Below are positions 1-64,000 of a stretch of DNA of 64,000 bases, piece by piece. A program made the position numbers and the translations under genes. Each line of letters starts with the position of its first letter. The stretch's first letter is position 1. The notes below the pieces were generated by a model. It saw only the letters and a program-made list of their open reading frames with translations, ran no database searches and was not told the origin of the DNA. This stretch comes from Raillietiella orientalis (lineage: Eukaryota): assembly GCA_036172245.1 (NCBI GenBank), contig JAYWIR010000007.1, positions 248,001 through 312,000 of the forward strand, written 5' to 3'.

Positions 1-1368
1 CCGAGTCCCTTTGATGGACTTGTGCGTTCCACGTCGTGATGGTGGTCTAGGCCTCTGACGGTGGAGCGCATGGAAGTTCAGCTGCGATGCCGAACATTGG
101 CCATCGCAGCCAAGCTGTTGAGCACCCCCTGGTATGTTCCTGACCGCCTCTTCGCCAGACGTGCATCCGGAACGTGAGGACTCGCATCTCTTCTTTTATG
201 TCGTTGAAGGAAGACAAGAAGATGCCACCTTCTCCTTGGACGAGTAGCCACCCTGGCGAGGGAGAATACATGGATGATCTGCAGCCCCGTCAACTCCAGC
301 GCACGGCTGGATGAAACAGTTGGCACGTGGGCTGTAGTGAATAAGAGGAGCAACGAGACATGGAATAGCCTGCGACGCGGCCGATACGCCCGCTGCACTC
401 TACGCGACGTCCTGGAGTGTCCAGCCAGAAGCACGTGGGCAGAGACGACCTGCCTAGCGACGGTGCTGCCCTTCCTACGTAGGACCCTCGTTAGCAGCCC
501 GACGCCGAGGTGGCAAGTCTCTTGCCGTATCGCAGGCAGAGAAAAATTGTTGAGCGGTTGGACAATGGGACAGCTCGCAGACGCCACAACCCAGAGCGTC
601 CTTCAGCAAGGACTAAGAAATGGGGTGAGCTGCTCGGCATCAGGACGGATGACCTGAAATGGCCCCCAGTGATAACCCAAACAAGGATCCTTCCCCTAAA
701 ATTTCAAGATACCGCGCTTATGCTGTTGCTCTGGGGACTCCCCTGCAATGCACGCCGCCACCACTGGACACGGGGAAGTGTGAACCCAAACTGTGCCCGG
801 TGTGAGGAGCGGGAAACCCTCCCGCAGCTTTTAGTTGACTGTGCTGCCCTCCGGTCCCTGTGGGAACGCTTCGGTTCCACTTTAGGTTTCCTGGAAAATA
901 GGCTTCTTAGAGACGTTTTTCGGCTCCTCTTCGTGTGGGACGCCCTGCAGCCAGCCGCTGTAATAGCAGCTCACTGCTGCGTACGCGGTATTGTGGCAGC
1001 TTGGAGTGGATCCGACGAAGCAGAGGATGTTAGCGGAAGGCATGCCATGGAGTATGCAGTTCGCTTTCTGCGAATAGCATCCCGATGGCCCCACCTGGGA
1101 AATCTGTACCAGGACCTCGTCGGCATCCTGCAAAGGATGGAAGCTCCAAGCAACGGACAGTGATCCCTTCTTGGCCCTCCAAATGACAGGTGTTTCTACT
1201 TTTTTATTTTTTTTTATTTTTGTTCTTTCCCTAACCCCATCCGTTGACGTGGAGTCGGTCAGTGCACTGACCACCCGACAGCTCCATAGAACCATTGGCC
1301 GCAGAGGGGCCTTCTACCGCAAATACTGTTAGTTTTTCAATAAACGCCCCGGCTTGACAGGGTGAAAA
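1..1368 (+). mobile_element. L1/Tx1-clade non-LTR retrotransposon, 3' part (ORF2 C-terminus with zf-RVT, 3' UTR, terminal hairpin); copy A
   Basis: ORF 510..1163 contains the zinc finger NPNCARCEERETLPQLLVDC..LW. It is homologous to ORFs 37911..38333 and 38755..39606. A T-rich 3' UTR follows, ending in AATAAACGCCCCGGCTTGACAGGGTGAAAA (1339-1368). Confidence 0.85.
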
Positions 1369-3600
1369 CGTAGAAACAAACGCTCCGCACCGCCCCCGTC
1401 ACCCTGCCAAGGACAAGGAATGCTACTCCGGAGGTATTCTGGGAGCCTGACCTCCAATGGAGCGTCCCGCCTGCGCGAACTGCCAGATTGGCCGCATGCT
1501 GTTCGGAGAAAGCGTGAATCTCCTGCAGCAGGGCCAGAACGAAGTCGCGCAAGACGTTAGCAACCGATCGCCTCTCATCGCTGTCGTCCAGCCCGTTGAC
1601 GTTCCAACAGGCAACTCGGACGCGACGAGAAGATGCGAGACCGCGCATCATTGCTGCGGACATGGAAGGTGCGTTCCTCCACCCGTCCGGCAAGGCATCA
1701 ACAGGGAGCACGACGGATAGGTGAGCGCGAGCGCACCCTGTCTCCGCCGCGCCGCACGCGGCTGGCTCGGTGGAGTACAGGACCATTGCCTCGGGCTCCG
1801 AGGAGCATCGGGAACCGTTCCCGCCATCAGGCTTACGCCTGGAAAATTTGTCCTCGCGTCTGTCCGGGTTGCACCGGGCTTTCGCGCGCTTTCGCGCTGG
1901 CGCCCGCATCGCAGTCGGAATGCCGCGCCGCGCACGAGACCGGCGTTTGCCCTGCCTTTTTGCTTGCTGGCAGTTCGATGCTGTCCCAGCGTTGGCGGTG
2001 CGTGCCGCCGATTCCTTAGCCTCTTTCAAGACTCTCGGAGTGTCGACCACGACGGCGTACGAGACTGCGGCTGTTGCCATTTTCGGCGCCCGGTACTGCC
2101 ATTTTACCCCACCAATCTTCATTGTGGGGAAGCGAGAAGACCTCTTCTTGACTACGTCCTCCTTTTTTCTGCTGCCCACCAAGGTCTATGCAGCGTCGCG
2201 ATTCTCGCGAGTTCCCTCGCTGGACAAGGGATGCTCTGCAGTGCCCTTCGTCGCCGCAAAAGGTTCCGCTTTCGCGATCGCGGAATGGAGCTCCCTCTCC
2301 TCCTTTGCATTTTGCTGCTCCTTACCGGAAGGAGAACGCAAGGCGGCGGAAAGACGTAAACTCGTACGAGTTTTCGCTGCTTTACCTGCGGAACGGGTCA
2401 CCATACACGACTTGCCTTACGCAAGATGAGGGGTGCGCGTCCCTCATTGACGGCTGCGGCAGAATTTCCGCGAGTGCCGCGGCCCTTTTGTTCAGGGACG
2501 GCGACAGACGCCGCAGGATTTATGACACCGCCCTTCGCCTGCAGCGTAGCGCCAGGCCTCTCCTCAGGGCGTTGCGGCTGTTCACCCTTCTGCACGAGCT
2601 TTCGCGGTTCCTTGACCGCTGAAACGCCCGCGGGGTCTTTCGTGGCAGTGCCACGTTCCGAGCGTACCGGGCAATTCTTGCCCGCCGACTGGACAGCAAT
2701 ATTCGACGCGGGCGGCGTATCTGCGGGGCGATTTTGCGCCCGTCGTTTACTTCTCAGCTCGGCGCACTGATTAATTAAGTGGCCGAGCATTTTGCAGTAA
2801 CGGCAACCACGCGTGGGGCACTTTCGCGGACGGTGGCTCTCCTTGCCGCGGTTGCCGCATGCCGACTTCTAGCCGACCAACCGCATAAACACGACCGCGT
2901 CACCAACTTTCATTTCCGCAAGCAAGTCAAACCATTTATTCATGGTGACTCGCGCCGTGGCGAGTCCGCAGTGGAGGCTCGGAAGCTTTTTCACTGGGTC
3001 GACATGCCTCCATCACGCGTGCACCGTGGTATGGAACTCGAGCGCCCCTATTAAATCGCTGTCACTGATTCCCGGTTGGATGCCCGAGAGTTCGAGCACG
3101 ATCGACTGGTCCATCGCAGCAGGAACGACTTCCTTCCCACGGATTTTCAGCGGGCTTCGAAGCAGGCGCTGGACGAGGATTGCATCCTTGCAGTGCACCT
3201 CCCAATGTCCAAGCGCGCTCACTGGCATCGAAGCCAGAAGATCGCTCTCGCGGACCCGTTCCAGCTCGCTCCACAGACGGTCACCCGTCCCATCTGCAGC
3301 GAAGGTACTCACCTTGCAGCAGAGCGTAGGCTTGTAGCCTTGGGCAAGGAATGCTTGCAACTCTGCGACGTCTGCAGGCGCGTCGTCGGCTGCCTCTGTC
3401 TTCACGATAAAGGGAAGTCTCTCCGGCAGCGAGACCTTCAGCCTGCCCCTAATAGGACTAGGAATCCGGATACGTTCCACACACTCCAGGGAAGAATGAG
3501 CCGGTTCCAGTTACCACAAGGAAACAAAACACTGCTCACGGAGACAGAATACAGGCGAGCAGCGCAGCAAAGCACGTGCGCGCGTTTCAAGAGTTGGGTT
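1369..3600 (-). mobile_element. L1/Tx1-clade element, 5' part (ORF1 with two CCHC knuckles, then start of APE endonuclease), disrupted; copy D
   Basis: ORF1 3013..3480 is homologous to 57085..57600. Knuckles CGNRGKESHRPRKC and CRYCKMLGHLINQC lie at about 2765-2860. APE motifs VACWNVNGL, LLQEIH and GVAFLV are in 1337..2182. It is truncated at 1369 by the 3' end of copy A; the 5' boundary is approximate. Confidence 0.8.
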
Positions 3601-5009
3601 TGAGTATGAGGGTGGAGATTTGGGAGTATGGACCGCATTCAACTTCAACACAGTCTTTCAGCACTTCATCTAAATCTCTTACCTAGCGAGGTTCACTTTC
3701 AACCGGTTGGTGGTAAGGCAAGATGCCATTTCCATTCGTGTAACTATATCTCATTTGCCACTGGGATGTGACAACGAAAGGGCGCTCAACATATGTTCAA
3801 GGAGAAGGATATCGAAAAGATCAGACACGAATTGCCAACGGTTGTCAACGCAACGAGAACACCAGCCAAACCTGAGAGTGCCAGCAACAACACCGAAACA
3901 GGACTTAAGGGAGTATATATTCCGCAGTGGAACACTTCCAAATAAACCTTGGGATCGCAACACTGTTATGTTTGTACATCTTTTTCCATTCTCTTACGAA
4001 CACGCAGTGCAGCACGACGGGGCGAGAAGACGCGTGAAAACTTCGTAACGCTCTTTCGTACTTGCAAGAAACGCCGCCGTCGATGACATCACCATCCATA
4101 CGACGATTCTCATAAATGAGGAGTTTTAATCACAAGGAAAAGCATCCACGTATTCTCAGCGTTTCATTCACGAATGATGATGTCGAACTTGTGAGGCGGC
4201 CCTTATATACTCTTGAAGAAAAGTGTTTTCAGGTAATAGGTGACGTTGCTGTTTGCCTACGGCACCGAGGGCTGAGCTAGGAGCTCCCTGTCTGCACTGA
4301 AGGCCACCGTCTTTCTGGCAAAGCTTCCCTTCCGCTCTTCCAACCTACGACGAGGCTGCTACGCAAGTGTAGCCGCTGGCGCGGTATTACGTGTGTTACG
4401 ATGAGGCATTGGAATGTAAGGTAACCAATGATGGAAACACTGCAAGAAGTGGACGAAGGTACGCAGACATGCCTTTCCAGCATCCTTACCAACGTCCTGT
4501 GGGTGCGACTACATTCCGCGACCAGCAAAGGTTCGCCATAAGCCACAGAAGATAACTGGATGTGCGGCAATCCAAACAAGATTGCACATTGCCAGCTGCT
4601 GCAAGTTGCTGGGAAGCAAAAAAAAATTGATTTGCTTTTTTTTTCATAGTTTCATCGGAAGAGAATGGCGAATTTGGAAAAATTGCGAGACCGGACTGAA
4701 ATGGACCGTTTTGTTGGCATCGGAAAGTGGTTCCTACTTTCAGAAAGTCGATTCAAGAAGGCACTTTTATTTAGTAGCATGCACTTTGACCTTTTTTCCA
4801 ATTCCAAACGCATCATTTAGGGTGAACAAATACAATTCCAAAGAAAACAACCGAAGTTTTGTTTCGAAAAAAAAAGCGAAACAAAGCAACACAAAGAATG
4901 ACACAGAAAGCGTGGACAGAAATTCCTAAAATCTCAAGAGTAGTCACTTCGGAAGCACAGCAAAATGAAACGATCCATTGGTAATGAATTTTCCGTGGCG
5001 CACGCTCAC

Positions 5010-6200
<1,191 letters not shown>

Positions 6201-9200
6201 TCTTCATGGAATCGTGCCTTGGAGCTATGGTGGTGGTCACACACAGAGCGACGAGTCTCAGTTGCTTTTCTTGTCTTTTGCTCCTTGATGGTTTCCAATG
6301 GAAATGTTTTTCCTTTTTTGTACCATCACACAAGGTCGCTATTTTGCTTTTATCCAGTCTCACGATTTCTCACCACATTTTAGATCATCTTTCACACTTG
6401 AACCCATTTCTCACAGATGATATGGAGGTGTCGGACACAGACGTACAAAATCGAAGTTTTTTCGCATTTCGTTTCGGAATGCACGTTTCCCAAAAAGGGA
6501 AAAAAAAAAAGAAAGGTCAACCTCCGACAGAGAGGTCACCTTCACATGCCTGAAGCCAGGCGGGAATTTTCTCGAAAACGAAAATGAATGCTCGACTGGA
6601 GAAAGCTGCCCTAATAATCCTCATTACCACCAATTCACATAAGTCTTCCTCCTCACTTTTTCGTACCCACTATTCATATTGGAGTACCTACTTCTATTTT
6701 ATGAACAGTAGCTTATTGAAAATTCATGCGTAAATATTTCAACCCCGAATTCTTTTAGAATGAATTAAAAAAAAAAATACATCTTTGATAATTGAAAAAT
6801 GAGAAACACTCAATTCACTGAGAATAATAATCCGCAGTGCGAAATAAAATCGATCCTGATTTCCGTGATTAAAATGGAGCTTAATAGAATCGACGTTCGT
6901 TCACGACGTGTGTCAGGTTTCCACAAACGTGAGATTCTTGCCCTCAAGACATTTTCCGAAAGTCACTCTTTTTCATGAGCAGAGCGGGAAGGATAATCGG
7001 TCTGCTTGATCCAAACAGGGATGCTGCATGCTTTTTTTCATATGTGGAATGTTTAAAGGGAAACCTGATTGAAAATGCACAAACCCACTTGTATTGTACG
7101 GATTCTGATGACTGAAAGTCTGTTCTTCATTCCCAGTTCTGACCTTTCCCATTCAATATGCGACTGATCCTTACGAAACTTGAAAGAAATGAGTGAACTC
7201 GCTTTCACAGGGAAACCAGCAATCTACCCATTGCGAAACCGTAGGAATGCGAAAAGTGGCAGAGTGATTCACGACGTGCTCAAAGCCTTCCTCCGAAGCA
7301 GACTTTTTCCGCTCGACCTCGATCCTCGGACTCTCGTTGCCTCAGGTGAGGTCGGCCGTGCTTTTGCAGCCTCATCGTGAGATCTCCGTGTCGCGTCGAT
7401 GTTCTCGCGAAGATCGGCTGCCGAGGAGACGCGCCATTCCTCATCAACGTTCTCCCTTTTTTCCCGCACTTTCTTTTTTTGGGGAGCATTCAACCAGCGA
7501 TTTGCAGCCTTCGCTGCTTGCCTTATGTGTAGCTCTCAAACGGCGGCTTTTTTCCTACGGCGTTGTGTGATTTTTCTCTCTTTTCTGTTTGGTTGCGAGC
7601 TCGGTGTCCCTCGTGTGTCCTCATGCGCCCGTGCACGTAGCAGTAGCGGCATGCGAGAAACACTTAATCACGTGGTGTCCCTCTTGACCGCATTCCCCGT
7701 AGGCGCGCTGATGCCCCGCGTACCGCAGGCGGACAGTCGCTACCTCCATCTGTGGCCGCGTGGACATCTCGCGGCGATTTACCACAGCAGCACACACGTC
7801 GCAGAGATCAGTTGCATCGGCGCTATCGTCTCGGCCTGACGGCAGTTGGAGGCTCACGTCGTCCCTGAAAGGGTCACCAAAAAAGCCGACACGTGAACGG
7901 CTGCCAGGTGTAGTCGTCGGAAGGAAGAAGTGTGGTACGACGGCTCCGTCCTCCTACGCCGTTCTGAAAGCAAGGTGAGGCCGAACGGAATGAACCCTGC
8001 TACCAAGGTATCCTGTATATTTTTCTATTTTTTCGTAAATGTATTTGTGGTACCCTGCTTTCGGTTCCCGATCTTCGGTGTGACCCAACTGCGTGTCAGG
8101 GACCGCTTCCCTCGAACTTTCTTGCCCATCGTTTCAGGACTTTGCTTCCAGATAGCTCGTTCTCTTTTTGGAAAAATGGTCCCGGCGCTCCCGAGTGCAA
8201 AGTAACGCGCACTTCGGCAAGCTTGCATTGGATGCCTTTGTAAGACATTGCGGGGTTTATCAACATTCGCAGTGAGTGGATGATAACAAATTTTTCTAGG
8301 ACAGCAATGACTTTGTGGTTCATCCTTTGCTCCACTTTTCCACTCAACCGAACCACGAACGACTGGTCTCCTGCCGAGAAGTATTTTACGTCCATGAATC
8401 ATTAGCAGCGTGTGCAGCAAATTCTGCGTCAGGAGGGCGTCTTTGCACGGCCCTTTTCGGATGTCGCTGCCACTCGTTGGGATGAGCGAGTCTAACTGAC
8501 CTGCGTGCTTTCAGATGCTCTCTTGAGTGCACCCTCGGAGTGGAACAATATTGCACGTCGATAGTCTTCCTTCACGGTGGGATTCACTCGAGATGACCCG
8601 CAGCAGCTGAAACACTCGCTGTCTGCTTTTCTTCCTGGAGAGAAAAGGTATTTGTGCAGACCTCATTCGCCCTGTGGGCACAACGTTACATTCGAATCGT
8701 ATATGTTCTTTGAGACCACAACACGGTGATGTCGATGTGAGGGGAAGGTTGTTATCGATCGGCCGTGTGCTGTCAAAGAACACTGGCATGCAGTGTTCAC
8801 GCCCGTTTTCACCTTTGGTTCCAAGCTTCTTTCTTCTTCTTCTACCTATACATTCTACCTACTACCTAAATACTTCCACCTATATCGATTCGTGCAGGTC
8901 GACATACTTGCGTTTGATTGCCAATGCACGCCAGTTAACATATACCAAGTTAGATCGAGGACTTGATCGTTTGGTTAGACAACCTTCCCTGGTGTTGCGC
9001 AACACCCATCAGTGCAAAAAGGCCATCCACTGAACGCGTTCAACCTCCTTTGAACAACGAATGGATGGCTCCTTCATTAGGACAAGCCCACCAACGTTCA
9101 GTCCCGGTGAACGTCGAGAGGGAAACAGGGAGCAACGCTCTACCCCGATGATCTCCATGGCCCAGGTGAAGGCGGCAAAGTCTCACGCCTTCTTCAAACC

Positions 9201-10622
9201 CTGCGCATAAGAGTTTCCCCTCGGCAAAAGCTTGAGCGAAGAATCGGACTCAACTCTCAGGGAAGGACAGGGGTCGGCGTAACCACGACTGGTTGCAGAA
9301 ACGAAAGCACGAAGGGTGAAAACACTGATCCTGAAGACGAAGTGACCTGCGCATGGATTACTGGAAGAGAAAGCAAGAGAAGGAAGCTGCGTTTGAAAAG
9401 AGCTTGCCGAGGCACGCCCACCGCGGATTCAGCAGGCAACATCGGAATGCAACACGTGGCGATGGCTGCTGCGGAGCTGCGCTCAACTCAACTGCCATTA
9501 TCCCGTGAATGGATCGTTTGGGAAACTGAAAGTACACCACGTGCAGGGTCTGCAGCAAAGATATGGCAGACGAATTCGAGGTCCAAGCAAGCCAAAAAAC
9601 TGTCTTCCGCTACTGTTCCTCGGGGGCAATCGGGAATGATTCTCGGAAACACTCTCCTCATTGTGTTGAATCGAAGGAGAGTCACGACGAAGTGACTCAC
9701 CCTCGATTCAACACAGGGTGAGTCACATTCCAGGGGGTCCACACGGAACATTCACATTCTCTCGAACCGTACTGTGAATGATTGAGCCCAACCTACAAGG
9801 AGATTGTCCGAATATTCTTCTTCTCGGCAACAACAACACCAGGGAGGAAGCAAGGATTCTTCGGAACCGCTGCCTGATCGCACCGTCAGCGAGCCGGCGG
9901 CAGGCTTTCCAATGAGTTCAGAAATGCCCCAAGCAAAGTCGCTGCATTCACGACTCCCTACAATCATAGACGTTTCTGCAGCGTATTTGGAAGATGGGAT
10001 TTCCCCAGAATTTGGCACGAAGAAGATGGCTAAATACTTCTTTTTCGTCATCAGAGACCAAAAGTGCTCCGGCACCGTAGATGATTTGAAGCAACCTTGC
10101 ACTCTTGTGAGTAACTGAGAAAAGGTGGCAGCTGAGAATTGCGATGCTCCGGGATCTGCTTCGCACGGAGGGGATTCTTTCAGATAAAAACACCTTTGCC
10201 GGAAAAGTTGCGCTTGCCTTGGGACTGCTGACAGTCGTCCGAGCGCTTTGTTTTAGTCCGGAAGGACAACCCATTCAAGGGTTCTGGGCGGGACGCATAA
10301 GACGCTTCAGAGACAGGATTTCATAAACGGAGACTCTGGACGAATGCCCTCACGAACGGTTAGATGAAGCTGGCGGTATAGCAGTCTGGCATCCCGTTAA
10401 CAACTGATGAGGAACACGCCGAAGCACTGTGAAAAAGCCTAATGAGAAAGGAGAGCCCGGAGCTGTTTGCAATTCCAAAGCTGTGCACACACGAAATAAA
10501 GCGACATTCACAAAAAGAGCGCCAAACTGCTCAGACGGAAGACGAAGCAACCTGTTGGACACGCGGTAATCACCTTGAAGGTTCTGCATGAAATGGAAGG
10601 AATGAGGATAAGCAGGTCTCGT

Positions 10623-10927
10623 TTTCACTCGGATGTGCCGGGGCATTTATTTCGAAAAATAAAAATACATTAATTTTTCCAGTGGAGAAGCCGAAGGCGC
10701 ACCACGCCAAAACAGCTTGCTGGTTGCCGGCGCTAGGCCGGAGAGGTCCTTCCGATGCGCGGGGGTTGGGACAGAAAAAACAAAACAAACAAAAAGTTTA
10801 AACACGGGAGGGGATAAATGTTTAGGGATGGGAGGGCAGGGAGGGGATCACTATGCGCCCGGAGAGGTCCTCTAGATCCTGTTCAGGATCTGGACAAGCT
10901 GTGTCCTCTGTGCGCCTAAGTTACGCC
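10623..10927 (-). mobile_element. Heavily 5'-truncated Tx1-like insertion with 12-bp TSD; copy E
   Basis: It encodes the last ORF2 residues (LGAQRTQLVQILNRI, compare LGAMTRDLEGILERM), then a T-rich UTR and the family terminal hairpin. The direct repeat AGCAGGTCTCGT flanks it at 10611-10622 and 10928-10939. Confidence 0.85.
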
Positions 10928-13900
10928 AGCAGGTCTCGTGGTGATTGAGAATGATCCCAGTTTCCACAGGAGAGCAACGAAGTTCCAGGAAGGTTATTTG
11001 GGTGCCATTGTGTTGCACTACGCATCAAACTGTCTTCCCCACATATCTGTTTTTTATGAACCTCAAGGAATTGACCCTGTGGGTTGGAGACGTGCCAGCG
11101 ACGGTGTGCTACATGCAGGAGCCTAAGAAACTTAGAAAACAGAGTTTTCCTTGGGCAGGGCACGATTCCACACAAACGCTCTAAATGAGCTTTGTTCAGT
11201 ATCCCCTCGACACAAGTGATCTTTCCTACCGTTGCCATAAGATGAGGAGCTCACTGATCACATAAGATGAAAACTGGAAGTATGAACTCCTCTCTGCAAA
11301 ACGCATCTCCCTATCAGAAATCTTTTATTAATCTAATGAAAGTAACCATCTCATTTTCCTCAACGCAGAAAAAACACACGCGAACGCGCAGAGAATGGGA
11401 GTTGGGCAAAGTATCGCTCAGTCAGTGAGTCCTCAACGTTGCCAACGAATTTTTCTTAGCCTCAGCTCGAAATTCAACGAAGCAAACAAATGTGCACTCT
11501 TAAGATTTACCGCTTTCAAGTTCTTCTGGTTGTGGGACCTCGCATCCCTTGCTCAGAAGTATCAAGATGTTCACGGCATGAAATTGCAGGCAATATACAC
11601 GCTGTGGGCACAGACACCACAAAGAAGGCGCCTCGCTGATCAGCTGACATTTGGGTATTCGAAGGCTCCTTCGAGGGCGGCAGCCCCACCATTTGCACAA
11701 TTTGAAAACGACCAACAATCCAAAAAAGTGTTCCAAAGTGGCTGCTTGGAAAGCACGCCGTGGAGTTCCCCACTCGGCGCTTTCAGCGGATAAGTTGCAG
11801 TGGTGCTCCACTCACGAGCCGTACACTCAAGTACACTGCGCAGTTGAGGATTCCATCAGGTCTTCATCCTTAATCACCATGATTTGTTCGGTGTGATTTT
11901 GCCTACAACAAAGTTACTATGCTCGTTGCCTGTGCCTTTGGCATTCCTGGTCCGCTGACCAGGCGACAAGCACTTGAAAACAGGCAGTGCCACTTTTGAC
12001 ATCAGCCGTGTGGATGCTCCCACGCATTGAGGGGTCTTCCCTTCGTGTCTCCATTCGCTCGAATTTCTCGAAATCGGAAAATTCGGATTTCGAGGACCTC
12101 GCCGAATTCGCAAGCATCGACTGCTTGTTTCCACAAGCATTAACAACACCGTCATGGCTTCCTCCGCCAAAGGAAATGAAGAAGGATGGACACTCTCCAT
12201 TTGTGTATCTTACGCCCTATGCCCACGTGCAATTCAAATATTCTTCCGGTTGGGAAACTTTGGTGTGAATTTTTCAAAATGACGAGTGATGCAGAATGCT
12301 AGTTTCGAACATGCAGTACCACACCTTCAATGCAGAGATCTCGAAGTTCCTCCGACCCTTTCCCGTTCTGGTCGCTGCTCTTCATTTCATCTTCAATTGC
12401 ACCCGCCTCATCCAAACGGAAGGTAACGTCCCGTTTCCTGTTTTGCCAATCTGTCATTTAGTCAACATTTCTCATGTGTTTCGTGGAAAGAACAAACAAA
12501 GCATTTCATTATTCGATTGATTGTAGAGGAAGAAATCGCATTCCTATGAGTGTCAGTGCTATAATCACAAGAAACGAACAAATGAGTTCTGTATTGCTGA
12601 AACACTTCCTGAGCTGTGTAGCAGAATGTCAGTGTCTCGCAACGTGATTAAACAAACGACACAGAACTTGCACAAAATAGGAAGGTACTCTATTCTCTGG
12701 AGTTCAAGTTACACGCAGTTTTCAAGAACACAGTGATTTCCTTTCAAACCCTTCATTTTTTTGAACGTTTTTTTTGTTTTTTCTGTTTTTTTTTTTTTTT
12801 TGGGTTTCTCTCCCATTGCCCTGTGCTGCAGAGTCGAAGCCCGCTTGTCTGGGTGCCAGTTCCCGGCAGCTTCCCGCTCCTGGTTCCGGGTCACGTGACG
12901 CAGGACCAAACGCCCGGCCACGCACGTTTCTGTTTCGTTTCCAAACCAACGAAGGCGTGACCGAGTGTCAACCAGTGAGACCAGTGCACACACGGAGAGT
13001 TGCTTGGCAAACCGTCTCCCGTTCGCATCCCACCTTCTGTTCGACCGCAGTGCCCGTGAACACCGCTGGTGGTGTCGCCCGGGCGTTCCGCCGACCGCAC
13101 CACACCGCTCCGCAATTGCTGCGACGCCTCTTCGCGGAGAAAGTGTCGAAGGAGGGCGCAGCAGTGAGCTGCGTTTGCGTCCAGGTGACCTCCCGCCATG
13201 AGGAGGACTCAGGATCGCGCAGAAACGAATCAACCACATGCGAAGGCGAATTTCGAAATTCGGAAGCACGATGCCCTCATGTGCCACGAGAAGTTTCCTG
13301 GGAAATCACCACCATCCGGAGACGCTCCTAGGAAGGAAGAAAGCATTCCACGACGCACCTCCCTCTTCACGCCCTCACGGCCCTTTTTTATTCCTTCCTA
13401 TTCCCCTTTTCACAATTCAGAAGCCGGCCTGCGTGCCAGTGCTCACCTCAAATTGACTTTCCCATTTCTGTGGCATCTGCCATATTTCGTGGAGGAAAAC
13501 ACTCCTTGCAGAACCTTTATTGTGTTCATTTGTTTTGCTCTGTACCTCACGGAGTCACCGTGAAACAACCGAATCACCAAGGTCGATCTGTGCACCAATT
13601 GAGTCAACTGAAGATTTCCAAAATCCACTCTCCATTTACGTGTGATGACTTTCTTCTCTTTCCCAGACTCCCCCCTCAACTGCAAGCTTCGCAATGAACC
13701 GGGAAGACTGAAAAATAGGTACGAACAGAGGAAATATCAGCTCGTGCTCCGTTCTGTCGAAGTACATAAAAGTTAGCGGCGCCATGTTGCACAGTGCCTG
13801 CAATCCGATTGATAAATCGTAAAATGCAGGTTGTGAAGCTGCACGTGGGTTCCTGGAGATGATGGGAGGTTCTTCTGTTTATGCGGTGCGCGTGATGGTG

Positions 13901-16900
13901 TGAGTGGCAGGGACGATCGGAATTCGCTTCTGATGAGCATATGAAAATAGGGAACCACATGGAGACCGACGCAATCGAATTGGGAGAATTGTTTGCGTAG
14001 ATAGCGATCGCCGGAATGAAGATGGATGAAAATTCCCAGATTCCAACGAGTGCAAGACGCACTTCCAGGGATGCGAAAAAGCTACCAAAGACAACCCATG
14101 CCCTGAATAGGTTGCGAGACTCTTCGACCGGACTGAGTCGATGCCTGCCCTACAAGACGGCGTGATGCGCTGGTGCAGCACCAGCACAGATCCTCCACGC
14201 TGACCCCGCTGTGCTTCTCCTGCAGCTTCTCCTTCACGCAATAAGGCAGTGCTGCAGGAGTGTCGACTGGTAAAGATCTCGACGCCTCCTGCCGTCGCGG
14301 GGAAGATGCAGCAGAAGGAAGAAGAACGTGCTGCCAGAGAAGGCCTCCTCCACAGCAGCGAAATTCTAGGAAGCGAAGAGCAAGAACGAAAGCACGAGGT
14401 GCACCCAAAGTTCGCCGTGCTGAGGAAGACACTGCTAAGAGTGAAAGAATGCGAACGACAGGTGGAAGCAACGAAGTGCGACCGCTGCATGATGTAAGAA
14501 ACGTGAAAATGGGAAGCGCCCACTCTCTTCCGTACGGGCAGTCATCCTCCATTGGGTACTGTGCTGGGAACATCGTTTGGAGGTGAAGCGCCGGTACAGC
14601 GGGATAAGGATCGCTGGTGTTGGTCCAACGCTTACGACGTATAATACGCATAAAGTGAGACAAGGTCCACGCCGCTGCTTCCGCGAAAGGTGTCCATCGG
14701 GACTGAAAACCGAGACAACCCCGTAACAGATGGCACGGACAACTGGAAACCGAAAGCGACGTCTGGGAACAACGCCTCGCTGAAACTACGAGACAAAGCT
14801 GTTCACCTCGGAGGGAGTGCAGGGACTCCCGGAAAATCCGAACGACCTCCTCCGTGGCTGCAAAAGTAAAAATCGCTGCCTGAAAAATCAATGGATTTCG
14901 GGTCCCAGGAAAGAAAGAAGACGCATCCAACGGACCATCAACATGTTGTGTATTCATCGAGGAACCTACGAAAGGGGCCACAGATTCATATTGCAGGACT
15001 GGCGACGAGTGTACGCCCACGCCAGAAAAGACGAAGGCGGAGGCGAACTTCGTGACGAGCGAAACCGTGCTCTCCGTCGCCCAGCCCGATCATGGGGTTT
15101 CGAATTTCGCGGTCCTCACAGAAGGAACGAACGATGAGCGAGGGGACTGCATTGCCATCCGCGCAGCATCCACGCCTCCACCACATGTGTACAGCGTGTA
15201 GCGACGAGGATGATTTCAACTGTTGAAAGATCCCCGTCCTGTCCAGTGGTGCCCGACGGAGGACTCGCCAAGAAATCAACAGAAAACCCGTAAAATCTCA
15301 GGAACGTGTGGCTACAAGCGAGGCACAATTCCATCGACCACATCCTTCACTGAAAATCAGTCGACGACCTCATGCGGAAAACTGCGGATACGCAGACTCT
15401 GCTGCTGGATGCCCGCACATTGCAGGCTGTCTGTCTGCTTCCTATTCTGCACATTCATCTTAGCCAAAAGGCCGAGAAGCGTTGCCCCTGAAATCCCAAG
15501 GAATGCAACCGGTGGGAGCCATGCTTCAAACGGAGCTCTTATTGAAAGAGTTTCCTGGGACACCTCCTCCGCCGCTGCCCGCATGGATGCTCCTCCTTGC
15601 CGAATACGCCCTTCGGCTTCCACTCCTACTGCTGCGGAAGAACGCGACAACAGATTGAAAAGCGGCAGCCATCCCCACGTGCTTGCCTTCTACACTCTAC
15701 CACGACGCGCTGTATGCGAAAGTTCCATCTACTCAATGCACACAGAATTGATGAATTGGATGTAAGCAATTTCCTCATTCCTTGATCGTATCGATTTCCA
15801 TGGCCATCGGCTACGTTCGAGAATCGCTACGGTCACAACCCAGCAACAAATGTGATTGGAATGGCCAACGTCACAAACGCATACGATTATGAGCAGCTCA
15901 TATGACGGGGGTAACGCGACCTTACGTTTCGTAAGGAATACGCTCCACGAAAATACCTCTTCCATACTCCATGACATGTGAATATCCATTGTGTAGCAGA
16001 ATTCAATGGAACGTACACTGTTCTTCTACAGACCGATCGTGTGGAGGCGATGTAAGCGTGGCTCCGTGTTCACGTGAACGAACATTGCCTCCGGACATGT
16101 ATGGTATGAGAAAACCAGTGATCAGCGCAAACAAGTGTCCCGAAGGAAAAGCGAAAGCAAGCAACCAAGGGAAGCAAGTGATGAAGAAATCAAGCCAGGG
16201 AGCAAAGATAAGAAGCTCAGCCTCGTAGGGAACGCTCTCCAGGGAAAGTGTGCATTCGGGGGGCGTTCCTTGCGTCACGACCGTCGTGCTACGAATCGAA
16301 AGCTCGTCGGAGTTCGGACAAGCGGTCTCTTCGACAGCTACACGGCACTCGCGCCCTACGTTTCCCCACTGCATGCATCCGCTGCACTCACTTTCCGTGC
16401 GGCTCTTTTCCACGAGCGACCCTCGAGCTCGGTGGCCAGGTCTGAGCGCGGGGCCCTGCCGACGTCTCTAGGAGAAGGGAGGCAGGCATCGGCTGCCTCT
16501 TCCCCAATGCCCGACCGTACCGCTTCCCGGGCCGCTTCCACTCTTTGTGGATGCCTTGCGCTACCGCAGGAGCACCGGACGAGTGGCATCGCCAGCCCTA
16601 TCTGCCCTGACCAGCACAGCCTGGCCTTCTTATTCGCCCGGTCATCAGCTGAGCGCAGGAAGGTCGACGGTCCGACGGCGGACTTGCGGTTTATCTCTCA
16701 CTCTTTCCTGCGCCAAAGCCTTCCCTGTTTCCGCCCTCCAGAAGCTGCAGACAAGGCAAACACTGCCCCTGCTGCTATATCCCGGTCCACATGGGCGCAG
16801 CTTCGTTTTCAAGCGCCTCTGCTACGGCCTTCCGCTCCTGGGCTGATCACTTGGGGAGGTGTTCGTTCCCCTTTCCAGCAGAGCGCTACTTCTTTCCTTG

Positions 16901-16979
16901 GAACTCTGTCGCTGGCGCCGTCTGTCTTCCGCCATCCGCAGGAACACCACCCCTCCCTCTCCCCGGCTACCCCGGAAAA

Positions 16980-17484
16980 CTAGCAGGAGAACGCTCCAGT
17001 ACAACTCGGTTTATTTTGGAGTTGGGCACCTCCCCCCAGGTGCCCAACAACGCGCCTACTTTGGCGGGTGGTTCCGCGTGAACTCTTTCCAGGCACGCGA
17101 CTCCTGGAAGACGGGGCAGGATGTGAGTGGCGCGTGCACCCGAAACTCACCCAAACTACCACCAGGGGAGTTTCTTCTTCTTCCCCCGGGCAACAGCTAA
17201 CAGCAGCCTGTCCGGCACCTTCCCAGCAGCGTGCACCGCCCCCCGACAGTCCACGCTGCAAACTCTCTTCCAGCATCCGCACTTTGGCGGGTTCCTCGTT
17301 TGTATCTTCCTTCCAAAGCTGCCGCACCGCGCCCAAGATCTGAAAAGAGGATGGGCGAAAACACAGCGGGAAAGAGAACAGCAAGAAGGCCACTCACCTC
17401 CTTGCGGTTGTAGTATGCAGCCGCCGCCGCTCCCAACCCGCAAACCAGAACTCCTGCTCTCGCAAGGCTGCATTTGGGAAACAT
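16980..17484 (-). CDS. Putative spliced gene or pseudogene of unknown product with an N-terminal hydrophobic anchor
   Basis: ATG at 17484 opens a 29-codon exon MFPKCSLARAGVLVCGLGAAAAAYYNRKE. A canonical 58-nt intron GTGAGT...pyrimidine tract...TTTTCAG (17397-17340) follows. Exon 2 continues in frame (ILGAVRQLWKEDTNEEPAKVRMLEESL...). No homolog recognised. Confidence 0.35.
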
Positions 17485-17859
17485 CTTTCTTTCCCAGAAA
17501 AGTTTTTTTTTCTTTTGCTTACCACGCCCGAGAGTTTCCTTGGTAACGATGGAAAGCTGAAAACCGTCTGTAATTTCCCTGCACCCGGACAGGCGCGTTA
17601 ATTGAGACGCTGATTGCGCGTTGGTGGTGAAAGACAAAATGACAACAGGGAAGAAGAAGAGAAGGGGACGCTGGCTCCGAGTAGGGGAGAGCAAGCCATT
17701 TCGAGGAACTCCTGCTGCTCCACGATGGCGCTTTCCCGACAGTTGAGCCCAGGAAAGTTGCGCACGTCCTTTGCTGTGATGTGGACGCAATGCTGCGCGC
17801 ATGCACGCTCCCTTGCAGCATGCACTCGCGTTGCACACTGCCTCCACGTCCGCCTCATC

Positions 17860-18600
17860 CCTGCCGCGTGGACCAGCTCTTCCGAGCTGCATGCACTGCA
17901 AGCGGTCCATTGCGAGCTTTTAGCACTTTTCGCCCCGCATCCGTGACACTCGCGAATTGGTCCACACGGGGAAATGTGGTTAGGCAGCGTCGAGCTGTCT
18001 TCCAGTCGGTCAGTCGGCAGGCGTTGGGTGGGGCTGGCGGGCATCGACAGCTGGTCGCTGCCGCGCCTGCTGCGGTCGCTCCCTCGCCACGTCGCAATCG
18101 GCGTCCTGTCCGAAGGAACGTCCGCCTTGCGCGCTTCGCGAAAGCCGCCACCAGGGGCACGGCGAGCGCTGCCGTGGGTGCCGCCATGTCGCAGCACGTC
18201 TTCCTGCCCGTACCATGGTCCCGCTGTCGTGAACCACCGCGCGCGGTGGCCTAAGCGCTTGAATGCCGCGTACACTTCCTGTGGATCCCAGCAGGCGCTC
18301 CGCCTGCCTGTCGCCTCGCACTTGTCGATTGCGGTCTGCTGGTGCGCTGGGCGCCTTGATGCATCATCCGCATCCTGTTGTCCCGCGTGTGCGCTTCCGC
18401 ACGAAGAAGGTGTTTCCCGTGGCCACGGGACAGCTCGCCCCGTCACCAAGTCCGACTAGACGACTGACTGCTGTTCCCCGCACAATGAGTCACGCAGGTG
18501 CACGCCATGAGAATGCGCGATGATCCACACACATCCCAAACTGCACCTTTCCATCGTCAGCGTGCCCAAAGCAGCATCCCGACGCGGCTTCTCCAAGTCG
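17860..18600 (-). mobile_element. Possible decayed RNase H-bearing LINE (I/Loa-like) 3' remnant
   Basis: Degenerate motifs occur in the expected order in shifting frames: AHAGQQDADDASR (like HxGxxGNExADxAA), then FLRTGR...SCRC (like RLRTGH...CxC). The region is GC-rich. The evidence is weak. Confidence 0.3.
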
Positions 18601-18778
18601 TTTGAGCGGATTGGACACCTGGAAGCCTCCACAGGGCTTTTCGCGATTGGCGGTGCGTCCACATCTTCCTCGCATGAAGGAGCGGGCAAAGAAGAAATGA
18701 AGATCGCAGGTGGGAGGCCACCAAAGCGTTCCAGATGGAGGTCTGCTCCGGAGAAGAACTCGTGGTCCCTTCCCTGTA

Positions 18779-18798
18779 TGTGTGTGTGTGTGTGTGTG
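18779..18798. repeat. (TG)10 microsatellite
   Basis: Read directly from the sequence. Confidence 0.95.
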
Positions 18799-20235
18799 CC
18801 CACCTCCTCCTTCCCGCACCGTCTCCCGCTGTGGACACTGGGAAAGGTGTTTCCGGTCTGCAATCATGGCAAGCAAGCGGAGTTTCCTTCCTCAACACTC
18901 TTCGGTTTGGGACGGCATGCACTTCATGATAAAACTAGTAGGCTAATGCTTACTGATGGTGGTACAACTGTATATATGTGTATTCACGAGTACCGATTGA
19001 TATTAATGTATCTATCCATATCTACATGCATTCTTTTATCAATCTCTCGTCCTATTTATTTATACATGTATTTGACGAGTCAACTATGAACAGAAATTTG
19101 CATCAGTATACGTATTCGCATCAACTTCCATATGTGTATATACTGGTATGAAACATTGAACTCTGATAATAAACATTTTGGAATGTATTCATCGATGTGA
19201 ATGTATGCCCACTGTTTTCTACATACGTACCCTCGTCGGCACATGCGCTGCTATGATGGGTTAGATGTTGATTTTAGTGTATGCAACTGGGTGCTCTTCT
19301 GTATCAATCCATTCGGCGCATCCTCCTTTTCATATGAATGATGCAAATTCCTGTTGTCTTATTTTTCTCCTTGTGGATTCGGATGCGCGGCGGACCCGCA
19401 TCCCGCCTGACGTGCCGTTGTGAACACGACTGGCGCGCCGCTGTTTTCCAGGTCGTACCGATGGTGCTTTTTGCCCTTTTCGGCGGATTCCCGTGCACAC
19501 CTGGCAGCATCGGTGCCTCGGGGCGCTTCTGGCGACGGAGCCCGAGCTTTGAATAAGAAGAGGGGAAAGTGCGAACTCCTTTCGTCCAATGGAAGCGCGA
19601 CGGGAAGGGCCCCCGAGGGCAGCGCGTCCGCAGTGAAGGAGCCTCTCGCTCTCGTGTGCAGCGGGAGGCCCTTCTCAGAAGCCTGCCCGAAGGAAGGCGA
19701 ACGAGGAAGGAGCTTATGCTAAGCTCTGTGCGTGGAACAGGCGCCCACCTCGTTTGATTGGCAGACAGGCTAACAGACCACCTACCTACTACGCGTAGGT
19801 GATCGGCTGAAAGGCTCACGCGACAGCCTCCGAGTGGAGGGTGGGCTGGGCGTTTGTGTGCCGCCATCCCGTCTTCCGGACACCATCAGAACGCTCGTTC
19901 CAAATGAGAAGCCCATTCGCTCCATTGGCCTCCGCTATCGTCGTTACGTCTTCGACCGTTCCAACGTAGCATCCCAGATTTCTTCATCCGAGAGAAAGCT
20001 TCCACCATGCTCAGGCGACTGTGCATTCCCTCTAGAAATTTCCTTTTTGTGTTGTCTGCGTTCTTCGCGGTCAACGAGCACGTCGTGTCCAGCGAGTGTT
20101 GGCAGCCCAGATTGCGGCTTCTTCCGCGACCGGAAAGCGCGTTCGCTTTCACTACCGCCAAAGGACGCCGCACATGGCTAGAGATGCAGGGCGGACCAGC
20201 ACGCTGCAAGAAGCACGAAAGCTGCGGTCGATGGC

Positions 20236-20950
20236 CACCCGGTTGCGCCCGGGGAATTTATTCCAAAAAACGAACGAACCAGACGGAAAGAGGGAAAGCA
20301 AGGCACAATGGGGAAAGAATTTCGATGAAGTGGGCTCCCTGCGACGCAGGTCGGGCACACCGAAAGTCCGGAACGAAAGGAAAAACGTTTCAACGACTAC
20401 AGAATGGTACCAACGGGAGAGGAGCCTTTGGCCACGGCCTTTTCTTGTTTTCGGAACCGGCGTTCCACGCCGGACATCACCTTCCTCACTTCCTTCAGAT
20501 GAGGCCACCTGGCAGCCGTCCACACGTTGACGTCGTCGATTTCAATGAACTCTTTAGGAATTGCCTGCGACTCAAACTGTCGGAGGGTCGTGAGGATGGC
20601 GCGAATGCAACAGATCGTTGCGGTCACCGCACCTAACGAAGGGCCGCCACACGTGAAGAAGCGGCGCATGATGTGGATGGCCGTGTGCCCCTGCGCTTAC
20701 AACAGACCGAGCTGCATAAAAGGGCGTGGTGGCCAGTGAGTTTGCTTGACGTGGCCCTGCAACGCAATATCCACTGGACACAATGGGGTTACGTGCCCGC
20801 AACGAAGATCCATTATCGACTGAGCCACAGCGACCGCGGCACGAAAAAGGCTCGCGAGCACGCAGGCGCGGTTTGCTGCCCGCGGACTGCCGCTCGCAAT
20901 AGCGCCATCTGTCCTCATCTTCAGCTGAACATTGGTGTCGCTGCCGTGAC
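20236..20950 (-). mobile_element. Tx1-like 3' fragment with internal deletion; copy F
   Basis: RRFFTCGGPSLGAVTATICCIRAI...ESQAIP...RWPHL matches 43100..43528 and 35979..36330. NPIVSSGYCVAGP matches [13 protein letters not shown] at 43.7 kb. The terminal hairpin is at 20236-20262. The 5' edge is approximate. Confidence 0.8.
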
Positions 20951-23900
20951 GACACACATCACTGTTTCGTCGTCCAACATTTTATCGCCCCATCACGGAT
21001 TCGAATTTTCTTCCATTGGAGAAACACTTTCAGTCGAAGACGGACAGTGTTCTCTCTTTTCTCGCGTTCAGCACGTTTGCCCTTTTTGGAACCTTTCCAC
21101 TGCACGCCAGACGTACCACCGGACCCACGCTTCCACGACAGCCTCCCGCAGTGAGTACCGCCGTCCAAGACGACCTCAACCAGCAGATGCGACGGCGCTG
21201 CCTGTGGTCCTCTGGCCGCACTCGCCCGCGTATGCGTCCCGCGCGCCGCCGCACACTGTGAACACCCCCGTGAGCGTTCGGCGGCGACTCGCGGCAGCGC
21301 ACTGCGCCTGCGGGCAGGCCGCGCGCGGGCGCACGCGCTTGCGCGGAAGTGCGACCGCTAAAGAAGCCAAAGTGTCCGTGCTACGCTCGCTGCGTGGGCG
21401 CGCAAAACTACCACGCTCGCGCTAACCTGCGTGCTCTCGGGAACGCCCTCCGCGAACCAAAGGAGTGGTTTCGTATTTCCCTTTTCCGACTGTTCCTTCC
21501 AGGCTTGCCGGAGAAGTCTCCAGCTTCCACTCCACGGAAGGGGACCAGCATTTACGTTCGTCTTCTAATCCAGCACAGGCGTTACCTCTGCTGGTATTTC
21601 CGACCCTGCGCGAAGCTGCACACAATCCTCGAAGTGCCCCAAGAGGAGCAAAGCGCGAAGCAGCCGGCAGCGTGCCACGCCGTGCAGGAGCACCTGCAGG
21701 AAAAGGTACAAGCGGGGCAGCTGGCACAGCAGCAGGAAGACAATCAGGAGCAGAGAGCAGAAAAGCAGTCGGGGCAGCAGGAGAAGCACCCGCAAAGGCA
21801 GACAGCAGAGAGGCAGCCGGGGCAGCAGCAGCTGCACTCTTGCGCAAGTGTTGCGCTCCCAGGCCGGCAGGAGCACGACCGCCATGGAGCGCATCGGTGT
21901 CCAAGGGAACGGAACCCAGCGCTGGTCGGATCTGTTCCAAGCATAGATGCCTCCTTCCCCATTCCTGGACGTCTTACGCGCTCCTGGAGCCGGGAGGTTC
22001 GTTTCCTGTTCTGCGGGCTCCATGCTACCGAGTGAGAGTGACCACCGAGGGGACCCCCAAGCGCAGCTCCCTCCTTGGGAATGCAGATGTGGCTTTTTCT
22101 ACTCCCCACTTCACTGTCAGTCTGCTTTCTCGGTTCTTTCCTTCTGCGACGCCACATCTTTTCCGCCTGTGGCATTTGCTCCCTTTTTCAGGTTTGTGTT
22201 GTGGCGGTGGCGCAACGTGCGACGCGCTCGCGCTGCTGGCACGAGTGTCGCACGCTCATCTTGATGTACCTCTGTTTCATGAGTCGCCGTTTCAGTTTCG
22301 TCCGAAACCCCGAATTCTGGGGTCGAGTCAGTTCTGGGAAACCAAAGCTGCGCGCAAATCTTCGAAGGTATTCATACGTTCAGTGATACGCAAATTCGTT
22401 TCAGCCGAAAACAAATACTAATAGTTATTAACAAACACACATCAGAAACATATTGAATAATTTGCATTGCCATATACTTTAGGATTGCTAGCAGATTATT
22501 GTGTATATGCTTTTTTCTGTTGCTGAGAACAATGCTATACACAAAGCAGAACAAACCTGAAATTGACATGGGATCCATCAATCCTGAACACATGCATTCG
22601 TCATTGGGTCGTATTCCCGAAAGCAGCGTCAGTCACCCATTTACTGAAAATTGTTGCTGTTCTGTGTGTGGAGTGTAAAAAAGTGGGAACACGAAATGCA
22701 AAGTTCTTTCTCTGCTCGTTCGAATACTTTCCCGTTTCTCCCATTTCCCCATAGTTCCTCCACCATCCTGGCTTTCTGAAACACTGTACTCATGCACTCA
22801 TTTCATAAACATTCATTTTACATGCACCAACATATATCTTATTATAAACACCGTTACATTTTATTGCAAGCAATGTGCACGTAAATTTAATGTTTCTACG
22901 CTCCCTACATGTATTCAGCATATGCTCATCTTTCTTCTTATGTTAAGAAAGTGTAAATTCTTCATTACCGATTCATGCATTGCTGATGACCACGAGAGGC
23001 TTTTCCGTCTACGCTGCCCATCGCGGTGTCTTCTTAGGAAGCTTCTTCAACGTCGCAATTAGCACTGCTGCAAATAAGATGATCTATCAGCAAAGAACGT
23101 TTCCGATGCTCATGACATCCTGCCATCCCTTGAGGAGATTTCGAGTGCGGATCGTGTTGAATCCTCCAGAGCGGTTTCTGTGGAATCGAAAAGAGGTACG
23201 CAGGCTCCAGTTTTGCCACGCGTCAAAGAGAATTCCAGAAACGAGGTTTCGGTCGACTCGTGCAGCTTTCCGAAGTGCTTGCCTTGGGCGTTGCGATCCG
23301 AGCAGTCCCCCGCTACTGTACTCTGTCGTCTGCGTAGGCACATTGCACGAAACGTAGGCAGCTGCCCTTCAAAGCGTTCATGCGGTTGCATAGCCTCGTG
23401 CCCACTGGGCTGTCATTTGGGCACGCACCCTAAGTACGAAGCAGAAGTCTTTCGGGATGGCAGGAGAAGAGATGCAATTTTCTCACGTAGATGATCGCCT
23501 GGAGGAACCATGTCACGGTTCCAACCTCCAATTCTAGATATCCACGACCAAGGTCATCAGGTGGCAGGCCGCATATTCGCCTCCGCTACAATTCGCGTCT
23601 CGACACGACCTTGACCGGAAGGGAGAAGGCAGAAACATGGGTGTGTTTCGTGCGGTTCCTTCACTTTCTTCCAAGTCCTTCTTTCCTTAGACACGAAAGA
23701 CGCTTTCGGCTTCCCATTCCATGGCTGCTCGCTCCTGACTTCCTAATCCACTTCGAGCCCCAGAGCATTATGTCGCACATTAACAAAAAGGCAAGCGGCA
23801 TTGCATCCCCTTCATGAGTGGAATTCCGCACCGGCAGGTAGCCGGAATACCCGCATCACTGGCATCAGTTGACGCACACAACAGGTAGGCTTCCAAAGAG

Positions 23901-26674
23901 TCAGTATAGCTGACTGTTTGGACTTCACACAGATCTCCACATCGACCTGGTCGTCCAAGTTGTCGGTTGCGGTGCGCCAGCCGCTCAGATCCAACTCCAC
24001 ACGCCACAGCCCGGGTTGATGCGTTTTCAATCCTTCGACGCGAACGACAGGAAGCCCGGAGGCTGCAGGACTCCCGACGAACGGCTTTGCTTACCGCTAC
24101 GCTCGACGACCACAGTTGGTTTTCTGTGCCAACCATACGAAATAAGACGGAAAACTTCAACCTTTGGAAAGTTCACACTAAAGTTACATTGAGATTCAGG
24201 GAGGTCCAGGATGGACCTTGCACAAAATAAGGAGGTACTTTAGTCTCTGGAGTTTAAGTTACAACCTGATGTCAAGAATTCGCAATTTCTCATAGAGATT
24301 GTAGTTCATCTTGGAAGCCAACCTATCCACTCAGGAGCCTGTTCCCCAGATTTGCGTGTCATTTACTTTACATCATTAAAAAATTGGCTTCTGTGGTAAC
24401 TGATGTCTTATTAATGTTGAATCAAACAGTCGAGGCGCATTTTTTTTTTTTCTGCATTCAATGGATGTCATGATCTCAGCTGTCACTCCAGTCTTACTTG
24501 GAGTTGTCATAATTTCTTTCCCTCTGTAAAATTGCTCTCTTACTTGTGCTAACAAATAATTCTCTGTGTCTTATTTGATTGAAAATAGTAACCAGCACTG
24601 CGTTTCCTCATCGAAACTGAGAAGAACACACTAAATATGAAAGGAAGCAGGGAAAAGTTCAAAGACGTCCAACACCAGCACCATACTGCTGGAAGCAAGT
24701 GTGTCTCCAAAAAGGAACTGAAAAGCTTCGAAAGTCACCAAGGAGATTTTCGTGTCGTTGGTACATGTAATGAGATCCAAAAAGCAGTGGAGAAAACGCA
24801 ATCTGTTGCAACTTATGCATCACGTGTGTGAGACAGTACCGAAAAGCATCACTGTGATTTCTAAAGAAAAAAAATAAAAAATAGCTTAAAGGCGGAAGAA
24901 ACGGAACTTTAGAGTTCATCCTCCCCAAAAAATACCTCAAAGGAAGACTCATTTTCCGAGCTACAAGTGATTTTCCATTCGGCTTGTAGAATCGGGGGGA
25001 ACTGGACAGAAGGAAAGATAAAACGGTAGAAAACAAATCCACCCTGACATAGATTGCGGAGTCATCGTCAGGAGGTGAACGCAGTGGTCCGGGAATGGGA
25101 AACTGCAGCCTTCTTCTTCGTTAGAATGAACAACCAAAATTGGTTCGTGACCTAATTCATGAACTTAAAACACGTCTTCCACGGAGTTGGTTGTTCCTAT
25201 TCTGGCAAGAAGAAAAGGAAAATGTGTCTTCGCTCCTGCAAAGCTGACGTGGACCATTTCTCATGGGAAAAACTCTTTGCAAATTTTGCAGATGAGCTTC
25301 TTGCTATGGAACGGCTCTATGTTGGCCTCCAAAACGACTTCTTGTGCTGACCTAATCGTGCTCGCATGTGCTTAACGAAAATTACTTCACGAAAACAGTG
25401 AGGAGAATAAAATTCCATGATATTCGAAGAAGTTTGTGTGTACTTCCTTGACATTTGAATTTCGGGAGCGTTTCTAACTCAGCAAATATTGGATTCATAA
25501 ATACGCAGTACGAATGTTAATTGGAAAATCAAAACGAATCAGACATTCGTTTGAGACCAACGACATAAAGCAATCAAACATAAAGCAAATGTTTGGCACC
25601 AGGCACTATTTCGGGCAGGAGCCCCCCATTGAATGGGTTTATAAAGGGTGACCGTGATGTCAGCTGACACTCGTGCCAAATACTAAATAGCCTTGGGAAA
25701 AAACTACTCTTTTGAAGGATTCCTTGGACAGTGAAAGTGCAAAGGATGGATTCAAAAGCAATCTGTTCAATCAAGTCAGCACTTGCTGTAAATCATGGGC
25801 ATGGAAGAAATTTGAAAATTTTCAGGAAACAAAAATTAGGAGATGGACAAATTTGCAAATTAAATTCCTCAACATAACTGAGAACGATAAAATGTTCCAC
25901 CGAAGAAGATGAATTAGGAAGGAAAACTGAATCCACATCTGGGAACCATTTTATACTTTAAAAGAAATGATAGTGTGAGAACAGCCGCAAAAAAGCTTGA
26001 TTGCTTAGACCTATTTCCCCTTAAGGTTCTTGAATTGATTATAAGATACTTCTAAAAGTAGTGTATGCAGTAAACAAAATGCGGCAAAATACCATACTCT
26101 TCATCTTCATTCTTGTACTCGTGTAAACAGAGATAATAGAATAGATTTCAATAGGTTGATGGAACAGATTATGGACAGAATAGATTTCCAGTGAATTGTT
26201 TCAGATAAGCGTTAAGCAAATAATCCATTATGGGAATCCAAAAATCTGCGTGCATGTCCCTAAGATGCTTGATTGCTACTTTACGTACGTTTTCCGGAAC
26301 CTCATTCATCAATCCTTCAGGAATTTCTTGAAAGTATCAACAAGTAGTCAGAGATGTGCTTCGTGCGAATAGAGGAAAAATGAATAAATAGCTTTTACTT
26401 GAGATTTCCATTGCACTATCGTGTAGCATGAACGAATGCAGGTCAAGAGAAAGCAATCAGTTTTCAAGTTCACAAGAATCTATGTGATAGATCTTATCGC
26501 GCGAGCAATCTTTTCCAATCTTTCCCAATGTTGCATGCATGCAATCAAAGACGGGTTCTGACTCTGCTGGTTCTTATCTTCGTCAATCGGAAAAACGGAC
26601 CCAAGAATCAATCTGACTTGCAATTAGCAGCTGACGTCCTTTCTTAGCTCACGGTTGAATGGCTCAACGGCTCA

Positions 26675-26710
26675 ATGAAAATGGATTCTGAGCTTAGAAA
26701 CTTTCTGTCT
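26675..26710 (+). CDS. TMEM18: Candidate first coding exon of TMEM18 (MKMDSELRNFLS)
   Basis: An ATG-initiated frame ends in phase 0 at a GTAAAG donor. It would join VDWSEP to give FLS-VDW, resembling the usual FLxSxDW. The exon is inferred only. Confidence 0.35.
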
Positions 26711-27367
26711 GTAAAGATCGCGAGCCTTGTGAAGAGCTCTCATGCCACTCCTCCGAAGTATGAGAGGTTTTCGGGTATCCACATTTCAGAAAATGAAACG
26801 AAATATACGGAACTGTGTCGTCGTATTTGCACGTATCTGTTTGAAATCTTCGCGACTTGAAAAAAAATTGACCGAAAACCAACCGAAAAGAGTTGCTTCC
26901 AACAACTCTTTTTTACCTGTACTGTTTTTGGAGTTTGACGTCAAAGCATTCTTTCAAAATGTTCAATACAAAAACGCTCCTAAGAAAAAAGTCCATTGTT
27001 CTCATCACCTCCTATGTACATGCATACTTATAAACTGAAATTTTCTCTATTTTCTGGATCTTCATTTTATTGTTTTATTTAAACACCCGTATTACATTGT
27101 AGATTATTAATTATTTACTATTAATAGCCTTAATATTTATAGGATATTATTCAAATCATATTCTTCCAAAGATTTTCAAGATATTATTATTGTTGTTACA
27201 TTAAGCATCAAGTATTAAATAAAAGTATTTTATTATGTAATAATCAATTAAAATTATACAACAAGATTTGATGATATTTTTAATAAAATCAAATATTTTT
27301 TATAAATGAACATATAAAAAGTAAATAGTATAAGACTTTCTAAAATTTACACTGGTGACAAGAAGAC

Positions 27368-28009
27368 TGTTGTGGCGTCTACTAGTTCCAGAACAAGAGA
27401 TCTTGCTCCGGAAACCCCAAACCTCTTGTTTGGGTATCCTTGTTTCCACATGAACGCTTAGGTTGAGTTCACTGCAAATTTTCTTCTAAGGGTCAACTGT
27501 AGAAAGGGAGGTTGAGAACGAGATTGCAGGCTCATCTTCAGGAGTGGATGCGGAGAAGGACCAGCATTCGGGAGGCTGGTATACCCATGTTCTCGGAAAG
27601 AATTTCTTCCTCAGGTATTAGTGTGAACCGCCTGAATAAAAGGGGCCGCCCATTGCTTTCGAATACCTCTTGATAGGCTTTCTTTTTTTTTTTCCAAAAG
27701 GGGAGAGAAGATCTTTGAGAAGAGAGCGTAGCTGACACTCTCTCTGCCCCCTCACCCCTATTCTGCTCATAAGCAGTGGACCAATAGACACATCTAAGGG
27801 TTGGTATGAATTGTTGCCTCAATCCCAAGCACAACAGGACCAACGGAGTCTCTCCCGTTTGCAGGGAGTCTCCACGCAGCCCCTTCGTGGGTACACCTAT
27901 TCCAGAGTTCCGTCAGGTCTCCGTCAGGAGAGCAAGTCGGGCTCGTTTTAGGCATCCACCTAATCCCATAGGACCCTCCTATATTTTGGCACACTAGATT
28001 TCAGGAACA
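27368..28009 (-). mobile_element. Solo-LTR-like repeat, distant relative of the 44 kb and 60-61 kb repeats
   Basis: A GC-richer island in AT-rich DNA. On the minus strand it starts TGTTCCTGAAATC and ends ACGCCACAACA (TG...CA). ATAGGAG..CCTATG..TAGG resembles 44268-44300. No clean TSD. Confidence 0.4.
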
Positions 28010-29474
28010 AATGCTTTTCGATGATCATCGAGGATTCCAATGAAGAGCATTAATTTCGTTTTTCAAAGTAGTTTTCGACAAATTTGAATAAAACAGTTCC
28101 CATAAATGTTATAGAATAATATAGAAAGATAGATCAGGATCATGATAACTGTGAATAATTGTGAAGGCTGTCAGTTTGAGAATTCTGAATTATTAGTGAG
28201 TATTCCTGATGCATTTCCATGTGAACGGAAGACAGGTGCAACGCTCCTTTACTTGTTAAAAAGAACGAAAGGGATTTTCATTCTGGTCTTGAAGGTGTTT
28301 CTCCTTTCTCCAAGTTGAATCTGATAGACCACATTGCAAACGTGAGTAGTTAGTATAAGAAATAAAGGAACAGGTATCTCCTTTTAAAAGAATAAATACC
28401 TTGAAGGTAAGTTTTGATTGCGATACACCGGTCATTTTATCAGGAAACATACAGTATGTAATCTTAAATATTTTCGTCAAGCAAAAAATATTGGAAACAT
28501 GGAACTGTTAAATGCAGTTATGAGTTCCATGCCTAAATCAGTCTCGTTCTGTGCAAGTGTATGTCGGTTGAAATTAAATTTTCCCTTAATTGAAAAAACG
28601 TTTCAGTTCTATGCATTTCTTTAATTTCTGGAAGAGATTTCCAGAACTGCTCATTGCAATTCATGAATTTATTTAAATCCAGTCTGTATAAAACCTCATG
28701 AAGTCCTTTGTCCAAATCAACAGATTCAGAACACCTTTCTGTATGGGGTAGTCTAACTCCAAAATCCTACATCTTCAAGATCCACTACTGATCATACTTT
28801 TATTATGTTATATCTCACAAATGAGGACATAATGAAAATCACAATATTAAAAGCAGTAGAGCAATGTGGAAATGGAGCACTTGAGCCAGGGATAATAAAC
28901 AAGTTGTAGTGTGTGGTGTTGCCAAAATAAGTTGTAAGATTCAGTAGTTGCTTCACGAGAAAAATTTGAAATTTGAGTTAAAAAATATCGGATTTGTATT
29001 AAACTCGTCATTCAAGAAATCTGTTTTCATGAATGTTGCTTCTTTCTCAGTTGCATATTTTTTTTCAAGTGTGTTGCACCACTCATTAAGCCTACTCATA
29101 AATGCTTGAAGATAATTTTGGAACACTTCAGTTTCTCTTGGAGGTTTGTTTTTATTCGTGTACTGGTTAATGATTTTGATAATTATAATAGCAGTGATGA
29201 TTTTCTTGTGTAAAGTACATTTTTGAAATTCATGCAATGACCAGTGTGCTAAATTCATTTCCAAACTCGGGAGTAGTGAACTAAATAATGTGCTTCTGCA
29301 TTACATTTGGTTATTGCATAAGATGAAAATAATTTAATGGTGAAATTTCACATTTGTTTCATATGATAGCCATGAGTAATATAAAATAATTATTCAAATA
29401 CATACCAGTTACCAGGAATTTGTTGCTATTACTGGAAGCAAAATTTTGGTAGCTTTTAATGCTGTAAATTTCAG

Positions 29475-32400
29475 GTTGATTGGTCCGAACCATTGCCAGT
29501 TGCTCTGATTTGCTTTCATGCCTTTACCATTGTTTTTATTCTTCATACCAGGCAATATGAGTGGTTTCAGTTTATCACTCTTTTGATTTTATGTGAGTTA
29601 ACTACTGTATATGAATTAATATCACATTTTTATTTTCTGTGTAGTTTCTTTGGTTTATTTTTCTGAAAAAATTAATGAAAAAGCTGCACAGAACTGGAGG
29701 TAATGACATTGAAAAAAATTATTTCTTTGGTTTGTAGCATATACAAGTGTGCAGTTGATGATGAATATAAGGATCGCATGTTGTGTATTCATTAAGTAGT
29801 TAGTATTGATAGCATTTTTAAAAATAATACACAATCTATTATCAGTTTTACAATAACAGTTTTTCTTATTTTGGAGTTGTTTTTCTTATTTTGGGTTTTG
29901 TTAAACAGCCAAACATAGTATGTATGGTTTCATACAGTTACCATGGAGTCTCTTACATAATAGTCTCTTACAAAAGTTTGCAACCACAGTATTACGTTCT
30001 ACAAAGATATTTGAAATATTTTTTGCTTTGTATTTGTTATGCCGATGAAGCACCAAGTGTCATTTCATCACACTTATAATTAAAAGTCTTAACAACGTAA
30101 GTTTAGTTTCCAGGTTTTTGCTTTTATTAAATTTTCATGATACGTCATTTCAAATAACGAAGCGTTGTTAAAGTAACATATACATGAATTTTTAGTGTAT
30201 CTTGGAATGTATCACAAAAATTGTAGAAACACATGTTTTATTATTGAAGAGAATGCTAATTATTGTTTTTCAAGGGTCATTTGATATACTTTGAGCTTTA
30301 AATGCAATATTTTCTTCCATTATCACTTCACATGCATGTTCTGTGCATATTTATTCATTGTTATTATTGATTCATAAATTCCCTTCAGTCTTTTGGAATC
30401 ATACATACTATAATCCCAGATGTTACGGTAATGCATTTGTAAACATAGGGTTGGAAACAAAGCCATTGTTATGATGGTAAGTATAAGGAGAAATCTGTGT
30501 TGTTGTATTTGTGTATAATTTTGACTACATGATTTGATCGTGTTTTGAATTTGTCCATAAGGCAATTATTGTTCTATGAAACATTAATCATAGCATACAT
30601 TTACATATATGCTTGATGTGTGCCTTCTTATGAGAATATATTATGTATGGCTAATGTATTTCTACTGTATTTTGTATACAATCCTACAATGTTTTGTGCA
30701 CAGTGTATCTTGAATACAATTGATGTATCCTCTGCCTCAGAGAAATAGGAATTGGAATCAAAAATTGTGCTACTAAATCATTATGTTTTATAAAACTATA
30801 AACAAAGTATTTGTGTAGAAATTATGTAAATTGAAATTACACAAGAGTGCTCATTATATTGCAGCATGGCAAATGAAAACTTAATAAAAGGTGCATTTGC
30901 TACAAAAATATTTGATAGCTACAATAATTTCTGGTAAGCTATCGTTTGAAGCAAAACATGTTTGTGATTTCAAATGATGTCTACTTTGCTGATGATATCA
31001 GAATTCACTTTCTTGTAATCATACAACTATCAATGATTAACAGTTTTGATGTCAGTGCATAAGTAGTAATTGGATGATGAATTGTAAATGTCCAAAAATA
31101 TATATTACTGCAATGAGCATTTTTTACATCTAGATAATTCGTTAAACGGCTTACTTGTTCCATGATTTTAAGACAAAATCTCTGATCAGAACAGGAGGGT
31201 TTATATGAGCAAATGTATGCCACTGCCAGCAATTCCTTGTATCAAATGTTAGTACCAGATGTATGTAAAATGCCAAAAGGATTTTAAAAAATCTTACAGA
31301 AAGTTGTCAATACTGTGTATAAAAGCCATGCGCTGAATGCTTGCCATGAGAAAAAGTACCTTGAGTGTTTCAAATCTCAAGCAGAACTTTTTTATCTAAG
31401 AAAATATTAATAACAGTGATAAGGAATATGGAAAATGATCAAAACTTGCTTGTGATTTGAGTTGAACAGTGGATAAGCAAGTCGGTACTCAAACCAAAAT
31501 AGAGATAGTATAAAGTGGGAGGGGGGGACATGCACACATAATACTATCTTATTGTGAATCTTGACAACAACTATGAAAATCTAGTCATTCGCAATATGCT
31601 TATCTGCCCTAGATTACTTATGAATGTGTTTACCCTTTTCATTGCCAACCTTAAAGTTGGCCAGTACTCAGTTATATACATCTTTTTGAGTGAACTTAGA
31701 TTGTTGAAATTATTTGTAAGCTCACAGAGAGTAAATGAGATCATGAAGGACCACCATCTGAACAAATGTGAATGAAATAGAATAGCATCATGAAATAAGA
31801 GCTGCTGTTTATTGATGCTAATCAAAAAGAACTCTATGTTTCAAAAATAGAAAAATTCGGATGTAAAATTACTGATATTGTGGTTTAAGATACATTCCTA
31901 TACCATTGGCAGTCGTGGTAGGGTGCTGCATTTTTCAAAATTACGATACCAAAGTTTGAATTTTTTATATTAATGCCTATTCCAGTGTGAATCTGCTGAG
32001 CAAGGTTGTAACATTAGCTGGATTGATCGAATCATTTCATGATTCAATCAATTTATATATAATATAATCATTTTATGATTATTAAAATTATTAATTTAGA
32101 AATTGAATTGTTTCATGTTAACATTAATGAAGCTGTATTCTTAAGGTTACATAATGGCAATGTAGATTATATAAAACTACGAATTTTACATCGAAAGAGA
32201 TGGAACTCATTTTTGAATTCCTGTATCAAAACAGAATGTAAATGACTTGTATTTTCAATTTCAGAGTGCTTTCTAAACACCAGTATTTTGATAGTAAAGG
32301 ATTTTTCATATCCATTTTGTTTTCAATTCCCATATTAGTGAATTGCACAATAATCATTGTGAGTAGCAATATGTATATTGCATTCATAACGAATTTTCAG

Positions 32401-32511
32401 TTTAATTTGCTGTATCGGTCAGCATCACTAATGGCACATATAAGAAAAGTACACATTGCTAAATTAAGGCAGCAGAGGAATTTAAATACTGAGGTTTCAA
32501 AAAGTGATTAA
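29475..32511 (+). CDS. TMEM18: Transmembrane protein 18; exons 29475-29592, 29645-29699, 32265-32358, 32401-32511 (first exon lies upstream)
   Basis: The spliced product is [15 protein letters not shown]...[44 protein letters not shown]..., carrying the TMEM18 signatures INExAAxNW and QYFDSxGxFIS. All introns are GT-AG with compatible phases (1, 2, 0). Stop TAA at 32509-32511. Confidence 0.93.
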
Positions 32512-33119
32512 GACAAGCAAATAAAGTTAGACAAAACAACGCAATCCGCTGTTCTGGACCTGTCTTGTGGATTGGTGGAAGTTATTGAAGAAACTGCAAG
32601 TGCCCACAACTATGTGGTTTACATGAAAGAATGAAATATTAGAATTTGGTCATTTTTATATGCCTGGGCATGTACCGGCAAATGTAAGTTTTAGCTAGCA
32701 CATGCAAGAAAAGAATAAAGACTTAATAATAGACAATTAGTACAGATTGAATTTTTTTGATTTGTAAGTTGTTGTTAACATTTATAAGTTTCAAGTAATG
32801 GAAATGATTTATTAGCATACCCCAAAACGGTATCAATTCTGTAGTCAGCTGTGCGTGTGTATTTATATGTATGAGTAAATATTGAGAATACTGTCACTAT
32901 TTCTTCAAAAGCACCCCTCGCCGTCTTCCCAAGTTAAATCTCCACCTTCCCTTTAGTTGCAAGAGCTGGTGGAGCTGATGCTCCTCAGAAAGTGCTGTCA
33001 TCATGTCACCTAGTCAGCGTAGGATCAATTTTCATGATGCTTGCAAACCATTCCCCAAATTAGTCCATCTGCACTACTTCTCGTCATGGTAAAGAAGTCT
33101 TGATATGAGACTGATTCAC

Positions 33120-36100
33120 TCCCCTTGTTCTTCTGGAAGATGACCGGAAAAAAGGGGAGGGAAGACCGCCGCCGCCGGCGTCCAAGAGCGCCGAGGCATC
33201 AGCAACCCCGGAAGGGGAGGAGAGCACGGCAAGCTGCTGCATCTCGGAGGAAGACCTCCCTGAGGAGGTAGCAACTCTCCAGCAAACAAGGCAACAAAGT
33301 AGGAGGGATGCGCCCAGAAAATCAGGACGCAACTGTCCAAAAAGAAGAGAAGAATGAACTGAAGCAACCCATCCGTCCTGAAATGGCGCAAGTCCTGTCG
33401 TTGATCCGAAAGATTGGGTTCTCATCCTGGAGCATCAACGGATGCACGAACTCGACGAAAAGGAGTTACGTGAAGTGGCTCTTGCGGCAGGAAGACATCT
33501 GCTGCCTAGAAACGCAGTTCATGACGCTGGAAGCACGCTAAGAACATGGGAGAGATTTGCAAGTGGACGTCCACTTCAACTAAGGCTCGAACAACTGTAA
33601 GGGTGTCGCCATCCTTGTGAAGCAGACCCTCGCGCCAACCATCCTGGGGATATCCCACGGATGGGCAAGCTGCATCCTGGGCCTGAGGATGGCGTGGTCC
33701 GGAAGCGTCCACCTGGTTCCTGGTGAACGTGTACGGACCACTGTTCAGGAACAAACCCTTCTCGAATGCCCTCGTGGAGTTTATAAGGAGCAAGAGCACC
33801 CCGAAGGACGGCGTCGTGATCGCTGGCGACTTCAACGTTCGCCTGGATGGCAGTCTCCACGGCGCCTACCTGCACATGATGGAAGAACTCGCCCTCCTGT
33901 ATACGGAGGCGAACATGACTGGCATCAACCACGTCATGTATTTGGAAGCTCTCGTCAACCATATCCAGGGGATCTGAGAACTAAACACCAAGGTCTCCGA
34001 CCATCCCCTGCTTAAATGGAGAATGGCATCGAGGAATCCCAGGAAGGAAAACGCGGTGCCCTGGGTGGCGCTCATTTGCATGCCCGAGTGGTATGAGCAT
34101 TTCCCCCCGTACAAGAGCATCGTGGAGACCATCCTGGCCACGACGAACATCCCGAGCGTGGATGACTGGGATACCCTCAAACACAAGATCCGTATTTTCA
34201 AAGCTCCAATACGGCGACCGGGACCTCCTCGAGGAAGCCTACAGGGGGATACACGAACACCACTCCTGCCTCTGCGTACTGGGAAGAGTATCAGAGGCGA
34301 TTCCTCGATAGGAGCGTCAAGAAAGAAATCGGACAGCTGGAAAAGCGAAACCTGGAGACGGATATCTTTCACGTCCGTTACCAGGATCAGATTGCAGAAC
34401 CTCGGAGCAAGTACTCGATGCCTACCAGCACCACCACTCGGCGTTGTTCAGGAAAAGGAATGTGGACCCCGGAGGCCAGAGTGGATTCTCCACAACATGA
34501 AGAAACGCCTGGCCTCCCACGAACAACGAGAACTGAGTGGAGACTTCACCGCCGAAGAGGTCAAGGCAGCGTTCGGAGGGCCGCGCATAGAACGTGGCGG
34601 TGTGTCCGTCACGCACTATCAAAGGCTGCCAGTCTCGTGCATCTGTTCCGTCAGCTGCTGGACTACATCTGCCACAAAGGACGACTGCCCGCTTCCTTCC
34701 ACCGGAGCAGGATGAGGCTGCTCCCGAAGAGCGGCGGAGACCTCGGTAATGTCACCCAGTGGAGATCGATATCCATCCTAAATTCGGATGCGAAGTGAAT
34801 GCCGAAGACCTATGCCTACCTGCTAAAGAAATCGCTGAGATCGGTGTTTTTTTTGCGCGCAAACGTGTGCCGTGCCAGGCAGACGCATGTGGGATAACCT
34901 GAAGTGCGCCCATGCTCTCCTGGTATACAGCCGTATCCTGGGCAACGACCCGGTGCTGGGCTTTACAGACATCGAGAAGACCTTGGACTCGGGTGGACTA
35001 CGCCATGCTGCTGAAGATCCTGGGGCTTCGAAGCGAGATTCGTGCAGTACGTGGCACACCCTAGAGGAGGCCAACTTCACGATCAGCGTCAACGGGTTCA
35101 CGTCGCACATCCATGTGGAAAAGGAGTCCGCCAGGGTGATACCCCGAGCTCCATGCTCTTCGTTCTGTACATGGAGGCGGAGAGTACCTCCGTCCACCAC
35201 GAGAGTCAGCTTAAGGGAATCACCCTGGGAGAAGAAGAGATGCGTGGTGTTGCCATCACGCACCTGGCCTACGCCGACGACCTGCTTTTCGTGATGTCGG
35301 ACGAGCGGGATCAGAATGCGTTCCTAGACATCGTTCAGGTCATGGAGGGCGGCCTCGGACTCAAAGTGAACCCCAGCAAGTCCCATCTGCACGACATGGA
35401 ATACCAGACATCACCGTCCTTCATGCCCATGGCTTCCGGACTGTGGACAGCACTTCGGGATACAAATCGGCAACGAAACACCAACCCTGGAGCTGCAGTA
35501 ATGGTCGGCCATCCTAGGCAAGCTGCACGAAGAATCCAGCCAGTACGTTGGAACCTCCTCCTCGCAGAAGGACAAGGCCAAACTCTGGAACGGGGTGATG
35601 GAGCCGATATCTAGAGGAACCTGGTCCGGTGCGTTGGAAAACCAAAGGCAAAGCTGAAGTACCTGTGTCGCCCGCGGACGGAAGGAGGTACTGGCATGCG
35701 CGACACTACGAAAATGCCGTCAAGCTCCAGGACCTCAGGCGTCTGGTTCGGATCGGGATGCCGGCTTGGGAATCCTGACGTTCTAGAGGATCGAACTGCA
35801 AATGCAACTACAGATACTGGCACTTCGTGCCAAGCTATGGATGACTTTCTGGTGTGCTCCTGCGCGCCTGATGCCGCGGCTCTGCGCCTGAGTAGGACTG
35901 GTTTCGTTGCTGCCGCATGCCCTTTCCGCCACTTGAGGCAATTCCTAAAGAGGTTACCGAAATCGCCGACGTCAACGTATGGACGGCTGCCAAGTGGCTT
36001 CATCTGACAGAGTTGCATCCCCGAACTGTGGAAGGTGCGGAGCAACGGAATCGCTTTCGCACCTGTTGTTTCACTGCGGTGCCCTCCGAGGACTGTGGCG

Positions 36101-36571
36101 GAGCCTGTGTTCGGGTCTCTTGCATTCGGGAGACACCGCAATGAACTTGATGTGCCTTTTCTTCACGCGAAACGGCCTTTCGTTAGGTGCGGTCGTCGCA
36201 ACGATCTGTTGCTTCTGCGCCATCGTCACAGCCTGTTGTGTGTTAGAGTCGTGAGCGGCCGCAACAGAGGTCACCAGGACTGCAGCCTGCAACATGAGCA
36301 TGGCTTCCAGGTGGCCTCACATTAACGTGGAAGTGAGGAAGGAGATCTCCGGCATTCAACGCCGGTTCTGAGAAGAAGGAACGGCCGAAGCTAAATACCC
36401 ATATATTTTTGTATTCATTTTATGTTCTCTCCCTCCCGTCGAGGGCTCTCAGTATGCCTGACCTGCGTGTCGGAAAGCCCTTCCTTTGAACTTCTGTTTT
36501 CTTTGCCTGGAAACTGTTTGCAGATTATTTCCATTTTTTTATTAAACGTCCCGGCGCAACCGAGTAAAAAA
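33120..36571 (+). mobile_element. Tx1-like LINE with most of ORF2 (APE-RT-zf-RVT), multiply frameshifted; copy G
   Basis: APE motifs: SWSING, DICCLET, VNVYGP, IAGDFN, SDH. RT motifs: LLPKSG..WRSISILNSDAK, QTCAVPGR, GVRQGD, LAYADDL, LKVNPSKS. Zinc finger CGRCGATESLSHLLFHC. Terminal hairpin at 36541-36571. Confidence 0.92.
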
Positions 36572-37451
36572 GAACTTAGACATCTGATCCGGATCTTCAG
36601 CGCATGAGAAGAGTGGCCGTTTGCGTTCCTTTGCGCCTTCGCAAGACTGGTGCATGGAACCGACGGCGTCATTTCCGTCATGGCGCTCACCATGGACTAC
36701 TAGAAGAATGTGGACCCAACGTGGCCACGAATCCAGCGTCTCATATGGACCCTGAAATTGAAAATCGTGCCAAGGAGCTATGGGGCAAAGAGCTCTGCAA
36801 GGTGATTCCGCTATTCATCAGCGTCCCTTGCGATACCACAGCATGGCTCAACAAAAACATGCCCATGGAAGAATGCGAGCGACTATCGACAAGTGTGGCT
36901 ATCCAGGAGCGACGAGTCTCATATAAAAGGAAACTGGAGGATAACGCACAGAACACGCAAGCCTTGACAAGACTGAAGCTCTGGTCAGAGGCGTGGCACT
37001 CTGTGGTCCAGGGTGAACCCCTAAACAAACAACTTAAGGATACCGGGAAACGTCACACCATCCGAAGCGATGGAAACGATGAGGTCCACACTGGGCAACG
37101 CCGCATTCGACCCACAGACGATCGGGACAGTCCTGTCGAGATTCTCGTTGTTGTCGGACGTTCAGGATAGCCTCTTGATGTTTTACTACGGAGGCATCCT
37201 GTGCGGCACGAAGCTCCAGCACCGGACACGGAATTCCGACAACGACCAGTGTTCAGCGTGCGAGTCGATCGAATGCGACTTGCACATCTACACCTGCCGA
37301 ACCCTCGTCCGGGATTGGAGAGTGGTGAAGCAGGCTTTAGAAATGGAGGACACGTCAACGCTTGAAATACTACGAGGCCTCTTCGAAGACGAAGAAGGCG
37401 TTCCCCGCTATGACCCTACCGTACGGGTGATCGTTGCCTTCTTTCTGAGGA
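36572..37451 (+). mobile_element. Fragment of a second, divergent L1-clade ORF2 C-terminus
   Basis: ORF 37070..37486 has LLMFYYGGIL...CSACESIECDLHIYTC..W (zf-RVT-like). It is bounded on both sides by the 3' ends of other Tx1 copies. Confidence 0.6.
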
Positions 37452-40070
37452 TTTTCACCCGGGTGAGCCGGGGCTTTCATTATTAAAATTTTTTACAAAG
37501 AAAAAAAAATTCCATAATAAAGTCTTTTTTTCTTGTCATTCTAATTTTTTTGGTTTTTCAGTCAGAACACACGTTCCAATTGTCTTGGGGCACTTGTCCT
37601 TATCGACCCGCAGGCCGGTGAGGTGCACTTCATTGGCGCAGGAGCGGGAAAAACAAAAAAAAAGAAAAACGCCTGGGGGGACAATGTTCATTGGGAGTTT
37701 TCACCCGGTCACGCCGGGGCGTTTATTAAAAAAAAACACAGTACATCTGCGGTACTAGGCCCCGCTACGGCCAATAGTTCCTGGGACCTGCCAGGAAGCC
37801 GGTTCGCAGACCGGCTTGACTCTCCTCGGCAGCGGAAGGGGGGGGGGATAAAACAAAAAGAAAAATAAATGAAATAACAAAAAGAAACTATTTGGGGGGC
37901 CGGGAAGGGATCACAACCCGCTGGAGGAAGAGACCATCCTTTCCAGGATGCCCTCGAGGTCCCTCGTCATAGCTCCCAGATGGGACCAGCCGATCGCGAT
38001 TCGCAGGTAGCGACCCGCGTGTGCGATGGCGTCCCTGTCGCTGCTTCCTCTGTTGGCTGCGCTCCACGCGGCGACAATCCCTCGGAGGCAGCAGAGCGCT
38101 GCCAGGGTTGAGGCTGGTGGCACGAAGAGGAGTCTCACAACGTCTCTGGGGGTACTGCCAACCGGCATAGGGAGGGTCGTAGCAAAACGTTCCCACAAGG
38201 GCCGGAGGGCAGCGCAGTCCACTAACAGATGGGGGAGGGATTCCTTCTCCCCGCACACTGCACAGTTCTGTCCCACGTTCCCCAACGTCCAGTGGTGGCG
38301 TCTCGCGTTGCAGGGAAGACCCCAGTGCAACAACAGCAGCGCCGTTTCCTGCCACTTGAGGGGGAGGATGGATGAATCAATAAACGACGGGGGCCACTAT
38401 AGGTCATCCGGGATGCCAAGCAGCTCGCCCCATGTTCGTATACCACGCGGGTGAACGCTTGGGGTCGCGGCATCTGCCAGTTCCCTCATGGTCCATCCGC
38501 TTAGATCCTTCTCCTTGCCCGCTATCCTGCAGGAGACTTGCCATCTCGGCTTCCGGCTGTTCATTGGGAGAGAGGAGGGAAGGGAAGGGATCACGGTGAG
38601 GAGGCCTCTGCATCTGGTTTTGGATGCGAACAAGTGCCGGCAAAGGTTTTCTAAGTCGGCGCCAACGGGAAACCTTCTCCAAGGAGTTGGCTGCCCAGTG
38701 GATGGCATTCCGAGTTTTTCGTCCTCTCCTGGTTTCGGTCTACTTATGCGAAATTCAGCGTATGCAGCAGAGCACTACTACACACGCGGGGGCTGGCATG
38801 GCGTCCCGCATCAGGAGGCGTCGAAAAACGTTTTTTGGGTCGCCAACCGGAATGTTCAGGATCGACGAGAGTCGATCCCACATCTGGCGGAGGGCAATAT
38901 ACTCGATAATTAAGTGCGGGAAGGTCTCCCTTTCTCCGCACTCTGTGCAAGTGGCATCCACTCTCCCTGAGGCCCAATGAAAAAGGCGTGCTCTGCATAA
39001 CAGTCCCCAATAGAGCAGGAGCAACGCTGTCTCCTGCCACTGCAGGGGGAGGGTGCTGTTGTCCCAAGACGCTGGGGGCCTCTTCACCTCCTCCGGAGGT
39101 ATTCCGAGCAGCTCGCCCCAGCGCACAAATCCATTCGGCGGGACACTCGGGGTTGTAGCGTCCGCTAGTTCCCGGGACGTCCACGCCTTCATTAGTTTTT
39201 TCCTGGCTCCGATGAGGCAGGACACTTCCCACGATGCCTCCTCTTGGCTGTCCCTGGCTTCTCTGAGGGAGGGCAGCACGAGGCAAGGGGGGTGAAGGAA
39301 TCCCACAGAAGTTTTTGTGGGTTGTTTACGATCTCCTGCAGGGGCTGGCCAGCGTGAGTGCCTCGGCGGAGGCAGGAGAAGTCCACATCGCTGGAGCCGT
39401 TGATTTTTGCCCACGCGGAAACTGACTCCTGAAGCCAGGCAGTACAGTTGGCAGAGAGTCAGGAGATCCACGCGTTGTTCCTCATAACTTCCATCTGGCG
39501 CAGCTGATGGCCGCAATAGCCCAGGCTGCGTTCGTATGCTACGAGGATCGAAGACAATCCTTCGCATCCTGTCGCTCTGCTGGCGAGGAATCGTGCTGGT
39601 TCTCACGAAGCCGTTTTCCAGAATTTCGCCGCAAGGGCAAGTCTTTGAAATTGGAGCAGCCGCTCCATGCGCTCCACCGTAAGGAGGCTCAATCCACCGT
39701 CCCTGCGTGGACGGTGGATTGGACCAAAGTCTTTTAACCGGATACGGAACTTCGCAGTGCCCCAGAGGGCTTTCCTCGGGGGGTCCTCAATCCGTTTTTT
39801 CATCACGGGTGGGCGGGGCAAACAAAAAGTAGGGGGCGAAGTAGGTGGGCCGCGAACGCGTTCCACACCGCGACCCGTTCCTGCAAGTAAAACTTACCGC
39901 TCTGGAACGGTCCGATCGCCAACTCTACCCCTTGTAGACGGTCGGACCAGGCTTCTGCTACGCAGAAGTCCCCCAACGGAACTTCAAGGTACTTGATGTA
40001 CCTGCCCGTGAGGACTCCAAGAGGATCCAGTCCGGTCGTTTGGCTCTGGCCGGACGGCCGGACTAGAAAG
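37452..40070 (-). mobile_element. 5'-truncated Tx1-like element (RT thumb to 3' end) interrupted in its 3' UTR by copy C; copy B
   Basis: KYLEVPLG at about 39980, RPRRDGGL at about 39700, and CTECGERETFPHL at about 38930. The ORF ends at about 38590; the UTR resumes at 37697 and ends in the family hairpin at 37452-37484. Confidence 0.85.
37698..38557 (-). mobile_element. 5'-truncated Tx1-like element nested in copy B with 13-bp TSD; copy C
   Basis: ORF 37911..38333 has CAVCGEKESLPHLLVDC, and the terminal hairpin is at 37698-37727. The perfect direct repeat TGTTCATTGGGAG lies at 37685-37697 and 38558-38570. Confidence 0.92.
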
Positions 40071-40199
40071 TAGTGCAGGTGGCTACGGGGTACTTGTCTT
40101 TAACAAGTACTACTTGCAAGTACTTGATTCCTCAAATTCTTGGCGTGAACATCTCAGCAGCTGGCCCTGAATCCACCCTCGCTGTGACTATCTGGGCTG

Positions 40200-40960
40200 G
40201 CACAAGCAAGAAACGCATCTTCTGCAACTGTTGATACAGACGGTGTAATGTCGGATTCTAAGTCCAACGCCTATACCTATATCCCTTCCTTCCTTGACAG
40301 TGACTTGTGTACGATCTTAATGTGCATAAACTACTTTCTTTCTTACTTATCATCTCTGGCTTCCCTGGTTCCTCAGTAGTTGCAAAGTCTTGGTTAGTCC
40401 AGGATGATTCCATAGACCTCACAATCCCAGATAAACGGATCACCTGCTATCAGCGACGCCAAGTGGTCAGGATGATGCATTCCATGCAGCGAATGTGCAG
40501 GACATGCGCCCTGATCAACAAACCGGATCAAGGTTGGGTCATGGATTGTTGTGTCTCCTTGCACCCAGCCTCCAGAAGTTTCCTGCAAAGATGCGAGCTT
40601 CTCCGATTTTCAGATTGGAGATCCATCCATCGTGCACGATGGAAGCTGTTGCTGCTGAACGGAAACACGAAGCCTCCCGGCTTCTTCGAATAATGCAGGA
40701 GATGCACCTGATCGGTATTTTGAGGGTTCCTCCACTACATTACAGATCGTCATTACTTAGTTATCTCTTGCGCCCTTCCGCAGCTCCAGCAGAACGGTCT
40801 ACGTAGATGCGTTCATCAGCGGGACACCTGGAGTTTGGGACCCAAAGGATGGAGTCCTGGCCAGACTAGGCATTCCTGAGCTACACGCTCAACTCCTCAA
40901 AGCCACAATGATCGCAGCTGTAATTCTTACATCCAGGAACATCTACGCAAGACACATCGA
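40200..40960 (-). mobile_element. Possible decayed Ty3/gypsy pol remnant (RNase H then integrase zinc-binding region)
   Basis: KNYS...ELSVAQECLVW..HPLGPKLQV resembles RNYS..ELLAV...W.HYLLG.KF.V. It is followed by NHPGLTKTLQLLR, resembling GHPGxxKTxxL. The order fits but the sequence is heavily decayed. Confidence 0.35.
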
Positions 40961-42684
40961 ACACCAGTCTTCCACCAAAGTCCCATGTTTGCTCCCCCCT
41001 GTGATAAAGAATAACTCTAGCTGCTCATCTAGACCCGCCTCAGACCCCACGACTAGTGCTGCCCTTGCGCCCACCACAGAAACACTGCACTTCCCTATGC
41101 TCTCAATTTCTCCCATGACGGCTCACAACGCAGCATGCTTTGATAAATTGCCTTCCCACGAACCGACTGAGGATGACAAGCTTAACTGCTTCGAAGACGC
41201 AGCAAGTGACACTTCTCCTGTCGATAGCAATCCCCCCGGGCAAAGGGAAATCTAATCTAATCGAGTGAAACTAATCCACGTCCGGACAAATCTAGTCAAA
41301 CTAATCCCAACCCGTGTCGTTTCCTGTGCGCCTTATGCGGCCCCCTAAACACGAAGGCACTCCGTGGCAGTGGCAAAACCCACGCCTTGTGTTCCTCGAG
41401 CAGCTTTTTCCCAGTGCAACAGCTGCTGCACCCTCATCCTCAACGGGTGAAGGCACCCGAAAGTTTTAATCACCAGGATGGTGGGTCAAAGGATGTCCCT
41501 GAGAGTTGCGCCAGCCGAACGCTCAACGGACACTCGTCTCCAGAACCTGCAACTGGGAAACGCTCATCCCGAGCTTCTGACAACAAGGTAAGAGATACTG
41601 CTCCTCGTCAAAGTAGGATTCGACTTCTCCCGAGCAAAGTAGATGAGCTCCCTCCAAAGTAGGAAACCTGTAACTTGGAAGGCAATAAAATTCCCTAAAA
41701 GCCTCCCAGGATTTCCCTTCTACTCCTTCTGTCTGCCATCAGTATACCTTGTTTTTTGGAGGAGATGAAGAGTTTAGGGAGCTCAGTTTCAAATGCATTC
41801 TGTTGGCTCCTTTGCATTTCTTTGGGAGGGAAATGCATCCCTTTGCGCTCCTTCAGGATTGGATGAAAATAGAAGAGTATACTTCTCCATCCCATTTCTG
41901 CTTAACCTTCATGTATATTGCTACAGCGTTAATGAAGTTCTACCAGTTGACATGTTATAAACCGAAGGTACACTGTTATATACAAGACACACCTCGAGGG
42001 AATGTGTAGACTCACGAATACAGAATCGCTACCCAAGATAACCTCTGCTTACTGTTACAATTTGCTTGAGACTGTCATGGGCTTCTGTATGTTTTTTGCA
42101 CACTTCATTGATGTTTAAGTAGATTCATTTGGGGAAATGGCATGTGGCGTAATTATTGAGTTCATTACGTAATTTCCTGATTCATTAAGGTGCTGTGGTA
42201 AATCTACAGTGAATCCACAGGAAATAGCAGAGGTATATGTGAACAGAAGAAACAGAAAATATCGTTTGTTTTGGAAAGTTTCTTTAAGAAGGGATATCAA
42301 TTTTTATCATCGAAACAACCATGTGCGAAATTGCATTACATGATTTGCTTAATGCTGCTACATTATTTGCAGAAAGTTCCTTTTCAGAGGTTCACATACC
42401 TCGTCGCTGATTTGTACACCTCAGAATATTTGAATAACAGTACAGCTACAGCTTTTTTCATTTAAAAACTCGAGAAAAACATCGCAAATGTTGTGTGATT
42501 GAGCCTGGGGTTATTTACCAAGCATGTTCACGCTCTTGGCCTTCATATATCGCACCCCATGTTTCTTCGTGCTTGTTTCCTTTGCAGGCAATGTTGCGGG
42601 CAAGTTTTTGCACGGGCAATAATATTTATCATATGATGATTGGCCGGGCAAGGTGGGCCGCGGGTGACAGCAACTGCACGGTGC

Positions 42685-44068
42685 TCACTTCGAGCTCGTG
42701 TACTTGGCGGCCGCTTTCGTGCCTTAAGAGACGGTCTGCTTGGTCAGTTCTCCAGGCAACAGCGGGCCCACCGCCGTCTGCACCTCCCGGATGGTGACTT
42801 TCACCTGGGTGAGCCGGGGCGTTTATTTCTAAACTATCTCGAACAAAGTTCCCAGTCAAAGGGTACCGAAGAACGAAGGGAGGGAACCCCAACATGCAGG
42901 TCGCAACACACACCTGGAACGGGAGGGAGGAGACCACAAATAAATACATAAAAAAATATAAATAAAAATGTGGGGGAGGGTTCGGCCGTTCCTTCTTTTA
43001 GAACCGGCGTTGGATGCTGGAAATCTTCCTGATGTCTTCTGGAAGATAAGGCCACCTGGCAGCCGACGTCTTGTTCCCGTCGGCTATTCCGGTGACCTCT
43101 CATAAAATCGCCTGCGACTCCAACTGGCGGCGGGCCGTGACTATGGCGCGGATGCAACAGATCGTTGCGACGACCGCACCTAACGACAGGCCGCCTGGAG
43201 TGAAGGAGCGGCGCACCAAAATCTTTGCAGTGTCCCCTTGGTACAAGAGCACTGAAGCCAGCCTCTGCCACAGTCCTTGGAAGACACCACAGTCGAAGAG
43301 CAGATGTGGGATTATTTCCGCTGCTCCGAGTTTGGCGAGGCAACGCCCCTGGAAACAATGTTCGCGCGCTGGTTGCAATGGAAGCCCCAATGCACCAGCA
43401 AAAGCACTTCCTATTTCCAAAGAAGGGGGAACACTGAAATGTTCACGCACGAAGGAGGGACCACAAGTTTTTCGGGGGGCACACTGACGAGTTCGCTCCA
43501 CCGAAGGAGTCCCTTGGGAATATGACAAGGCGTAGCAGCGTCTGCCAGCACGCTACTCCTCCAGCCGCCCATGGGTCGGGTTGTTCCTGCGATTGTGCAG
43601 GCGACCTCCCACCTTGCCGGTAGGCAACTGTCCTCTGCCCTTGGAGCGCTACAACAAGCGCTGCGGCAAGAAATGTGGCGTCCAGGCTGGTTCACAAGTC
43701 CTGGTCCTGCAACACATCCTCCACTGGACACAATGGGAAAAGGTACACACAACGGAGTTCCACAAGGTCGAACTCCGTTGCGTGCACCGGTCGGTGTTCC
43801 CGGCTGCTGATGGTGTGCGCTGGTTGTAGTGCGGCAGGCGGGATGCCTCCGAAGTGATGCGCTCGAAGATGTTCACGGAGCTGTTCATGATCGACATGGC
43901 CTTGCTCGAGATGCCCGTGTCCGGGTGCACCTGCTTCAGCACTTTGTAGATGTAGATCGTGTAACTTTCCTTCCTCTTCCGCTTCTTCTTCTTGTCTCCT
44001 TTCGGGATGTTTTTCTGAGCCTTACCAGCCTTCTTCACCACCTTCCCACTTCCGGACTTGGGAGCCGT
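42685..44068 (-). pseudogene. H2B: Histone H2B pseudogene split by a Tx1-like insertion
   Basis: The 5' half (44068-43797) reads [35 protein letters not shown]...[17 protein letters not shown]...HYN..ISSRE, with the start codon reading ACG. The 3' half (42798-42685) reads TIREVQTAVGPLLPGELTKQTVS*GTKAAAKYTSSK*. Confidence 0.95.
42799..43796 (-). mobile_element. 5'-truncated Tx1-like element inserted in H2B; copy H
   Basis: It has the ORF2 C-terminus (RWEVAC..LADAATP; PHLLFDC..LW; LSLGAVVATICCIRAI), a T-rich UTR, and the terminal hairpin at 42799-42827. A diverged TSD lies at 42784-42798 and 43797-43811 (11/15 identical). Confidence 0.9.
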
Positions 44069-44173
44069 CACGACCTCCTGAGCTTTCTGCGCGTACTATG
44101 CACTAAGAACGGATACATACATCGAACGTTAACACACCTGGAAACCTCCGGAGACCTCCGATGAGGGCCGGGA

Positions 44174-44970
44174 GTTTTGGATGATCCTTCTCTATTCTGT
44201 CTTCGCTGTTTTCGCAGCTCTTTCTTCAGGACTGTTTACGCCACCCGAGGGTACGTGTAACTCTTCAAGATAGGAGATGCCCCTATGAATTCAGGTAGGA
44301 CTCAGAGTCCATTCCTCTCAAGCCCGGGGAGGGCATCCCCGAAGGAAGCCTCCACTCTGGTTTTTCTCCGAAGGGACCTCTCTGGAGGGAGCCGCTCAAT
44401 TTTTCCTCCTCCGAAGGGAACCCGGAAAGGACCCTTCCGAGATTCAGAAGAACTCGCTGCTTCCCAGAGGTGATCGGCTTGCTTCTGTGCGCTCTCTGAA
44501 GAGGTGGCGATACACCTACTCCATCAGTACGACTAGGAATGGGGGATCCGCTCCTTTACAACCGCAGCGGAAGAACTTCCTCTTCTTGCTTCCTGGAAGG
44601 ACCTGGAGGTCAGACTACAATCATCCCCGCCCTATTCGCAGGATATCCGGTTTGAACCGCTACCGGTGCCGCACCCAAATGAATGCAGGCCAACCAGCGT
44701 CATCTCGCAGGAGGAACTCGGAACCCACGACGCACTGGGACTCGATTCATTTGGGAGTATTCGAACCCGCGACGCTTGTTGCTGCCACGCGCGGAGACCA
44801 CCGGAACTACAAGGCCTCCGGGGCGAGCAATGCAACGTTCGTTGTTTATATGTGCGGGGGGGCTGGCTCTGGACATTCTTTCTCAGTTGCTGTTCTGTTC
44901 CTTTGGGGCCCTCTTCGCCCCATCTCCATGGCGCCCCTTCCGCTTGGCGTCCCTCCGTGCTAGGCGCCTG
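44174..44970 (+). mobile_element. LTR-like interspersed repeat (same family as the 60-61.7 kb copies)
   Basis: It shares ATCCTTC..TTCTGTCTTC..ACGCCACCC.AGGGT..TTCA.GATAGG..ATGAAT.CAGG, GAAGGGAACCCGGAAAGG and GGCCAACCAGCG..CTCGGAACCCA with the other copies. Confidence 0.65.
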
Positions 44971-45668
44971 GTCGTTTCTTCTCAGAAGGCGAGAAAACCA
45001 AAGCGATTTGACCGGAGCCTGCGGTCGGCAGTTGGCATTCGCACGTCGGACGAACAAACTCGTGTGAAAGCGCTATCCAAATCCTAGTGAATGTGTGCTA
45101 AAGCATCACGATTGAAGTTTCGAATGCACTGGTAGAGTGACTTTCCACCAAGCTTTGTGATTTTCACGAGCAAATGATGTGTCCACGTCCGAATTGCGTT
45201 GCTCACAGCAGGTTTACTTCGTGAAGCATATTTTTACATGGAACTTGAGTTTTCAGCAGAGAAAACCAAGAGATCCCTCTCCCCCTCTCCCCTAAAGGGA
45301 AAAAGGCTCCCTATAGTTTGCAAGGAAAGGCGAAAGTGTTTCTTTTTTTTAAAAAAAAAAAAGAAGAAAAGAAACAAAGATGGTGATTGCGATTAAGAAA
45401 ATCTTGAAAATGTGGCTCGGCTACTCTCTCAGCTTGTGCAGAAAAAGTTTCATCTGCTTAGAGGGAACCGTGCTCTGGAAAGTCGGGATATCCTGGATTT
45501 GCAGCCCCGTAATGTATGCTGTCTTTTGCTTGGAATGAGAAACGTGAAACTTGCGTTCACTTTTAGTGTACATTCAGAACATTCATGGAGCTCCATGTGC
45601 ACAAAGTGAATGCATGCATACAATAGATTCCGTTTCGCTCGTTCCGTGTCCATGGAATCCATCTGGAC

Positions 45669-48581
45669 CAGTGTTTTCCAACCTTCCACATCTCACGGCA
45701 CACCTGAATTATGATAATCAAAAAAAGAGTAAAAAAGCGTACCTTGTGTGATTTGTTTATTGACAAAAACAAAACAAATCATTATGATTAAAGGATAATA
45801 ACTGAAATTTTTACAAAAAAAAATGCATTTTTTTCGTTTTATTTTCTGCTTACTATAATTTAGTATTTAGAGAGATGCTGAACTCTGACGCTTTTTCAGA
45901 AGATCTTCCTTGTAGGGTCGAATTTTGGACAAGCGTACCCTCAGATCTTCCTCCAGGGATCCTAGCTGTGATGGAGTTTTGTTTCTGATGCTGTTCATTG
46001 CAGAAAAGCTTGAATATGTTAAGGACTGCGTCATTTCTTATTTCTATTAACTCTTCTGCAATATGTAAATGTGCCGACGTGCGCGCAATTGAAAGGAAAG
46101 GGATTCCTCGACCGATCTAAAGACTTTGTGTGAAGTGCAGATTCAGCAAAGTATTTTTCGAAATTTTGCACACATTCGTTCCAAAGTTCGTAAAATTTGT
46201 TCGACAAGTCTATGCCTTGTCTCTAGTGCAAGGATTTCTACTGCATTTCCTTTTTTTTTTCAACTTCTTGCTTCCAAAGCGATTGTTTTTCTCTGAAAGC
46301 ATCCATTTTATCTGTGGACGTGAGAAGGTTCCCGTGATTGTCCCGAATGCTCTTATTAAGAGCATTCAAACACCGGAAGCAATCTGCAATAAATGCAACT
46401 CTATTCCACCGCCAACTCTCGTCACAAAGTGAACTTCCCAGTGTAGAATGTTACATCTTTGAGAAGGTTGAAGGTCCTCTTCTCTCAATTGGTAAAATCT
46501 TGATTAGACTTTTACTCGAGACAACCAACCACCTCACTTTCGCATGAAGTAAGAGATGCATAGGAGAAGCATCCACGGAATTCCACGGATGAGATTGGTC
46601 GCAATGGCTTGCTTCCGAGTAATAATTCTAGATAACGACATCCAAGACTTCTCGTGATTCAGGCACTAACGATTTTGATACGCTTCTCTGTGTAGAAAAA
46701 GGAATGTAAAGAAATAATCTTTGGATTCAGTTTTTTGTGCAAGGGTCCAGAATCCTTTTCTACCTCCGGACATAGGCGGAGCACCTCATCTGCACAAATA
46801 CTTACCCAGGGATCCCAAGACAAGTTATTATAATTGAGAGAAGATGTAACAAGGAATCCTCTGGAGTTCCTGCAGATGGAAGTGGTGGAGAAGCTTATGT
46901 TTTTTCTTCCTGGATTGAAAGAAACGCTTCAAAATTCCAAGCAAAAATTCCTTTATCGTTTCTATTTTCCATGTGGTCAAAACCTATTCCAAAGACGCTT
47001 ATTCCCAAGACAAGTTATTATAAATGAAGTAATTATCGATCGAATCGAAAATACCTTGGCCCTTCGTTGTTGTTGTTCTCAGAGGTCGACAGAAATAAAG
47101 ACTGCTCTATAATTTGTTCTTTATAAACAAATCTGGTGAATGCTGAAAGCTGAGAGTCACCACTGATGGCATCGGATCCACCCAATCGAGATGCAGACAT
47201 CTTTACTTCTTTGAGATGAGAAATCACTTGAAATTCTATATTTTCAGATGAATACGTCGAGAAATTGTGTCATCTGAGAGCACAATATTTAAAAACTTCT
47301 TCTTTTCGTATTCTTCCCCAAACGTCGTTTCCACAACTGCACGGCAGGCCGGAAAAACAACAGATTCCGCGATTGTATGAAACTTCATTTTCCAGCTACG
47401 ATTTCCGCTGCTGCGGAGTCGAGACATCTTCGGGTCAACATGACGTTCGCGGTCGTCGTCATGACGCCTTTGGTGGCTTGAGGGAAACAGCAGCTCGGCG
47501 GAGGAACGAGACGGGAACGCCACCAGCGAGAACGTCTGACTTTTTATTTCATCCCGTGCTATCCCTGTTCGGAATGATTCGCGAGGCGTTCCCTGATGAC
47601 ACCACAGGCAGAAGGGTATTCAGGGTTGGATCCGTTGGCGCATTTGAGATTTTCTGCAGCCCCCCATCCAAATCCGAGGTGAAAACGGTCGAGGGGAAAC
47701 TCGGAAACCAAGGACCGCAGCTTCTTGTGATCCATTTGACTTCGCTGAACGCTTGATTCGTGTTTTTGCCTGTTTGGCAACCCTGATTTGCAAGTCGTTT
47801 GCAAGACGCCACCGGCCTCCCGGACAGGTGATGATGTGTGGACTGCCAAGTGTCTCCTTGGTTTACTTGGAACCACAGCTTCATTTGCCAACATTTTGCC
47901 ACAGACTACGCATGCAGGACATTATGGATTTTTTTCGTTGCATATGAAACCGAATGGCAGATAATCTTCGCTGCTCTACCGAGTAATCGTTTTTATTCGC
48001 GCTGCCGATGCACTGGATGAGGTTCCATTCGAAGAATCAGCATCGCCTTCCAATTTCTGCTTCTTAATAGAAAAAAAAATAAAAATTCGTCCATTTTAAC
48101 CAAAAGGCATGAAAAGAATAAAATGAATTAACTGTTTGTGTAAAAAAAAAAGTCAACAGGGCACCAAAAAGTGCAAACCGTCGAGGACTGCAGGTAGAAT
48201 TCACAGTTATATCTACATAAGTAAGCTTCGAGGTGTCCAAACTCATATGAGAACACACTACACGGCTTCATTCACTCTGGATTATTTTGATATCCCTGTC
48301 AAATTATGCTATTTCTAGATGTGTCGCGTGATGACCTCATGTTTCAGGGATACACCCCACCTATCTTAGGAAAACTCCCATCTATGCACATGCACACATA
48401 GAGTATATACTATATAATTTGTTTTTCATTATAATAGTAATATACTCGTCCAATCCGTTTGAAGGGGTTTTAGCTCTAATTTTGATACATACACTTATTT
48501 TGCTTTGAACTTTTTTTCAAAAATACGTGAAATTTATGGCTCTTGAAAATTTTCACGGCACACTGGTTGAAGAACACCTTG
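45669..48581 (-). mobile_element. Full-length dead hAT DNA transposon (Buster/Charlie/ZBED5-like)
   Basis: Transposase remnants: EDYLPFGF..CVVCGKMLANEAVVPSKPRRHL, FHTIAE..LSDDTISRRI, SQLSAFTRFV, NLSWDPWVSICAD, LHREA, LLHAKVRWL. TIRs are CAGTGTTTTCCAACC (45669) and GGTTGAAGAACAC[CT]TG (48565-48581), both with subterminal CACGGCACAC. The 8-bp flanks ATCTGGAC and ACCTAGAC fit an NTCTAGAN target. Confidence 0.9.
46834..47002. mobile_element. 169-bp insertion of unknown origin with 21-bp target duplication inside the hAT transposase
   Basis: TCCCAAGACAAGTTATTATAA occurs at 46813-46833 and 47003-47023. Removing the insert and one repeat restores IDNYFIYNNLSWDPWVSICAD. Confidence 0.75.
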
Positions 48582-51500
48582 ACCTAGACTTTGCGCAAGG
48601 GGCAACACCTCGTTCGAGGACGGGAACGGAGAAGTGATTATTTCCAAGTCGGAGAGGACTCCAGGCTCGTTTCTATGAGCTTTTGTGTTGGAACAGTTTG
48701 CCTGAATCCTAACGCAAGGCAAATGGTTGATGCCCATCCAGCTGCCACTGTGGCGTCCTGCTGATTGATTTTGTTGCACCAGGACCACATCGAAGCCTGC
48801 CGATTGCCCCGAGCATCTTTTTTGTTGAAGCTGACCCGTTCGTGAATCTAAGGTGGCCGTATCAGAAGCTTCACATTGGAAGCATTTGTCTAGAGTTGGC
48901 TTCTTGAAACCTTGAGAGAAAGTCCATAAAAAAGCTTTTACCAAAGGTCCGCAGTTTGAAGTATAAGTGTCTGTGTGCGAAGTATATGTAAAGAGCATTT
49001 ATATGCGTATATTAATATACAGAAAAGTTAATATAAAATGTGCATTAATATATGCACAACTCTTCCTATAGTGGGACGGCATTCGGCTGCAGCTGCCCAT
49101 ATTATGGTCGCAGCATAAAGGTGACACCAGAATGCACCCTTCTCCAGCGTGGACGCAATAGGTGGATAGATGGACAGAAGGATCTTTACATAGACTCAAG
49201 CCCGTGGATAGGGTAGTCGGCTTTTGCCTTTCTTAAGATGAGGCTAATTTGCTCGTAAAAATGGTGTTGCGGGACAATGCTATCGATTCCAACTTCAGAA
49301 GGGCGAGTAGGGTTTCAGTCCCATCTGCGTTACACACCATTGGTGCTGAGAGTATCCGGACTTCCCAGTTTCTGAATCGTCCCTAGCAGTCAAATAGGAA
49401 ACGTTCTACTGGATGCAACGTCTCCCGAATTTCCGTTCGACACCTCATGAAGCGAGACTACTATAAAATGCCAATGAACTGAGTATTAAGGGGAAGCCGT
49501 AACCAATAATTTCCGTTAAGCTTCACTGCATTACCATTTTTTGTGCGTGTGTTTGCAATATGCGTTTGGATCTGAGACTATCAAAAGCGAGGGCAGCAAT
49601 CCTTCGAAAAAAGCAGTTCCTTAATGGCGGAAAATTCGATCATTACAAAAACTCGGCAATTGTGTTTTCATTCCGATACTCTTTTTTTTTTTTTTTTTTT
49701 TTTTTTTCTTTCCCGTATGCACCGATGCACCGCCCGTCTGCAAAGTGTGTTGCTGGTCAACATATCAGGATTTCCGAGCTTGTTCTGGTAAATGCAGGAG
49801 CCACTTGCTGCAGTCCGTCTTTCACCCGAGGTGTTCTTGGGAGTGAAACGCTACCATTGCGAACGATGCTGCTGCTGCATCGCTTGCGATCGTGGGAAGG
49901 GGACTTTTAAGAAGAAATGACAAACGACGCACCCGAGAAAAGAACTGAAGACCAGACGTCACCGAACAGATGCTGTGCATGCGGTGAAGTGGAAATGAGG
50001 CGCAGAAGACGATAAATTTCTGTGGAACCGAAGCCGAAACAGATCGAACAAGATGAGTAATCTACATGTGCAGTATGCAAAGGAAATCCAAGCTGATAAT
50101 GACTTCGGTACATGGTGTGACTGTGCTAACATTTTATTAACATGCTTTCATCAAGTTTTGAATTACGTACTCCTTAATGAATACCGTACATTTGCATGAA
50201 GGCTATTGCAAATCCACTGTCTATCTAAAGCTTCAGTTTGCAAAAACAGTGTTTTGTCGTTTGAATTCACAAAATATAGTAAATCCCGTTATTTTCGTTG
50301 ATTCTTCATGTTTCATCATCGCAAGAATGTTTTTTTTTTTTAAAAAAAAAAAAAAAATGATGACGACGAAACTGAACAGTTGCGAAGACATGTTTCATTC
50401 GTCACTGAAATGAGGGGGGGGGCTTCAGCAAAATTGGGCTTCTTAGCAAAGCGTCATACAAGTTGCTTTTCATGAATTGCTGGAAACATAAACCTCCTCC
50501 CCGGTTAATGCTGCACAAAGAACGCATTACCACTTGTTCCACAGAAGAGAAAAATTGGCGCGATGATGAACCCCCCGCGTCGTATGAAGTGTAAGGAAAA
50601 AATTCCCCCAGTGGGTGAAAATTGCAGCGAATCCCACGGTTTGTGGAGACCGTTCGCATGAATGAAGCAGAGATTAAAGGTTGCCAACTCATTCGAATGC
50701 CAGTTGTTTCCGTTCGCAAGCTCCTTGGACCATCGGGAATCGGTTAGCCACTGTTTCCGGAAGGATTGGGTGTAAAGAGTGTAGATGGAAGTTTGCTGTT
50801 TCCGGTAAGCAATGTATCCGAATAAGAGCTGTATAGACTTGTATCTATACTCTCCTTAAGTTTTTTCCCACAATGTCAGTGCAACATCCAACAGCGACAT
50901 AGAAAAAAAAAAAAACATGCAATACATTCCTGATTTCGCCGAAAATCAAACACTAACAGCAACTACTATCTTTCGTTCTCATTAGTTTCCAAGTGAAAAA
51001 AAGGTGATGATTATGTAGAACGGAATCAAAAGATAATTTCCATGCAATGTACGACGATGTAAGCAAAAAGAGAGAACGAATACAGTGTTGCACATTGTGT
51101 ACAGAATCAAACGCGGATAGTGGCGAATACTGAATCAAATAATAGTTTCGAAAACGAATGTAAATTCACGTGTACAAATCGAGTATACTAACAGATTCGT
51201 CAGTTCTTGATATTTGTGCGTAAAGTTAGACAAGGGGACGATGAATTTCAGACCGAACACACAAGGGGACGTGAAGCTCCTATGCAAGCTATCATGGATC
51301 ACAGCAGCAAAGTATCGAAAGCTGGTTCTTGCAACAAAATGGTGGTCTTTCTCTTTCACTGAGGCGTGCCTGAGAGACGGGGCCCGAGGCAGCAGGAAAC
51401 CGTGCGTGCTTGCAAAAGGTGATTCAAATCCCCGTGCACGTCCCCCTTCAAGGGAACAACAGCATCTGGGATGGGTGGAAATGAGTTGGCAGCCCTGCTC

Positions 51501-52175
51501 CCGTGTTCGGTGGGTGATCCCACAGTCGGCAGGGGGGAAAGGCAAATCCCAATGCAAGATGTGGCTAACGGGCCGTGTTGCTGTGGCAAACAGGCTCGTC
51601 CGGCGCGTAGCTACCGCATGTGCCCACCAATTTTTGTTTGCATTGTGTGTACGTGCCCCATCGTGTGACGGCGGCTTCCGTGAAGGCCAACTTGGTATTC
51701 TGGAAAGTGAACCTTGCCGTGGCACGCGTAGTTTCGTGGTGGTTACGGAGTGTCGTCCCGTAACACCTGTGATATGCAAAAATCGGCCTGACATACAAGG
51801 TGGTAGCTTGTATTGGGGATGAAGTTTATTATCGTTGCATTTTACCAAAACTCAATATCCGAATCGCATACAATGTATTTCTGTCATCACGTGATTTCCA
51901 TGCACAAACGTGTTTCAGCCTAAAGCCAATTGTCCCTAAAAGGTACAGAAGTTCATAAGGAATACATTGTGTTGTGCCCATGAGAATTCGTATGATGAAT
52001 CTCAAGTTTGATTTCAATTTCTTCGTATATCATGAAAACTTGAGATTCATGCAGTATATACTCATGAAACTGTACCACGGTTTTTGTTGTTCCAGAGTTC
52101 AAAGAGGGTTATTGTAGCCACGCATGCAATGTCTGTTTTTCATAAATTTAACAGACATTCATTGTTTTGTTACAG

Positions 52176-53306
52176 GAAAAGTGGAGTTTAGTAAAATACA
52201 ATAAAGAAGTAAAGCTAATAAGGAAGTCAAATGGAATAAAAACAACCAAGTCAAACAATCCAGAGGGAACACATGTTACGATCAAAGAAAAAAAGAAAAG
52301 AAAAGAAAGATTGCACTCTTTTGAAATGAAGGTTGCAGCAAAGTGTCTAAAAGCTAATGCAGGCGTACAAACAGCCATTCAAGCATTCAGTGGAAGTGAA
52401 GACTCGAAGAAAACAGACGCGAATGTGAGAACTGTAAAAACTTTATTACCCATTTTGCTGTGCAGCACAGTATTCATAGTTGCAGCATCTGTAATTCTTG
52501 ATTTACTAATTTGTCGTCATAATTTTAATTTGAAATTAAACATTTCCGAAACCGAATCCTCATTATATAGAAAAGTTCACCATCAACATTTGGCCATTGA
52601 AACATTAAAAACAGTTTTACTGCTTCATGAAAAAAGTCTTGGCAAACACCCACATGTTGCAATGCTTATTGGTGGAACTGGAGTGGGTAAGACACTAATG
52701 ACAGAAGTCATTGCAAAGCAGATTCCAATAATTGACAATGTCCACAGGATTATCATAATGTTGCACTTCAATAAATTATCCTCCACAGAAATATGCACAT
52801 TTTTAACAAAACTAGTGAATCCCTGTGGTCTGGTGTTAATAATTTTGGAAGGATTGGAAACTAGTACAGAAGAAAGCAGGAAAGGAATCCACTGTTTTTT
52901 AATGCAGTCCCAAGATCCCACATTCAAAATCAACAAAAATATGTTAGTTATTTTAACTGCAAATTCCGGAAACGAAATTACAAAAATGTATCTAAGAGCA
53001 ATTCAATCTCGGAAGAAACGATCAGATTTAAGAATGGAAGATTTTCCACTTGAAACACCGATAAACCCAGAAATTGTGCAATTTGCTAGAGACCTAGAAC
53101 AAAATCTGGTTATGGTAAACTTGTGTTTATTTCTGCCAATAGAAATACATCATATTAAAGATTGTCTGCCTTGGTCTATTAAAGAAATAATTAGTCTTCC
53201 AAACTTGACCAATGCTCTGATGAAAAACCTTGCCAATGATACAGAAAAAGTACTGAAGGATGGATGCAAAGGAGTTCTCTCTCATTTACGATTACAACAT
53301 GAATAA
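52176..53306 (+). CDS. Torsin-family AAA+ protein (TOR4A-like, membrane anchored), one long coding exon
   Basis: An uninterrupted ORF with a hydrophobic segment, LYRKVHHQHLA (like LxGQHLA), Walker A GGTGVGKT, LVILTANSG, FLPIEIHHIKDC (like FLPLExxHVxxC) and C-terminal GCKGV. The start is uncertain: either an acceptor before 52176 or the ATG at 52325. Confidence 0.8.
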   Translation, partial: EKWSLVKYNKEVKLIRKSNGIKTTKSNNPEGTHVTIKEKKKRKERLHSFEMKVAAKCLKANAGVQTAIQAFSGSEDSKKTDANVRTVKTLLPILLCSTVFIVAASVILDLLICRHNFNLKLNISETESSLYRKVHHQHLAIETLKTVLLLHEKSLGKHPHVAMLIGGTGVGKTLMTEVIAKQIPIIDNVHRIIIMLHFNKLSSTEICTFLTKLVNPCGLVLIILEGLETSTEESRKGIHCFLMQSQDPTFKINKNMLVILTANSGNEITKMYLRAIQSRKKRSDLRMEDFPLETPINPEIVQFARDLEQNLVMVNLCLFLPIEIHHIKDCLPWSIKEIISLPNLTNALMKNLANDTEKVLKDGCKGVLSHLRLQHE

Positions 53307-53330
53307 ATTCTTGAGAACTGTTTGTTTATT
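53302..53330. terminator. Opposed AATAAA polyadenylation signals of the two convergent genes
   Basis: AATAAA on + at 53302-53307 overlaps the torsin TAA. AATAAA on - at 53330-53325 immediately follows the UBAC2 TAG. Confidence 0.6.
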
Positions 53331-55257
53331 CTATGACTGCATCAACAACAAATTGGTGGCTCTTTCCAGATTGTGATTAGAAATGAGTAATGCTTGCACA
53401 ACAAGATTACGATTAAAGCCCATATCAACTAAAGTCTGCACATGATCTTCATTAATATCTACAAGTAATTATCGGTTAGCAGAATAAATACCAATGATGC
53501 TGATATTACTAATGTCCAATGCTGCTGGCATGTAGCTTTGATCTTCATTCACTGCTGCTGTGCTAAAGTCATTAACAGGATGAGTATCATTTGTAGGGAC
53601 CTCATTATTTAAGTTCTCCTGGAAACATAAACTTGTGCTGTGAGATACTCAGCTTCTGTACTTACTGCATGAGTTCGAGATTGTGTTTCTAGAGCTCTGG
53701 AGAGGAGCATTTGCTGCTCTAAAAGTTCCATCTGTTGTTGTCGCTGAATTTCTAGTGTAGCTCCTAAAGGAATGCCCATATCATAAGGAGGTGCTGATTG
53801 TAAAATTTTTCCCAAAGTTGCAGAAGAAAGGTTTACAAGAGCCTCAGGTATTTTAAACCATTTTTTTATTTGCAGTAGATTAAACCTGTAACACAGACCA
53901 GCAATCTGTGTATTTTGTTATTATGAATAATGTCCTAATAAAAGAGAAACACTTACTAAACCACAAGCAGCAGTTATGGCTGTAGATATTCTGGTGCTGC
54001 AAATTTGCAATCCTATTAAGTAAGTGAGTGTCTTCCCAGTAACTGGCACACCCATAATATATGTTTGAGTTACTCTTGGAATGTCGAAAAAGTAGTTTAT
54101 AAATTGAGGAAAAATTAAACAATACCTACAAAAATGAGATGTTTGACAGAAAGGATTGCACACTTACGGGCCTGCAGAGATTACCATACTGCTGAGAATA
54201 TCTTTATTAAATGCATACAGTAGCCAGATAGCTGTAATTTCCAACAGAATAGCAATAACTCCAGTTGCAAAAAGGTATGATGCAAACTGAATAGATCCAT
54301 ATCTTCTCTCAAAAATTCTAAATGTGTTTTTAAGAAATGGAAAAAAAACTGTAAGTATGAATATTCACATTACCTAAAATAGTATATCAACAAAGCACCG
54401 CAAAATAAATCTTTCGTGTTTAAAAACATACATCTGCAAGTAATTAGTTTCCATATCTGTAAAACAAAAACAAAATTGTATTGAAACAGATCAGTTACCC
54501 AACTGGGAATATGAACTTACATATGATGTATGTAATAAAATTAAATTAAAGATACTCAAAATGAAAATATGCTCTCAAATACAATTCAGTCATGAAATGA
54601 AAGGAGTCCAAACATTCAAGGATTAAAATTGCAGTTTCCAGAAGCTGTTGATTAATTTTCTGGCATTAATGGCTACTTGATGTAAGTAGCATTTATGTGA
54701 TCAAAATGATGATTAATTATTGAAAAGTTCATAAGAAAATTCGTGTATTTATAAAGGCATTCATAAATGTCATTATATGTACTATAAAAAGGATGAAACT
54801 TGGCTTCTATGCTAACCTCATGATGCAGCACCAAATCTTCTACTGTGCAATGCAAGTACTGCCTCAGGTGTGCAAATAAGGGCAAGTGTGTTGCTGTGCA
54901 AGTTAAAAACATGCATCCTAATAGTCCTTTAGATACAGGTGCTTTATCTAAAACAAAACAAACATATTTGCGACACACGTTAGACCTTGAACTTATGACA
55001 AATAAGATTTCCTATAACATTTTCGGGTTGAGACTTATAAAACTTAATTTTTGTGTCAAAACTTCGATCTCCTAAGGTGCCTTTGTAAGCTGGAGCTTAC
55101 AAACTACGTACACCTACTCACTGGGTAGTTTCCAACTCTACTCGACTATGTAAAGTGCATTACCCAAAATTTTAATTCAGTGTCTAACAAAGTTTTCCAC
55201 TGGGCAAGTATACTTACAAAAACCTGTAGTACTGTACTGAGATAATACGGCGGCCAT
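53331..55257 (-). CDS. UBAC2: UBA domain-containing protein 2 (rhomboid pseudoprotease + UBA); exons 55257-55218, 54947-54817, 54456-54374, 54317-54168, 54125-53957, 53905-53666, 53618-53510, 53458-53331
   Basis: The spliced product contains GFYKAPVSKGL, IWKLI...LLIYYFRIFERRYGS.QFASYL, GATLEIQRQQQMELLEQQ and the UBA domain EDHVQTLVDMGFNRNLVVQALLISNHNLERATNLLL. All introns are GT-AG and phase-compatible. An alternative in-frame ATG lies at 55263. Confidence 0.95.
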
Positions 55258-56202
55258 GCCCATTCACCACTTGAGTTTTTCACATAATGCAATTGATAAT
55301 GAGCTCATCAACACATTAAAGCATAACTTAATACTTCTAAACTGGCGACAATTGCCTTCTTGTATTATATATCCCCTAAAACGTTCACCCAAATAAAAAA
55401 AAAAAAAAACAAGCTCGCCGGGAATTTTTCGGAATAAGCGACACTTAAGCGTGGAAAACCTTCTTAAAAAAGTAAAAAAAAAAAAACGTTCACAATCGGA
55501 AGGGGCATTTGTAAGGGCATTTCATTGAGTAGCACAATTAGATTTTGTTCACGGTGCCTAACTTGTCACACACAACTATGGATGTACCTGCAGGATCCCC
55601 ACACGTATTTATATCACTTTCACAAAAAAAAAAAGGGTAACAAAACACCAAAAGACTGGGCAGTGAAGTGAAGGGGTCTATTCCATAATCTTTATCTTTA
55701 TATGCTTCAAGTAATTAATTTCGTGGTGCGAAATATGCAAAGTGAGTTCAAGTCGAAACGAACTTGCTTTAAGTTTCGAAAACGGAATTTCTATGAATCC
55801 AGAGGTGATCATAATGCTATGGCGTCTTTTTACTTTTTGTTTGCTTCCAACTACAGCCGTGACAGAAACAAGAGAATAAATGAGCACTCGATTCTCTATT
55901 CTTTTTTGAGACATCACAAACAGTAAATTTACTGATATGAACCCAGACTTCTCTAAAATGCATGTGACTACTTCCAACTTTTGTCGGGTCTCATAGGTGA
56001 ATAAAATGCAACTCTGAAACCCTTAATAGGGAAATACTTTTGACTAAAACTTGTGTCTGCTTAATTATTCCATGATAAAACAAGATGACTGCAATGAGGG
56101 TTAACGTGGCTTTTCTGATTTAATGATTTCTCGCAAAAACGTAAGGGCATAGCGTAAAACAAATACATACAAGTTATTCTCTCTGGAATGGCAACCTGAT
56201 TG

Positions 56203-57720
56203 TTAATGACATCTTCTGCTTCTCCTTCCTCTGCTTCCCCTCACTAGAGTGCAGCCAGCGTTGCAGTCCTCTGGGTTGCCTCCGTTGGACGCAAGAACCT
56301 CCAGGGCCCTTTGCACCCTTGCTAAAGGCTCCTTTTTGGCGATTGCGGCCAGGAGCGGAATTGCCACATTCGCCTTTTGCACCTCCTTACCGGAAGGCGC
56401 GGGCAAAGTGGCGGGATTCTTCGGAGTCGCGCGAGGCTTTGCAGTCTTTCCCCCGGCTTGGCTCGCCGCGTGTGGAGAGGTGCACGACCTCTCGATGGTG
56501 GCCCGAGCCGATCTCCCGCGCTAACCACCGGCGTTCCGTTCCGGAGCGGGGGCGGACGCGGACGGCTCTACAGCCTATGCCTGGATGTTTTTCTCAGGCT
56601 ACGTCGCGCGCTCACGCCTGCTGTTGGCAGCGTCAAGTGGCTTTTTGCCCTTCTGCGCGGACTTTTGGGGGGTGTTGTCCCCAGAAACGCCCGCGCGATC
56701 GGTTTTGGGCGCACGTTTTCGCTGCGGAGCAACGTTGGCGCCGGATTTCTCGCCCGACGACTGGGCTGTTGCATTCGGCGCGGACGGCGAGATTTCTCGC
56801 CCGCCTTTTCCTTTGAAGCTCGGCACACTCACTGATTGAGTGGCCGAGCATCTTGCAATAGCGGCAACTGCGGGTGGGGCACTTCCGCGGACGGTGGTCC
56901 TCCTTGCCGCAGCACCCCGCATGCCGGTGGATGAACCCCCCATGCTGGCCGGCAAACCGTAGAAACACGACGTCGTCACCAAGCTGGATCTGCGAAGGCA
57001 ACAGCCTCCGGTTCTCCATGGTGACGCGCGCCGTGGCAGTCCGCAAGGGAGGCACGAAACCTTCTTCACCGGGTTCGTGCGCCTTCACAACGCGTGCACG
57101 GTGGCGAACGCCTCCAGTGCGCTGATCAAATCGCGGTCGGCGATTCCCGGCCGAATGGCCGAGAGTTGGACCGCGAACGACTGGTCCAGGGCCGAGGGGA
57201 CTACCTCCTTACCCCTGATCTTCAGAGGGGTTCGGAGCAGGTGCTGGACGAGGGCTGCATCCCTGCAGTGAACTTTCCAATGCCCGAGCGCGCTCACTGG
57301 CATTAAAGCCAGGAGGTCGAACTCGCGGACCCCGACGCGTTCCAGCTCGCTCCAGAGCTGGTCTTCCTCCCCGTCCGAGTACAAGGCACTTATCTTGTAG
57401 CAGAGCGCGGGCTTGTAGCCTTCAGCTACGTATGCTCGCAGTTCTACCTCGTAGGGGGGCGTGCCATTCGCCGCCGCTGCCTTAGCAACGGCGGCAAAAC
57501 TTCTCACCGGAGGCGAGGCACGACCGGTGGAGTACTGCAAGCCTCCCGAAGAGGGTCCAAGGCAGAGTGCTTCCTCCAGCTCCATCACGGTTGGGGTTAC
57601 CTTCATTTTCCGAAGACAAAAACCACACAACACACAGAAGCATCCGAAAAAACTCCTGGAAGCAGCCATGTTGCTCTCCCCACGGAGAGCAACATGGCTG
57701 CTCTCCGAGCACGTCCGAGC
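56203..57720 (-). mobile_element. Tx1-like element 5' part (5' UTR and ORF1 with CCHC knuckle), truncated; copy I
   Basis: GYKPALCYK..LWSELERV..LMPVSALGHW.VHC..LLRTPLKIRGKEVVP is clearly homologous to 3013..3480. It also has KCPTRSCRYCKMLGHSISEC. Confidence 0.85.
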
Positions 57721-59293
57721 AGTAGGAGGGGGGCGGCTGATGACATCTTCAAATTTTTCATTCGAGTTTTCTTCATGGTGCTTATGAGCTGTTCCAAGCA
57801 CTAAATCTCTAAAAATATGCTGGAATTGCATCCTCATAACCAGACGTTGTTCTATGAGATCACGCTGGAGACATCGAGCGAGATTCCTGTATCTCCTTCC
57901 TCTTAGGGATTGATTCTTTTCATAACGAAACGTGAAGTGGAAGCTCTTCCACGAACCAGCTATTAATGAGGCAATAATCTCTATTTTTCTTTCCTTTTTT
58001 CGCTTTATTTGTTTAACAGTATTTATTGCTTTTAGAAGTATAATAAGCTACTATTTGAAAAAGCTCTTTGGACATCAAGAGTTCAAGAAGATTCGGAGGC
58101 TTCGTGAAGATATAATAGCTGCATTGCATAGAACAGTGCAAGAAATTCCGGGCGCTTACATCTTGATCTTCCATTATCAAAAAGGTGACATAGACAAACA
58201 TTATGGAATGCTTGGAGTGATAGTAACCAACTGTGAAAAATTTCAAAGTAGATCATCTCCAGAAATTTCTTTTTACAATCCATTGTGCAGAACGACAGCA
58301 TTTAGAACGCAAGAGGCTTCATGATTTCGTGTGGATGAAATTCAAAAGTGTTCTTGAACTTGCCTTTCCATAACTTACAGTATGACTAACCACTTGTAGA
58401 CTTCCGCGTGATCTTTTGAAAAGCTCTACTGTTAACTTGAATGTCATCAATCAACTACAGTGAGAGAAAAATTCTCGCAGAAATGACTTTTCTGCTTTCT
58501 CAACCAGAGATCACAGAAGCAAAAGGTGGTTTCAAACGAAAAAGGAAAATCGTTTATTTAGAACAAAAGATGCAGGGATTTGGATGCTTGATTTCACATC
58601 CTCCGAGACCTTCGAGGCTAGAATTGAATTTTCTGGTCACGGCGGTTTCCATTGATGTCAGCTGCTGATTCTGAAAGCTTTTTTCCCCCTTGCCTTCCAG
58701 GCTCCGTGCAGCCACTTCAACCTGCTTTTCTCAAGAACTTGATAAGCAGTCCTACCACAATTCATTCATTCTCAGAACTACCATCCATACTCTAATATGG
58801 CAGAATTAATGCATTGGACTTAAAATCCACTAATAATACTTAGTAATAGCCCCACTCATATTCCAGAACTCATACTCCCCCCTAATGGAACATCTCATTA
58901 TACCTAACCAACCCATACTAAACCTCTTTCCCATTAACAATCACTACCAAATTACATACCACTACACTTTGTAGTCTTAATTTAATTGCTAGCGAATGGG
59001 TTAATTTAATGAGTAGTGAGTGGAATATAGGTCGTGCATACCGCCTTAGATTGGTTTCGAATTTCGTTTGCACATTTCGGCTTGAGAGGGATTGTGTGAA
59101 TGCAAGTGCAGTTAATCAACTCATTAATATATCTCCAAGATTTTCCGAAATTTCGGTCCAGTAGACGTCAGTTTTTCTGGAGATTAGTAGCAGTTTTGAT
59201 GACGATTGGATAGCTAAGCATTGGCAGAGATAAGATTGTCAAAGCCATTTCAGTAGAATGCATTGTTTTTACTTCATGGTCTGATTTGAAAAT

Positions 59294-59432
59294 TTGGGTT
59301 GTTTCGAGTTCTTGATGTCCTCAGGATGAAGAATGAGCATTTTGGCAATGGTAAGGGAATCAGGCTGATGCTCTTTGTTTATGGGTACTTTGGCTGTTGG
59401 GTTGTTTCGAGTTCTTGATGTCCTCAGGATGA
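59294..59432. repeat. Perfect 36-bp direct repeat pair, 67 nt apart
   Basis: TTGGGTTGTTTCGAGTTCTTGATGTCCTCAGGATGA occurs at 59294-59329 and 59397-59432. Confidence 0.9.
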
Positions 59433-59959
59433 GGACAGCAGCTTATTTTTCATACAGAATGATGTGAGAATGAGTGAGACCGAGAGGCTCAAACTCAGAA
59501 TGACCATGTTTCCCCTCGGCTGAGATCTGTGGGCAGAGACTTCGAATGCACTGTGTGAAGCGCAGAATTGCATAGAAGATTCAGATATGCAAACGGACGA
59601 ACCTAGAAGTTTCTTGAAAGCTAGAAATTCGAGCTGGAAAAAGCATTTTATCTAGAATACGGTTCAGAATTCAACACGGGTTTGCATAAGATTCATCTGA
59701 CTCTTATTCACGTTTCAGTTCGCACCAATAAATGGAAATGCAAATCGAACCACGTACGTTGCGAGAGATGATGGATATTGAGTTCAAGCACTTCTTCGAA
59801 TGATTACTTAGTAAATCACAAGTCAGAGACCTTTCATAAACTGAAGGAGCTCGTGAGGAATCAGGATTCATGTAAACTGTCACAAGAAAGCAGTGCGAAT
59901 GATTCTGCAGAACTTGATCGATTTTGATCATGCAAATCCAAAAAGCTTACTGGAAAAAA

Positions 59960-60270
59960 AAAGCCCACGTCGGAGGCCCTGTGGCTGCTACGGTCTCCGC
60001 GCGTAGCACCACCAAGCCTCCTGTGGTCGAATACTCCGAAAAGAATCGACGCAGTGCGTCGTGGGTCCGGACTTCACCCCACAAGATGACGCTGGTTGGC
60101 CTACATTCATCCAGGTGCGGCACTGGTAGCGGTTCAAACCTGATGAGGGTCGGGACCGGATTTCGATTCCTTCGGGGAAGCTGCGTCCTTCTGAATTTAG
60201 GAGGCATCCTTCTGGGTTTATTTAAAAAGGCCAGTAGCGACCCCGCGAGGAGATCGTTACTATTGGCCTA
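59960..60270 (-). mobile_element. Inverted internal fragment of the LTR-like family
   Basis: The minus strand matches 44645-44820 (translation IRFEPLPVPH..ECRPTSVI..THDAL in both). Confidence 0.65.
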
Positions 60271-60276
60271 GGATGA

Positions 60277-61297
60277 TGTTAAATCCTTGGGTTTTTTTTT
60301 TTTTCCCGGGTTTTCTTTGTTTTGGTTCGTGAAGTGAGCCTCAAGAGCCGGTCGCGTGCCTCGCGGCGTGCGTGGCCCTTTTTGAACACACTGTTTTGTT
60401 TCCACGCCTCTCCGCCTGAGGCAAGGGGGCGATGTTTTTCTTCAGGATAGGGCTATGGAGGATGAATCCAGGAAGGGCTCGGAGTCCGTTTCCTCTCTCA
60501 CCCTTGGGGGGATCGCACCTCCCACCCTGGTTGTCTCTTTCCTTATTCTCTCCGGAGGGACCCTCCCTCCCCAATGGGGAGGGGCTGTCCTCTCCATTTC
60601 AACTTCTCCGGAGGGAACCCGCAAGGGAACCGCTCCTTTATTCACTCCTCTGAAGACAACCCCGAAGGGACGCTTCCGAAACTCAGAAGGGCCGCTGCAG
60701 CTTCCCGCAGGGAATCGCTCTCGCTTGCTTCATTGCGCACACTCTGTGAAGAGGCGACGACTGGGAGGGTACCCCCGCTGAGGGGGTCCGCTCCATCGAA
60801 CAACTAGGAGAGGAGCCCCGCTTGGGCTCCTGCTCCATGTTCCTTCTCTTGCACTCTGTGAAGAGGCGACGACTCGGATGGGACCCCAGCTAAGGGGGTC
60901 CGCTCTCCGTTGCACGACCGGAGGGGGAACTCCCCACTCCTTGGATTCCTGGAAGGACCCGAAGGTCGACTTCCATTGTTCCGGCCTCCATCAGGGGCCT
61001 CCGGCTTAAACGACCACCGGTGCCACGCCCGAATGTTATCGGCCAACCAGCGCCATTGCAGGAGAAACTCGGAACCCAACGACGCAGTGGCGTCAGTTTC
61101 TGCCAGAGTATTCGATCCCGCGACGCATGGTGCCACGCGCGGAGGCCTTAACCACAAAGCCTCCGACGCGGGCGATGATTTGTGATGCTTTTGGGGCTAT
61201 ACCCAGCCTTCTTTACTGCCTTCCCACTTCGCGACTTGGGAGCCATCGTACTCTGCACCTGTGCTACGCACTTCACACCACATCACGCCCAGCAACG
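60277..61297 (+). mobile_element. About 1-kb solo-LTR-like element
   Basis: It starts TGTTAAATCCTT and ends CACGCCCAGCAACG (compare ACGCCACAACA at 27.4 kb). The flanks ATGA and ATCA may be a diverged 4-bp TSD. It is colinear with 44174-44970 and has an internal duplication of CACTCTGTGAAGAGGCGACGACT. Confidence 0.55.
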
Positions 61298-61299
61298 AT

Positions 61300-61714
61300 C
61301 AGAAGGAGTTCAGAGGTTCTCTTCAGAGGAGTAAAAACAGAAGCGGATCCCTTCCGGGGGACCCCTCCGGAGAGGAAATTCCAGGATCAGACCCTTTCCG
61401 GGTTCCCTTCAGAGAAGAAGGAATGGAGCCGATTCCCCGGGAGTCCTCTGGAGAGAATAAGGCAAGAGAGGCAGGAGAGAATGAGGAAGGAGATTCCTTT
61501 CGAGGTTCCCCTTCGGAAACAACCAGGGTGGAGATGATCTCCATTTCCGGGGATCCTCCCCAGGTGTGAGAGGAACGAACTCCGAGTCCTTCCTGGATTC
61601 ATAGGGCGGACCCCCATCCCGGGGTGCCCCCTATCCTGAACAATTACCCACCCTTGGGTGGCGTGGAACCGTGTCGAAGAACTGTGAAGACAGAAAAGAA
61701 GGATTTCCATAACA
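61300..61714 (-). mobile_element. 5' part of another copy of the LTR-like family, inverted
   Basis: The minus strand starts TGTTATGGAAATCCTTC and aligns to 44174-44440 and 60440-60660. Confidence 0.65.
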
Positions 61715-64000
61715 GTACACACGTGTATTGAATAATGATAATAGCAATGCACACAATGATTTTAAAAATTAATTGCCATTATACAATGATGCTATACTCT
61801 TCCTAGGAATGATTAAAGGTTCAATTTAATTTCCCATCGAAAAAGGTCTTAAGAATGCACAACTGAAACGAGTATTCGATTTTAGAATGCTTAAATGTGA
61901 TAATACGTGTTGGGTATCTCAGTCTTAGGTTTCATAAACGGTAAGTGAACCGTTGCACTCATCATCCTCTTTAAAAAACAGCAAATAGACTATCCAGGAA
62001 TTACCCCTACTAATTCTGTAAATTCACCCGTTGGTAGGTTGCCTGTTGAGCCTCTTTGGTTTAAGAAACCTCTGCTCCATGTTGTATGCAGATCTCTTTG
62101 GCTTTTTTCATTTTAGGAATCTTTCACACTTTGGTTACCTCTCAAACTATGTGCAATTATTTGTTCTAATGTTTTCTTTCTTCAGTCCTTTATTGGAAAT
62201 ACATTTGCAAAACATTTTAGGTGTTACAGGACTGCTGCTGGATCACAAATTCAACTTTGCTTCTGCTGCTGGAGCTGCATAGTGCCTTCCTAACGGCGGC
62301 GGTCTGCAGCAGCTTCCCATTTTACTCATCGTCCGAATACTGGTCCAGCAGCTGATCAGTGCTACGTGTGGATCCATTGATCACTGAACCGCAAGCATCT
62401 ATAAAATCATATTCAAAGTTGAAAGCACTTAGGAAGGGAAGAAGGTTTAAGTCCTTAGAGAACGGTCAAGGGCTTGGATCCGAGAACGTGTCAGTCTCAC
62501 GTTGCTTGTACACTTTTTAGAAACCTTTTGACGCATCCGCTGCCTCCTACTTAGCTCCCACTTTAGTAGAAACTCTCGTTCATAAATACAATGATGAACA
62601 AGTGCAAAATTCACTGTAGACCTCGTTGTGAATTGAAAATCAGCGTGTACATACTTTTCTTTTGGTAAGAATTCAGCGAAAACGCAACTTGGAATGCCCG
62701 ATGGCAAAGATGTACGGAACTTGGAGCGAAGGATGGTGCCTATCCCTATAAAAATCCCTACGTTCAATTTGGAACTGAAGAAAGAACACAGTGAGACCGG
62801 CTTGGATATTTACTCGATACATTCGTTTTGAGAAAAGTCACTTTCTCAAAACCACGTGGAAGGAAAAAGGGAAAGTGAATTTATTCGGCGCATTCGAGTG
62901 AACGGAAATTGTGAAAGATCTCTCCAAGTTCGGAGGTTCGAAACGATCATTCGTGCTTAAATCTTTTTTTGTCGTGAACTGGGAAAGCACATCCAGCGAA
63001 GAGTTCACGCAAGCCCGAAAGATTGGGGGCGAACTTGCCTAAACAGGGTTGCCAGAAAAATTGCCTCGGAAATAATGGATTAATCCGCCCATAAGACAAT
63101 CCATCCCCCACAGTGCTCACGGTAACCTTTGTTTCCAACAAGCGGCGAAAGTATTGGGAAAGAGGTACGATTTGGCATCCTAGCAGACTGGGATGTGCCA
63201 AAATGCCTGAATCCTCCATTAATGCTATCACGGCTCCTTGTTGCTGCAGTGCCATTTCCTAGTAGCTTTAATTGAAGTTGTTCTAAAATTAAAGAATGCT
63301 ATCGAATACGTCAGTAGAATTTGAAGTGAGTGGTTCCTAGAGTCACGAGCCAATTCTTCTTGCTACGGTCGATTAAGTAAAACTTCCACTTCGTCTTTCA
63401 TTCCTAGCATTCGTCTTTCAATCTCGAAGTTGTGCTCCCTTAGGATCCCTTCTGAATCTAATTAAATCTCTATAAAGCAAAACGCCCAACTTCAAGTTAG
63501 GATTCCACAAATGTTCAGAACCATCTAGAAGGGATTTAGCAGGCAACGCTTGCATGTGTGTAAAAGTCAGTTTTGCGTATAGTTTAATTTTCTTGCTCCC
63601 GTGGGGATATCACATCCAGAAACAAATATTTGGATAGCTCATTTCTCGAAATTTCAGCCTAACTAAATGACAATTTATTCAGAAGGGAATCATTCCTTTA
63701 TTGAAATTCTTTATGAGAAATACTGATTTTATTTCATTCGATTCTTTTGATTCTTGCAGTTAATTTCCTTCTAAGAATCATCACTTCAAGAATTTAGTCG
63801 AAGAAATATCATCTCGAGGTACATTCCACACGCCTTATTTTATGAATAGAGAAACGCGAATTGCTTCTCGGTTTGAATACTCTATGAGATGTCTATTCTC
63901 TTAAAGATTAAAAACGGTCAACATAAAACCGAAACACATAAATCCGAAACACGACAGAAATTACTCCCTTCTATTCCCTGAATATTTTCCGAATCTCTTC

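Follow-up and report, generated by a model that had tools for sequence, protein, structure and literature searches.

Eight diverged L1-like LINE copies of Raillietiella orientalis end in a hexamer, a small GC palindrome and few A's

How the 3' end of an L1-like LINE with almost no poly(A) tail is specified is the question raised by a 64-kb stretch of Raillietiella orientalis DNA (contig JAYWIR010000007.1, 248,001-312,000 of the forward strand), referred to here as the window. A sequence-only reading had described seven LINE copies with a shared terminal stem-loop, proposed as an RT-recognition or 3'-processing signal. All seven quoted termini are present at their coordinates and on their strands, and an extra one (c8, 8162-8201, plus strand) brings the LINE termini to eight (c1-c8). 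These eight related termini from one window, taken as DNA sequence alone, are the sample throughout; the copies are as follows.

29..1368, plus strand: c1, an L1-like copy with an incomplete 5' part, cut by the window start or ending close to it, which comprises the C-terminal end of ORF2 and a ~205-nt 3' UTR; module 1329-1368 (plus) with a T-run, then AATAAA (1339-1344), the arms (1348-1352 and 1358-1362), TG (1363-1364) and A4 (1365-1368)
7796..8201, plus strand: c8, with AAAAAT, arms at 8181-8185 and 8191-8195, TG at 8196-8197 and no A-run (CAAAG follows)
10623..10927, minus strand: c2, a 305-bp 5'-truncated copy with the ORF2 end and the 3' UTR; 3' arm CCGAG (one mismatch), A tail of 3-4 nt; perfect 12-bp target-site duplication (TSD) ACGAGACCTGCT at 10928-10939 and 10611-10622
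20236..20700, minus strand: c3, whose stem is perfect and whose loop has 6 nt; GCCATC comes straight after GTG, leaving no A-run
33000..36571, plus strand: c4, the longest copy and the sole one with a recognisable RT (5' boundary set by a jump in GC content alone); APE remnants ~33398-33857, RT 34631-35458, zf region 36003-36251 (all plus); module (plus) with ATTAAA, arms at 36550-36554 and 36560-36564, then TA and A5
37452..37684, minus strand: c5, a 3' UTR with its terminal module, from an older element that has c9 as its body; module (minus) with AATAAT, arms at 37468-37472 and 37458-37462, then A4
37698..38557, minus strand: c6, a 5'-truncated copy of 860 bp that sits inside c9/c5, with a perfect stem and an A4 tail; perfect 13-bp TSD CTCCCAATGAACA at 38558-38570 and 37685-37697
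38571..39970 (end approximate), minus strand: c9, the ORF2 C-terminal body that goes with c5 as its tail
42799..43650, minus strand: c7, with AATAAA, two arms (42814-42818 and 42804-42808), 3' arm CCAGG (one mismatch) and A3; its homology stops at 43650

Immediately upstream of c7 is a fragment of histone H2B. The stretch 37452-37484, previously counted as an independent short copy, was rejected as such: it belongs to the 3' UTR of an older element that c6 split on insertion, because the c6 TSD lies at both junctions and tblastx detected another ORF2 C-terminal copy, offset upstream of c6 by ~675 nt. The claim of seven copies therefore holds for all seven sequences but not for the count, nor for the independence of this one. 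The short copy c2 was identified as a truncated LINE because it retains the ORF2 stop context found in c1, c6 and c9. Where alignable by blastn, the copies are ~70-75% identical at the nucleotide level, as for c1 and c6 (69.7% over 894 nt) or for c3 with c7 (75.5% over 237 nt) and c4 (70.3% over 263 nt). In tblastx the homology of c1 extends to 1339 nt from its end, c8 is linked to c7, and c9 matches c1 and c7; an ORF2-profile match in c9 at 38851-39018 corresponds to profile positions 1084-1139.

Judged by their sequences, the elements are L1-like, as evidenced in the RT, the C-terminal CCHC/zf-RVT region and relatives that can be aligned with human L1 ORF2p. An RVT_1 domain (E=8.9e-11 at 35015-35614, plus strand) is retained by c4 alone among the eight copies, and 26 long relatives matched the RT region of this copy (34643-35458) in tblastn. 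Weak collinear APE matches occur in c4 at 33398-33857 (E 0.012-0.7; profile 0.029), and Exo_endo_phos is present in 4 of 12 database relatives scanned. A database search found 522 relatives, all of them without an element name. The zf-RVT matches of c6 (5.8e-5), c1 (0.0024) and c4 (0.0061) are all under the Pfam gathering score, and zf-RVT clusters made up 24/30 matches in an Atlas search (best 0.97). A C-terminal Cys/His (CCHC) motif is typical of L1-type ORF2; such a motif is present after the RT, and the ORF2 C-terminal frame of c6, open for 161 aa, carries it as CX2CX7HX4C. Compared with solved structures, the window RT matched human L1 ORF2p best (3.9e-4; R2, 0.08), in a PDB that holds no CR1, RTE, Jockey or R1 RT. 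Two full-length relatives of the window RT align nearly end to end with human L1 ORF2p (1.9e-99 and 8.9e-102), one of the alignments spanning residues 2-1171.

The terminal motif is far more frequent than expected. A search of the window for CCCGG-N4-7-CCRRGT gave seven matches against 0.29 expected (~24-fold; at least seven in 0/100 shuffles). These are six of the seven earlier termini and c8; the c1 terminus (1339-1368) was missed because it has CAGGGT. A covariance model, searched over the window with filters off, recovered just the eight termini at 39.5-53.5 bits, scores that are high by construction since the model was trained on the same termini; c8, the hexamer of which has decayed from AATAAA to AAAAAT, scored 45.3 bits, and the next match below the eight reached 15.5 bits (E=0.43). 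No SINE or orphan sequence with the terminal tail was found by this model in the 64-kb window.

The terminal 26 nt form the sole block common to the eight copies, with a mean pairwise identity of 0.77 over 28 pairs. Four upstream segments, in line with the earlier statement that most upstream UTRs barely align, gave 0.37-0.49, near the shuffled values of 0.31-0.44. Conservation of the 3' terminus among diverged lineages is expected of a stringent-type LINE in the sense of Okada and Ohshima, and is seen here. Because the block was kept while the remaining UTR approaches shuffled identity and the ORF2 C-termini of these lineages have only ~40-57% of residues in common, its conservation implies that selection acted in the master elements. 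The similarity could instead be functionless, a matter of common ancestry or chance in a less-decayed segment, given that just eight related copies are compared and that short GC-rich palindromes fold easily. We consider this very improbable: besides the identity contrast and the excess of pattern matches, the stem is off-consensus in 5/80 cells against 13/32 at four variable loop positions (Fisher p=3e-5), so that loop variation is ~6 times that of the stem, and the block holds CpGs, the sites that mutation alone should erode before others.

What is conserved in the palindrome is less straightforward. The claim that the stem is kept applies to the 5' arm, as CCCGG and the next C are invariant in 8/8 copies, but the 3' arm is perfect in just three copies and carries a single mismatch in each of the other five, among them c2 despite its intact TSD. 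Single-sequence folds were no better than dinucleotide shuffles (z -1.80 to +0.38; 12-117 of 200 shuffles equal). The covariation check proposed earlier likewise returned no compensatory change, with no terminal-stem pair changed on both sides among the eight copies in either register tested. In four of the five stem changes a G of the 3' arm is replaced by A, which breaks the pair in the sense RNA and keeps a G.U/G.T pair in the antisense strand. The G-to-A changes, together with the invariant 5' arm, suggest that the palindrome is under sequence constraint rather than a pure pairing constraint. An alternative is that the motif acts through its sequence, or through the opposite strand, instead of as a hairpin of the sense RNA, either as a protein-bound bipartite site (CCCGGC ... 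CCGGGTG) or as a hairpin or palindrome in first-strand cDNA or dsDNA, active for instance when second-strand synthesis ends. The lack of compensatory changes, the invariant 5' arm beside a variable 3' arm, and the paired cells (39/40 antisense, 35/40 sense) are all consistent with such a reading. We nevertheless regard it as unlikely, as the numbers are small (arm asymmetry 0/40 against 5/40 changed, p=0.055), G-to-A is simply a common mutation, and an extended register, in which a G-U pair is conserved in 7/8 copies and C-to-U changes give wobble pairs, exists for the sense strand only; we know of no cDNA-strand hairpin function in LINEs.

A second hairpin, HP1, was predicted by RNAalifold ~100-145 nt before the terminal A-run.

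37799..37814, minus strand: HP1 in c6, CCGGT / loop CTGCGA / ACCGG, extendable to 8 bp
1255-1270 (plus), 8084-8099 (plus), 10727-10741 (minus), 20339-20354 (minus), 36458-36473 (plus), 37603-37618 (minus) and 42889-42900 (minus): homologous HP1 sites

Counted on the same alignment from which HP1 was predicted, 82% of its cells are paired and three of five pairs show compensatory changes, a covariation score reached by 0/500 shuffles, and the loop is near CUGCG in 6/8 copies. The compensatory changes follow subfamily lines and thus represent few independent events.

The conserved block is the true 3' terminus of the element. Perfect TSDs lie directly after GTG and a short A-run in c6 (13 bp) and c2 (12 bp, after A3-4), so the motif is the true 3' end there, and no conservation was found among the copies beyond the A-run. 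A TSD abutting the motif had been reported for three copies; those of c2 and c6 were recovered and a third was not, the best candidate for c4 being at chance level (score reached by 893/2000 shuffles). The A-run after GTG measures 4 nt in c1, 3-4 in c2, 0 in c3, 5-6 in c4, 4 in c5, 4 in c6, 3 in c7 and 0 in c8, in agreement with the earlier remark on almost absent poly(A); the long poly(A) of relaxed, mammalian-type L1 is seen in none of the eight. Both TSD-defined targets are not A-rich: the duplications start with CTCCC and (A)CGAG, so the primer at the target could not have paired with an A tail. Both begin with non-A sequence, with a T or C just before it in the copy that represents the empty site, which is no TT/AAAA-type target. 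The 3' flanks of the eight copies have no common sequence, the two TSDs differ from each other, and c6 sits in a TC-rich tract of another copy. Target-specific insertion, which PMC4494074 describes for many Tx1 members, was thus not seen in these eight flanks and two complete targets.

The same features may in part be explained by transcript processing. The block could be only a self-contained 3'-end formation (polyadenylation) module that is not read by ORF2p, in which AAUAAA, with U-rich sequence before it and a structured spacer after it, would fix the cleavage site, transcripts would stop at their own boundary without readthrough into the flank, and short tails would arise from a chance RT start at the body-tail junction or from post-insertion shrinkage. 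The hexamer is AATAAA in 5/8 copies and ATTAAA, the commonest poly(A)-signal variant, in one more (c4), an invariant TTT within the T-run precedes it, and the terminal stem is without covariation. The hexamer-to-A-run spacing, 20 nt in c1, c2, c6, c7 (AATAAA) and c4 and 21 nt in c3 (AATAAA), equals the usual poly(A) signal-to-cleavage-site distance of ~20 nt. Polyadenylation as the sole function is a serious but less probable explanation, however, because a poly(A) signal alone leaves unexplained the tails of 3-4 A's beside perfect 12-13-bp TSDs, the palindrome arms, which are better conserved than the hexamer, and the second conserved hairpin HP1, while annealing of poly(A) is not evident at targets that are not A/T-rich.

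Combining these observations, we tentatively favour, at a little under an even chance, the reading that the block acts in cis at the 3' end of an L1-like LINE family with several lineages, in which 3' recognition is specific, of "stringent" type, and not based on poly(A) only. We propose that the U-run and AAUAAA would direct cleavage ~20 nt downstream, right after the GUG that follows the palindrome, placing the small GC hairpin at the extreme RNA end. ORF2p may then bind the 3' module via the terminal hairpin, HP1 or both, and would begin reverse transcription within the first few A's with no need of a T-rich primer, which would account for the tails of 0-6 A's, the TSDs of 12-13 bp and the lack of A-rich targets. 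The terminal hairpin itself, as the signal originally proposed, is favoured by the true terminus, the conservation, the short tails and the non-A-rich targets, but not by covariation in its stem or by fold stability.

UnaL2 and ZfL2, stringent LINEs of the L2 clade, have ends that carry short tandem repeats in place of AAUAAA and a few A's. They resemble the present family in a 3'-terminal stem-loop recognised by ORF2p, in precise initiation and in dispensing with long poly(A); the requirement for the stem-loop is proven by experiment there and inferred here. The ORF2 of ZfL2 binds 3' stem-loops (PMC4176376). Bombyx SART1 needs a 3' UTR structure yet ends in A's, a combination that resembles the mode put forward above, and differs in its R1 clade, its telomeric-repeat specificity and its longer poly(A), going by the account of it in PMC3472496. 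The Tx1 clade, to which the label Tx1-like in the sequence-only reading would point, has an L1-related ORF2, and its members Tx1L, Keno, Kibi, Koshi and Tx1-Mar, as described in PMC4494074, are target-specific for DNA transposons, snRNA genes or microsatellites, unlike the eight copies with their dissimilar 3' flanks. Human L1 is the closest solved relative of the present ORF2. Its insertions have long poly(A) tails and TT/AAAA targets, in contrast to the 0-6 A's and the two defined targets in the window. A conserved stem-loop near its 3' end has been proposed (PMC5135761).

The contrast with the L1 clade implied by the sequence-only reading has to be toned down, as conserved 3' hairpins, and stringent-type 3' modules altogether, are already known for L1-clade LINEs of maize and Chlamydomonas; as a kind of signal, stringent-type hairpins are documented in monocot and Chlamydomonas members of the clade (PMC3472496). 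Chlamydomonas L1-1_CR with SINEX-3_CR is likewise of the L1 clade, with a specific 3' end (~80 nt in L1-1_CR) and stringent reading, although there the evidence is a common SINE tail and both elements are poly(A)-ended (PMC3472496), whereas no SINE partner was found in the 64 kb. The monocot 1a lineage LINE1-1_ZM with ZmSINE2/3 shares with the present family the L1 clade, a much better conserved terminus (divergence 0.144 in the last ~45 nt against 0.570 overall), a small hairpin before the A tail and stringent-type reading (Ohshima 2012, PMC3472496). SINE partners and poly(A) repeats of the ordinary kind occur in the maize lineage (PMC3472496), in contrast to the tails of 0-6 A's in the window, where no SINE was seen, and the lineage belongs to a plant, the present host being an animal. 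In maize the stem varies compensatorily while loop and flank nucleotides are conserved (PMC3472496), the reverse of the terminal hairpin described here, in which variation falls in the loop and the sequence of the stem is kept; the maize pattern is matched in the present family by the upstream HP1 alone.

The sequence-only reading had described seven Tx1-like LINE copies sharing a 3' terminal AATAAA and stem-loop. All seven quoted terminus strings were found in the window with coordinates and strands as reported and all are real, but the total is eight, an extra copy (c8) lying on the plus strand. The conserved terminal module of these L1-like copies (c1-c8) consists of a T-run, an AATAAA hexamer, a GC palindrome (CCCGG and a 3' arm), GTG and a short A-run, and its termini are located as follows.

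ends at 1368, plus strand, terminus of c1
ends at 10622, minus strand, terminus of c2
ends at 20236, minus strand, terminus of c3
ends at 36571, plus strand, terminus of c4
ends at 37452, minus strand, terminus of c5
ends at 37698, minus strand, terminus of c6
ends at 42799, minus strand, terminus of c7
8162-8201, plus strand, terminus of c8

A search of the window with CCCGG-N4-7-CCRRGT gave seven matches against 0.29 expected, a number reached by none of 100 dinucleotide shuffles. These matches correspond to six of the copies already described and the new one at 8181-8196(+); c1, which reads CAGGGT, misses the pattern. The eight termini were also used to train a covariance model (CM), which was applied to both strands with filters off; it returned only its training termini at 39.5-53.5 bits, a match by construction, and the best match beyond them in the window scored 15.5 bits (E=0.43). 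Additional copies and orphan tails are therefore absent from the window. No SINE or orphan carrying the terminal module was found in the window in this search. The SINE-sized c2 (305 bp) was considered as a SINE and rejected, because the ORF2 stop context is still present in it and a tRNA or Rfam head is lacking. Rfam gave 0 matches at gathering thresholds across the window and, within 37440-37930, just two bacterial matches, both sub-threshold.

A recognisable reverse transcriptase (RT) is present only in c4 (RVT_1, 8.9e-11), which also shows a zinc-finger region at the C-terminus and, as weak collinear matches, remnants of an endonuclease. The ORF2 C-terminus is kept in c1, c6 and c9 (the body of the element whose tail is c5), in c6 as an open 161-aa frame with CX2CX7HX4C. 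The zf-RVT profile was matched at 5.8e-5 in c6 and 0.0024 in c1, and zf-RVT clusters account for 24 of the 30 matches in an Atlas search. Nucleotide or translated homology links c3, c7 and c8 to c4, and the common ORF2 stop context links c2 to the family. When the RT fragment was searched exhaustively against proteins, 159 matches were obtained at E<=1e-3, the best with just 38% identity, and a homologue search with P0005 gave 522 relatives. Twelve long relatives were scanned, with RVT_1 in all 12, zf-RVT in six and Exo_endo_phos in four, and two full-length relatives align approximately end to end with human L1 ORF2p (1.9e-99 over residues 2-1171, and 8.9e-102). The RT fragment from the window has L1 ORF2p as its best match (3.9e-4, vs 0.08 for R2). 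These comparisons support assigning the elements to the L1 type in the broad sense, the narrower label Tx1-like being only tentative. Target specificity is shown by many Tx1 members, according to an excerpt of PMC4494074; no such specificity is visible here, the eight 3' flanks being without common sequence. The idea that the conserved end is itself the target site of a site-specific element was rejected, given that nothing is conserved past the A-run.

Where alignable at all, the copies are 70-75% identical (blastn), and their ORF2 C-termini have ~40-57% of residues in common (tblastx). They are old lineages and not decayed twins; the TSDs (target-site duplications) of c2 and c6 are intact despite this divergence among copies, and no CpG depletion was observed (CpG o/e 0.92 overall, 0.73-1.16 in the copies and 0.63-0.81 in AT-rich stretches). 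Over the last 26 nt, from hexamer to GTG, mean pairwise identity is 0.77 across all 28 pairs, whereas four upstream segments reach 0.37-0.49, near the 0.31-0.44 obtained after shuffling. The invariant columns of the block are TTT in the T-run, two hexamer A's, CCCGGC, one 3'-arm C and GT. Off-consensus cells number 5 of 80 in the stem vs 13 of 32 at the four variable loop positions (p=3e-5). A block identity far above that upstream and a stem steadier than its loop imply selection on the block in the master elements, and a module devoid of function is hardly credible against this pattern.

The hexamer, preceded by the T-run, reads AATAAA in five copies and ATTAAA in a sixth, the remaining two having degenerate forms. 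It lies 20-21 nt before the A-run in the six copies where it is intact, which is the usual distance from a poly(A) signal to the cleavage site. A module purely for 3'-end formation, with no RT recognition, would be in keeping with this spacing; we regard it as rather unlikely, and the tails and targets described next are accounted for by a reading that includes recognition.

Copy c6 (38557-37698(-), 860 bp) is flanked by a perfect 13-bp TSD, CTCCCAATGAACA, at 38570-38558 and 37697-37685, and the homology between c1 and c6 (blastn) ends exactly at the TSD junctions of c6. Copy c2 (10927-10623(-), 305 bp) has a perfect 12-bp TSD, ACGAGACCTGCT. As the TSD follows directly after ...GTG and 3-4 A's in both cases, the motif is the real 3' end. 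A TSD abutting the motif had been claimed for three copies, of which c2 and c6 stand, but a third was not found. Candidates at c4 were rejected: exact 9-10-mers (31.69 and 31.82 kb) miss the c4 GC boundary by 1.2 kb, sitting outside it in AT-rich DNA, and the best gapped match at the boundary (33057-33071) is no better than chance, since 893 of 2000 shuffles reach its score. The TSD search found none at c3, c5/c9, c7 and c8, and c1 runs off the window. An 11-mer, TCCTCAGAAAG, stands right after the c5 A tail (37441-37451(-)) and recurs inverted before the c4 GC boundary (32982-32992(+), by eye); the pair is not a TSD because of its wrong orientation, and its recurrence may be chance. The A-runs after GTG measure 4, 4, 0, 5-6, 4, 4, 3 and 0 in c1 to c8 (3 instead of 4 in c2 if the last A is counted to the TSD), and the description of almost no poly(A) thus holds for all eight copies. 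The tails of c2 and c6 were either never long or lost without touching the TSD, and neither of these two TSD-defined targets starts with A's.

The terminal stem, described earlier as kept, has its 5' arm CCCGG in all eight copies, but the 3' arm is perfect only in c3, c5 and c6, with one mismatch each in the other five. No compensatory change was found at any pair in either register when covariation was checked. Paired cells make up 85% as aligned in the 5-bp register, a figure in which one of the unpaired cells reflects an alignment offset in c3, and 84% when the register is extended to 7 bp with a bulge. Single-sequence MFE values range from -2.0 to -10.4 kcal/mol (z -1.80 to +0.38 vs dinucleotide shuffles). 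All structural statistics in this study derive from eight related sequences in one window. Support for a terminal RNA hairpin is weaker than the sequence-only reading assumed. Alternatively, the element may be read at the sequence level or on the other strand. Of the five changes in the stem, four replace G by A in the 3' arm, giving a C.A mismatch on sense RNA and a G.U/G.T pair on the complementary strand; paired cells number 35/40 sense vs 39/40 antisense (as aligned, 85% vs 95%), and arm changes number 0/40 on the 5' arm vs 5/40 on the 3' arm (p=0.055). In the extended register, a conserved G-U pair (7/8) and C-to-U wobble changes are sensible on the sense strand only, and on balance we consider this alternative quite improbable.

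For the last ~190 nt, RNAalifold predicted a second, upstream 3' UTR hairpin (HP1). This 5-bp helix precedes the terminal A-run by ~100-145 nt (in seven of the eight copies by ~100-115 nt) and has the following positions.

37799-37814, minus strand, HP1
1255-1270, plus strand, HP1
10727-10741, minus strand, HP1
20339-20354, minus strand, HP1
36458-36473, plus strand, HP1
42889-42900, minus strand, HP1
8084-8099, plus strand, HP1
37603-37618, minus strand, HP1

In HP1, 82% of cells are paired, with both-side (compensatory) changes in three of the five pairs (6 cells), the structure being derived from the same alignment as these pair counts; sliding the partner by 1-3 columns as a control left 18-41% paired. 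The covariation score is 0.464 vs 0.299 +/- 0.055, reached by none of 500 shuffles. The stems differ by lineage (CCGGT/ACCGG in c6, CCGGC/GCCGG in c2 and CTGAC/GTCGG in c4) and the loop is near CTGCG in six of the eight copies, while c3 forms HP1 in a shifted register only and that of c8 is largely broken. Since the changes track subfamily lines, they represent few independent events. The covariation support for HP1 is better than that for the terminal palindrome. A variable stem with a conserved loop is the pattern of stringent-LINE recognition hairpins, in which the RT recognises a specific 3' end (PMC3472496), and is the opposite of that of the terminal palindrome.

Copy c6 is nested. A second ORF2 C-terminal segment is offset by ~675 nt from c6 (tblastx), and c5 (37684-37452), the stretch of 233 nt that follows c6 downstream, is the 3' UTR of an older element whose body, c9, extends from 38571 to ~39970. 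The insertion point of c6 is where the 3' UTR of a same-superfamily copy begins, in a TC-rich stretch (c9 and c5; window 37685-38570(-)). Nested and convergent LINE ends cluster between 33.0 and 40 kb, where c4(+) and c5(-) face each other over 880 bp of GC-rich DNA (36572-37451). On the strand opposite to c1, the endonuclease N-terminus of another LINE was observed at 1385-1600(-), within an ORF at 1337-2185(-) (Exo_endo_phos 3.8e-4; ORF2 profile positions 1-72, 0.0072). It begins 17 nt from the c1 3' end, and c1 therefore appears to have inserted into or beside another LINE.

The window is a mosaic of AT-rich host sequence and GC-rich repeats, and two host-like coding pieces and four pairs of dispersed repeats were noted in it.

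5232-5696, minus strand, kinase exon with a putatively CDKL-like activation-loop region, so named from sequence reading (Pkinase 6.3e-15)
52152-53306, plus strand, torsin-like intronless ORF of 384 aa (Torsin 6.1e-5)
2675-3402 and 56747-57483, dispersed repeat pair (blastn)
44542-44832 and 60894-61177, dispersed repeat pair (blastn)
44645-44820 and 59971-60144, dispersed repeat pair, inverted (blastn)
12664-12728 and 24214-24278, dispersed repeat pair (blastn)

For the torsin-like ORF, a membrane segment is predicted and a P-loop is present; its nearest Atlas cluster is 'Torsin family 4', mostly chordate, and no relatives were found in a word-indexed protein search. The four repeat pairs are 70-83% identical and without the terminal motif. 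In Pfam scans, run ORF by ORF, the ORFs of the dispersed repeats gave no match, and no family was obtained for the 150 ORFs measuring 70-149 aa in 1-24 kb, which leaves most of the GC-rich DNA there without assignment. A dinoflagellate origin was rejected, as the spliced-leader motif had 0 matches. An H2B fragment (43807-44070(-); Pfam Histone 6.7e-11, PDB H2B 3e-37) lies directly upstream, in element sense, of c7. It covers residues ~2-90 only, with one codon missing and no start codon, and matches entries such as 2pyo, which we take to be the Drosophila nucleosome, at 3e-37 vs ~1e-28 for vertebrate H2B. This better match and the lack of CpG depletion both point to an invertebrate animal as host; the latter speaks against a typical vertebrate, although the cluster nearest to the torsin-like ORF is chordate. 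The LINE homology of c7 stops at 43650, leaving ~160 nt without assignment, and no TSD was found around the H2B/c7 unit. Template switching that produced a chimeric retrocopy would be consistent with the order 5'-H2B/LINE-3'.

Combining the module, its tails and its targets, it is speculated that the element would set its own RNA 3' end directly after the palindrome, that ORF2p would read the 3' module via the terminal palindrome and/or HP1, and that reverse transcription would begin in the first few A's without T-rich primer annealing. These three steps would account for both the 0-6 A tails and the non-A-rich targets; we hold this as the most economical reading, tentatively and just short of calling it probable.

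LINE RT template choice underlies cis-preference, retrogene formation and parasitism by SINEs. LINEs outside the L1 clade have specific 3' ends as a rule; for the L1 clade itself, poly(A)-only ('relaxed') recognition is usually assumed. The terminal module is not a new kind of mechanism. ORF2p of ZfL2 binds its own stem-loop, as stated in part of PMC4176376, and human L1 has likewise been suggested to carry a conserved 3' stem-loop (PMC5135761). Within the L1 clade, the specific 3' ends described so far are limited to a maize/sorghum lineage, in which the last ~45 nt are conserved with a hairpin showing compensatory changes and partner SINEs, and one Chlamydomonas element, L1-1_CR with SINEX-3_CR, reported by Ohshima as the second case (PMC3472496); sections of the Ohshima review PMC3747384 also cover both. 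Stringent recognition was proposed to be ancestral and to have relaxed in parallel in plants and mammals (PMC3472496; likewise in sections of PMC3747384). Our literature search, with Repbase/Dfam entries outside its scope, found no description of an AATAAA-plus-palindrome end in an animal L1/Tx1 family. A fuller version of our reading is an animal L1-clade two-hairpin system of stringent type, combining HP1 (covarying stem, conserved CUGCG loop) with an invariant-stem terminal hairpin between AAUAAA and the cleavage site, and RT start in the first 0-6 A's at non-A-rich targets. We consider this version somewhat unlikely; should it hold across the genome and in assays, Ohshima's model of a stringent ancestral and a relaxed derived state in the L1 clade would be extended beyond plants and algae to animals, and an L1 relative would become available in which template choice is separable from poly(A). 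The compact ~40-nt module and second hairpin would be open to mutational testing. An animal L1-like family with this terminal module, 0-6 A tails and non-A-rich targets would be a third independent data point beside the maize/sorghum and Chlamydomonas cases, and would favour specific recognition as widespread, possibly ancestral, in the L1 clade.
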